Shown here piece after piece: positions 1-64,000 of a stretch of 64,000 nucleotides of DNA. The notes under the pieces are model-generated. The model worked only from the letters and a program-made list of their open reading frames with translations, searched no databases and was not told the DNA's origin. Source of the stretch: Amphiscolops sp. MND2022 (lineage: Eukaryota); contig OZ076409.1 of assembly GCA_964187785.1 (NCBI GenBank), forward strand, positions 53,260,001 to 53,324,000, in the 5' to 3' direction. Positions within the stretch are counted from its first letter, which is position 1; each line of letters starts with the position of its first letter. The position numbers were made by a program, and so were the translations under genes.

Positions 1-539
1 TCGCTTATAACACACACTTCAGAATAACGTACTTGAGCGTTTTCTCCCAACGAGGTGTGTAATACTGAAGTTAAACTGTATCAAAAAAATACTTGTCATG
101 ATTCTCATTATGAAATATAAAAGCAATCTACAAGATTCAATGGACTTATTCAGAAAAGATTTCTAGCCAATCACAACAACGGACCAATGAGAGAAAGCCA
201 ACCCAACTATGAGCAGCAGAATAAGCAGATAAAACTACGCAACACACAACTGAGAAAACTCTTAAAGAGAACGGATAAATAGCACTCTATTACCACTTGA
301 AAAATGCTTCTATCTACTTTGAACCTCTTATAATCATTTCGCCTTCATTCTATAAAACAATTCATTCTTCAACAATCTCTTTTCTCTGAGTTATTGAAAT
401 AAAGATTACAAGTGACCCCTACTGAACATCCAATAATAATGAGTACAAATATGATTAAATTTTCTACAAATTCAACAATAAAATTGGCCTTTTTGGCTGC
501 TCGACGCCATAGTATGACATTATTGTATATATTTATTGA

Positions 540-930
540 GAATTTTGAGACAAAAAATAAGAACTTTGAAATTGTCTCATGGTTTCAAAAATGTAAAAGG
601 GGACCCTTTGGGCTTTTTCAACATCCAATTTGCTGAAAATATCAAAAAAAATTGAAAGAGGGGGCCCTTTGGAGACATTTTCGAAAAAAGTTTGTGCCAA
701 AAAAAATCGAAAGGGGGATCCTTTAGTCTCGTCTGATTTTGTAATTTACGTTAAAAAAGGAAAAATGAAAGGCGGAAACTTTACAAAAACTTAGATACGT
801 TTCCGAGGTAATCGTTTATTTGAACAAACTGAACAAGAATTTCGTCACAATCGAGTCTGTCATGAAAAAAAAAGAGAAAAAACCAGTGACTACAATAGTC
901 GGGCTCTTTTGTTTTAAAAGCACAGACTAA
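540..930 (+). mobile_element. Dispersed non-autonomous repeat, Helentron/HINE-like
   Basis: The motif 'gaaaggggg(a/g)..ctttagtctcgtc.g.ttttgta' recurs at ~9100, 10560, 13200, 18640 (minus) and 40120 (plus). It ends in an imperfect hairpin tagtc...gacta followed by an A-run. The class assignment is inference. Confidence 0.55.
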
Positions 931-2056
931 TAAAAATAGGGTGAAAGTTTATATCTGGATCCTAAACTGTCACGCTAAATTGAAATTTAGAATCGAAGGT
1001 TTGTGGTTTGGTTTTAGATCTTTTTCTCATATTTTGCAAATGGTGGTGTGGGGAATAGAAAAGAACCGCCAAATCGAATCTTCGAGTATTTTTGAGATAG
1101 TTTAAAATACTTCAAAATGAGATTTGAATCTTTAGAGCTTGCGAATTTTTTCTGGTTTTCCGAAGAGGAAATATCACAAAGTCAACTGTTTGTTTGAAAG
1201 ACTTTCAATTCGTGACTGAAACTAAGAGTGCTGACGTTGAAGTTGATGGGATAACTCAAAAATATGGCACTCATCTTCATTCGGTATCATAATGACGTCC
1301 ACTTGTTTTACTGCTCAGAAACAAGTAGTGTGTGCATAAATAATAATGTGTTATTTAGAATGCTTCAGAACTATCAGCTATCAAAAAACAATCAATTCAT
1401 TAGTTGAACTGAAACTAACCAAGTGAAAACTACGGTAGTGAAATTTTTCAAAGTTATTTTTGGAAGGCCACCATTGAGTACCGAAAATTACAGTACGTTG
1501 ATCATAAATTTACAACTTTCAGTGAAGTGATTGGTTTCAGTCCAGTATATTTTTTTTCAAACTCATTGTTCACTCTAAATTTCGAGTATACAAACGTTCT
1601 GAAGATCCATCATATGAGATTTTTAACAATCGTGCAAATTATCACTCAGCCAAGCCGAAGCAACAAACAACCAGGTTTTCTTAGTTTGACTTTCTCCATT
1701 TTAAAAACAACCGACTTGCAGCATCGTTCCAATTCAAAATTCATTCAAGTTCTTAAGTCAATGTGTGCCGGATGCGTGAAGGAAAATATACACAAGCTTT
1801 ACTTGTCATTTCGATTGAACGTTTGTATTCCAGCATTTATTGTGAAAAAAATACCATTTTCATAGGAAGTTTTCTAGTAGCCCGGTCTTATCTTGAGTCG
1901 CTATAAAGGCTTCCTTGGCTTCAGTTACTGAATGAGCAGCCTAAACATCAGAGATCTCATATCAAACTTGACAAACTGATTATCATATTTTTTGCAGCAT
2001 TTTTCACTGTTTTACAATTTTGCATTAAATGTTCTAGTTGTTATATTTTGTTCTAG

Positions 2057-3112
2057 ATGGACATGTTCAATAACTTATACTCAAAGATTCGCGGCTCAGG
2101 GACCCAGACTGTTCAAATTGACAACCCGCCAAGACTTCCAACTTTGCGTCTGGTGCTGACATCTCCGGATCAATCATCAAGCCAAGCAAGTTCAAATAAT
2201 CATTCTTTACAAACAGCCGTTAACTTCTTGAGCGAAGCTGAGAAGGCTGAAATTCTGCAAAATCTGAATAAAAGAGGTCATTTGACAGAAGAGGAAATGA
2301 ACTTTTTAAATACACGGATGGAAGAGTCGTTGCAGCGGACTATGAGCAGTTTTATTGAAGAGATTTTGAAGCTGCTAGAAATTAAAGCCGAAGATTCTTC
2401 CGAAACAGCTGCGATGAAAGAAAAACTTCTCAGAGAGGTCTACAACGGTTTGAAGCAGCTTTTCAGATGGGTCCTAGCCAATTTGGAAAAGATAATGGAA
2501 ATCGAGAACCCTAAATTAAGAAACCAATCAATTAAAAAACTTTTTGAAAAAATGGAAGGTTCGCTTTCGGATTGCATTGGATCTGGGAGTATGCCAGAGA
2601 CAAGTTTTCAACCAGGAAAGCACAAAAGAAAAGACGGGATGTACAAGACTTCAAGTGATACGGCAGAACACAAATCTCAAGTTGAGCCAGGTCCTAATGA
2701 ACATCTTGCTGGCAAGACGACTAATTCTCCAACCGAAGAGTCGACTTCTGAAAGCAACTCAGTGCCTCCAGGAAAGCAGAAGAGAAATGAAGAGATGTAC
2801 AAAAACTCGAGAGACACAATTGATCATAAATATCAATTTGCACCAACAGCAAGTAAAAATTTTACTGGCAAGGCGACTGATCCTCCAACTGAAGAGTCAA
2901 CTTCTGAAAACAATTCAGCAGCAAGTGAAAGCTTTGCTGGCAAGATGGCTGACTCTGCTCCAGGGCCGACTACTGAAGAGCCGACTTCTGAACTTAACAC
3001 AGAACTCTCTGCGGCTCCAGAGCCGTCTAAGATTTGTCACGATAAGCAAATGGAAGAAGCTTCACCGAAGCATGAAGCAAAGGAAAGCACTATTAAAACT
3101 ACCGTAGTTTAA
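2057..3112 (+). CDS. Uncharacterised protein: helical N-terminal domain plus S/T/E/P-rich repetitive C-terminal tail
   Basis: 351-aa ORF in AT-rich DNA. The ATG directly follows an acceptor-like 'ttttgttctag'. There is an in-frame 156-nt internal repeat, and the helical part resembles the neighbouring ORF. Confidence 0.7.
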   Translation: MDMFNNLYSKIRGSGTQTVQIDNPPRLPTLRLVLTSPDQSSSQASSNNHSLQTAVNFLSEAEKAEILQNLNKRGHLTEEEMNFLNTRMEESLQRTMSSFIEEILKLLEIKAEDSSETAAMKEKLLREVYNGLKQLFRWVLANLEKIMEIENPKLRNQSIKKLFEKMEGSLSDCIGSGSMPETSFQPGKHKRKDGMYKTSSDTAEHKSQVEPGPNEHLAGKTTNSPTEESTSESNSVPPGKQKRNEEMYKNSRDTIDHKYQFAPTASKNFTGKATDPPTEESTSENNSAASESFAGKMADSAPGPTTEEPTSELNTELSAAPEPSKICHDKQMEEASPKHEAKESTIKTTVV

Positions 3113-3971
3113 TCAGCTCAGTTCAATCTGAGCCGCATGATGCATCCTTCTTGCAATCACCACGAAGCTCAGAAAACCTACTGAAAAATTCAATGCTTTG
3201 CATCTGTCCCTGTTTAAGCATTGGGATGACTCCAGCTAACTAAAAGTCTGCTAATCTATTTCCTTGCCTTTGCTTCACTCACTAATTGCAAAATACTCCA
3301 ATAGCTAAGCAAAAATCATATATTTCCAAAAAGAGCCGACAAACAAATTGGGCACATCGCATCAATTTTTTTACTGCAGTCTTATGAAAATTCGTTTCAA
3401 ATTTTCAGCTATTTCAAATTGAAAAAAAAACGAATCCTTTGTGAAATGGCATGGTCAAGCTTATATACAGAATTCATTAGAGAAAGGGGAAATCGTATTT
3501 AGACGGTTTTGAGTTTAAGAAAGTGGGATAGATTTGTATCAGAAGTTGAATTGTTGAAACTCGCATTGCTTAAACTTCCATGAACAATGTTATAATTTGC
3601 TAACACGCTTTGTAAAACACATGTTTTAAAATTATTTTTTTTTCACAAGAGTTTTACCCAAAGCAATTGATGTAGTTCACGCTATACTCAGTCAATGATG
3701 TTATATTTGCCCTGACCTTGGCAAAGTTCTTTTGATTTTGTTTCCATTCGTGAATTTTGTTTTCATCTCATAAGTTTCATGTTTTTACTACTCAGAAGTG
3801 ATGCATTACGTCGAAGATGAAATTTTTGCGTATCCAGATCAAATGTGAAAAAGGCGCCTTGAAATAAAGATTTTTCACTCTGCAAGTGCCATTAATTACA
3901 ACTTGACATTTGTACCTCAGTGTGAAACTGTTTTAGTTTTTGATTCGTCTCTGTGTTCCATTTCAGTCGAA

Positions 3972-4511
3972 ATGCATCAGCTGTTGGATACCCTCGAAGC
4001 AAATGGTCTGACAAAGGAGCAAAAAGAGATTCTGGCATCTATGTTAAAATTCGAAATATACGTTCAGCAAGTCCCAGACAAAATATTTCATACCGAAGAT
4101 GATGCCATGTTGTCTGAAATAACAAACTATGGAGGCAGTTCAACAAGCTCTTGTGTCTCAACTGTTTCTTCCTCCTATGACTTTCAGTCCACCGATGATG
4201 CAAGGATCGATCCAGATTACAAGAAGCGATACGAAATGTTACGAAAAGGGCTGCTATCGGAGGCTCATGAATTCGCTCACAGCGCGGCTAATGTACTCCG
4301 TATCAGGCCTGGCGATACACCAAGTAAAATTGAAGCCAAACTGGATGTTATGGAACGAATTCAACGGTGGATGAAAAGCTTGCGTCAAACGATGATAGAA
4401 GCAATTAAAACTGCATTGGAATGGGTGAAAAACAAGGTTGTCGACGCCACCAAGAAAGTCAAAGAAATTTTCAACAAAATTTTCAGGAAATTTTTCACTG
4501 ATGACTCATGA
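3972..4511 (+). CDS. Uncharacterised helical protein, probable paralog of 2057..3112
   Basis: Open frame 3903-4511; first ATG at 3972 lies just after acceptor-like 'tttcag'. The C-terminus is amphipathic (ALEWVKNKVVDATKKVKEIFNKIFRKFF). Confidence 0.65.
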   Translation: MHQLLDTLEANGLTKEQKEILASMLKFEIYVQQVPDKIFHTEDDAMLSEITNYGGSSTSSCVSTVSSSYDFQSTDDARIDPDYKKRYEMLRKGLLSEAHEFAHSAANVLRIRPGDTPSKIEAKLDVMERIQRWMKSLRQTMIEAIKTALEWVKNKVVDATKKVKEIFNKIFRKFFTDDS

Positions 4512-5517
4512 TGCCTAACAGAGAACAGCTCATTCAACTGCGAGATTTTATTTACACATATCTTACGCGGTACCTGAAGAATTTCTTCAAAAAAGCTCTT
4601 CATGTTTATCATGCAAAACGACATAGCAAGTTTTTTTACAATCAAAAATGACACACTGAAACTGATTAGAACTGATTGTAATTTAAATTCTTAGAAAATC
4701 ATTGATTTCGGCAACAAGATTGAGTTAGTTCATTTGGACTCCAACATACAGCAGCAGTCATCAATGGAAAACTATTAAAATGCCATTTTTTCAATATTAT
4801 CACTCTTCATTCTCGTTTTGATACAGAACAGCAGGAAATCTTGATAATAATATTGACACTTAGTTCCAACATCCACAATTGATTCTAAGTTTTCAAAAAC
4901 TGTATTACTGAATCTATAAAAACCTTCTTGGAAACCTACTTACGATTGATTGGTATACGGGCAATTCTTTTTTACCAAAAACGAATAAGTTGAAAATTTT
5001 TAACTGGGCTTTAAAAGGTATAAAAACAAACGAAAAAAATTGATTGAAAATGTCGATATACAATTTTCGAATTGGAGGGCAATAGAGAAAAGTTGAGTCG
5101 AGAATGTTGTAAGTTATTCGAGGTAATCTAACTAGAGCACCATAGACGAACTTCGTTTTCAAAATTTTTTTTTCGCTTCCGAAAAATGTGTTTGTTGAAA
5201 CAAACCATTTTTAGAGTCATTTTAGCGTTATCGCCACTTCATAAAATACAAACCCATTTATTTTTTGAACGCGTGAAAACGACCAGCAAACTTCTACAAG
5301 CCTTAAACTAACGAAGATCAAAATGTTTCAAAGGGTCCGCTCTTGGTTTTTTAAGCAGAGTTTTATGAAATAAAACACGACTGTTATAGTGACTTTTAGT
5401 TGTGTTTTTTTAATTCGGTCGAAGTGAACGTTTTCATGCCAAATGCAAAAATCCAAAATTCTATTAAAAATTCTACAAAGTTGGGGCAAATTGACCGAAA
5501 GGGTCTCCTTATACCCT

Positions 5518-8500
5518 TGTCGAGCCCTACCGTGTGGGCCGGCTTTGAAGGACCATTCGAAGTTGATGGTCGACTTTCACTCTCTGTCTTATTTATAACG
5601 GCCATCATTAAGTCCTTCAGTTGACTAAACTCATTTTGTAACTCGTTTATTTTCCTTTCGTAACTTTCTCTTATTTCAGACAACTGAGAAGAGATGTCAG
5701 AAGTTTCGTTGCTATCGGAGTCATTGGCAGATGACTGGGCCATGTCTGGATTAGTTGGAATAGATGTTTCAGACGAGGAACTAATGATTTTACCACTTCT
5801 GAGCTCAGTACCTTGTTCTAGATTCATATAGACGAGGGAAAAGGATTATGAGTGAAGACTGGATTATCTGAGGTGTTATTGCGATGTATTCTTGCTGTTC
5901 TATTCGATTTGTAATCTCTAATTCACTAAATTTGAACAGAGATGTTTTAACGATGATCAGTATAAATAAGCAAGTCGTAAGGAAAGTAGTAGGAAATTAG
6001 CAAGGTGAATAGGAAAGTTCATCCAATTTTCATCGCAGTTGCAGATGTACCTGAGAAAGTAGTTAGCTTGCGATTTTGCAGTTTCAGTGATGAAATAGAG
6101 ATGTATTTTCTGGTGAAGTTCGACGTTAAGTATCCAACTGGATGGTAGCTATTCGCAATTCGGTCTCAGTAATGTTTTATGGCGGTCCAATTTACAGCAG
6201 TTCACGTGTCTTTTCAGGCTGGTAAGACGCTAAATCTCTTACCAGCCGCCTCTTATTGGCTATTGCCAGTTGGTGCTAATTGGTAAGTCACGTGACCGGT
6301 GTTGTGAACTGCCGCAAGTTGGCTGAACCACATGGTACATCTACATATGCTAATTATGATTAATCATCATTTTACAATGTCGTAATTACCTGCACGCAGC
6401 ATCATGGTTTCTATAGCAACTCAAATCATTCAAAAATGTACTAATTTCAAGCCAAACCAGAGTAAACTGTATCACAGGATGAGAAAACGATGTTTTCCAA
6501 CTAATTCTAGCACTAAAATCAATACTTCAAAACTAAAGATGGGAACGCGATGAATTTGTCAGAATGTTTGTTGATTTTCAAGTCTAGTTTAGCTCTGGAT
6601 GAAAATGCGATGAATGGTGGTCTTTTCGCTCGAAAATCAACACTATACAAACTGACGATGATAAAAGGATGAACTCCCCATAAAATTTGCCAATTTCCAG
6701 CACTGATTAAAATGACGATGAATTCAGGATGAATCCACTCAGAAAATGCTATTTCTAGCGCATGGTCAGTTTTGGCGATGAATTTAAGATGAACTCGTGA
6801 ATAAAACAGCAAGTCTCGAAATAATTCAAACTAGCGATGAGTTTAGGATGAACTCGTGAATTAAAACAGCAACTATCGAAGCAATTCAAACTAGCGATGA
6901 GTTTAGGATGAACTCTTCCACTAAAATGGTAATTCTCAACACAAGGTGAAATCATGATGAATTAATGATGGATTTACTAAACAAATCAGATAACCAGCGC
7001 AATCACTCTTTTTTAGGATGGGTTAAGGATGTACTTTCTCATTTCTCTTCTATGCTAGTATGACGATGAATAAAGGATGTTTTACTGTCCTTAAGAAATG
7101 AGAAGCACATTTGTGAGTTTCTACATGAAATATAACGATGAATTAGTGATGAGTTTTACTAAAATGAGTCCCGTAAAACCCGCTGATGGATTTATAACGA
7201 AAAGTAAAGTTTATTGTCCCATGCGTGGTTCATTCGCAGTCTCGGAGATGGGATTGCGATGAACTTTGTTAACAGCACCAGTAAATCCGCTGATGGATTT
7301 AAATGAAATCAAATCAGAACCATCACTAAATTAGACGATGAATTTGTGATGTATCTGTGATGAAATTTGTCACAACTACAAACTCTGAGGCGGGGAGCTA
7401 GTAGAAGTTATAACTTTCATCGTTTCTATATCTCACGGTCCAGTCTGACCGGAAAACTTCTCTCCCTTGTCGTGACAAACCAATATTTAAGAAAAGTAGC
7501 ACATCTAAGGCTAATGGCAAGATCATTTATGCGGACACCGGAACTAGAGCGCTCAGTATTAAGTAGATATATATAACTCACACTCAAAGGGGGGAAGGGA
7601 TTACGGTACAAGTAACGTAGGGTTGCTCACAACCATGGCTCTTATTATATGACTTCATATTGCCCATATCTAAGTACATAAGACATAATATTTACATTAC
7701 AGATAATTAGTAGATTATATTTCCATCATGCTGGCATGACACTCCCGGGGGTGGGGTTTGGACTGAGAGTGCAGGGGCCAAATGTGCAGAGGATGGTTGT
7801 CTCGGCGTTGGCTTCGACTGTTTCCTTCGTTTTGTTGGGGAGAAAATGTCCTTCGTTGGTTCTGAATTGGCATGTCCTTCGTTTGTTCTGTCCTGTGAAA
7901 TCTTCTCTGAGAAGAGGACCTTTGGTAATCGTCATTTCTGGCATCATCCTGGGTGATTTCGGTTAAAATTTTCCGACGCGGCAACTCTAATTCTTGGCCC
8001 ATCGAATGTCCGCTGATCTGCATTTTATTGGTCGTCATGCTTTTGACGGGAGCTCGGTTTGTTGGTTATTTCGGTAGAAATCTCGATTTCTTGGAGAAAA
8101 GTTTTCCCCCAGGCCGCCTACGCTGAGTAAACATTCAAGGCATCTTCATTGACAAATTCGCGGTGAGCTGTCGCCGCTGTTCGTTTAATTGCAAATTCTC
8201 GGGATGAATGAACGATGAATTGTTTGCTCAGCGAGACATCTATGCTGGTTTAGCGGAACGGCTGGCGCCGCTGCTTTGTTTACTCGCGATGGAAAGGAGA
8301 TGAATCGTCGCCATAGCAACTGTCAAAATTACTTCCGCTGCTCGACTTTGAGCGATGAGAAAGAGATGAATTCGTCGCCATAGCAATTGTTGCTCGATCT
8401 GATTGGCTGAGACTGAATTTATAACTGAAGGAAATTACAACCGATTGTCAGCAGCATTCTCATCCATAAATCATCCTCCATTCAAGTCGGTTTGAAAATC

Positions 8501-8890
8501 GCCACGATTTCCTTTGCGCGTTTCCGCTCAACTTCGTCGGTATTGATCTGAGACTGGCAGCTGTCAACAAATCAAATACTTGAAGTTTTTTGTCAAGTCC
8601 TAGGAGAGGACGATCCATTTTCAGAGAAAGCTTGAGTTGGTTGTACTGGGAAGAAAAGTGATGTCAGTATTTGAAATCGGAGAGTTTTCATCGATTTTTC
8701 ATCTTCTGGATTCAAGTATTTGATTAACATGGCATTCAAGCTGCGTCGCGCTCTTTGAAATCTTCTATTGAATTTGTTCTTCCGTAATCATGGTTGATCA
8801 GGCCATTTAATTACTGATCAAATTCTCTGTTCCTGAATTCTTCGATTTCTTTCCTTCTTTCACCTTTTTCCATTCTTTTCAGATTATTGC
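5518..8890 (-). mobile_element. Probable LTR-retrotransposon 5' portion or long LTR with truncated gag-like N-terminus (ORF 5827->~5518)
   Basis: The ORF begins MNLEQGTELRSGK followed by a coiled coil (LRSGK-type starts are common in Gypsy Gag). It reads into unrelated sequence after '...ctcgaca' at 5518. No pol, TSD or second LTR seen, and the right boundary is uncertain. Confidence 0.4.
6775..6915. repeat. ~60-bp tandem repeat (2.3 copies) inside a GATGAA-rich tract
   Basis: 'gcgatga.ttta.gatgaactcgtgaat..aaacagcaa...tcgaa..aattcaaacta' is repeated. Confidence 0.85.
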
Positions 8891-9584
8891 TTGCAATTCT
8901 CGTTCGCATTCAAAATGTCAGAGATTCACTCAGTTCATTCATTACCTGAGACCGAGGTCACAGAAAGTAAGTGCACTATATTTCCTTTTCTTCACAAACG
9001 GGTTTGGGACAATCAAAATAGTTCTCCAAGTTCTACAAAATTTGAAGACGCCATTTGGCCCAGGGAACTGAACTACATTAGTTGTTCCTTGTTTTTGGCG
9101 TAACATACAAAACCGGACGAGACTGAAGGGTCCCCTTTCGATTTTTCTGATAAATTGCAACAGAATGGATGGTTAAAAATCCCTAAGGGTCCTTATTTTT
9201 AGCGAGCCAGTTCAGCCCCTATCTGAATCGTTCAAATCCCGCTTCAAAAGACTCAACATAAGGATAATGACAAGTGTGCTAAAGATCAATTGGTGTGATA
9301 GAGGTAATTCCTACGTTGGTTTTTCGGGTTCTGTGGAAGAGAAGGCTTGACGCTTTGAAGTCCTTTTGCTATTTTTGAGCCTCAAGTAGAGCGCCGACTT
9401 TTGCCGTTCTCGGCTTGTTTCAATCTTTAATCTTCCCATTTCAATTTTAGCCGAACAGCATTTCTATTCTCAATACTTCATCATACATTATTGATTTCAA
9501 TGTTTTTCGGTTTTCTCCAATCGTTTCCTTTCTCCCCAAAGGTTTTTATTGAAACCCTCGTGTATTTTAAACATCTTTTAATAT

Positions 9585-9688
9585 AAACAAGACAACCGCT
9601 AAGCACCGGGATATTATCCGCTGAAAATCTAACGCATCAGCACCTCGTATCTGCCAGGCAGACGCACTACCAACTGTGCCATGGTCAC
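9585..9688 (-). mobile_element. Second copy of the tRNA-like SINE, with B box deleted
   Basis: Matches 10955-11072 but lacks 'gtgttcgaacccacgac'. Confidence 0.65.
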
Positions 9689-10954
9689 GAATTTACTAAC
9701 TAAATGGAGTAACAAGTTCGAATACAGCCAAATGGCAACTGACGGTTTCGAAAAAAGGTTTTCAATAGGTCAAAGGGTACCCAGGGAACTGAAAGAATCA
9801 TCTCAGGAAAAAGCGTTTTTCGGCACTGAGACTTCCGGAAAATCTTCGGTTGTTAGAAATTGGCTTTTCGATCTTTCGAGTTTAGACCCGTCATGGAAAA
9901 GGCTAGTGTCAAACCAAAAACAATTATTGCGCGATTATTGCCCAATTTTTTTAAAAATCTAAGTTTGACAATTTATCAGGGATTTCATCAGCCTCTTTGT
10001 TCCTCACCTCACAGTTTCTACATTCCAAAAAGGCCTGTTTGAGAGCAAGAACACCTCGGGCTGCAGATTGGTTTGCAACAATTTTTTCCGATAATCTGTC
10101 AACTCGTATTTCTCATTGGCCAGTACCTACTGAGAATTCTTCGCATACACGTACGCTAAACCAAGAACAAGTTTTACTGCAAAGAGTGCATTCAAAAGCA
10201 TGCTTCCTGTGAAGCATTAACGCAGTTTTTGAAATGGAGGGTTTTCAAGTTTTTCTTTCTATGCAATGGAACTGAAATCCAGAACAGCTAACCAGATTCG
10301 TTAAGCTACGTTTATGGTGTAACTCCATCGATAATCATACTTGAGAAGATTCAAAAAAGCATGAAACTTTTGACATTGGTCATTTTATGGCTCTTGATTG
10401 GGCAAATGCCTAATTTTTAAAAAGTACCGTCAACTTCTCATTTCGAGAAAACGCCAAGAGACAATTAGTAAGTCTTCGATCGCTATGGTTAAGAATACCA
10501 ACCAAAAAGTTCGATTTTTTTTCAAAAAGTATAATAGTTGTTCCTTGTTTTTGGCGTAACATACAAAACCGGACGAGACTGAAGGGTCCCCTTTCAATTT
10601 TTCTGATAATTTACAACAGAATGGATGGTTAAAAATCCCTACGGGGCCTTGCTTTTAGCGTGCCAGTTCAGCCCATTCTTTGTTTTCCGGGTTCTGTGGA
10701 AGAGAAGGCTTGACGCTTTGAAGTCCTTTTGCTGCAATTTTTGAGCCTCATGTGGAGCGCCGACTTATACCGTTCCCGGCTTGTTTCAGCCTTTATATTT
10801 CCCCATTTTAATTTTAGCCAAACAGTGGTTCTATTCTCAATACTTCATCATGCGTTATTGATTTCAATGTTTTTAGGTTTTCTCCAATGGTTTTCTTCAT
10901 CCCCAAAGGTTTTTATTGAAGCCTTCGTGTATTTTAAACATCTTTTAATATAAA

Positions 10955-11072
10955 CAAGACGCCCGCTAAGCACCGGGATATTGTCCGCTGAAAATCTAAC
11001 GCATCAGCACGTGTTCGAACCCACGACCTCGTATCTGCCAGGCAGACGCACTACCAACTGTGCCATGGTCAC
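10955..11072 (-). mobile_element. tRNA-derived SINE-like element
   Basis: Minus strand has A box TGGCACAGTTGG and B box GGTTCGAAC at tRNA spacing, but no canonical anticodon loop or acceptor stem. A second copy lies at 9585-9688. Confidence 0.7.
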
Positions 11073-14000
11073 GAATTTACTAACTAAATGGAGTAACAAG
11101 TTCGAATACAGCCAAATGGCAACTCCTCTTATAAGCACCAGATTATAAAAAATTCGCAGAATTTGGAAAAAAAAACGCAACACAGATCATTTGATTTTCC
11201 TCCCCCATTTCTGTGGGCGGAAAATTACAAAGCGTTTTGCGAGAATCGAGGGCCGCCCTATATATTTTTTCGGAACTGGCCGAAGAACTTTGAAGAAATC
11301 GAAACATTTTTTACTTATAATTTCTAGTTTTTTGACGTTTTTCGTTGAGAAAAACCGTTTTCCGAATTCTTAAGGAGAGAAACTGAATTTTTTCGATATA
11401 TGGGGAAAATATTCAAGTTTTTCAGCATGGTTTCAAAAAAGTTTTCATTAGTTCAAAGGGTACCCCCGTCACTTGATTTGATTGGGCTCTTGATTGAGCA
11501 TTTGCGTAATTTTTAAAAAGTACCGTTCACTTCTCATTTCGAGAAAACGCCAAGAGACAATTAGTAAGTCTTCGATCGCTATGGTTAATAATACTAAAAA
11601 ATTCAAAAAGGTTCGAATATTGACTGACACAGTTGAAATTGGAGAAAAGTTGGTTTTTATGGGCTGTTATGGGCCTCTTCTGATGAGAAAGCTTAAACTT
11701 TACCAAAATCCGAAATCTTATTTTGTTTCTAATATTTGGTGCCATTGTTGTAGTTTTTTAAAATTTTCATTCTCTTTTGAAAATGCAGTTGATAGTTAGT
11801 TGAACTGTTCGTCTTCGTAATTGCACACGCATGAAAATTTTCAAAACCTACAACAATGGCACCAAATTTTTGAAAAAAAAAAGATTTCGGATTTTTGTGG
11901 TCATTCTGAGGCTTTCTTGGAATAAATTTTTTCCTAAGATTCCTTTCATAGATACTCATTCCATTTCTGAACTCTGTGTAGTAAATGTCACGATTTTTAT
12001 CAAAAACTGCATCCTCAAAATGTGAACAAACCTGCACTTTTTAAAAAGGCTTTTTAAAAAATCCTGTTTTTGCTTCTGAAAGGTCAACAGTTTTTAAAAT
12101 CTGGATAAATTTTAAAAGTGAACAAATTGTTTATAAGGTTGACAGTTTAACAATTTTCGAATTTTTGATTGCATTTTTCGAACAAACGACATCTGTTCCT
12201 TTGCTAAAAGGTATGTTGGACAGCGTTTTAGAATCGACGTGGAAATCGACGTGGAGATATTTTAACTATTGGAAGCATTCATAAAACGTATAAAAAGTGC
12301 CACTTGATTGTCAAAAATTTTCGTTTTGTTCGCTGTTACCTCAAGGCGCTCATTCATAAACTTCAGATTGCTCGTGGTAATAGTGTACCAAATAATTGTG
12401 TGCTCCATTTCAATGAAATGAAACTGTGGGTGTTTGAATCTAAACATTAATTATTGCTGTGCATAAAGCAGCCAAAAATTGGACTTTGGTATAATTTTGA
12501 AAAAAAAACATCGCATTGGTGTTGGTAACAGCGTACGGAATAGCTAGCTGGTTCCTTGTTGAGCTCTGAGAATGTTGGGTCAAAAGTTAATTCAAAAAAG
12601 TCGAAAGTTTTTTCAAACATCTTCACATATACATATTGCACGAATTAAAGTTTGTCAATTAAATTGTATGGGAAACACTTTGAAGGAGGCCATTCAGCGA
12701 AAGGGCCTATTTGGTTTCATTGTTTTTAAATGGCTGAAAACGAAAAAACTCAGAAGGGGGACACCATAGTATGCTTTTTGGCTTGCAGTTTCACCCACCT
12801 TCATTCTCGTTTAAAACATTGATTCCTGCGCAGAATTCGAGCCCCTCCTTTAAGTACTCCTTCTCCTCAGACAGTTAAGAGCGCTAATGACGAGGCTAAA
12901 TGAGAAGTAACCGTCAGCCATTTCAGGCAGAAAATGGCGGAGACCCTCATAAAACAGGATTTTTCGTTTTACTTCAAAACGAGGAAAAACAGGAAGATTC
13001 GTACATTTCACGTATATTTTCATTTCTGGAGGATTTTTCTAGCCGGGGCTTCATGAAGCGAAACGCAACTATAATAGTGACATTTTTCAGAACATTCGAA
13101 CTGATCAAAATAGTTCTTTGAATTCTACAAAATTTGAAGACGCCATTCGGCTCAGGGAACTGAACTATAATAGTTGTTCCTTGTTTTTGGCGTAACATAC
13201 AAAACCGGACGAGACTGAAGGGTCCCCTTTCAATTTTTTTGATAATTCGCAACAGAATGGATAGTTAAAAATCCCTAAGGGTCCTTCCTTTTAGCGAACC
13301 AGTTCAGCCCCTATCTGATTCGTTCAAATCCCCGCCGCTTCAAGACTCAACATAAGGGTAATGACAAGTGTGCTAAAGATCAATTGGTGTGATAGAGGTA
13401 ATTCCTACATTGGTTTTTCGGGTTCTGTGTAAGAGAAGAACTTTGAAAAGATCGAAGCATTTGTCCTTACAAATTTTAGTTTTTTGACGTTTTTTGTTGA
13501 GAAAAACCGTTTTCCGAGTCTTAAGGAGAGAAACTGGTGAATTTTTTTCAATATTTAGGGAAAATACTCAAGGTTTTCATTAGGTCAAAGGGTACCCAGG
13601 GAACTGAAAGAATCATCTCAGGAAAAAGCGTTGTTCGGCTCTGAGACTTCGGGAAAAACTTCGAGTTTTAGACATTGGCTTTTCGATGTTTCGAGTTTAG
13701 AGCCGTCATAGAAAAGGCTAGTGTCAAACCGAAAATAATTATTTTCTGTTAAATCAAAGTTTGACAATTTATCACTGATTTTGTCAGCCTTTTTGTTCCT
13801 CACCTCACAAACAGTTTGTACATTCCAAAAAGGTCTGTTTGAGCACTAGAACACCTCGGCCTGCAGATTGGTTGGCAACAATTTTTTTCCGATAATCGGT
13901 CAACTTGTAATTCTCATTGCCGGTACCTACTGAGATTTCTACGCATACACCTACGCTACACCAAAAACAATTTTGCTGCAATGATTGCTTTCAAAAATAA

Positions 14001-14800
14001 ACTTGTATTACTTTTGCTCAAAAATAAATTGCTTTTCATTTAGTGCCAATTATTTTCCCATTTATTTCAACAGCCTTGGTTATAGACTCTAACTCAATAA
14101 GTTTGATCAAAATTTTCTAAAATTGTCCCTTTGCATGCTTAAAACATTTTGCTCCTTAAAACATTTTGCTCCGTCTGAAGTTTGAGTGCAGCGCCGACTT
14201 GGACCGTTCCCGGCTCGTTACTCATCATACACGAATAACTTCTGATTGCTTTTGTAGGGGGGTTGCAGTCAGTAGCGCCATTAGTTTTTTGACGAATATT
14301 CATCTGCAATGGGACAATTTCAATTACTGCCTTTTTTCTCATTTAAAACGTTTTCGATTAGGCTCTCATAAGTTCAGGGTGGCGGCATTTGTCAATTTTT
14401 TCAGATAAAACATCTCAGTAACTTCATATAATTGAACCTCAAAGTGGATTCGTTCCCGCAATGTTTCTGAAAACTCCAACCAAGTTAGGTCCAAAAGGGT
14501 TCGTTATTTTTCAAGAAGCAAACGCAAAAATTATTTCAAGTGTTTTATATAATTTTCTTGGAGAACATCTTTGGCTCATAGATTCAAAGAAAACTTTCGT
14601 ACTCTACAAAAAATGAAGAACCATCAAGTTTCACTCTTAAGTGTAAATTCCTTAGTTTTAAAAAAGGACACTTGGTACACTATAATTAAGATTACTGATA
14701 CGTGCTATTGACCTTTCTCGCTTTGAATGTGTAGATAACTCTGAACTGTTATTTGTAAATAGTCAATACGCACTATCCGTCAAATTAACCAATCTCACTA

Positions 14801-15284
14801 CAGTAGCGTTCTAAAATATCGCAACCTCATAGCATAAAATGGCAAAATTCAAAACCAAATATCTCAAACTGTCACGAATACAAAATTTTGCCAGCTAGGA
14901 AAGTTTCTTAGAATTTTATCTAGTTTACAAAAATGTTTGTTTGAAATTTCTACGACCGTTACCAAAAAAGTTAATCAAATTATATCAGCATCCTCAGGAG
15001 ATTTGGGGGCAAATGATTGACTGAAAATTTTTCAAAAATATATTTTCAACTTTGTGAAAATCCACAAAAAGTACAAATTTGATTAAATTTTGTCAAAATT
15101 TCCAATTTCTAACTTTTGTAATTTTTGTCGCAGAAATTTCAAACAAACAATTTTGTAAACTAGATAAAATTCTAAGAAACTTTCCTAGCTGACACTTTTT
15201 CGTATTTGTGACAGTTTTCAAGAAATTTGGATTTGAAATTTGCAATTTTAAGCATTGGAGTTGCGATATTTTAGAACGCTACTG
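14801..15284. mobile_element. Tc1/mariner-type MITE (484 bp)
   Basis: TIR CAGTAGCGTTCTAAAATATCGCAAC at both ends, extending imperfectly ~160 bp. Flanked by TA on both sides (14799-14800, 15285-15286). Confidence 0.9.
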
Positions 15285-15862
15285 TAGCTGCTGTGATGGC
15301 TACGTGAACAATACCCATGAAATAGATCGACGGCTGTACGACCGAAAAAGTTGTCCGTTCCAGTTTCAATTACATTTGGATTTGGCCTTATGCAGAATAA
15401 CTAAAAGGTATATCAATCACAAAAGATATTGAAGGATGACAAAATCTCAAACATCGGACATAAAAAAACTCATTCATTCCACATTTCAATAACATCGGCA
15501 ACTACAAAAATAGTTTCAAGAGCCTGTAAATATATCAGAAAATTTCACTCAAGTCATCTGAACGTTTTGAAAACGCTCACAAATATCAACTGACAATGAG
15601 AACAAAGATGAGGCAAATCTAACGTCTGAAATAATTTGAAGGGTTTCCAACGATTTGCTTCGTTACTGACGCATCGATTGACTATGAATATCTTTAATCC
15701 AAACTAAAAAACAAGACTTATATTCTACACGAATATTTCAAATTTACTTCACTTGCTTACGGGAAATTGCAGTGACAATGTCTCAAAGTTCTCAATCTAA
15801 TTTCCCCGAACATACGTGAAAACTCCACCTTCATATACGATGTAAAAGAAGCATAGTGGTAA

Positions 15863-16540
15863 TCAACGGAAACTATGTCCCAATTGTCTCCACTTGTCTT
15901 TCAAGCTGACGTTAGTTCTACTTTCATGGAAAACATTGGCACCTTTATCCAAGATAGTTCTCCAAACATCGTATCTTTGTTTATATTTCGGGTAATTTTT
16001 CAAAAGAAATTGGACTTCTTCTACAGTCCATGGTATTCGACCCTTAGAAACAAAACCACGCTGCTTGAGTCGAGCGACAGGAGGCACGGGTGAGAAATCA
16101 TCATCATCATCATGTTCGAATTGCACGGGGGTACTTGAAGCTCCTGGAGCGTCATTTTGATTGTCGTGGACTCTATTCTCACGTTCATTGTTTTGACAAT
16201 GTGAAGTACCCTGAATCGCTTTGATTGCTTCGTGAGCCCCATTGTTTTGGTCTGAGACTATACCTGAAGGACCAGGTTCTTCATAAATGACTTTTCTAGC
16301 TAAGGGTTTCTTCTTCCTGAAAATAAGAGGCATTTTTCTTCTCTGCGGTCGCCTGTTTTCATCTTTGGCTTCAGCACGAGCAACATGGGAGTTCTGATGT
16401 TGATTGCTGCCTTGACCAGTTCCTTGATCCACAACCACAGTAGTGTTCAAATTCTTCAGCAATGATGATAGATTCTGTGATAGTACAACATTCTGTTGAT
16501 CACAGTTTGGTCCTAAATGTTGGATCGAAATAAAAACTCT
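15863..16540 (-). CDS. Terminal coding exon of a telobox/TRF-type single Myb-domain protein
   Basis: C-terminal RIPWTVEEVQFL...WRTILDKGANVFHESRTNVSLKDKWRQL carries the LKDKWR telobox motif after a low-complexity, basic linker. The 5' exon boundary is inferred. Confidence 0.8.
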   Translation of the reverse strand, partial: RVFISIQHLGPNCDQQNVVLSQNLSSLLKNLNTTVVVDQGTGQGSNQHQNSHVARAEAKDENRRPQRRKMPLIFRKKKPLARKVIYEEPGPSGIVSDQNNGAHEAIKAIQGTSHCQNNERENRVHDNQNDAPGASSTPVQFEHDDDDDFSPVPPVARLKQRGFVSKGRIPWTVEEVQFLLKNYPKYKQRYDVWRTILDKGANVFHESRTNVSLKDKWRQLGHSFR

Positions 16541-17459
16541 GCAGTAAAATAATAAATCTACATTGTATACCCTAGTTGAAAATGCTGGTCTTTCAGATCT
16601 CCTGAAATTGACCTGGGCGTTTTTTAAAAGTTTCAAGAAATTTGATTAAAAAATTTAAATCATCAATATCTCCACAACTACGCGTACCAGAGGAACGAAC
16701 TATAAAGCGTTTGAAAGGTCTGGTACTCGACTGTCATTTTGGTAAAGTGAGCCTCTGTCGCCGCGTGCCCTTCAGAATTTTAGTCTCTTTCTGGTACCGC
16801 CGCTTCGCGGCAGTTCCGCACTTCGTGCGGCCCGCTGCGTGGAGGCTTGTACTAACAGGATTTGGAGTTTTGGATACATTTTCCCTTTTTTTAATGCTTG
16901 TGCCATTCAAATCAACATAGGTACCAATTATTTTTGAAAAAAAACTGCTAGAGAAAATGGGCTGCTGGCAAAAGGAATCAGAATTTGGAAAAACGGCAGG
17001 ATGCTTTAAAGCTTCACTAGATTCATTAGGGAAAATGAGCCTATCAAATTCCAGTAAAGTTTTCTCGCTTTTGCCAACTTTAGCCGATGGTTCTGTTGAA
17101 TTGACCCCAAGCTTTATCGAAGCTCCTAATATGTCTCGATTGCGAAATAGATCTGATATCAAGGTCAAAACATACTGAGCTCTACAAAAAGGCTTCTCGA
17201 AATTACATGTATCAATGCACAGTTTTGAAATTCAACAATCAAAAATAGGTCCCTGTGGGGCACAAAATTATTTCTGCTTTTAGGCTTTCATGTTCAATAA
17301 TAGGATGAATCAATAGAATCTGGATTAACTATACACTCCTGTTAAATTATATAGCACAAAATTAACCACTGTACCAGTTTACATAGCCTTTAATTTTTCT
17401 CGGACTGACAAAATTTAACTACTAAGCGTAAACGAAGTTTCGCATTAGCATTTGAATGC

Positions 17460-17605
17460 AGGCGAAGCTCTCGGCGAACGAATAATTAACACTCATTCGC
17501 TTCATATCATGAACTCGGCGTGCGAATAATTAACAATCGTTCGCTTCATGTTATGAACTCGGCGTACAAACACTCGCTACCTTCATCTCAACGAACTCGG
17601 CGTAC
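17460..17605. repeat. Short tandem array of 'aactcggcg' units (~35-45 bp)
   Basis: Four ctcggcg-anchored units; reverse-complement copies at 42760-42900 and 47380-47520. Confidence 0.75.
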
Positions 17606-17681
17606 CTACCCGTAATTAACACTAGCTCGTTTCATCGCACGAGAAATGAATTGTCGTCGGAGCTGCCGAACCAACCAAAGC

Positions 17682-18370
17682 TGCGACATTTTTTCGATAG
17701 GACATATTCCTGAATAAAGGCTGAATGGTACCCAAAAAGTCACGGAAAAACTTACGTTCGACAATAGTGATAGGCAAGGCTCCTTTCGCGCAAAGATCTT
17801 TTGCGATTGATTTCTCAACTGCAGATTGTTTTGAGTAAACAGGCTTATCAGTGGTAAGAGCATTTTCTATTACTTTGATCGTGCCTTGTTTTGTAGACCC
17901 AATTACATTTTTTGTTTGTTTCAGATGTAAATCAAGTTCTTTGGGATGTAGCTGTTGGTAGTGCTTTAAAAAATTGCCCTTCGTATTTTTGCTATACTGA
18001 CAGCTTTTTTTGCAAATTCGACAAATTGCCGGTTTACCTTCCGTAAATTGTTCAGGTATTATAAATAAAGAATCAATTTGCACGAGCCATTTATCTGAAA
18101 AAGCGATTAAGTTAATATACATAGACGTATAAGGTGTGAAAGGCTATGGCGTTAATATTAATGACGCGTGAATGCCGTTTAAATGAATTGCATCCTGCAC
18201 TATTTTGAGCCAATGAAAATTCAGTTACGTAATTCATACAATTCAGTTCATACGCTCAACTGCCACATTCGCGTGCTCAATGTAATTTCGTGTATATTTC
18301 AAAAAATCGTGTATCGTGTAGGTTCGTGTATTAAAGAAGCAAAAAATCGTGTATCGTGTACAATTCACTG
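17682..18370 (-). mobile_element. Truncated hAT transposon (BED-finger end)
   Basis: Encodes CRIC...KGNFLKHYQQLHP (BED zinc finger). TIR acaattcactg ends at 18370 next to gatatagt, the same flank as the 40425 copy. The 3' half is deleted. Confidence 0.85.
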
Positions 18371-19239
18371 GATATAGTAGACAAGAATACCCGGTCCCGA
18401 GCGTCCCATATTAGCGGCTTCCACTGTAAAACAAGAAACATGTCTAAATCGCAACCTTGGCATTTAGAATGAAAAATCCCGACTGATTACAGTTACTACT
18501 TTTTTGTTTTTCTCCACGACAGTTACGAATGCGACGCAATTCTAAATTTTGTTCAGTTTATTCAGCTAAACGAATACCTCGGAAATGCATCTAAGTTAGT
18601 GTAAAGGGTCAGCTTATTCATTTTTCCTTTTTAGTGTAACATACAAAACCGGACGAGACTAAGGGGTCCCCTTTCGGCACTGAGAATTTTTTCTAGAATT
18701 TTTGGATGTTTTCTAGAATTTTTGGATGTCTCCAAAGGGCCCCCTTCATTTTTTTAATATTTTGCAACAAATTGGATGTTAAGATATATATTCGCTTTCC
18801 GAGTACGAAAGGATCTCATGAAAAAGTCCTGAGTATATTTTATTAATTCTGCACTTTTTGAGCCTTAGGTGGGGCGCCGTCTTGTTGGGTAATATCACTA
18901 CTTTGAAGCTAAGTGCAAATAAATTGTAATCTTTTAGCAAGCAAAAGTGGGATGGCCGCATTACAATGATATTCCATCTTACGCACGAAATTATTGTCAG
19001 TTCATGGTCTTAGCCACTACTTAAGTCTGCACTTTCAACAAAAGCTCTGCCTGAAAACTCAAGAGAGCCAGTACGAAGTCTCATTATGAAGTAGTTCCTA
19101 ATAAATAAAATGCCAAAGAACTCAAGGGATTTTCTATTGCAACAACTCACTTTTGTTTCCTTTACTTCTACCGATGGAGGAAACTACGTTGGGGAAAACC
19201 TCAGAAATTCGGTGACATAGGGGTTTACTTTAATATAGA

Positions 19240-20150
19240 AAGACTTTAATAGAAGAAACAAACCTTCAGAGCCATGATGACAATTTGAGGCAATTGATTC
19301 CGCAGCTATAGCACAAGGCTGTTTCAAAACCAACAAAATCTCAAAACAGCAATCTTTGACAATCCGAGCAGCAGATTTCTGAACTTCTGGCTCAGTGGAC
19401 GCAGCGTAAACAGTGAAAGCTTTCAACAATTGAGCAACTCGTTTATTGAGATCTTCTTCACAGACTGAATCCAAAACTTTACCACCGCTCATACTGATGG
19501 TGAATAGAATTTTGGTATCTATTTCTTTTCGTGGCGTAGATTGGTGTAAAATCATCAAAACATGGCAAGTGAAAAAAATCAGTTCACGATGAGGATGATC
19601 TTCATGTTTCCTTTCTAGCCACAACAACTGATTGAGCAACATTCGAAGATCATTCTTATCCATTAGCAGTGTCTAAAACAATCATCAATGCAATGTGGGG
19701 AGGGTGGAATTCGGACCCAATGTGTTGAAACTAGTGAGCAATTGCGACATGAAAGGACTGATGAAACTTCCGGGAGGCGCTGAAAGAATTTAATATCTGA
19801 TCCCATTCTAAAGTTAGGTCATTCTTGAGTAGCATTGACTCCTAATTAGCAAACACTAAAAAAATTCAGTTTTCAGAAGTACCTATGATTGAAGGAAGTA
19901 CTTTCTTTGGATTCATTTCTTTTTGAAGATCTGAACATTTTTAAGCATGCCTCAAGGATGTAATGGCCTAGGATCTTAGTAGTAGTAAGACAATGGTAGT
20001 GACATGTTCGAGCCGAGGCCGCAATAACCCGCTCAGAGGGCACTTGTGAACGAGGTTCAGTTCTTCTCTGAAACTATTCAACAAGTCTGGAGTAAGTTAT
20101 GGATTGTATTGACGTTTCACTTTTCACTGGAATCTGGAAATCTCTGGACA
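19240..20150 (-). pseudogene. Degraded multi-exon gene for an alpha-helical (possibly HEAT/ARM-like) protein, copy 1
   Basis: One open ~135-codon exon (19663->19265) bounded by 'ttttag' and 'g|gtttgt'. Neighbouring exon-like pieces contain stops or frameshifts. Confidence 0.45.
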
Positions 20151-20299
20151 ACCGTGACTCTGTTATCGAACTCTTTTGCGGGTTTGTCTAACCAATTGGT
20201 CTCTTAAGATAGCTGATAAGATTGCATCAAGCTTTCGACCCATATCAACAACAGGCCACATTGGGAAGTTGTTCGAAAGAATGATCGAGCGTCAACTGC

Positions 20300-20820
20300 G
20301 GGATTCTGGACGTTTCGGCGACAATATAGCGGCGGACGTTTCGGCGACAACACTGTCGCCGAACCGTCTTCTAAAAGCTAAAAACAAAAACGAAATACGG
20401 GGAACAGGATTAACGTCTGAGGAATGACGTCTAAAAAGAGGAATAACGTCTAAAAGCAATTACAATATTTTCAAAACTTTCCCCCCACCTAAGATGGGGT
20501 CATATACGGCGTATAGATGCTCGCCCTCACCGTCGCAAAGACCAGCTCCCACTACAATAGCTGGGGGATCTCCGTTCCCGCTAGGTCTTTGCTCCTGTTC
20601 GACCCCGCTCAGGAAGATAGGAACAGAAGCGGCCCCAAGAGGCCGCGAGACGCTAGAGGAAATGGGGACATACCCAAGGCACGTTTCAATGTAGCAAAGG
20701 TAACTATGAAGAGATATCTTTCTAGCTTTTTCGCGGACGTTTCGGGGACAAAGATGTTTCGGCGAGAGTGTTGTCGCCGAAACGTCCGCCGCCATATTGT
20801 CGGCGAACCGTCTTGTTCCC
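20300..20820. mobile_element. TIR element (MITE) with 'gacgtttcggcgaca' repeats and the shared GC-rich core
   Basis: ~65-bp imperfect TIRs with GGG...CCC ends. Degenerate ~8-bp TSD tcaactgc/acgactgc. Inverted copy at 37859-38379. Confidence 0.8.
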
Positions 20821-20936
20821 ACGACTGCGTACCTTCCTTGAAGAAAGTATCATCGAGGAAGAACAAAAAGGGTTTCGAAGATGGAACACCATTAGATCCC
20901 TCTATAGACTTGATTTCGAATGTGAATGGGTAAAAA

Positions 20937-21383
20937 CGGAGTTCGAAGCTTCGACATTTTGACTAATTGAACTTCGAAAAGTCGGAGTATCAGTATTCGA
21001 TTCGAATTCGATAAACTCTCGAAGTTTCAATTCGATAGCAAAAATCCTGAATTCGAAAATTATCAATAATGCATAAACGCTGATTGGTGGGGATGTTGTC
21101 CTCAAATTCCGCGTAAAAATGATCGTATGCTTTACTTCGACGGTCCGTTACGATCCGCCATTTACTATTTCCGGTCATGTGCAACCTAAAAATTTTGCTT
21201 GCATCATTCACTTTAATTTGTGAATTTTATTCGAACAGTATTTGATATTCGAAACATATCTCATTATCCGCAAGATTTATTCGATATTCGATTCGATATT
21301 CAACAACTTTTCGAAGCTTCGATTCGATATTCGAAAGCAAGGCGAAGCTTCGACTATTCGACCGAATATTCGAATTCTCTATG
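20937..21383. mobile_element. MITE-like insertion with TTCGAA/ATTCGA arrays at both ends
   Basis: Interrupts the RT frame; dense ttcgaa motifs. Exact TIR and TSD not resolved. Copy at ~37278-37740. Confidence 0.65.
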
Positions 21384-21425
21384 CAAAAACGCATGAAGAA
21401 TCTGCAGCACTTCTAAACGTAGACA

Positions 21426-22068
21426 TTGTGTAATCTATGTACACATTGCGGAGGGATGTTTTTCACCCTTTGACCCCATGGAAAATGACCCTAGGATCCC
21501 ATAGACAGCCAAAAAAGACCCTATGACCCCGTGGAAGAGGACTCCATGGAAAAAGTAAAGGAAATACATGGAAAATAGGTAACAAATCACGAGGAAATCA
21601 AGGTCAAGTTAAAACAAAATAATGTGGGGTCATATTCGGTGCATACACGCTCACCCTCACCTAGCAAGATGGGAACATAAGCGGCTTCAAGGGGCCGCAG
21701 GGCACTACACGAAAGGGAGACATATCTGAGGCACATTTTGTACTGATAATTCAAACATCAACACAGAAATGAACATGCACGGGTAGAATATCAAATCAGT
21801 ATGGGGTCATAGGGTCAACATATTGTGGTCAGAGAGTCATTTGACATGGGGTTAAAAGCCATGGGGTCATGGTGTCAAAGGGTTCTATGATATGCCTCAT
21901 GGGGTCATAGGGTCAAAGTCTTGTGGTCAGAGAGTCATTTGACATGGGGTTAAAAGCCATGGGGTCATGGGGTCAAAGGGTTATATGATATGCCTCATAG
22001 GGTCAAAATCTTATGGTCACAGAGTCATTTGACATGGGGTTATGGGGTCAAAGGGTTATTAGATATGC
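21426..22068. mobile_element. MITE-like insertion with GACCCCATG/CATGGGGTC arrays and a deleted version of the GC core
   Basis: Inserted between RT codons ..NVD and LEKAF; motif orientation flips between the two ends. Copy at ~36562-37233. Confidence 0.7.
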
Positions 22069-22816
22069 CTCGAGAAAGCTTTCGACAGTGTGTGGCTAGA
22101 CAGCTTGATCTACAAATTGAAGAATCTGGGAATAAATGGGAATTTTTTTTTAAAAAGTGGACGCCTTTCTTCGTTCCAGAAAAGGACAGATTAACCAAGA
22201 TCCTTACACCTCACGTCTGTTCAGTAACCATTTTGAACTACCACAAGGAAGCGTTGTCTCACCTGTGCTATTCATTATTTTCATCTCTGATTTCCTAACA
22301 AAATCAAACGCTTTATAATTGCCGACCATTCTTCAGTACTTATATCCGGACAGAAAAGTACTCAATCTTTAAAGAACACCTGCTTAGATATCGAAATGTG
22401 GTGTAGACGCTGGAGAAAGGCTGTAAACAGATGGAAAACCGAAATTTGTCTTTAAATCAATTCTAATCACAACTACACACAACACACTGAAAAATCTTTC
22501 ACAAAGCTACGCGAAACTGACATATCCTCCGAAGGCATTGCAGCACCAAGTGGGGCATTACCCTCCCGATCATAGTCTATTTTTACCGATCTGTCATACA
22601 ACCGAAGTTTTATATGGAGCACAAATATGGGCACAAAAGAATATCAAATCACTACAACTCTTCCAGAACACTATCCTGAGATCGATCATCTAAAACTGTT
22701 TATGGCCACTGATTAGTACAGCTGAAGCTCTCACAGGGATCCAACCAATTGACATTTTCAGCCAAAGTCCAGCAGTCAAATTTTTCTTCAAAACAAGCAA
22801 ACAAACGACTTAATAC

Positions 22817-23035
22817 AGGCAGCCCACAGCCAAGCTTTAACCCAAAATCGCAGCAAAAGTTGCGTCCTCGGAAGTTTCTGGACTTCTGGAAAAGGCATTG
22901 TAAAGTGAGCAACGCCGCGTTGGTCACTTTAGAATGCATTTTCCAGAAGTCTAGAAACTTTCGAGGACGCATCTTTTGCTGCAAGTTTGTTTTGACGGTT
23001 GACGGTTTTATCGTTAAAGCTAAGCCACGGGCAGG
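22817..23035. repeat. Foldback/palindromic element
   Basis: 22850-22982 is a near-perfect palindrome centred at ~22916, with outer arms cccacagccaagctttaac / gttaaagctaagccacggg. Copy at ~35590-35810. Confidence 0.85.
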
Positions 23036-23659
23036 AGAAGCAACTGCGAACAATGAATTTTCTAGTTTTGTCAGGGATATAATTGAGAGTTTGGTCCAGT
23101 GAACTAGCGCCATTAAGAATACATTTATATAATTTCTGTAGAACCCTCTTTGCGGGAGGATGTAAATTTCGGTTTAGTTTTCAGTTTTAGTGAGCAACAG
23201 TTTGTTGAAGTAAAATTGTCACGGGTATGGTTCTCTTGCTGGATTTGATGAATTCTTTCGATATTTTGCAGTCGATATCGTCGAAGATGCGGTTTGCATT
23301 GTAGGGATTTCCCCTAATAAGTGTGCAGGGTTAACCAGCAGAGTTTCCATCGGTTCAGCCATAAAGTACTTAGATATGCGGATATCGATTCAGGGGTGTA
23401 ACCAATTTCGGTTGCCCATTGGTGGTCAATGTAGTTTAATTTGTGTCGCTGCAATGATTTCTTGATGACTTTGCTCAATTCCGAGATTCTTTTCCCATCC
23501 TTTCGATCTCAGTGCCCAGTGAGTCTTCAGCTGCTGATCCTTTGCTGCCGAAATTTGTTAACCATTCCGGTTATCTTAGCACCCGATAGATGTTTTTCGA
23601 GGTCGACTTTGTATTTCTCGATGACGTCAGGGCCTTTTGAGTTGTTGGACATCATGTCT

Positions 23660-23900
23660 CAGAATCAGCGTTTTCGTCTGAACATCCACTGCGAACGAGC
23701 GGTTCTAGACGACGTCAACCAATTCACGTATTTCGGATCTCTTATACCAAGCAATGGCGATTCATCGAGAAAGACAAATGCTAGAATTTGCAAGGCAATG
23801 GGGGCAAGAGCAAAACGCTATAACTTCTGGAAATCAAGAAACATCCCTTCTAACATCAAAAGGAAAATCTCGGCATGTGTCAGCAGTACACTCCTCTAGA
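23660..23900 (+). mobile_element. RTE-clade LINE RT C-terminal fragment
   Basis: LDDVNQFTYFGSLI...RICKA...FWKSRNIPSNIKRKI...VSSTLL follows the RTE thumb-region pattern. Copy at 34713-34950 (minus). Confidence 0.65.
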
Positions 23901-23906
23901 GATGTG

Positions 23907-23957
<51 letters not shown>
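23907..23957. repeat. (GTA)17 microsatellite, the LINE 3' tail
   Basis: Direct reading; lies ~70 bp beyond the ORF2 stop. Confidence 0.95.
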
Positions 23958-23958
<1 letters not shown>

Positions 23959-24028
23959 AAGACTTAATTCCAAGATTATGGAGTTATAAAATACGTACAT
24001 GTTATGAATAAAACGAAAAACCGAAAGA

Positions 24029-26878
24029 TTATGAGCGACAAAACGAACAGTAGCATTTTATAAACAGTGAACAGGAGTTCGAGATATCAAGGTTTGAGAT
24101 CTTTGATAGAAGAAAGTTACGTAGCACCAGTTTGAAATGTTGCAGCGACATACTGAAATCAAGCACTTTTAGACTAATGAGAGCATTTGCTGCTCTAGTG
24201 GATCTGTCAAAGAAGTTGCTTTCAGAGCCAACTTTTTTGGTTTTTGGAACATCAAAAAGCCCCAGAGTGGATGATATTGTGTTCAGGGTACTCGTGGCAA
24301 GATTGTGATCGACATCAAGACAGCGATTTTGCAGTTTCCATAGCAGTATGAGGTCGTTTTCCGCAAGCTGAAAACACAAGGGTAGATAGGAATGACTCAA
24401 AAGGGCTGACTTATAACTTTTATCAGAACAAATCCATTTAAAAGCTCGCATTTGAAACTTTTCTAATTTTTTGAGGTAAGTAACTGAAGGCGACCATACA
24501 GGAGATCCATATAGAAGAACAGATACTACCAAAGAATGGTAAAGTAATTTCTTTCTGGGACTAGCGGTAGAAAAAGGGATATTTCGACGCATAAAGTTAA
24601 AAACTCTGGTGCATTTGGCGAGTTTCGTTTCAATATGGTTCGTCCAGTCGAGGTTGGATGTGACAGTAAACCCAAGGTCTTCAATGCTCTTTTCAAATGG
24701 CAATTCATTTGAACCAAGATTCAGCATTAAATCAGGCATTACATCCGAGAATGGAATACATTTACATTTCGAGGGATGAAAACTCAGACCATTTAAAACA
24801 GACCAATGTAGTAGAGCATCAAGATCGCTTTGAATGAGTTGGAGGATACAGTCAAAATGTACTTTTAAATCACCAGCAAAAGCAAATGGGCATCCATGTT
24901 CAATAGATTCCATCATGTCGTTGATAAACAGAATGAATAATAATGGTCCCAAAACACTTCCCTGAGGAACACCTGAAGGTACAGCAACTGGAGACGAGAG
25001 ACTTTCTCTTACTTTGACAATTTGAAACCTGTTCGAAAGATAAGATTCCATTAAATTGATGAAACCAGGACATAAACCGAAAAGCTTGAGCTTGGATAAT
25101 AGCAAATGATGAGGGACTGAATCGAATGCCTTTTGCACATCAAAATAGATAGACAAAGTGGGAGTATTGGAGTCCATGGCACGATAGACAAGATCTAAAT
25201 ATGATATCATTTGAGTTACAGTGCTCCGGGCTTTCATGAAACCGTGTTGTTTCCTGTGAATTAGCTTCAAAACTTTGGGGTACAAAAAAATGAAAATAAT
25301 CCGCTCCAGAATGAGTGAGAGTTTGCAAAGAATACTGATTGGGCGATAATTATCAATGGAAGATTTCGGGCCTTTTTTATGTAGTGGTGTTATGTGCGAT
25401 ACTTTCCAAACATCAGGCCAAGTTCGATTTTTAAGTATATGTGTGAATAGTTCCAAAACAAGTGGAGCCAGTATATTTGATGCCTTATGAAGAACAAACG
25501 AAGGCACTTGATCAGGACCCATAGAATTTGAATCATCGCATTTCAGCAGAAGTGTTTCCACTTCAATAAGTGAGACTTGGAGATCATCAATAAAAATAGA
25601 GGGTACAGTTTCAGTTTCTGATGCTGCGACAAAGTCAACTTTTGAACTAAACACTGAACTAAGGTATTTGTTGAAGGCATTTGCAATATCACTGTCAGTG
25701 CAGTATTTTTGGTCGTTGTAATACATAACAGAGGGAATATGATTGCAAAAACCCAATTTTCGGAGCATACGAAAGCACTCAGTTGAAGAAGATAAGTTGA
25801 AACTATCCAGAAAGACAAGTTTATCTAATTCGATCGATTGGGATAGTGATACATCTATTTCACGTTGTTTGAGAGCTAATTGGAACGACCAGAATCTGGA
25901 CATTTTGCGAATGTTTGTATCTTTTTGATTCAGAAGATGAATCGTATGGGAGGAGTAGTAGATGGGAAAATTCCGACGACGTTTTCTTTTTTGTCTAATA
26001 GAAATGAATAAAGAAGAGGACAAACGTGAATACCATTCAGATACAAAGTCAAAGACAGTGGAGGGCTGCATGAAACAAATCAGATCATATAGAGGAGATA
26101 GAGATTGATTGAAAATTGACTTATCGAAAGACGACTGTGAGTAGGAAGGTACAATAGGTATTTCATTATTCGTGCACTCGAGTGAAAAATAAATAGGATA
26201 ATGATCGGAAAAAAAATTTAGGTCCACCCAACAGTCAAGGTTGCTAGAGTCAGTTAGAATAAGGTCGAGGATATTACCCGCTTTATGAGTAGGTGAATCA
26301 ATAAACTGCGACAGGCAGAGCTCATTTACAGCTTCGAGGAAGGATAGCTCTTTTTCATTACTACTTGTCATAGTGTCCCAGTCAATATCGGGGAAATTGA
26401 AGTCACCAAGAACAAACGTTGAAAAGTCCCATTTGGGGTTTCCAACTTTTTCCACAAGTGTTTTCTGATATGCATGTATACATTCAATAATTTGCGCAAC
26501 ATCGACTTTGTAATCAGAGGTAGATGGAGGATTGTATATAAGGATGAAAAGTTTCAACTCAGTCTCCGAAAGACAACAGCCAACAGAAAAAGGATATTGT
26601 TTGAGTGAGATATCAACAAGGGTTGAGCCGCAATGGTTTGATACTGCTATTAATATGCCTCCGTGTTGACCCTGAGGCCTATCGGAACGTGAGATAATGG
26701 TGTAAGAAGAACCAAGAAAAATTTCCGAGTCAGAAACATTCTCATCCAGCCATGTTTCAGTAAGAAATACGAGAAAGAATGAATTTAAAGATACGAGTTT
26801 TGCAAGTTTATGACGTTTGGATAGACTAAGAGTTGATCTGCAGTTCAGCAAGAGGCATGTTTTTTTTTTGCCAGTCAT
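24029..26878 (-). CDS. LINE ORF2: AP endonuclease plus reverse transcriptase (949 aa), with catalytic motif FAGD
   Basis: LTETWL, GDFNFP, SDHYP (APE); NYRPIS, QHGF, KAFDSV, GVPQGSVLGPLLF (RT); terminal CYCSFC. Confidence 0.95.
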   Translation of the reverse strand: MTGKKKTCLLLNCRSTLSLSKRHKLAKLVSLNSFFLVFLTETWLDENVSDSEIFLGSSYTIISRSDRPQGQHGGILIAVSNHCGSTLVDISLKQYPFSVGCCLSETELKLFILIYNPPSTSDYKVDVAQIIECIHAYQKTLVEKVGNPKWDFSTFVLGDFNFPDIDWDTMTSSNEKELSFLEAVNELCLSQFIDSPTHKAGNILDLILTDSSNLDCWVDLNFFSDHYPIYFSLECTNNEIPIVPSYSQSSFDKSIFNQSLSPLYDLICFMQPSTVFDFVSEWYSRLSSSLFISIRQKRKRRRNFPIYYSSHTIHLLNQKDTNIRKMSRFWSFQLALKQREIDVSLSQSIELDKLVFLDSFNLSSSTECFRMLRKLGFCNHIPSVMYYNDQKYCTDSDIANAFNKYLSSVFSSKVDFVAASETETVPSIFIDDLQVSLIEVETLLLKCDDSNSMGPDQVPSFVLHKASNILAPLVLELFTHILKNRTWPDVWKVSHITPLHKKGPKSSIDNYRPISILCKLSLILERIIFIFLYPKVLKLIHRKQHGFMKARSTVTQMISYLDLVYRAMDSNTPTLSIYFDVQKAFDSVPHHLLLSKLKLFGLCPGFINLMESYLSNRFQIVKVRESLSSPVAVPSGVPQGSVLGPLLFILFINDMMESIEHGCPFAFAGDLKVHFDCILQLIQSDLDALLHWSVLNGLSFHPSKCKCIPFSDVMPDLMLNLGSNELPFEKSIEDLGFTVTSNLDWTNHIETKLAKCTRVFNFMRRNIPFSTASPRKKLLYHSLVVSVLLYGSPVWSPSVTYLKKLEKFQMRAFKWICSDKSYKSALLSHSYLPLCFQLAENDLILLWKLQNRCLDVDHNLATSTLNTISSTLGLFDVPKTKKVGSESNFFDRSTRAANALISLKVLDFSMSLQHFKLVLRNFLLSKISNLDISNSCSLFIKCYCSFCRS

Positions 26879-27746
26879 TTTGTATCCACGGTAACAGGAG
26901 CTCCCTTGTAGTAGAGCTTCAAGTTTTTAATCTTGAAGTCTTCCCTGGACTTCCCTTCCTTTATCATTGAATAACGTTTGGACAAAACCTCTTTCTCTAT
27001 TGCACGTTCTTGAGACGACAAAAACTTTTTGATGTAAACAGCATTTTGGTAATTCTGTAGATGATAACTACGGGCGAAGCATTGTTTTAGTAACAGTGGG
27101 TTTGAGGTTGTTATGAGTAAAGGACGACATGCTCGTTTCTCTTTATTTGCTGGGTTATGACTTCTGCCTAACCTACGAATTTCGGATACGTTGCCATCAC
27201 TAGAGAGTCCCATATGTTTAAGAATTTTGTTCACTTCATCCACATCTTTTTCAATTTGTTTCAAGTAACTATCTTCGGTTTCAGTAGAGCCTGTGATAAC
27301 AAATTGCATTTCCTTTTTTTCTTTAACAAAATTGCCACCAACAACATCACTATACGAAGGAATGGAATCAGCGACAGCTTTTGAAACATTTTCTTTGAGA
27401 AGTAGAGGAACGGTGTCTTTTATGGCTTTTGGAATAAGCTCAGATATTGACGTGTTTACTTTTGTGCTAAAAGAATTAAAAAGTGAATTCAACTTAGCTT
27501 CGGTTTTTGCTGATGCTCCAATTAAGCAATCCCCCTTGTCCAGGCAGGCGTCGCAGCACCACAAGCAGTTTCGCTGAGTCCCCAGCCACTTCACACTGTC
27601 GATTGAGAGCCCTACACAATCACCGTGGAACCAGGAATTGCAATACTCGCATCCGATGCCCGATGAGTCGTCGTCTTCAACTGTTTTTTACAGGTCACAC
27701 ATTTGGTTGATGATTTGGAGCACAATCTCGGTCTTCGATTTGCCAT
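26875..27746 (-). pseudogene. LINE ORF1 with PHD finger; 1-nt frameshift in an A6 run at ~27684-27689
   Basis: MANRRPRLCSKSSTKCVTCKK, then after the shift GIGCEYCNSWFHGDC...LWCCDAC (C4HC3). The C-terminal RRLGR..RPLLI..YIKKFLS..ER pattern is typical of CR1-group ORF1. Confidence 0.85.
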
Positions 27747-27812
27747 AACGATATATGAAACTATTTAATCTTGTGGTGTGAGAGCTAACCATTGAAACGC
27801 ACTGATATCAAC

Positions 27813-28012
27813 NNNNNNNNNNNNNNNNNNNNNNNNNNNNNNNNNNNNNNNNNNNNNNNNNNNNNNNNNNNNNNNNNNNNNNNNNNNNNNNNNNNNNNNN
27901 NNNNNNNNNNNNNNNNNNNNNNNNNNNNNNNNNNNNNNNNNNNNNNNNNNNNNNNNNNNNNNNNNNNNNNNNNNNNNNNNNNNNNNNNNNNNNNNNNNNN
28001 NNNNNNNNNNNN
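27813..28012. other. Assembly gap (200 N)
   Basis: Run of N. Confidence 1.
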
Positions 28013-31000
28013 CGTATCTCGTTATAGTGCGGACAGCAGAAGAAATAGTGATAGAGATTGTCTTCTGACTTTCCACATATGCACATTGGCGATTCACACT
28101 TCCACATGTTCCAGGCATATTCGGCAAAAGCAAAGGAATTCCCAATTACTAATTCGCAAATTTTATTGACAACATAAGGATCTCCAATAGTTAAAGGACA
28201 ACAGGTGTTTAACTGTGGTTGCGTGTTAGGGAGATATTGCAAGAGGCCTTTGTTTTGGGTGTTCTTCCATCTCTTTATCCAACTTTGTTCTATGAATTCA
28301 TCTATTTCGTGCTTGTTGTATTCTGTCCGAGTATCGTCATCAAGGAACTTTTTGAATTTACTTAACTTACTTTCTAATGCTGCAGCTTTACTTCGGTTGG
28401 AGATGTAAAGAGAGTGGGTATTACTCACCAAGTCATTGGCTCTTTTGGCTTTGATGACAAATTTGATTTCTATGGCATCATTGTAAATGTCCAGAGGGGG
28501 TAGTCCTAGCAGCGTTTCGCAGATGCTAATAGTAGGAGTAAAACTATGTCGAAAGATTGATTTGATGATATGATTCTGGACTCTCATGACTGAGCTTTTA
28601 TTTCTTTCAAACCATATTACTGATGCATATAAGGAATGCAGGTCATTTCGCCTAATGCCATTTCGCCTAAAAAATTAGTTGAGTCATTTCGCCTAAGAAA
28701 ATTAGGCGAAATGACCAAACGGGAATAACGTCTAAATAATCATGTTTCGAAAAAGGCTTTCTGAAAGCGAAAATATCAAAATGTAGGGCATATTCGGTGT
28801 ATGCACGCTCGCCCTCACCGTCGCAAAGACCAGCTCCCCCTACGATCGCTTCGCGATCTCCGTTCCCGCTAGGTCTTTGCTCCTGATCGACCTCGCTTAG
28901 CAAGATGGAACATAAGCGGCCCCAAGCGGCCGCGGGGCACTAGAAGGAATGGGACATATCCGAGGCACGTTTTCTATTTGTTTTCCACTATTTGTTTTCC
29001 AATTTCATGTTTTTTCCACGTTTCTGAAAAAAAATTAGGCGAAGTGACCAAAGTAAAAGACGTTTCGCCTAAAAAAATTAGGCGAAGTGACCAAACACGT
29101 TAGGCGAAATGACTTTAGGCGAAATGGCATTAGGCGAAATGACCATTTCCCCATATAAGAGCTGCGGAACAATGATAGTAGTGTAGAGGATATTAACGTT
29201 GGAATTGACAAGCTCCATTTGCATCTCAAAATTCTAGAAGCGTTATCCCAGCTGCGTTTAGCTTTGTTACAGATTTTTTCGGCGTGGTCTTTGTAACACA
29301 GGTTATCATCAATCAGGAGACCGAGAGATTTTGTAGCTTTTGTGATAGTGCACGCTTCATTGTTCAGGCTCGGCGCAGTTATGTTGTTTCTTTCCACATT
29401 GAAAACAATCAATTCTGTCTTGGAGCCATTCACTCCCATTCTCCATTTGCGGCACCACTGTTCGATCCCCCTGCAAGAGTGTTCGAGTTTTTGGGAGATA
29501 TCATTTTCATTGCAGCCTTGAATTAAAATAGCACTGTCGTCAGCGAACTTGTAGTGACACGGTTCCTCACTCAGAAAATCGTTCAAGAAAATTACAAACA
29601 AAAGTGGTGACAAGACATTGCCCTGAAGGACACCAATGTCTATTTTGAACATAGATGAACGGAAGTCAGATAACTCAATGAATGCTTCTCGGTTCTTCAA
29701 AAAGGTTCGTAAAATGCAGAACATTTTACCGTTTATTTTGTAATGTTTGAGTTTGTAAAGTAGGCCATCTATCCACACGCTGTCAAAGGCCTTTTCGGGG
29801 TCAATGTTGAGTAGAGCGGTCGGTGTTTTCATTAATTTAGAATTTTCCAGATTAAGATGTAGCCTGTACAGAGATCTGACTGTGTTTCTTTTACTTCTGA
29901 AACCTTCTTGTTCGTCCGCCAGAATGTTCTCGGTTCCCGTGAAATAATTTAATCTATTGCACAGCATACGCTCAAAGAGCTTTCCAAAATGACTAGAGAT
30001 TGATAGCGGTCGATAGCTGGAACAGTCGTCATATCTGTCTTTGTTAGGCTTCCTGATAAACACAATTCGTGATAAAGACCAGTGCCATACAGCATGTTCC
30101 CAACATGTATTAAAAATCTCCAACAGAAGAGTTTTCGCATTGACTCCCAAGTTTTTGATCATTTTGACGTGGAACCCGTCAGGGTCGAAGAGTTTGTATC
30201 AGAACATTGTTTCATTGCTTCGTTTAGTTCTTCCATTGTGAATGGTTCATGAAAAACTTCCGAAACATGCTCGGAAGCATCATCAAACGAGTCCAGATAA
30301 CCTGAAACTGTCCTTGACATTGACTCGTCGAAGTTGAGAGTTTCCAGATGTTTTCCTTCGAAGAAGGTCTCTTGGAATTCTTGAGCAATATCTTTTTTTG
30401 AGAGCAGCAGTTTTCCGTGTTTATTCTTGATGAGATCCACTTGGGAACTGCTTCCAGCGAACAGTTTCTTGTACGATAACCAAAATTCTTTGCCTCGTTT
30501 GTGTCCCAGTGTCTTCAAGTAGTCTTTCATCCAGGCAGACGCCTTTTCACTGAGTAGTCGTTTGAATAATTCTTTCGCTTCTGCTAGTTTTTCTAAATTT
30601 GCATAATTGGACTTGTATCGGAAGTTCCGACGCAGCTGCCTGAGCTCTTTACTGGCTATAGTTAACTCGGTGCACCAAAATGGTTTACTATGTTGCGTAA
30701 CTTTTTTGAAAGGAATGAAAAGTAGTTTGGCCTCTCTTAAAGAGTTCTTGAAAAACTCCCACATTTCCAGAGCATTATCTGAAGTTGTCCAGTCGAGCAT
30801 TTCAGTTTCTAGATGTGCGCGCCAGTCATCCCACATTGCTTTCTCAATCCACGGCTTCTCCTTGAAATAACCACTTTTCGACTCGACAAGAGAAACTAGC
30901 ACAGGCAGGTGGCCCCTGGAGGGTGCTCCAGTGAATAGTTCCGTATCTTCATCAGTTGTAAGCGAGCATTTGTATTGGTTAATGAAGTTTCCATAGCAAA

Positions 31001-32762
31001 TGCAAAGATCTATTACACTTTGACCGTTGATTGAGAGAAAAGTAGGTTGGCCATCGTTCAAAATAGTATAAGTTGGTACGAGGCTGATTAACTCATTTCC
31101 AAGTGCATTGCACTTCTGATCACCCCAGTATAAGTGTCTGGCGTTGCAGTCGCCAGAGAAAAGGACACCTTCCATGTGATTTGTATCTGCGTAGACTTTA
31201 CAGGCTTCAAGTCTTTTTATGAGTTTTAGTAGTTCACCTTTGTCATCAGGTTTTACATAAACAGTCGTAGTTAGTAGATTTAGGCCGCGGACATTAGCTG
31301 CAGCCACAATATAGTCATTGTTTTTGGTCTCTAAATCCTCTATTTGAGCATACGCCACATCGTTACGAAACAACAACGCAACCCCGCCTGTCGATTTCTT
31401 TGGAGTACTACTGAGAGTTGTATAATTGGTAAAGGCATTATCAGGAATTTGTTGTTTGGTTTCATTCAAGAAAACCACATCTGGTTTATGTTTTTCAAGA
31501 TATGCATTAATTGCAATTTTACTGTGATTACTCAAGCCGCAAATGTTGATCTGTAAGAATGATATTCTCCTTTCAGGAGCCATCATGCCATCCATCATGA
31601 TTTTCATCAGTTAGCCCTCGAGCGTCATAAACCACTTGTTTTTGTTTAATGTAAGTTGGGCACACAAGTGAATCCGCATCGTGAGTCCCTTTGCAATTCA
31701 TACATTTGCTTTCTAAATCTTTATTCGGACAGTCTTCAATTTTGTGATCTTCACTGCAGTGTTTACAGGCTGTTTTGGAGTGGCAGTTTCCGCTAAGGTG
31801 ACCGAATTTTTGGCAGTTGTAACATTGAATGATTCTTATGCCTCTCTGAACAAATGCATATGGCTGGTAGTAAATGGAATCCAAAAAGAGTCCCTCAGAT
31901 AGTACATTGTTGTATTGAAGCTCTGACTGGAAGGTCAGTTTCACCGTCTGCAGAATTGTTCCATCCGCTTTTACGAATCTTTTCACATAGATCCCAGGAT
32001 ACTTCTTCTGGAGAATTTCAGTAATATGAACCTCTTCTATCTCTTTCGGAACACTTTTTATGACAGCGTTTCTCTGCTCACCTCTAGCGCTAGCTTTTCG
32101 TATACTGGTTTTCGTTCCAAGATAATCAGCTTTCCAGTTGGAGAACACCTCGTCAGCCTCTTGAGAGTTCAAGAATTCTATGTGAATGTTTCCCCGAGCA
32201 GTATTGAATGCTACAATCAATTTTTTCATAAGAAAAATTTTTGAAAATGCCTTTTAATTTCAATGCTATCTCGATACTTTTGATTGCCACTGACAATCAA
32301 TATGGTACTCAAGTCTTTCTCTTTGTTTCGAGGTATTTGTTGTCTCGTAGAGGGCGAAGGTTTTCGGGCGATTTTAGCATTCTCTGCATAGGTGTTTCCT
32401 GAGGGGGTTTTTTCCTTGATGATTTCGATATCAGTTTTAATTGACATCAATAGATCAGTTTCCTGTTTGCGAATTTCACTTTCATTATTATACCATTGAT
32501 TTAACGTTTTTAAGGACTTCATGATGGTCATACCTTGTTTTTGCAAAGTGTCGTTTTCACATTTGGGACAGTACCAGTGCACAGCCGAGTACTTCGCCAA
32601 TATTGCCAAATCTTTCACTTCTATTCCTCCACATGTCCCGTGCCACCATTCAAAACAACCGTTGCAAAGAATTGAGTTCTTTTCTTTTTCAGCTACCTTA
32701 CTTTTGCACTGCGGACATTTTTCGTCCGAGGTGGATTGATTTCTACTGCGTGTGCCAGTCAT
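28013..32762 (-). mobile_element. Near full-length frameshifted LINE (I/Nimb/Jockey-like group)
   Basis: ORF1 is PHD (32226-32762) then three CCHC knuckles (31573-32229). ORF2 is APE (30159-31607), RT with YKFADD (to ~29160) and a C-terminal CICG...HYFFCC finger (28020-28587). Single-base frameshifts near 32240 and 30190. Confidence 0.9.
28634..29151. mobile_element. TIR element (MITE) with 'atttcgcctaa' repeats and the shared GC-rich core
   Basis: Perfect 8-bp TSD CATATAAG (28626-28633, 29152-29159). TIRs match perfectly after 7 mismatched terminal bases. Removing the element restores RT-region codons PQLLYAS. Confidence 0.9.
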
Positions 32763-33026
32763 TTTTGATTCAAAGCAAGCAGGTTACTCGCCCCGGGCCG
32801 CTCCAAACCAACAAAGGCTCAAATAGCTACCCAGTTAGAGATTCCTGTTTCGCTTTTTTGTTCCTCCTTCTCGCGGAAGTGGATCTTTTCTTGGATTTAC
32901 GTTTTCTGGTTCTGGAGCGGTTTTGAATAACTATTGACTGCAGTTTTTTGCTCCGCTGCAAACAAATGGATATAACAAAATAAAGCCACATCTGACCGGC
33001 TTCAATAAAAAACCTTGACGAGGGAT

Positions 33027-34380
33027 ATGTTGTTGTTGTTGATGTGGATTTACAGCTTTCGCTGATGGGATTGCTCCCAAATTCTTTGTAACATTTTCGT
33101 CCCCTGTTTCTACATTGTCCACAGTCGCACACCCTTAACCATGTACAAGAGTTGTCTTCGTCGAACTGGTTATTGTAGTGTCTCCACATATCGCAGAGAA
33201 GTCTGTCTTTGAGACCCATTCCGTTGCCAATGTCAAAGCAATTATTAACTTTGTTCACGATTTGACAATTCCTAAAGAAAAATTCGCTGCGGCTTCTCTC
33301 AGTCCGGGGGATTTTCATTTGATAGTTCATGGGTCTGCGTGCGCTGCAAGACATTTTGGTATGTAAGTTCAAAATGTTCGCCAGGTTTCCTCTAGTAAGC
33401 GATGAAAAAAGTAGGAGATCGTTCATCTGCACAAACATTGGTAGCGGCAAAATGTTCAGTAATCTCAAACTGTTAGCATAGCAAGTCTGTTTGTTTCCCA
33501 TTATGCATTTTACAGCTTTCTTCTGGAGCGTCTCTAAAGCGTTCATGATGGCTTTTGATTGTTTGGCACAAAAAAGTCCATAGGTGACGGTCGGAAGTAC
33601 CAGCGATTTGTACAGGTTCAGCTTAGTGTTAGATTTAACATTGTACGCAATGTTCCGCCTGAGGGAGAACAAAACATTATAGGCTTTTTTCAACCTACTG
33701 CTAACATGTGCTGACCAATTGAGATCTTTTTTTACAAAGATGCCAATGTCTTTAACTTCTTCTGTGTCCTCAAAATTGATGTTTCCGACTTTATATTGAC
33801 AAATTGTACCTCTGAACTCAAGTTTGTAGCATTTGTCTGGAGCCAAGCTCATTCCATTGGTGTCAACCCAGTTCGAAATGGCTTCTAAGTCGAATTTTAT
33901 TTGCGCTTGTGTCTTCGCGACAGCTAATATTTTTAAATCATCTGCAAATATGTAGGGATCACTAAACTTCAGTGCTTCGGGGAGGTCGTTTATGAAACTA
34001 CAGAACAATAAGGGACCCACGAGAGATCCTTGGGGCACTCCACTTGTAATTTCTAACTGCTGAGATATAGTGTTCCCAACTCTAACCTGCTGGGTTCGTC
34101 ATTCCAAGTAGTCACAAAGAATATCGAGAAAGCAGCCTCCAACGCCAATTGCACTCACTTTCTTCGGCAGCTCATTATGCGGTACTCGGTCAAATGCTTT
34201 CGCAAAGTCGGTGTAAAAAGCGACCACTGTATCACTAGAATTTTCATCCAAGGCTTCATGTATGTCTTTCAAGAATTTCAGCATGTTTGATTGAACTGAT
34301 CTTCCACGGACAAATCCGTGCTGGTTTCTGGAGAGAAAGAAAGAGAAATGAAGAAAGAGAGGATCATACAAGCAAATTTC
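33027..34380 (-). mobile_element. 5'-truncated CR1/L2-group LINE (RT part) with (CAA)n tail
   Basis: NQHGF, DFAKAFD, PQGSLVGPLLF, IFADDLK and terminal CDCGQC; in-frame stop at 34099; tail catcaacaacaacaac. Confidence 0.88.
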
Positions 34381-34556
34381 GCGTGATGTTTCCAGGTCGT
34401 TCGCCACCAACCTTCTCCAAGTTAATTCGACCCCTTCTCTCAGTCTTTTCAAGTCCGGCCCTTTGTGAAGTCTAAGGTCGAGAACGGTAGGCGGTTCTCA
34501 GGCATTCTGAGGACATGACTACACTACACATGTCGAGGCGTCTGCAGCGAAGTTCT

Positions 34557-34628
34557 GATCTACAGGTGGAAAATGGTCTGATTCTACAGGTGGAAAATGG
34601 TCTGATTCTACAGGTGGAAAATGGTATG
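34557..34628. repeat. 24-bp tandem repeat x3
   Basis: ctacaggtggaaaatggtctgatt repeated. Confidence 0.9.
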
Positions 34629-37600
34629 ATCAGTGGCTTGACGGTACACTCTAATATCAAGAGAAAATAAATTGTTGATATCAGTGCGTTTCAATGGTTA
34701 GCTCTCACATCTCTAGAGGAGTGTACTGCTGACACATGCCGAGATTTTCCTTTTGATGTTAGAAGGGATGTTTCTTGATTTCCAGAAGTTATAGCGTTTT
34801 GCTCTTGCCCCCATTGCCTTGCAAATTCTAGCATTTGTCTTTCTCGATGAATCGCCATTGCTTGGTATAAGAGATCCGAAATACGTGAATTGGTTGACGT
34901 CGTCTAGAACCGCTCGTTCGCAGTGGATGTTCAGACGAAAACGCTGAATCTGAGACATGATGTCCAACAACTCAAAAGGCCCTGACGTCATCGAGAAATA
35001 CAAAGTCGACCTCGAAAAACATCTATCGGGTGCTAAGATAACCGGAATGGTTAACAAATTTCGGCAGCAAAGGATCAGCAGCTGAAGACTCACTGGGCAC
35101 TGAGATCGAAAGGATGAGAAAAGAATCTCGGAATTGAGCAAAGTCATCAAGAAATCATTGCAGCGACACAAATTAAACTACATTGACCACCAATGGGCAA
35201 CCGAAAATGGTTACACCCCTGAATCGATATCCGCATATCTAAGTACTTTATGGCTGAACTGATGGAAACTCTGCTGGTTAACTCTGCACACTTATTAGGG
35301 GAAATCCCTACAATGCAAACCGCATCTGCAGCCGCATCTTCGACGATATCGACTGAAAAATATCGAAAGAATTCATCAAATCCAGCAAGAGAACCATACC
35401 CGTGACAATTTTACTTCAACAAACTGTTGCTCACCAAAACTGAAAACTAAACCGAAATTTACATCCTCCCGCAAAGAGGGTTCTACAGAAATTATATAAA
35501 TGTATTCTTAATGGCGCTAGTTCACAGGACCAAACTCTCAAATATATCCCTGACAAAACTAGAAAATTCATTGTTCGCAGTTGCTTCTCCGGCCCGTGGG
35601 TTAGCTTTAACGATAAAACCGTCAACCGTCAAAACAAACTTGCAGCAAAAGATGCGTTCTTGAAAGTTTCTAGACTTCTGGAAAATGCATTCTAAAGTGA
35701 CCAGTGCGGCGTTGCTCACTTTACAATGCCTTTTCCAGAAGTCCAGAAACTTTCGAGGACGCAACTTTTGCTGCGATTTTGGTTTAATGCTTGGCTGTGG
35801 GCTGCCTGTATTAGGTAGTTTGTTTGCTTGTTTTGAAGAAAAATTTGACTGCTGGACTTTGGCTGAAAAGGTCAATTGGTTGGATCCCTGTGAGAGCTTC
35901 AGCTGTCCTAATCAGTGGCCATAAACAGTTTTAGATGATCGATCTCAGGATAGTGTTCTGGAAGAGTTGTAGTGATTTGATATTCTTTTGTGCCCATATT
36001 GGTGCTCCATATAAAACTTCGGTTGTATGACATATCGGTAAAAAAAGACTATGATCGGGAGGGTAATGCCCCACTTGGTGCTGCAATGCCTTCGGAGGAT
36101 ATGTCAGTTTCGCGTAGCTTTGATGAAAGATTTTTCAGTGTGTTGTGTGTAGTTGTGATTAGAATTGATTTAAAGACAAATTTCGGTTTTCCATCTGTTT
36201 ACAGCCTTTCTCCAGCGTCTACACCACATTTCGATATCTAAGCAGGTGTTTTTTAAAGATTGAGTACTTTTCTGTCCGGATATAAGTACTGAAGAATGGT
36301 CGGCAATTATAAAGCGTTTGATTGAGTTTGTTAGGAAATCAGAGATGAAAATATTGAATAGCACAGGTGAGACAACGCTTCCTTGTGGTAGTTCAAAATG
36401 GTTACTGAACAGACGTGAGGTGTAAGGATCTTGGTTAATCTGTCCTTTTCTGGAACGAAGAAAGGCGTCCACTTTTTTAAAAAAAATTTCCCCGTTTATT
36501 CCCAGATTCTTCAATTTGTAGATCAAGTTGTCTAGCCACACACTGTCGAAAGGTTTCTCGAGGCATATCCAATAACCCTTTGACCCCATAACCCCATGGC
36601 TTTTAACCCCATGTTAAATGACTCTGTGACCATAAGATTTTGACCCTAAGACCCTATGAGGCATATCATATAACCCTTTGACCCCATGACCCCATGGCTT
36701 TTAACCCCATGTCAAATGACTCTCTGACCACAAGACTTTGACCCTATGACCCCATGAGGCATATGATAGAACCCTTTGACACCATGACCCCATGGCTTTT
36801 AACCCCATGTCGAATGACTCTCTGACCACAATATGTTGACCCTATGACCCCATACTGATTTGATATTCTACCCGTGCATGTTCATTTCTGTGTTGATGTT
36901 TGAATTATCAGTACAAAATGTGCCTCAGATATGTCTCCCGTTCGTCTAGTGCCCTGCGGCCCCTTGAAGCCGCTTATGTTCCCATCTTGCTAGGTGAGGG
37001 CGAGCGTGTATGCACCGAATATGACCCCACATTATTTTGTTTTAACTTGAAGGCCTTGATTTCATCGTGATTTTGTTACCTATTTTCCATGTATTTCCTT
37101 TACTTTTTCCATGGAGTCCTCTTCCACGGGGTCATAGGGTCTTTTTTGGCTGTCTATGGGGTCCTAGGGTCATTTTCTATGGGGTCAAAGGGTGAAAAAC
37201 ATACCTTCTCAATGTCTACATAGATTACACAATGTCTACGTTTAGAAGTGCTGCAGATTCTTCATGCGTTTTTGCCTAGGGAATTCGAATCGAATTTGAA
37301 TCTTCGGTCGAATAGTCGAAGCTTCGCCTTGCTTTCGAATATCGAATCGAAGCTTCGAAAGGTTGTTGAATATCGAATCGAATATCGAATAAATCTTGCG
37401 GATAATGAGATATGTTTCGAATATCAAATACTGTTCGAATAAAATTCACAAATTAAAATGAATGATGCAAGCAAAAGTTTTAGGTTGCACATGACCGGAA
37501 ATAGTAAATGGCGGATCGTAACGGACCGTCGAAGTAAAGCATACGATTATTTTTACGCGGAATTTGAGGACAACATCCCCACCAATCGGCGTTTATGCAT

Positions 37601-38519
37601 TATTGATAATTTTCGAATTCAAGATTTTTGATATCGAATTGAAGCTTCGAGAGTTTCTTGAATATCGAATTCGAATCGAATACTGATACTCCGACTTTTC
37701 GAAGTTCAAATAGTCAAAATGTCGAAGCTTCGAACTCCGTTTTTACCCATTCACATTCGAAATCAAGTCTATAGAGGGATCTAATGGTGTTCCATCTTCT
37801 TCGAAAGCCTTTTTGTTCTTCCTCGATGATACTTTCTTCAAGGAAGGTATGCAGTCGTGGGAACAAGACGGTTCGCCGACACAATGGCAGCGGACGTTTC
37901 GGCGACAACACTGTCGCCGAAACATCTTTGTCCCCGAAACGTCCGGTAAAAAGCTAGAAAGATATCTCTTCATAGTTACCTTTGCTACATTGAAACGTGC
38001 CTTGGGTATGTCCCCATTTCCTCTAGCGTCTCGCGGCCTCTTGGGGCCGCTTTTGTTCCTATCTTCCTAAGCGGGGTCGAACAGGAGCAAAGACCTAGCG
38101 GGAACGGAGATCCCCCAGCTATTGTAGTGGGAGCTGGTCTTTGCGACGGTGAGGGCGAGCATCTATACACCGTATATGACCCCATCTTAGGTGGGGGGAA
38201 ACTTTTGAAAATATGGTAATTGCTTTTAGACGTTATTCCTCTTTTTAGACGTCATTCCTCAGACGTTAATCATGTTCCCCGTATTTCGTTTTTGTTTTTA
38301 GCTTTTAGAAGACGGTTCGGCGACAGTGTTGTCGCCGAAACGTCCGCCGCCATATTATCGCCGAAACGTCCAGAATCCCGCAGTTGACGCTCGATCATTC
38401 TTTCGAACAACTTTCCAATGGGGCCTGTTATTGATATGGGTCGAAAGCTTGTTGCAATCTTATCAGCTATCTTAAGACACCAATTGGTTAGACAAACCCG
38501 CAAAAGAGTTCGATAACAG

Positions 38520-39590
38520 AGTCACGGTTGTCCAGCGATTTCCAGATTCCAGTGAAAAGTGAAACGTCAATACAATCCATAACTTACTCCAGACTTGTTG
38601 AATAGTTTCAGAGAAGAACTGAACCTCGTTCACAAGTGCCCTCTGAGCGGGTTATTGCGGCCTCGGCTCGAACATGTCACTACCATTGTCTTACTACTAC
38701 TAAGATCCTAGGCCATTACATCCTTGAGGCATGCTTAAAAATGTTCAGATCTTCAAAAAGAAATGAATCCAAAGAAAGTACTTCCTTCAATCATAGGTAC
38801 TTCTGAAAACTGAATTTTTTTAGTGTTTGCTAATTAGGAGTCAATGCTACTCAAGAATGACCTAACTTTAGAATGGGATCAGATATTAAACTCTTTCAGC
38901 GCCTCCCGGAAGTTTCATCAGTCCTTTCATGTCGCAATTGCTCACTAGTTTCAACACATTGGGTCCGAATTCCACCCTCCCCACATTGCATTGATGATTG
39001 TTTTAGACACTGCTAATGGATAAGAATGATCTTCGAATGTTGCTCAATCAATTGTTGTGGCTAGAAAGGAAACATGAAGATCATCCTCATCGTGAACTGA
39101 TTTTTTTCACTTGCCATGTTTTGATGATTTTACACCAATCTGCGCCACGAAAAGAAATAGATACCAAAATTCTATTCACCATCAGTATGAGCGGTGGTAA
39201 AGTTTTGGATTCAGTCTGTGAAGAAGATCTCAATAAACGAGTTGCTCAATTGTTGAAAACTTTCACTGTTTACGCTGCGTCCACTGAGCCAGAAGTTCAG
39301 AAATCTGCTGCTCGGATTGTCAAAGATTGCTGTTTTGAGATTTTGTTGGTTTTGAAACAGCCTTGTGCTATAGCTGCGGAATCAATTGCCTCAAATTGTC
39401 ATCATGCCTCTGAAGGTTTGTTTCTTCAATTAAAGTCTTTCATTTGCAATAAGGACCAATTTTTCGTGAAAATTTGAACAATTTTCTCACCACGGCATGT
39501 TTAGCGCTGCTGAATGTTATTTATAGTTATATCTAGATGTCTGAGTATTTCTGGGAAGCATTGTATTTTCTCTGGTTTGTTAAATTAAGG
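38520..39590 (+). pseudogene. Degraded multi-exon helical-protein gene, copy 2
   Basis: Exon 39007-39415 is open. Flanking exon-like pieces (KILGHYILEACLKMF; ESMLLKNDLTLEWDQILNSF; IFRENLNNFLTTACLALLNVIY) are separated by short GT-AG candidates and contain stops. Confidence 0.5.
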
Positions 39591-40424
39591 TAAACCCCTA
39601 TGTCACCGAATTTCTGAGGTTTTCCCCAACGTAGTTTTCTCCATCGGTAGAAGTAAAGGAAACAAAAGTGAATTGTTGCAATAGAAAATCCCTTGAGTTC
39701 TTTGGCATTTTATTTATTGGAAACTACTTCATAATGAGACTTCGTACTGGCTCTCTTGAGTTTTCAGGCAGAGCTTTTGTTGAAAGTGCAGACTTAAGTA
39801 GTGGCTAAGACCATGAACTGACAAAAATTTCGTGCGTAAGCTGAAATATCATTGTAATGCGGCCATCCCACTTTCACTTGCTAAAAGATAACAATTTATT
39901 TGCACTTAGCTTCAAAGTAGTGATATTACCCAACAAGACGGCGCCCCACTTAAGGCTCAAAAAGTGCAGAATTATTAAAATATACCCAGGACTTTTTCAT
40001 GAGATCTTTTCGTACTCGGAAAGCGAATATATATCTTAACATCCAATTTGTTGCAAAATATAAAAAAAGAAGGGGGCCCTTTGGAGACATCCAAAATATC
40101 TAGAAAAAATTCTCAGTGCCGAAAGGGGACCCCTTAGTCTCGTCCGGTTTTGTATGTTACACTAAAAAGGAAAAATGAATAAGGTGACCCTTTACACTAA
40201 CTTAGATGCATTTCCGAGGTATTCGTTTAGCTGAATAAACTGAACAAAATTTAGAATTGCGTCGCATTCCTAACTGTCGTGGAGAAAAACAAACAAGTAG
40301 TAACTGTAATCAGTCGGGATTTTTCATTCTAAATGCCAAGGTTGCGATTAGACATGTTTCTTGTTTTACAGTGGAAGCCGCTAATATGGGACGCTCGGGA
40401 CCGGGTATTCTTGTCTACTATATC

Positions 40425-41724
40425 CAGTGAATTGTACACGATACACGATTTTTTGCTTCTTTAATACACGAACCTACACGATACACGATTTTTTGAAATA
40501 TACACGAAATTACATTGAGCACGCGAATGTGGCAGTTGAGCGTATGAACTGAATTGTATGAATTACGTAACTGAATTTTCATTGGCTCAAAATAGTGCAG
40601 GATGCAATTCATTTAAACAGCATTCAGGCGTGATTAATATTAACGCCATAGCCTTTCACACCTTATACGTCTATGTATATTAACTTAATCGCTTTTTCAG
40701 ATAAATGGCTCGTGCAAATTATGATTCTTTATTTATAATACCTGAACAATTTACGGAAGGTAAACCGGCAGTTTGTCGATTTTGCAAAAAAAGCTGTCAG
40801 TATAGCAAAAATACGAAGGGCAATTTATTAATTTATAAAAGCACTACCAACAGCTACATCCCAAAGAACTTGATTTACATCTGAAACAAACAAAAAATGT
40901 AATTGGGTCTTCAAAACAAGGCACGATCAAAGTAATAGAAAATTCTCTTACCACTGATAAGCCTGTTTACTCAAAACAATCTGCAATTGAGAAATCAATC
41001 GCAAAAGATCTTTGCGCGAAAGGAGCCTTGCCTATCACTATTGTCGAACGTAAGTTTTTCCGTGACTTTTTGGGTACCATTCAGCCTTTATTCAGGAATA
41101 TGTCCTATCGAAAAAATGTCGCAAATCTAGCAAATGAAGCGCAACGAATCCAGGTTGTTTTGAGAGAAGATATCAAATCAACAGGAAGACGCCCAACAGT
41201 TACGGTTGATTGTTGGACTGCACAAAATCACGTCTCGTATCTGGGTGGCATACACAGTCAAAATTACGCAAATTATCGGATTTTGCTGTTATGAGTTCAT
41301 CTCGCTCTAGCGATTGGAAGACGTTCATGTCTCAATATTTGACCTCTGGTCCCGTTTTGGTTGATCCATTTACATTTTGGGACGCAGAAAATGTGCCAGT
41401 ATTGTTCAAAAAACTGATTCTGGAAGTCTTAGCCATTCCCGCAAGCTCAGGAGCAGTCGAAAGGCTATTTTCCCAATGTAACATACGATGCGCAAACAGA
41501 AGAAACCGTATGTCGCAAAAAAACTTGGAAATTTTGGTTCAAATTGCTGTTTATAATGAGTAAATTGAAATTCAAACTTTCGTAATTCTTTTATTTTTCA
41601 GAGAAAAATACACGAAGATACACGATTATACACGAAAATACACGATTTTTTAAAATACACGAATACACGTAACGGTTTTTGCAAATACACGATACACGAA
41701 AATTTTGATAACGACAATTCACTG
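40425..41724 (+). mobile_element. Non-autonomous internally deleted hAT transposon (1300 bp)
   Basis: 11-bp TIR CAGTGAATTGT, perfect 8-bp TSD ACTATATC and ACACGA subterminal repeats. Encodes a BED finger, TVDCWT (first catalytic D) and the dimerisation motif IPASSGAVERLFS. Confidence 0.95.
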
Positions 41725-42019
41725 ACTATATCCGTTGTCTCTTACATCAGTAGTACAAAGGACCGGTCCAAGGGACCGAAATATGCGCGCCAATTAAGCG
41801 TTGTCTCATACGCGTATCCCATTGTAGCGACTTCCACTATAGTTTTTTCGCCGAATCTCGTCCTTTCTGTCGGGGCATTTCAATTAAAATCTGAAAGAAA
41901 AATTTAAAATTACTAATAACAGAAGACATAAGGTTGATATCATAAAACTGTAGTAGAAAGAAAACAAAATTAACATTTTTTCAGTGCTGTTTGAAATTTT
42001 TTTGTCCCTTGTTCAAAAA

Positions 42020-42465
42020 ATCTGTTTGAAACAATGCCAACATTGCCAAAAGCTCCGGCTAAAAAAAAAGGTTACACGCGCAAAGAGCAAATTGTTTTTT
42101 CTCCCGACCTTTCAATGAAAATTTCAAATTTCTCAAACTGTTTATACGATATTCATAAAAATTTGCACAATCATTCTACACCCAAATGGGCCCCTGCGTG
42201 CGCAAAAGTATCAAAATCGAATGCCTGGGATGCGAGAAACATAGCCAAAATTAACCCAAAAACGGCCAAAAAACAGCCATTTTCGACTTTTTTCGATTCT
42301 CTCAAAAACTCTCCAAACAATTCGAACTAAATTTTGTAGTCTCTCTACACCATAATATGATCCTATGTGTTCAATTTCAATAAGTTCGTATGACTGGGAT
42401 TCGAGCGAGTCAGAAGGACAAAGACCTAATTCGACTCTTTTACCGCATATGCGGCTCTGGTTTAG
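42020..42465 (-). mobile_element. Dispersed repeat family starting 'aaccagagccgcatatgcgg'
   Basis: Related copies at 46645-47085 and, split by the BEL element, ~53590-53922 plus 63245-63603. Confidence 0.7.
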
Positions 42466-43167
42466 TTTATTGTATTGACCAATTTATACTCATTTGATTC
42501 CAAAATTATTTGAAATCAAAATCTGAGGATTGTAATCTAGCGATGATTTTTTTTTCGAAAATATTGTATTACGAGCTTGTTTTTATAATTTCTGCGATTG
42601 CAGGAATAATATTGAAATCTGAAAGATGCCACTTTCATTTTTCAGCCGACTTGTTTGTGATCCGAGCACCTACTGAAAAATTCAGATATTTGGTTCGGCA
42701 GCTCCGACGACAATTCATTTCTCGTGCGATGAAACGAGCTAGTGTTAATTACGGGTAGGTACGCCGAGTTCGTTGAGATGAAGGTAGCGTGTGTTTGTAC
42801 GCCGAGTTCATAACATGAAGCGAACGATTGTTAATTATTCGCTTGCCGAGTTCATGATATGAAGCGAATGAGTGTTAATTATTCGTTCGCCGAGAGCTTC
42901 GCCTGCATTCAAATGCTAATGCGAAACTTCGTTTACGCTTAGTAGTTAAATTTTGTCAGTCCGAGAAAAATTAAAGGCTATGTAAACTGGTACAGTGGTT
43001 AATTTTGTGCAGGAGTGTTTAGTTAATCCAGATTCTATTGATTCATGAAAGCCTAAAAACAGAAATAATTTTGTGCCCCACAGGGACCTATTTTTGATTG
43101 TTGAATTTCAAAACTGTGCATTGATACATGTAATTTCGAGAAGCCTTTTTATAGAGCTCAGTATGTT

Positions 43168-43552
43168 AGGATCTTTAAAATTAGGATCTAAAACTAAAAA
43201 GAGATATAAAGTATAAAACGTGCCTCGGATATGTCCCCCTCTTCCTCTAGTGCCCCGCGGCCCCTTGGGGCCGCTTATTTTCCCATCTTGCTAAGCGAGG
43301 TCAATTAGGAGCAAAGACCTAGCGGGAACGGAGATCGCGAAGCGATCGTAGTGGGAGCTGGTCTTTGCGACAATGAGGGCGAGCGTGCATACATCGCATA
43401 TGCCCTACATTATATTTTCGCTTTCAGAACACATATTAGATTATAAAGGGGTTAGACCTAAGTATTTTAGATGAAATTAGATCTGAAAGTTAGACCTAAC
43501 AGTTAGATCTAATTCCATTAGACCCAAGCAATTAGTTCAAAGGCGTACACTC
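43168..43552. mobile_element. Left-truncated MITE-like element with TTAGA(T/C)CT arrays and the shared GC core
   Basis: Core at 43215-43410; duplicate at ~47815-48201. Confidence 0.7.
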
Positions 43553-45165
43553 CTTTACAGCCACCCTAAAAGAACGTATGCCTCTATTTATCGTAACAAA
43601 AAATTGGCTTCCTCATTCAATACCGCACTGGGCACAATACATCTGGACTTGACAACATCGGAAGAGGCTGACTCTGTTTTACGCGCATTGAAAAATGAAA
43701 TGTTTGGAAGTGATTCGTCCGCCCTGGAAGCTAGTAATAAAAGCAAAACAGCGCCGTCAAAGCAAGCATTCCATTGAAAATACCCAACTGAGTTCTAGCA
43801 ACAGCTCTAACGAATAACGAAAGCATTTCCAGTCGTCGAAGTCAGACGATGTGTCAGAAGTGGTGGTAAATCACTGCAAATTGTCATATTGACGTTCTCC
43901 ACAAACGTTCAGTTTGACAAGGCAAAAACCGACGGGGTTTTATTGAACATTTGCCATAACAGCGGCGCGAATTGATACAGCAAGGAATACGAATCCTCTG
44001 CTGCTATCGATGTCAGAACTTCGGACACATCAATTCCAATTGAAGTTTGAAAGTTACATGTAAATATGGCTTCAGCGAGCACTATTTCAACAACTGCACT
44101 GGTAACCAACGAGCTCGGTGCGCCAATAGCGGTGGTAACCAGGAGGCGGATTTATTCGTCTGCCCAGCTTATAACAAACAGGTACAATTAGTTCATGAGG
44201 TGCGTGGTTTGCAAGAACTTTGAGAAATCTTTCATCCAAAAATGAGGCTTAACCCTTGCTTCACCTTCGTGCATATCAAAATATGCGGCCTGAGTGATCA
44301 TTGTAAAATAGTAATGAGACAAAACCAACAACAAAGTAAAGCTGACACTGTTTTTTTGAGAGGAAACAAAACACAACTGTGAACAAATTTGTTTGACAAC
44401 TTCACAACAATCAGCTGTATGAGTAGAAAATCTTAAGCGTCGCAATGTTGTTGAAAATCACATCCGTCACTCAAGACTGAATCTACTCGAGGACACCTCT
44501 GTAGACAAAATTGTTTTGAATATTAGGCTTGACGCAATGAAGTTAGTTGTACCTACTTTAACTTTCGAAGTAGATAACATCAATTGACTGAAAATTAAGA
44601 ATGTGATAAAGAGATACAGAGTTGCACAGCTGTTCGTTTAGCGACAGAATCGAAGCAAAAATTAACTATGGTTGTCTGGCTACCGGAGCCATCCGAAAGC
44701 GATTATTCAGCTGATAGATCATCATAGTAGATGCTGTCAAAGCAGAATTTCACATAGGAAACACAAGGACAACTGTCTTGTCCGATGTGAAACAGATGCA
44801 ACTGTCAGTATCTCTAGAATTCAAGCTCCTATCAAAAATCTGGATTCACCAATATCGCGGAAAAAAGTGCGACCAAAAAAAGTAAAAAAGTCAAAAAAAA
44901 GTAGTAAAAAAAGTAGTAAAGTAGTAAAAAAAAGTAAAAAAGTAAGGAAAAAAACCAAATCAGACAAAAAGAAAGAGGCTTCGAAAACTAAAAGTGATTG
45001 AGAAGGTTAGTGATCTCTTTGCATACTTGGCTTTTGAAAAACCTTCGCTGGTTGAGAGACGTAGGAACTTGGCGGTGATGTACCACAATGGGTCTCAAAA
45101 ACAGAAATAACCTAAATGTAAAAACATTGTTGAGGAAACAGTAAGGAACTCAAAACGTTGTAACG

Positions 45166-46349
45166 GAATTGTATGAATTACGTAACTGAATTTTCATTGG
45201 CTGAAAATAGTGCAGGATGCAATTCATTTAAACGGCATTCACGCGTGATTAATATTAACGCCATAGCCTTTCACACCTTATACGTCTATGTCCTTATATG
45301 TATATTAACTTTATCGCTTTTTCAGATAAATGGCTCGTGCAAATTATGATTCTTTATTTATAATACCTGAACAATTTACGGAAGGTGAACCGGCAATTTG
45401 TCGATTTTGCAAAAAAAGCTGTCAGTATAGCAAAAATACGAAGGGCAATTTATTAATTTATTAAAGCACTACCAACAGCTACATCCCAAAGAACTTGATT
45501 TACATCTGAAACAAACAAAAAATGTAATTGGGTCTACAAAACAAGGCACGATCAAAGTAATAGAAAATTCTCTTACCACTGATAAGCCTGTTTACTCAAA
45601 ACAATCTGCAGTTGAGAAATCAATCGCAAAAGATCTTTGCGCGAAAGGAGCCTTGCCTATCACTATTGCCGAACGTAAGTTTTTCCGTGACTTTTTGGGT
45701 ACCATTCAGCCTTTATTCAGGAATATGTCCTATCGAAAAAATGTCGCAAATCTAGCAAACGAAGCGCAACGAATCCAGGCTATTTTGAGAGAAGATATCC
45801 GATCAACAGGAAGACGCCCAACAATTACGGTTGATTGTTGGACTGCACAAAATCACGTCTCGTATCTGGGTGGCATACACAGTCAAAATTACGCAAATTA
45901 TCGGATTTTGCCGTTATGAGTTCATCTCGCTCTAGCGATTGGAAGACGTTCATGTCTCAATATTTGACCTCTGGTCCCGTTTCGGTTGATCCATTTACAT
46001 TTTGGGACGCAGAAAATGTGCCTGTATTGTTCAAAAAACTGATTCTGGAAGTCTTAGCCATTCCTGCAAGCTCAGGAGCAGTCGAAAGGCTATTTTCCCA
46101 ATGTAACATACAATGCGCAAATAGAAGAAACCGTATGTCGCCAAAAATCTTGGAAATTTTGGTTCAAATTGCTGTTTATAATGAGTAAATTGAAATTCAA
46201 ACTTTCGTAATTCTTTTATTTTTCAGAACAAAATACACGAAGATACACGATTATACACGAAAAGACACGATTTTTTAAAATACACGAATACACGTAACGG
46301 TTTTTGCAAATACAAGATACACGAAAATTTTGATAACGACAATTCACTG
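45166..46349 (+). mobile_element. Duplicated hAT copy lacking its left TIR
   Basis: Right TIR acaattcactg and flank actatatc are present; the left end is cut by the duplication breakpoint. Confidence 0.9.
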
Positions 46350-49300
46350 ACTATATCCGTTGTCTCTTACATCAGTAGTACAATGGACCGGTCCAAGGGA
46401 CCGAAATATGCGCGACAATTAAGCGTTGTCTCATTCGCGTATCCCATTGTAGCGGCTTCCACTATAGTTTTTTCGCCGAATCTCGTCCTTTCTGTCGGGG
46501 CATTTCAATTAAAATCTGAAAAAAAATATAAAATTACCAATAACAGAAGACATAAGGTTGATATCATAAAACTGTAGTAGAAAGAAAACAAAATTAACAT
46601 TTTTTCAGTCTGTTTGAAATTTTTTTATCCCTTGTTCAAAACATCTGTTTAAAACAATGCCAACATTGCCAAAAGCTCCGGCTAAAAACAAGGTTACACG
46701 CGCAAAGAGCAAATTGTTTTTTCTCCCGAGCTTTCAATGAAATTTTCAAATTTCTCAAACTGTTTATACGATATTCATAAAATTTTGCACAATCATTCTA
46801 CACCCAAATGGGCCCCTGCGTGCGCAAAGGCATCAAAATCGAATGCCTGGGATGCGAGAAACATAACCAAAATTAACCTAAAAATGGCCAAAAAACAACC
46901 ATTTTTCGACTTTTTTCGATTCTCTCAAAAACTCTTCTTACGATTCGAACTAAATTTTGTAGTCTCTCTACACCATAATATGATCCTATGTGTTCAATTT
47001 CAATAAATTCGTATGACTGGGATTCGAGCGAGTCAGAAGGAAAAAGACCTAACCCGACTCTTTTACCGCATATGCGGCTCTGGCTTAGTTTATTGTATTG
47101 ACCAATTTATACTCATTTGATTCCAAAATTATTTGAAATCAAAATCTGAGGATTGTAATCTAGCGGTGATTTTGTTCGAAAATATTGTATTACGAGCTTG
47201 TTTTTATTATTTCTGCGATTGCAGGAATAATATTGAAATCCGAAAGATGCCACTTTCATTTTTCAGACGACTTTTTTGTGATCCGAGCACCTACTGAAAA
47301 ATTCAGATATTTGGTTCGGCAGCTCCGACGACAATTCATTTCTTCTGCGATGAAACGAGCTAGTGTTAATTACGGGTTGGTACGCCGAGTTCGTTGAGAT
47401 GAAGGTAGCGAGTGTTTGTACGCCGAGTTCATAACATGAAGCGAACGATTGATAATTTTTCGCACGCCGAGTTCACGATATGAAGCGAATGAGTTTTAAT
47501 TATTCGTTCGCCGAGAGCTTCGCCTGCATTCAAATGCTAATGCGAAACTTCGTTTACGCTTAGTAGTTAAATTTTGTCAGTCCGAGAAAAATTAAAGGCT
47601 ATGTAAACTGGTACAGTGGTTAATTTTGTGCTATATAATTTAACAGGAGTGTTTAGTTAATCCAGATTCTATTGATTCATCCTTTTTTTGAACATGAAAG
47701 CCTAAAAACAGAAACAATTTTGTGCCCCACAGGGACCTATTTTTGATTGTTGAATTTCAAAACTGTGCATTGATGCATGTAATTTCGAGAAGCCTTTTTG
47801 TAGAACTCAGTATGTTAGGATCTTTAAAATTAGGATCTAAAACTAAAAAGTGATATAAAGTATAAAACGTGCCTCGGATATGTCCCCATTTCCTCTAGTT
47901 CCCCGCGGCCCCTTGGGGCCGCTTATTTTCCCATCTTGCTAAGCGAGGTCAAACAGGAGCAAAGACCTAGCGGGAACGGAGATCGCGAAGCGATCGTAGT
48001 GGGAGCTGGTCTTTGCGACGGTGAGGGCGAGCGTGCATACATCGCATATGCCCTACATTATATTTTCGCTTTCAAAACACATATTACATCATAAAGGGGT
48101 TAGACCTAAGTGTTTTAGATGAAATTAGATCTGAAAGTTAGACCTAACAGTTAGATCTAATTTCATTAGACCCAAGCAATTAGTTCAAAGGCGTACACTC
48201 CTTTACAGCCACCCTAAAAGAACGTATGCCTCTATTTATCGTAACAAAAATTGGCTTTCTCATTTAATACCGCACTGGGCACAATACATCTGGACTTGAC
48301 AACATCGGAAGAGGCTTACTCTGTTTTACGCGCATTGAAAAATGAAATGTTTGGAAGTGATTCGTCCGCCCTGGAAGCTAGTAATAAAAGCAAAACAGCG
48401 CCGTCAAAGCAAGCATTCCATTGAAAATACCCAACTGAGTTCTAGCAACAGCTCTAACGAATAACGAAAGCATTTCCAGTCGTCAAAGTCAGACGATGTG
48501 TCAGAAGTGGTGCTAAATCACTGCAAATTGTCATATTGACGTTCTGCACAAACGTTCAGTTTGACAAGGCAAAAACCGACGGGGTTTTATTGAACATTTG
48601 CCATAACAGCGGCGCGAATTGATACAGCAAGGAATACGAATCTTCTGCTGCTATCGATGTCAGAACTTCGGATACATCAATTCCAATTGAAGTTTGAAAG
48701 TTACATGTAAATATGGCTTCAGCGAGCACTATTTCAACAACTGCACTGGTAACCAACGAGCTCGGTGCGCCAATAGCGGTGGTAACCAGGAGGCGGATTT
48801 ATTCGTCTGCCCAGCTTATAACAAACAGGTACAATTAGTTCATGAGGTGGGTGGTTTGCAAAAACTTTGAGAAATCTTTCATCCAAAAATGAGGGTTAAC
48901 CCTTGCTTCACCTTCGTGCATATCAAAATATGCGGCCTGAGTGATCATTGTAAAATAGTAATGAGGCAAAACCAACAACAAAGTAAAGCTGACACTGTTT
49001 TTTCTGAGAGGAGACAAAACACAACTGGGAGCAAATTTGTTTGACAACTTCACAACAATCAGCTGTATGAGTATAAAATCTTAAGCGTCGCAATGTTGTT
49101 GAAAATCACATCCGTCACTCAAGACTGAATCTACTCGAGGACACCTCTGTAGACAAAATTGTTTTGAATGTTAGGCTTGACGCAATGAAGTTAGTTGTAC
49201 CTACTTTAACCTTCGAAGTAGATAACATCAATTGACTGAAAATTAAGAATGTGATAAAGAGATACAGAGTTGCACAGCTGTTTGTTTAGCGACAGAATCG

Positions 49301-49929
49301 AAGCAAAAATTAACTATGGTTGTCTGGCTACCGGAGCCATCCGAAAGCGATTATTCAGCTGATAGATCATCATAGTAGATGCTGTCAAAGCAGAATTTCA
49401 CATAGGAAACACAAGGACAACTGTCTTGTCCGATGTGAAACAGTTGCAACCGTCAGTATCTCTAGAATTCAAGCTCCTATCAAAAATCTGGAATCACCAA
49501 TATCGTGGAAAAAGGTGCGACCAAAAAAAGTAAGGAAAAAAACCAAATCAGACAAAAAGAAAGAGGCTTTGAAAACTAAAAGTGATTCAGTAGGTTAGTG
49601 ATCTCTTTGCATACTTGGCTTTTGTAAAACCTTCGGTGGTTGAGAGACGTAGGAATTTGGCACTGATGTACCACAATGGGTCTCAAAAACAGAAATAACT
49701 TAAATGTAAAAACATTGTTGAGAAAACAGTAAGGAACTCAAAACGTTGTAACGGACGTCAGTCGTGGTGGCATGGAACTGGCGGGGGCCTCGATGTGAGG
49801 GACCTACCAATATTTTAAAACATGCCTTTGTTCCTTGTTATAGCTCAAAATGCGTGACTGACATCAGAACTGGAACACGGCAACTCCGTCATCCTCGCAA
49901 CATTTTGCTGATGAAGACAAATCGAACGT

Positions 49930-52560
49930 TCACACATAATATCGTAATCAAAAGAACGCTTGCTTCTATTTATCCAAACAAAAGGTTAGTTTATTCATTC
50001 AATACCGCCAGGGCAGAATACACCTGGACTTGGCAACATCGGAAGAGGCTGACTCTGTATTACGAGGATAGAAAACTGAGATGTTTGGAAGGGATTCGTC
50101 CGCTCTGGAAGCTAGTGATAAAAACACAACAGCGCCGTCGATGCAAGCGTTCCATTCAAAATACCCAACCGAGATCTAGCAACAGCTCTAACGAAAACAT
50201 TCCCAGTCGTCAATGTCAGACAATTTGTCAGAAGTGGTGATGAACTTATGCAAATTCTCATAGTGACGTTTTCCACAAACGTTCAGTTTGACCAGTCAAC
50301 AACCGATGGGGTTTTATCGAAAATTTGCAATATCAACGGGGCGAATTGATACGGCAAAGAAAACGAAGTCTCTGCTGCTATCGATGTCAGAGTTTCGAAT
50401 TTATCAGTTCCAATTGAAGTTTGAAAGTTACATGTAAATATGGCTTCAGCGAGCACTATTTCAACAACTGCACTGGTAACCAACGAGCTCGGTGCGCCAA
50501 TAGTGGTGGTAACCAGGAGGCGGATTTATTCGGCTGCCCAGCGTATAACAAACAGGTACAATTACTTCATGAGGTGCGTTGTTTGCAAGAACTTTGAGAA
50601 ATCCTTCATCCAAAATTGAGGGCTAACCCATGCTTCACCTTCGTGCATATCAAAATATGCGGCCTGAGTGATCATTGTAAAATAGTAATAAACCAACACC
50701 AACAACAAAGAAACGCTGATATTGTGTTTTTCTGAGAGGAACCAAAACACAAATGGGCACTAATCTGTTTAACAGAACTTCAGATTAGTCAACTTTATGA
50801 GTAGAAAGTCTGAAACGTTGCAATGTTGTTAAGAATTACATCCGTTACTCAAGATTGAATCAACTCGAGGACATCCGTGTTGGCAAAATTGATTGAATGT
50901 TAGGCTTGACGGATTGACATAACGACTTCAAACTTCCAAGTCTAGATCAAAGACATCAAAGGCCTGGAAACTATGAATGTGATACCGAGATACAGAATTG
51001 CAGAGCATAAGTTGACAAAGAAGACCTGAATAGAGTTCTCTTCGCTGGTGAAATCAATGCAGGGCTTGTGTAGTTTAGGTGAAAAATCTTGCATTTTATT
51101 AGGTGAAGAACTAGTTCAATTAACTGTCCACTTAAACATCCTCCACGAAGGTGAGTCTACGTTTCTGGCAGCAAATGGTTTCAGTGTTGTTGATCTTTGA
51201 TTCTGTTATGTGCTGCTCTGTTCGTTAGATATATACACACTGTGTAGAAGGATGAGTCTGCAGAACTATTCTTCGTTGCTCCATCGAAGGGTCATGTACC
51301 AACACTGGATTGAGAAAAATCAGAACTTATGGATAGAAAAAAATAATAGGGCAAATTGGACTTCTTTTATTGAGGGCCGAATGGATAACTTCATTGTTAT
51401 TTACGGGATCCTTTAACATTTTGGAACGAAATCCAGAAGCTGCTTCTGGAAGCTTCCGAGGTACACCTCTCCCTCAGACTTGTTTCAAGCAATAAGAATC
51501 CACTTTGGGAAGTAGACTTCAATAGAAAAATATTCAAGTTCAAACCAAAGTTTGAGAACGTCCAAAAGCTAATGGCAGCGAACGAACGATGATCCTTAAA
51601 TCTATTCTACAAAATCGTTTCTGAGTGGAAGGAAATTTATCTGTCATCGCTTGGGCAAATAAAGGGAGTCTAATAATCCTCTTAAATGTCTTTCGCAGCA
51701 ATCAGGCACATAAACTCAAGTTCGCGGACCATCGTTCCGTCCTTGTCACTAAGATTCATCAGTTTTATCTGCCAACTTTCGAAAAACTTGTTGCGATATC
51801 GAGAGGTGGTGTCCTGGTTGAAAAAGATTCGTTAAAGGGAGAAAAACTGTAGTAGTTCTGTTCGAATTCAACGAAACTGACTTAGATCTCCCTTTCCTAA
51901 ATGGTGATGTTTGCCAAACCTCAAAGTCTGGAGAAATTATCGATAAAATTCCCAACCACCTGGGTCTTTACAAAAACAATCGCGAAAGCAAGACATGATT
52001 GGAATGTAATCCGATCGTTATGCTTTTGAAAATGGTGCCTTGCAGTTTCAACACTAGTTCTCTTTGTACAAAACCAACACTTTACCCTCGTGTTTTCATG
52101 CAGCACCATAACCGTTCGAAAAAAACTTTCAAATAAGTCACATCAGAACAAAATAACTTCATAAGGATTGTTTTTAGACACGGATTTTCGCGGGACGTTG
52201 TCTCTTGTCTGGTTACTTTTGGGCACGCCGCCACTTGATCTTCTGAGTACTGCCTCCAATGTCAAATTTCTTTTGAAACTCAAACTAGAAAACCGTTAAC
52301 TTCCTTGTACTCATAATTCATCGTCCTCAATTCAGGACAGTGTTGCTATTTTCTTCTAGAGACACGTTACGCGATTGTAAATGTTCCAAATCAACAACAA
52401 TTGTACCAGATTCAGAGAACAAGATACTGTCGAAGATTTTTTTCTGACATGCAGTCTATTCAGCGACATCAAACCTGAAACACTGATTCATTGGATCTTG
52501 CACACTACAAAACTGCAACACTCTTGTTGACTGAATCTCGCAGTCAATGAAAGTAAACGA
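49930..52560 (+). mobile_element. Heavily decayed LINE related to 28013-32762
   Basis: Remnants RLVYSFNTAR..IHLDLATSEEADSV (cf. KLIVAFNTARGNIHIEFLNSQEADEV), ILHEGESTFLAANGFSVVDL (cf. ILNDGQPTFLSINGQSVIDL), APSKGHVP and KFADH. Related ORF1 remnants at ~43570-44000 and ~48210-48650. Confidence 0.75.
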
Positions 52561-52644
52561 AAACGAATGATAACTCTTATCCTGAAAACCTAACATGACA
52601 AAATCCAAATGTCAATTTTTTTGACAATATAAACGGAATATACT

Positions 52645-52844
52645 NNNNNNNNNNNNNNNNNNNNNNNNNNNNNNNNNNNNNNNNNNNNNNNNNNNNNNNN
52701 NNNNNNNNNNNNNNNNNNNNNNNNNNNNNNNNNNNNNNNNNNNNNNNNNNNNNNNNNNNNNNNNNNNNNNNNNNNNNNNNNNNNNNNNNNNNNNNNNNNN
52801 NNNNNNNNNNNNNNNNNNNNNNNNNNNNNNNNNNNNNNNNNNNN
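52645..52844. other. Assembly gap (200 N)
   Basis: Run of N. Confidence 1.
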
Positions 52845-53922
52845 AAATAACTAGCAGGAACGGAGATCTCGAAGTAATCAGAATTGATTGTTCAATTGAT
52901 TGTGTTGAGTTTCTCTATTTCTATTTTCTTCAGCTTCAGTGGATGTTGTGGAGGAGGTTTGCGATCAGGAAAAGTTCCTAATTCCGACTACTTTCTATTA
53001 AACCTGATAAACACTCCCGACAAGATTATGATCAAACAGAAATTCACGAAACCATTGCAGCTGCCATGGTTTTTTGAATTTCTGTTTGATACTATTCTTA
53101 GCAGGAGTGTTCATCAAGTTTAAAAAACGTAATAATAATTTTTCCTTGTCACAAATCTCCTGATAAACGTAAAATTTAAATCTATGGGGCCGAGACCTAA
53201 CTATTTTTCATTTGTCTAAAACGTCTTCGAAAAATTTGAAAAGGCTTGATTTCAAACTGAAATCATTTAATGGAATTTCCTTCACGATTTTTTTTCACGG
53301 CATTTCTTTCACGTGGATTCAAGGAATCTGGAACCACTAAAGAGTTCACAATTAAGGAAGCAATCCAAAAACTGAATCTTAAAAGAGCAGAATTGTTACG
53401 TGATTGAAGCGGAAGTCACAAATTTAGTTCACGCATTCAATTATAAATCACATCAGGTAGAACTTGAAACGCGTTATTGTGTCAATTGTTACATCATTAT
53501 TTCATAGCGTAATTGCCGGCATCATCAGATAATTAATTTTCAATGTTCTCTTTCAATTTATTTCAGCAAAATTTTATCTTGTATTTATTCAATTTATATT
53601 TCTAACCGGAATGTAATAATTACCTGAATGACCTTAAATGTGACAGTGAGAGTCTCCAATTCACATTTTTTGAGATTAATTCTTAGGAGTCGGATAAAAG
53701 TTATGACTACTTGTGCAATTGTGTTGTTTTTTTGTTTTTTTTTCTCCCGACCTTTTATGAAAATTTCAAATTTCTCAAAAACTGTCCGTACGAATTTCAT
53801 GAAATTTTGCACAGCCATTCTACACCCAAAGGGGCCCCTACATGCGCAAAGGCATCAAAATAGTATTACTAGAATGTGAAAAACATAGCCAAAACTAGCC
53901 CAAAAATGGCAAAAAAACTGCC

Positions 53923-54060
53923 TGTTAGAAAAGATGTTTATCAAGGCGGGATATCTTCAATCATTTCTGATCAGTATTATGTAATAAAGTGAATCATACA
54001 TTTAGAAGACAAGGTTTTTTCAGTTAGTTCAAAGAGTAGTTTGATGAGTCATTTAAGACA
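53923..54060 (-). repeat. 3' LTR of BEL element A
   Basis: Direct repeat of 63107-63244. Confidence 0.92.
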
Positions 54061-54143
54061 GGCTCCATCCCCCCCAAGCTGCAAGAAGGAGAGAGGGGCA
54101 AGGCAACTATGTGGTGAAGAAAAATGATTTAGAGAGCGAACCG

Positions 54144-55346
54144 TTACGGAGCGAAAACCCGGGTGAGCGAGACGGCCGGGCGTTCGAAAGTTCCGTATGA
54201 TGTTTTAACAGTGCACACACGGGTAACACCATCTTTCACAAGGTGGGTGGCTGTTACCTTTCCCAGTGGCCAAATGCCTCGAGGAGTGAAGTCTTGCAGC
54301 AACCAGACAAAATCGTTGACTTTGAGAGAGGGCGTTGCTTTGTTCCATTTCTGTCGACGATCCAAAGTTGGCAAGTACCCCTTCAAGAATCGTTTCCAAA
54401 AATGGTTAGAAACTTTTTGGAGTTTTTTCCAGGAATTGAAAGACAGCGGTTTACCTGTCTCTTCAAAAACAATGGGTAGTATGTTTTCGAATGGGCGGTG
54501 TAGAAGGAAGTGGTTTGGTGATAGAGGTTCTTCGGTTTCAGGTTGGTTGTTGACATGGGTGAATGGTCGCGAGTTCAACATCAGCTCGGTTTCGGCTAAT
54601 ATTGTCGTGAAAACTCGAGCGTCAGTTTTTGGGATCCAAGGATAATCAGAAATGTTGGTTTTGCGGTTTGGATCATCCTTTCCCAGGGTTCCAGCAAACT
54701 GAGGCGCAGAAAGAGGATTAAAATTGCAACGGGTTTCTTCAGCGTGAGGAATATTCTTCTGAAGAGCGGCGATCCCATCGTTCAGGCAGGCTTGCAGTTC
54801 ACGTTGCGCTCCGAAAAAGTTCTTACCGTTATCGGAACGCAGAAGACGCGGGTGTCCTTGTCTGGCAATGAAGCGGCGGAATGCATTCGGGAAGCTGTCA
54901 ATAGTCATGTTAGAGCAGGATTCGAGTTGGCAGGCGCGGCTAACGAGACAGTTGAAAAAGATGCCGTATTGCTTCTCAATCTTACGGCCGTTGACAATGA
55001 AGAAGGGCCCGGAAACGTCAACTCCAGTTTTTTTGAACGGGAACGGTGATTTCGGGCTAGGAAAGCGTAGTTGTGGTAACGAAGCCATTTCTGGTTGGAC
55101 GATTTCAGCACGGAAACGGCGGCAGATAAAACAGCGATAATTGATCGAGCGCAACGCGGCTCGGATGCCGAGAACTTTGAATCGATCTTGGACAGAAGCT
55201 TTAACGAAATCGGGTCCAGCTTGAGAGCAGATTTCATGAGCATGCTTCAGGTAGAGCTTTATTATGGGCTCCTTTGAGTCGAGCAGTAAAAGAATACGAA
55301 TTGCTTGAGCGAGCGGCGCGTACACGAGGCGGCCTTGAGAGCGCAA
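54144..55346 (-). pseudogene. BEL/Pao integrase region
   Basis: HAH...CFICRR zinc site, GVDVSGP, LRSDNGKNF, PLSPNHFL, PRGIWPLGKV...GVTR; internal frameshift scars. Confidence 0.9.
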
Positions 55347-58312
55347 GAGTGAATCTTAATCGATGAACGGTCGGAAAGGCATGACTTTGTCGCGCGAGGT
55401 CGGATTGAGGTTTCGACGCAAATGTTGAAATGTTGAAAGGTAGAGGCAAACGACAGGATTTGAGATTGTTTGATAAGCGCATGATTGGCTTTGCGAAAGT
55501 CTTCAGAGATCAGTTTTGAAGGTGAAGTCGGTGAACGAAGGCGACGAAAGAAACATAAAACGTTGGCGGCGACTTTTAGTAGGTTGCTCCAGGTGGAGAA
55601 ACGGCGAGTGTCGAAAAGGACTGACTTTTGAGCAGCAACGATAGCTGAACAGGTTGTTTGAGGTCGATTGGGCCAATTTATGGCCGATTCGTTGAGGAAG
55701 GATGGACCTTTGATCCATTTGGCAGAAATTTCGTCGAGTCTGAGACCACGGGTACCGTGATCTGCATGGGTGTTTTTGAGTTGACACAAATTTCTAGTCG
55801 AGCGGGTCAGATTGTAGAGTAATTTCGTTGTATCTGTGAGCGACAAATTTCTTTGAGTTTGTTCTGTCGCTGTATCCAGTCCAAAACGACACAACTTTTG
55901 GTCCAGAACTTCAAAACTTGGAAGGTGCAAGAAAAAACGTTACGGACGATTCGGAGCGGACGGACTCCAAGGACGGCGGCTTCTAGTTCCAGTTTTGGAA
56001 TGCTTTTTGTTTAATCGGGGCGACACGGCTCTTTCCGATAACGAAGTTTTGTTGAGCTGAGGTTTGCGAAAACGTTGGTTGACGAGCATAGATGACAGGG
56101 GCGAAAGCGGAATCGGATGCGTCTGTGAAGTCGTGGAGTTCCACGATTGTGGCTGAACGGGAAGCACGGCGAGGTACGGAGACGGTCGGCATTGCGCGGT
56201 TGCAATCAGTGAGTTTATTCACGGAGGTTTGGATGTGATCGGGAATGGCCTGGTCCCAAGTTTGACCGAGTTTCTAGAGAGATTGAACGATAATCTTGAA
56301 TTGGATCACTAACGGAGATAGTAAACGAATCGGGTCAAATGTTGATGAAACGTTGTCTGAGGTAGGACACCAACAGCGTGTTCACGGAACCGGAAGATGA
56401 GTTCAAGCGCGGAGACCGGCAGATCGGTTGGAGGGTCCTCGGATCCATTCTAAAGCGTGTGGAAACTGTACGCACGATGTTCCAAGGAGAACGCCGATGC
56501 ATCCTTTGTCAATGTTTGTATATTTGATGTGGCGGAGCAATGAGTTCGATTGGCAGATGCCATTCAAGTCGGAGACATTTGCCGGAGGAATGTTGAAGCA
56601 AGTGGTTGTATAGGCTTTTTGACTTCGAAGTGAGTTTCATCGTCAGCGCAGGGGGCTGTGGGGCAGACGCAAGAGGAACGAGACAAGTTCAGGAACTGAA
56701 CATCTAAATCAAATTCGTGTCCTGTTTCCAAATCCAGAGAGTGGCTGATGCTATCGAGGACGAATCTTCTTTAGCATCCAGGGTCGATCAAGGTAGAAGT
56801 GTCAAAACCTTTGTCTCTATTGAGCAAAGAAAAAGGAACGACTTGAAGCAGGGCAAAAAGCGTTTTCTGAAACTGTTTATTCTCTGGGTCAACAGTTGCA
56901 GTAGCATTGAACTTTGAGGGCTTGAACTGATGTTGGCGTGTGGTGTTGGGAGAACCATTTTGGTGAATTGCTTAAGCAGCATTTGTGGCGTTCGATCGGA
57001 TTTCAGTAGTTTGCGTGAATGGCGGATTAGGTTGTGGTTTGTCTAGATAAGTCTTTTTCATTTTGGAGCGTCTGGTTTAGGAATCAGAGGTGTGGAGGGA
57101 CGTGTGGTGCAGAGCACCGCAGTTGGGTTTGCAACAGTGGTTGGACGAGGGGCAGTCTTCTTTCAAATGGCTCTGACCGAGGCAATTGAAACAGAGATGC
57201 AAACGTTGAACATGCTTTATTCGATCTTGGATGGAGGAATCGAGATATTGCGGACAGCCGGTGATCGAATGATGTTGGTGACAGAGCGAATATTCATTTT
57301 GTTTCTTCTGGGTATTTTGCTAGGGAGACGATGATCCCGGGAGGGGGACAGATGGTTTGTTTGGTCGAGGGATTTTCCCTTCAACAGTTTCAAGAACTCT
57401 GGCTTGAATCTTCAGGCAAATCAAGCAAAGTCGGTGAGAGAATGCTGTTCTTGACGGTGTGTCCTGTCCATTTGAGAAGGAGTTTATGCGGAAGTTTCTC
57501 TTTAGCAATAGTGAGTACTGTTGACGATTGAATTTCCGCGGTGAGCCGGAGATTAAAGAATGTTTGGACGAGTTGTTTCAGGAATGTGAAGAAGGAAACA
57601 AGTGTATGGGGGTTCTGGGATGAGATGAGGGCCCAGTTTTCAAGGCGGTGTATGTATGCAGTGACGATGTGTTGTGGAGATCCAAAGCGAGATTCTAGTT
57701 CAGCCAAAGCAACATTGTAAAATGCAGCAATACAAGAATAACCTCGAATAAAGTCTTCAGCTTTGCCACTGACTAAGTTCTGAAGACATCACAATGAAAT
57801 CACCATGATCGTGCGGTAATTGTTAGTCCATTTAGCACAGTCGATCAGTCTTTGCTTTCGAACTGGTCTGCGCGAATTCGAACCTGCGAAACTGCTATTT
57901 TGGTTATCAGTATTTATTCATTCTTTGACCTTCAATATTGATCATTTACTTTACTTGACACTAATAATGTTGCTCATTTTCTTGTATATTGTTTACCATT
58001 CATTGCTCACTTTTGTCAACATTTTTATTAAATACGTGTAAACAACCAGTTGAGACCTTTATGTTGTCCCTTTGGCTTTAAATGCCTAAATTGTCGGTTA
58101 ACAACCAACTGATAACCAGTCCCCCTTTTCTCTTTTCTTGTTTCATTCTCTATCACTCACATCGTCAATAAACGTTATCAAATACAGACCTCTTGCCTTG
58201 AGACCAGACCCAAATCTAATGGCTTGAACTCTATCTTTGAGTTCCTTCAATCTGCTAGTTCGAACTCTTTCTTGCGTTCCCCCGTTGTAGCTTGAGAGCC
58301 ACCCCGAAATAT

Positions 58313-58330
58313 TGGTGACTTCGACGTGAT
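58313..58330 (+). promoter_or_regulatory. Primer-binding site, tRNA-Trp type
   Basis: TGGTGACTTCGACGTGAT differs by two C>T from TGGTGACCCCGACGTGAT, the complement of the metazoan tRNA-Trp 3' end (recalled, not searched). It lies right after the LTR. Confidence 0.85.
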
Positions 58331-61300
58331 GTCAACAGCAGACAATTCAGAAGGTTCAGACGAATCTGGTGGTGTGTTGAAGCTGCCTCAGCTCAAGCGA
58401 TCAAGAGAAGCTCATCGTGGCGTCTTCACAAGAGGAACATCAGCAATCCGGCAAGCCTGTGGAGCACTCGAGGATGTCCAATCCACTTTGGACTACTGAC
58501 AGACTTGGATTCACAAACTCAACAACTCATTGAAGACGACGATGAATTAATAGCCGATGTTGAAGAAGCTGCGGATGTGCTCATGGCGGCAGAAAGGGCA
58601 GTGAAGTGCTGTCTGGGAAAAATCAATGAGTTGCAACCTCCAAGCCCAATCAACGCAGCGGCTCCATCAAGTGGCAGTGTGGCCACAAAGCTTCCCAAAC
58701 TAAACTTTTCTTCATTCAGTGGTGATACAAGCAGCCAGTAACAGCACTAGTGCTGAACTCAATCGCAGGTAATATACCCTCTCAATCCATTAAGTTGAAA
58801 CAATTGAAATCAATGATAAGTGTAGCATTAGCTGACGAAAACTTCCATCAACCTGGCCTGTTCAATGGTTGTTGGGCGCGGATGTGTACGAGGATCTCCT
58901 TCTGGACGAATCGAGGAAGGCTGTTGGGCTTCACTATCGCAAGTCTATCTTCAGCTGGGTGGTCATTGGAGTGTTGTCCCAAGTGCGTGCCTACCAAAGT
59001 CTATCCTTTCAAGTTGCAGTGAACTGGACCTTGCTCGCTTCTGGAAAATTGAAGAGTTTCCTTGAGTAAAGTCGAGGTCCAATGAAAATCGTCAATGTGT
59101 GGAGCATTACGATACAACGACGTATGTTGCTGATGATGGCCAGCAACAACTTTCTGATTACCTTTCAAACAGCCAAGCAGAGATTGTTCGCCTTGGAATG
59201 AAAACTCAAGGATCACGATAATGTGAAGCAGCAGTATCGTGACTTCAACAAGGAATTTGTGGACAAGGGTCATGTTGAACAAGCGCCTCAGACGTCTGGT
59301 TTGCGTTACTGCTTACCCCATCTCTGTGTCTTCAAGGATAGCACAACGACCAAGCTTCGAGTCGTTTTCAATGCTAGCAGCAAATCCCCGAATGGCAACT
59401 CACTGAACGATTGTCTATTGCTTGGGTCCCGCTTGCAGGACGATGTGTTTGATATTCTCATTCGATTTCGCCTCCATCAATTTGCATTATTGGCAGATGT
59501 GGCGAAGATGTACCGGCAAGTGGCTCTAGACGAATCAGATCGCGACTTCCATCGATTTTTGTGGCGTGATTACGTGACAGAGGCGATCCGAGAATTGCTC
59601 GTGACTCGTGTAACGTATAGTGTTGCCAGCTCCTCCTACCATTCAATCCGAGCACTTCAAGATAGTGGCAAAAATCATGGACCTAATCTGAACACAGTGA
59701 ATGTGATTCTTAACAACTTCTGGGTTGATGATTTACTGAGTGGGGCTGATACACTGGAGGAAGCATGCGTGCTTCAAGACGATCTGATTGAAACCCTCAA
59801 CAAGAACTGTCTCCCACTACGCAAGTGGAGCAACAACGAACCCCAACTGGTCACTTGTTTTCCAAAAGACCTTCAAGAAGCTGGCTAGGCCGATGAAATC
59901 AACGACAAAACTCATCAAATCAAAACACTGGTACTGACATGGCATCCTCTAGAGGATCAATTTGTGTATACATGTTGTAGTGAGTATGTTTCAACCATTA
60001 CAGAACGAAGTTTACACTGTGATGTTTCAAAGCATTTCGATCCAATCGGCCTCATAGTCCCAGTTCTCAATTAAGAAAGATCTCTAGGCGATCTTTGGTT
60101 GGGAGGAAATGGCTCTCGCCTGGTATGCGGTGGTCAAAGCAGATCAGATGGTACACTTCGAAGCCTAGTTCAAACCCCTCTCACATGGTGAGTCCACCAA
60201 CCCCGATGAACTCAATAGCAGCCCTCTATCCATTCAGGGACAACGGCGTCATCAGGATTGGCGGCAGATTGGCCCACGGGTACTCAATGACTGACGATCA
60301 GCGGTTCCTTCTACTGGTGTCACACCGAAGCAAACTGGCTACACATGCAATGAGCGATGCTCACAAACAAACCCTTCATGGTGGTCTCACAGCAACAGTG
60401 GCAGAAATGAGACGTCGAATGTGGGTCACTCAGGCAAGAAGGCGTCAGAGTGCATCAAGAAATGCGTCACGCGCTTGCGCTTCAACTCAGGGCCTGCGCA
60501 TCAGCTCATGGGTGACTTGCCCTTCAGTCGCATCGAGGCTCCCGAACGTGCTTTCTCCTGTGTAGACCTCGACTTCGCAGGACCTCTAACATTCAAAAGT
60601 GGAAATGAATCCGTCTAGTGTAATGTAGCTATTTTTATATGTTTTGCTTCAAAGGCAGTTCATCTTAAGGCAGTATCATCATTGACGTCAGATGCGATGG
60701 TGGCAGCTCTAAGATGATTCATAGCAAGACGTGGCATTCTCAGTCAAATTGTGTGCGACAAAGCAATCAATTTCGTGGGTGCAAGACATGACCTCAACGA
60801 ATTGGAGAAAGTGGTTCGGCAGGGCACAATCATACAGCAGCATTGAATGGCTCTTCAATCCTCCTCCCTCACCCAATTTCGGTGGACTATGGGAAGCAGC
60901 GGTGAAGTCGATGAAGCACCACTTGCGTAGAGTCATGGGATTTTCCATTCTCAACTACGAGGAGATGACAATCATTCTGTGCTAAATAAGCAAGTATTGA
61001 ACAATCGTCCCTTGTTGGCTCTGACAGATAAACCAGATAAAATCTTGGCACTTACCACGTCAATGATAGTCAATGGCAACCGATTAGATGACATCCCACA
61101 GCCCTATTCGCAAAAGATGGATGCCCGTGGGCAACCAATAAAACGATTTCGTAGTCTTCAACAGCCACTCTTTAGTTTTGGAAGCGATGGTCTTCTGAGT
61201 ATGTAGCATCACTCCAACCTCGAAGCAATTGGCGGCAAGAACGTACAAATCTCTCAGTTGATGGCGTAGGCAATCCACCACTGCAATGGAGTATTGGTCG

Positions 61301-61777
61301 AGTGATGGAAGTGAAGCCAGTTCACGATGGTTTAGCTCGAGTGAGCATTAGTGAGAACATCGCACGGTGAATTCACGAGGCCAGTCAGCGATGAACGTCA
61401 TGCACACAACGAGTAGCACCACGGACGACAATGAAACTGCGTGTTGTGGCTTAGTGGAAAACGTTAATGCAACAGTTACTCATTGTGAACAGCCACGTCG
61501 GTGGTTGGAGTCCTGCCCACGCCCCCACTCCTATCTCGCTCTGGCGAGGAGGTTCCAATTTCCTAAGGGAATTTTGCTCTGATCTGGATTCTCTCCCCAC
61601 GGGGGCATGAAAGGGGGCCGAGGGAGGAGGTTTAGTGTGTGAAGAGAAGAAGCCAGCCAATACTTTTCATTTTCAACTGCAGCAGCTGACCTAACTCAAA
61701 TACCGAAAGTTTTCAATTTCAACTGCAGCAGCAAACCTACCTCAAATACCCAAAGTTTACTAACTCCCCTTATTCAT

Positions 61778-61845
61778 GATGATGGTGCAGTGGTGATTTC
61801 AAAAATCGCTCATCAGAAGATCTGGAGTTCGAATCCCCGATCACA
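61778..61845 (+). mobile_element. tRNA-like SINE head inside BEL element B
   Basis: A box TGGTGCAGTGG and B box AGTTCGAATC, followed by a T-rich tract. Confidence 0.5.
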
Positions 61846-62001
61846 AACATTTATTTTTTCCAAATTTAACTTAAACGCCTTTGTCATTCTCCATTTTGTA
61901 TTAGCATGGGTGCTAACTGTATCTTTATACATATACAAACTGTAATACCACGTGTGGTACTCATAGATAATAATAAAGCTGATACTTCATGGCCGGCTGG
62001 A

Positions 62002-62510
62002 TGTTGGCGCATGACAACACAATGATCGCGCAGTAATTATTAGTCCACTTAGCGCAGTAGAACAGTCTTTGCGCGAGTTCTATTTTTTGAAAGTGGGTCT
62101 TTTTTGTTATCTTTGTTTACTCATTCTTTGACCTTTAATAATGATCAAGTTTTTTGCTTGACATTAATTATAATGCTCATTTTCTTGTTTATAATTTACC
62201 ATTCATTGTTCACTTTTGTCGAAATTGTCATTACATACGTGTAAACAACCAGTTGGGACCTTTATGTTGTAACTTTGGCTTTAAGTACCTAATTTGTCGA
62301 TTAACAACCAACTGATAACCCGTCCCCCAATTGTCTTTTCTTGTATGATTCCTTATCACTCAAACCGTCAATAAACGATATCAATTACAGACTTCTTGCC
62401 TTGAGACGAGACCCAAATCTAATAGCTTGAACTCTTTTAGGTCCTTCAATCTTCTAGTTCGAACTCTTTCTTGAATTCCCCCGTTGTAGCTTGAGAGCTA
62501 CCCCGAAACA
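62002..62510 (+). repeat. 3' LTR of BEL element B (TGTT...AACA, 509 bp)
   Basis: Diverged direct repeat of ~57792-58311, preceded by ggccggctgga. Confidence 0.9.
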
Positions 62511-63106
62511 CACCCTAAGATATTTCGAGTAAACTTTCTTGCTCAGGGAAAGTCCTAGTTTGTTGTTTTTAGAAGTTTACTTTCTGAGACAACCACTTGA
62601 AACTATATCACCTCTAATCACAGAAATGGGCGACTAAGGTAAAGAAAAAAACACAAATGTTCTGCTTTTTTGTCGCGGAAAGCTGCGAAAAAAGATTTGA
62701 AAAAAACTACCCAAGCACTCTCCTTAGTGCAGCAAGGGTTAGGGTGAAAATAGTTTTTTTTGGGAAATGTCATTCGGCGCAGATCCCATTAGTCAGCAGA
62801 AAGGGTCTTTGGTAGAAGCTTGTAGGCGTCAAAAACTCTGGGCGTAAAAAAGTGGCATTAATTCGTGTTCAGGGTTCTGTCAAAAACTCGGTAGAGAGCG
62901 TTGATAACCACTAGTCTTTGCAAAAAGCAGTCTTGAAAAACAAGCTTCGTAGAAGGGACCTTGAAAAATAACAGGCTTCGGAGAGGGGGCCTTGAAGGAA
63001 AAAGCTTTCTCTGACACGGAACGAACTAACAGGGGTTTTGCAGGATGAAAAGGAAGCAGGGTCCAGTTCCAATCCATTGAAGTTCTTTTTTCACGGGAGC
63101 GCCAAT

Positions 63107-63244
63107 TGTTAGAAAAGATGTCTATCAAGGCGGGATATCTTCAATCTTTTCTCATCAGTATTTTGTAATCCAGTGAATGATACATTTAGAAGACATTGTT
63201 TTTTTAGTTAGTTCAAATAGTAGTTTGTTGAGTCATTTATGACA
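63107..63244 (-). repeat. 5' LTR of BEL element A
   Basis: Direct repeat of 53923-54060. Confidence 0.92.
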
Positions 63245-64000
63245 TAGCCATTTTTCGATTTTTTTTCAGTTTTCTCAAAAACTGTCCATACGATTCGAAC
63301 GAAATTTTCTACAGTCATTCTACACCATATTATGGTCCTATAGTTGCAATTTCAATGAATTCGTATGGCTGATTTGTAAGAAACATAGCCAAATTTAACC
63401 CAAAAATGTCCAAAAAACAGCCATTTTTAGACTTTTTTAGACAAAAACTGTCCATACGATTCGAATGAAATTTTGTACACTCATTCTACGCCATATTATG
63501 GTCCTTTGTGTGTAATTTCATCAAATTCGTTTGACTGGAATTCGAGCGAATCAAACGGAAAAATACATAAGTCAACTCCTTTACTGCATATGCGGCTCTG
63601 GTTAGCTTTCCAGACAACTTAAGAAAAAAATCCGTTTTTCTAGCCTAGTTACAACGTTGAGAATGAGTTTTTTACGCTTGCGCTGACGTTCACGAAGTTT
63701 GGTAAGTTGCAGCAACTTGTTTTAACGCGCAGTGAAATGCTACCAGGTTTTTCAATGCTGCAGTATCATTTTACCAAGTATTTTTCCTGCGCGCATGCCT
63801 TCAACATGAAAGAAGTCTCGGTAGTTTAGACTAGGGTTTGTTGCAACGGAACTCCGGAAACAATTAGGGACCATTTCAAACCGAAAAAGTATGCTTTTTC
63901 CAATTATCTATAATGGTCAAAAAAGCTTACAACTTTGGATGCTTTCCAACCGATTATTCAATCAATTTTTTTTAGGTTTCTGCAGATATATATAGATTTT

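Follow-up and report, generated by a model that had tools for sequence, protein, structure and literature searches.

It is the ends of MITEs that define their families and serve to classify them, and the interiors are viewed as disposable. Within the 64-kb stretch of DNA analysed here (the window), one GC-rich core of ~190 bp lies inside four types of elements (A to D) with different arms, which raises the question of how an interior comes to be shared by elements whose ends differ. We lean towards an inherited core with turnover of the arms and exchange between families, in Mutator/Phantom-type foldback elements, the core having no mobility of its own.

Core copies and their host elements

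Both BLASTN and nhmmer locate seven copies of the core and a weak remnant within the 64-kb window (Table 1). This confirms the same core at the five sites of a preliminary description of the locus as well as the inverted equivalents and the remnant near 52850 that it had mentioned. Across families, BLAST E-values are at most 1e-54, and full-length matches of nhmmer have E < 1e-66 for a profile made from the same copies that it then matched. For the probable remnant, E is 7e-5 (BLAST) and 0.003 (nhmmer), both within the window, and no arm was seen adjoining it.

The block 19238-23906, holding A1 and B1, is an inverted duplicate of 39441-34706 with A2 and B2 (96.8% identity, BLASTN), while 40547-44885 and 45162-49533, holding D1 and D2, form a tandem duplicate (96.3% identity, BLASTN). 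Since these three pairs sit in duplicated blocks, the number of independent insertions is 4, not 5 or 7. The four events amount to one core insertion per ~13 kb of unique sequence. With one such insertion per family, family consensus and copy decay are inseparable. In 4/4 independent full-context insertions the core is present once and centrally between unlike arms; the claim of one core common to elements with different arms thus holds, and the arm motifs given for them are all present. The chance of meeting four arm types in four draws is 0.09 with four equal families and 0.50 with ten.

Table 1. Elements, cores and shared stretches within the window (positions count from its first nucleotide).
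Feature	Position	Strand	Remarks
Element A1	20301..20820	+	520 bp foldback; GGACGTTTCGGCGAC repeat arms begin 7 nt inside asymmetric G-starting ends
15-mer GGAATAACGTCTAAA in A1	20440..20454	+	common to C; 54 nt upstream of core
Core in A1	20494..20686	+	193 bp, GC 58%
Element A2	37859..38378	-	duplicate of A1 inside inverted block
Core in A2	37993-38185		inverted equivalent, inside A2 (-)
Element B1	21455..22069	+	~615 bp; GACCCCAT/ATGGGGTC arms; ends approximate
Core in B1	21622..21738	+	117 bp, internally deleted, lacks ~77 bp including whole central stem
Element B2	36562..37203	-	duplicate of B1 inside inverted block
Core in B2	36916-37032		inverted equivalent, inside B2 (-)
Element C	28634..29151	+	518 bp; GGTCATTTCGCCTAA arms begin 7 nt inside asymmetric ends
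15-mer GGAATAACGTCTAAA in C	28722..28736	+	common to A; 59 nt upstream of core
18-bp flank of C	28759..28776	+	common to D (18/18 with D1); not in A
Core in C	28781..28972	+	192 bp
Central nested stem in C	28823-28880		GCGAAGC mini-hairpin at 28844-28858, minus strand
Element D1	43164..43525	-	single complete (A/G)G(G/A)TCTAA arm, end GGGTCTAA; other arm stops after two units
Core in D1	43216-43410		inside D1 (-); BLASTN, nhmmer
Element D2	47813..48173	-	duplicate of D1 inside tandem block
Core in D2	47865-48058		inside D2 (-); BLASTN, nhmmer
Probable remnant, central part of core	52845..52874	-	26/30 matches; N gap cuts one side

With lengths of 360-640 bp, A to D look like non-autonomous Mutator/Phantom-type (type-2) foldback elements, i.e., they combine repeated arms, asymmetric 7-nt ends and target duplications of 8-9 bp. 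Inverted arms of 9-15 bp tandem repeats, as in such elements, are found in A to D, with 15-bp motifs in A and C. A terminal motif outside the repeats is seen in the offset of 7 and the unlike ends of A and C as well as in the GGGTCTAA end of D. Regarding the 8-10 bp target duplication, C shows a perfect 8-bp copy (8/8, CATATAAG) and A1 has 7/8 or 7/9 matches. For B, whose ends are approximate, the duplication is degenerate (6/7 to 7/9 in B2, worse in B1), and for D it is unreadable because D has one complete arm only, its other end being two repeat units. The B motif spans 8-10 bp within a 98-bp unit, which in tandem makes up the right arm of B1; D has an 8-bp motif at a 13-bp period. A repeated-arm scan, too crude for counting elements that lack the core, found only C and the B region. 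Of the 43 long ORFs in the window, the 17 that were scanned have no MULE domain, and no Mutator transposase was found in the window. A1 and B1 sit in the same dead LINE (reverse transcriptase residues 59-83 and 78-118 map on the two sides of A1), and C in a LINE ORF2. Close relatives of the LINE were found by protein search.

Tm1 of Meloidogyne, a Mutator/Foldback element of the Phantom subclass, likewise has terminal motifs of 7 bp that are asymmetric and lie beyond the inverted repeat, arms of tandem 13-15 bp repeats in variable number, target duplications of 8-10 bp and non-coding Tm1-HH members with an interior hairpin (PMC3169594). Its motif sequences are unlike those of A to D, and Tm1 combines one arm family with several interiors, whereas here several arm families have one interior (PMC3169594). 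[quoted passage not shown] For the repeats of Muta1 and Muta5, a promoting effect on excision and on binding of the transposase was demonstrated, while the Aedes derivatives show the opposite pattern to ours, i.e., common TIRs and heterogeneous interiors (PMC5225508, PMC5499845).

Relatedness of cores and shells

Core identity between families is 80-95%, while arms are at best 10/15 identical and spacers are mostly unalignable. The core of C is 93.8-94.8% identical to those of D, which is near the value for D1 vs. D2 (96.9%), and 86.4-87.4% identical to that of A. Outside the core, C also resembles A: lengths are 520 vs. 518 bp and, by shuffle tests that disregard arm repeats and therefore overstate significance, arm motifs agree in 10/15 positions (p 0.0003 in register), the common 15-mer is reached by 0/1000 shuffles, and the flank alignments have p 0.001 and 0.003. 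The spacer between 15-mer and core (39/44 nt) gives no alignment alone (p 0.69). C and D share flanking sequence at p 0.002-0.003, similarly overstated, although their arms differ. The A flank has nothing in common with B or D, and the B flank shows no convincing match to any family (1/20 flank tests other than C/D at p 0.047); common descent of the B and D shells with the rest is therefore assumed.

Kinship of the shells (A-C) thus disagrees with kinship of the cores (C-D, 94.8%). This discord suggests exchange through template switching in addition to common descent. That the arms might be diverged relatives, named in the preliminary description as counting against its view, holds in part, i.e., the arms of A and C align.

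The earlier premise that such sharing is unprecedented does not stand. In Acropora corals, CMITEs are MITE families with different terminal repeats and an interior more conserved than the ends, whose origin and role the study leaves unexplained (PMC2872659). Here too, the interior outconserves the ends, but A to D are not CMITEs. The latter are piggyBac-type elements of ~100 bp with TTAA target, CC[C/T]T ends, 13-14 bp TIRs and a 75-bp interior (PMC2872659), whereas the elements here have 360-640 bp, G-starting ends, repeated arms, target duplications of 8-9 bp and a core of 190 bp that is GC-rich and partly palindromic. Judged by eye without alignment, the published 60-bp CMITE consensus and the core have nothing longer than 8 bases in common (PMC2872659). 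In a search that covered mainly journals outside subscription, we found neither a report of Mutator-type MITE families with a common core nor a follow-up on CMITEs.

Mobility, capture and structure of the core

Homology with A and with B ends at almost the same two core edges, consistent with either a discrete unit or a module under selection. In the former case, the core would be a separate small mobile element that prefers the middle of foldback MITEs, as the preliminary description had proposed in one of two branches. In line with this are edges that nearly coincide, a single copy in every host, TATA flanks on both sides in D, edges that are A-rich on the left and T-rich on the right in B, C and D, and the remnant at 52845 without arms; a single SINE insertion within a MITE is also on record (MER6, PMC6887750). 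However, the cores of A, B and C have no target duplication of at least 4 bp (D only the 4-bp TATA), no terminal inverted repeat of at least 6 bp occurs within the tested end regions, and no complete solo copy is present in the 64-kb window, where the remnant adjoins an assembly gap. Given the absence of a common target duplication, inverted ends or a solo copy, and since homology extends beyond the core in A/C and C/D, the core is probably not a separate parasite. The common flanks leave at most one core insertion event for A, C and D, and we hold independent mobility to be quite unlikely.

Helitrons and Helentrons have TC at the 5' end and CTRR behind a hairpin at the 3' end, or else sub-terminal inverted repeats and a run of T at each end; tRNA-derived SINEs have a tail and a tRNA head containing A and B boxes. 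The core has no TC start and no sub-terminal inverted pair; a hairpin followed by CTAG (CTAC in B1) lies ~30 nt inside the shared end. ARAGORN reports 0 genes, an A box is found in 0/4 cores and a B-box match in 1/4. The lack of Helitron-type ends, tRNA head and A box likewise speaks against a mobile core. Ribozyme folds gave no match by eye. Among viral contigs, four core patterns have 0, 6, 1 and 0 matches with similarity confined to the pattern itself (nhmmer check); metagenomes yield one 20-mer match (L001) with flanks lacking similarity, a pattern scan of prokaryote genomes 0 matches, and plasmids and phages no core match at E 1.

Alternatively, unrelated Mutator families could have independently acquired the same sequence, either from the host or of high copy number, in gap filling, i.e., by Pack-MULE-type capture, as known from the heterogeneous captured interiors of Aedes Muta1 derivatives (PMC5225508) and the captured histone hairpin of Tm1-HH (PMC3169594). 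We deem this very unlikely: both edges are common, which is unexpected of independent random captures, the window contains no parent locus, and 0/7 translated frames match Pfam. One core frame contains AIVVGAGL, which we take to resemble a dinucleotide-binding motif; a coding origin is rejected as unsupported because of the lacking Pfam matches and the stops in other frames.

The other proposed branch is a conserved cis-module with arm turnover. In a specific form, the core would be a sequence- or structure-specific module under selection, with which elements amplify better under any Mutator transposase. It might act via recruitment of host factors, nucleosome positioning or a single-stranded DNA fold, such that arm types gaining the core become successful families. 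The anatomy fits, i.e., the same core between unlike arms in all four independent insertions, conserved cores next to mostly unalignable spacers, coinciding edges, a 12-pair outer stem invariant among A, C and D, and a core GC content of 53-58% vs. 17-35% in the adjoining 40 nt. Furthermore, internal regions modulate MITE mobility (PMC9921582), and the CMITE authors speculated likewise (PMC2872659).

In their entirety, the cores do not fold better than their shuffled versions (z -0.06 to -0.94), while the central 62-nt nested stem, a stretch chosen after the fold was seen, does (z -2.7 to -6.3). The GCGAAGC mini-hairpin highlighted earlier is found in 3/7 copies and 2/4 families (C, D); in A, five substitutions replace it with the outer stem intact, and in B the whole central stem is deleted. 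Compensatory changes are absent beyond one G-C to U-G pair, and the covariation term of RNAalifold is +1.16, a penalty. The suggested covariation check was thus negative, as was that against Rfam 15 with 0 matches at gathering score (best E around the A, C and D cores 6.3 or worse). Core substitutions show no significant clustering (p 0.09-0.96) and cores no 10-bp dinucleotide periodicity indicative of nucleosomes (p 0.20-0.80). We therefore regard a specific cis-module as possible but not probable.

Proposed origin and its meaning

For an inherited core with arm turnover and exchange, we envisage the following. The arm repeats of A to D would be the binding sites of a transposase acting in trans, which we presume from the arm anatomy and which would excise the elements and reinsert them with 8-9 bp duplications; the 190-bp GC-rich core would not be mobile itself. 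It may descend as internal module from a common ancestral element, the short arm motifs having turned over per lineage, as A and C suggest. Judging from C and D, it may also move between families by template switching in gap repair or replication, with the core as homology. Cases of template switching into foldback elements are on record (PMC8277862). The weakest step concerns the benefit of the core, which is probably generic, e.g., a GC-rich spacer favouring end pairing, rather than a specific fold; for mPing, transposition rose with GC-raising internal changes (PMC9921582).

A more far-reaching and rather doubtful reading takes the core as an enhancer of transposition that serves Mutator-type MITEs irrespective of family, and as the DNA equivalent of the conserved central domains found in SINEs. 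The core rather than the arms would then be the long-lived replicator, persisting across transposase generations via new arms. The highly conserved SINE domains and the V domain in the MITE MER6 are alike in that a central module is kept while enzyme-recruiting parts change, with module exchange as one proposed reason (PMC6887750). They differ in that SINEs are RNA-based with a Pol III head, none of which is seen here, and in that the MER6 case is one nested event confined to a single TIR family (PMC6887750). If the enhancer reading were true, four arm types in four draws and the insertion density would reflect a very large, many-armed superfamily.

The locus provides a second case of a conserved interior, from a different superfamily than the coral MITEs; its core is longer, and the relationships of shells and cores are visibly at odds. 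Since Mutator foldback elements can be assayed for excision in yeast, the core is testable between known arms. Even if it is inert, repeat libraries of this genome would still merge unrelated families via the core. Our findings suggest that recombination can allow the interiors of MITEs to persist beyond their ends.

Core copies and their surroundings

BLASTN and nhmmer searches of the window recovered all five copies of the GC-rich core (about 190 bp; 117 bp and internally deleted in family B) listed in the preliminary description, as well as inverted equivalents at two places and a weak remnant that adjoins an N gap. The core is real and lies where it had been placed. In a self-comparison of the window, A1/A2 and B1/B2 are found inside one inverted block (96.8% identity) and D1/D2 inside a tandem block (96.3%). 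Due to this pairing within duplicated blocks, the sample comprises only four independent insertions, in about 52.8 kb of unique sequence. Core identity is 96.9-98.4% between duplicate copies, 93.8-94.8% for C-D, 86.4-87.4% for A-C, 83.9-87.0% for A-D, 85.3-88.6% for B-C/D and 80.0-80.9% for A-B.

The window is repeat-rich, animal-type sequence with remnants of LINE and LTR elements. Its duplicated blocks may be uncollapsed haplotypes instead of true duplications.

The 11-mer of the core-end repeat occurs only in the A core and the B arms, and a B-type arm may be where the core originated. The inverted loop in B is a typical template-switch mutation, hinting that the hairpins form transiently. 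AATGTAG beside the A core is either chance or the trace of a head-to-tail junction.

Positions of elements, core traces and neighbouring features
Feature	Position	Remark
Elements A1, A2	20301-20820; 37859-38378	
Elements B1, B2	21455-22069; 36562-37203	
Element C	28634-29151	
Elements D1, D2	43164-43525; 47813-48173	
Probable core remnant	52845-52874	26/30 match to central core part
Direct repeat at core ends (A)	20494-20504; 20662-20673	ATGGGGTCATA / ATGGGGACATA, imperfect
B arm motif	21801; 21899	equals core-end repeat
4-nt loop between GTG and CAC	21640-21650 (B); 28800-28810 (C)	B inverted relative to C and D
AATGTAG right of A core	20688-20694	first seven core bases in C and D
Sequence at D arm break	17161-17674	further occurrence
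Duplicated blocks	17682-23906; 34706-41123; 40547-49533	96-97% identity, near N gaps
Dead LINE	20200-22450; 36050-38460	three successive insertions: A, TTCGAA-armed element, B
TTCGAA-armed element	about 20905-21385	without core
Mosaic repeat family	9012-13996	three partial copies
Putative SINE head	11017-11080 (-)	tRNA-derived by eye; no ARAGORN call
Two neighbouring C-GAA-G mini-hairpins	16799-16830 (-)	unrelated GC-rich stretch upstream of the ORF below
ORF	15863-16645 (-)	end resembles telobox Myb domain; Pfam only weak MCRS_N match
Broken transposase pieces	17622-18143; 40839-41560; 45431-45919	presumably hAT-like by motif; no Pfam match in two scanned pieces
LTR-retrotransposon remnant	54100-60600	DUF5641 domain (Pfam); presumably BEL/Pao-like

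Host elements and the flanks of the core

The hosts are foldback shells (ends, repeated arms and spacers) with 8-9 bp target duplications, and one central core is common to all. A and C measure 520 and 518 bp; in both, the outermost 7 nt are unlike at the two ends, and next to them lies a repeated 15-bp motif whose orientation is inverted at the opposite end. The target duplication is a perfect 8 bp in C, 7/8 or 7/9 in A and degenerate in B. A and B interrupt the reverse transcriptase of the dead LINE, whose residues resume beyond A. In D, one arm is preserved and terminates in GGGTCTAA; the other has only two units and breaks at a 4-nt microhomology with a sequence that recurs at 17161-17674. 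A scan of 17 of the 43 long window ORFs revealed no partner transposase, so superfamily assignment rests on anatomy, from which we infer Mutator-type foldback elements. This anatomy matches that of Tm1, a Phantom-class Mutator/Foldback family (PMC3169594), and of Aedes MULEs, in which sub-terminal repeats are reported to promote transposase binding and excision (PMC5225508, PMC5499845).

One of the two proposals for the core was a separate parasite targeting these elements. Within the window, D alone has a duplication of at least 4 bp around the core (TATA), with none in the other three families; its end regions are connected by no inverted repeat of at least 6 bp, no Helitron-type or SINE-type ends are present, and arm searches found no core-less A-D elements. 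Furthermore, homology reaches past the core, since C and D have 18 bp in common directly upstream (p 0.002-0.003), and A and C have an exact 15-mer in common at -54 and -59 (reached by 0/1000 shuffles) as well as arm motifs identical at 10/15 positions in the same register. On the other hand, the immediate flank of A is common to none of the other families, and the edges at which homology to A stops nearly coincide with those for B. The B flank shows at best weak similarity (p 0.047 in 1/20 non-C/D tests), and the A/C spacer from 15-mer to core, taken by itself, fails to align (p 0.69). Overall, we consider a separate parasite improbable.

Tests of folding and selection on the core

With regard to the suggested conserved cis-module, the common central core between unlike arms agrees with the proposal; its structural part fared worse, i.e., covariation is absent and the GCGAAGC mini-hairpin is lost in A, as is the whole central stem in B. 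For the entire core, folding does not surpass that of shuffles, whichever strand is taken and whether it is treated as DNA or RNA. The nested 62-nt stem at its centre does surpass them (z -2.7 to -6.3), a stretch chosen after the fact, and the 12 outer pairs are invariant in A, C and D, which is uninformative either way. Only 1/35 pairs changed on both sides, to wobble, a count reached by 364/500 shuffles, and RNAalifold assigns the core a covariation penalty. Substitution clustering in the core is not significant, 10-bp periodicity is absent, and comparison with Rfam, Pfam, phage, plasmid, viral, prokaryote and metagenome sequences gave nothing real. These selection tests rest on one insertion per family and have low power, such that a selected function is unproven rather than excluded; a specific selected enhancer seems rather unlikely.

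Proposed exchange between families and related systems

The shells would have been moved by Mutator-type transposases, with A and C deriving from one ancestral element whose arm motif then turned over. Since the C shell is A-like but the C core and its 18-bp flank are D-like, the core would have passed between families by exchange. Inheritance plus exchange is the reading we lean towards; repeated, independent capture appears very improbable. Template switches into foldback elements of repetitive sequence have been described (PMC8277862). Core GC is 53-58% vs. 17-35% in the adjacent 40 nt, and GC-raising internal changes raised the transposition of mPing (PMC9921582); by this analogy, a generic benefit of the core is plausible.

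In corals, the CMITE families differ in their TIRs, and their interior, of unknown origin, is more conserved than the ends (PMC2872659). The elements studied here behave like CMITE but are not CMITE, because the latter belong to the piggyBac type and are one fifth as large (PMC2872659). Aedes and nematode Mutator derivatives show the reverse pattern of common arms with varied interiors, and MER6 has a SINE domain within one MITE family (PMC6887750). No Mutator-type case of MITE families sharing a core was found in the literature searched. Core sharing is a variant of a pattern known but unexplained, and its Mutator-type setting is new in the literature searched.
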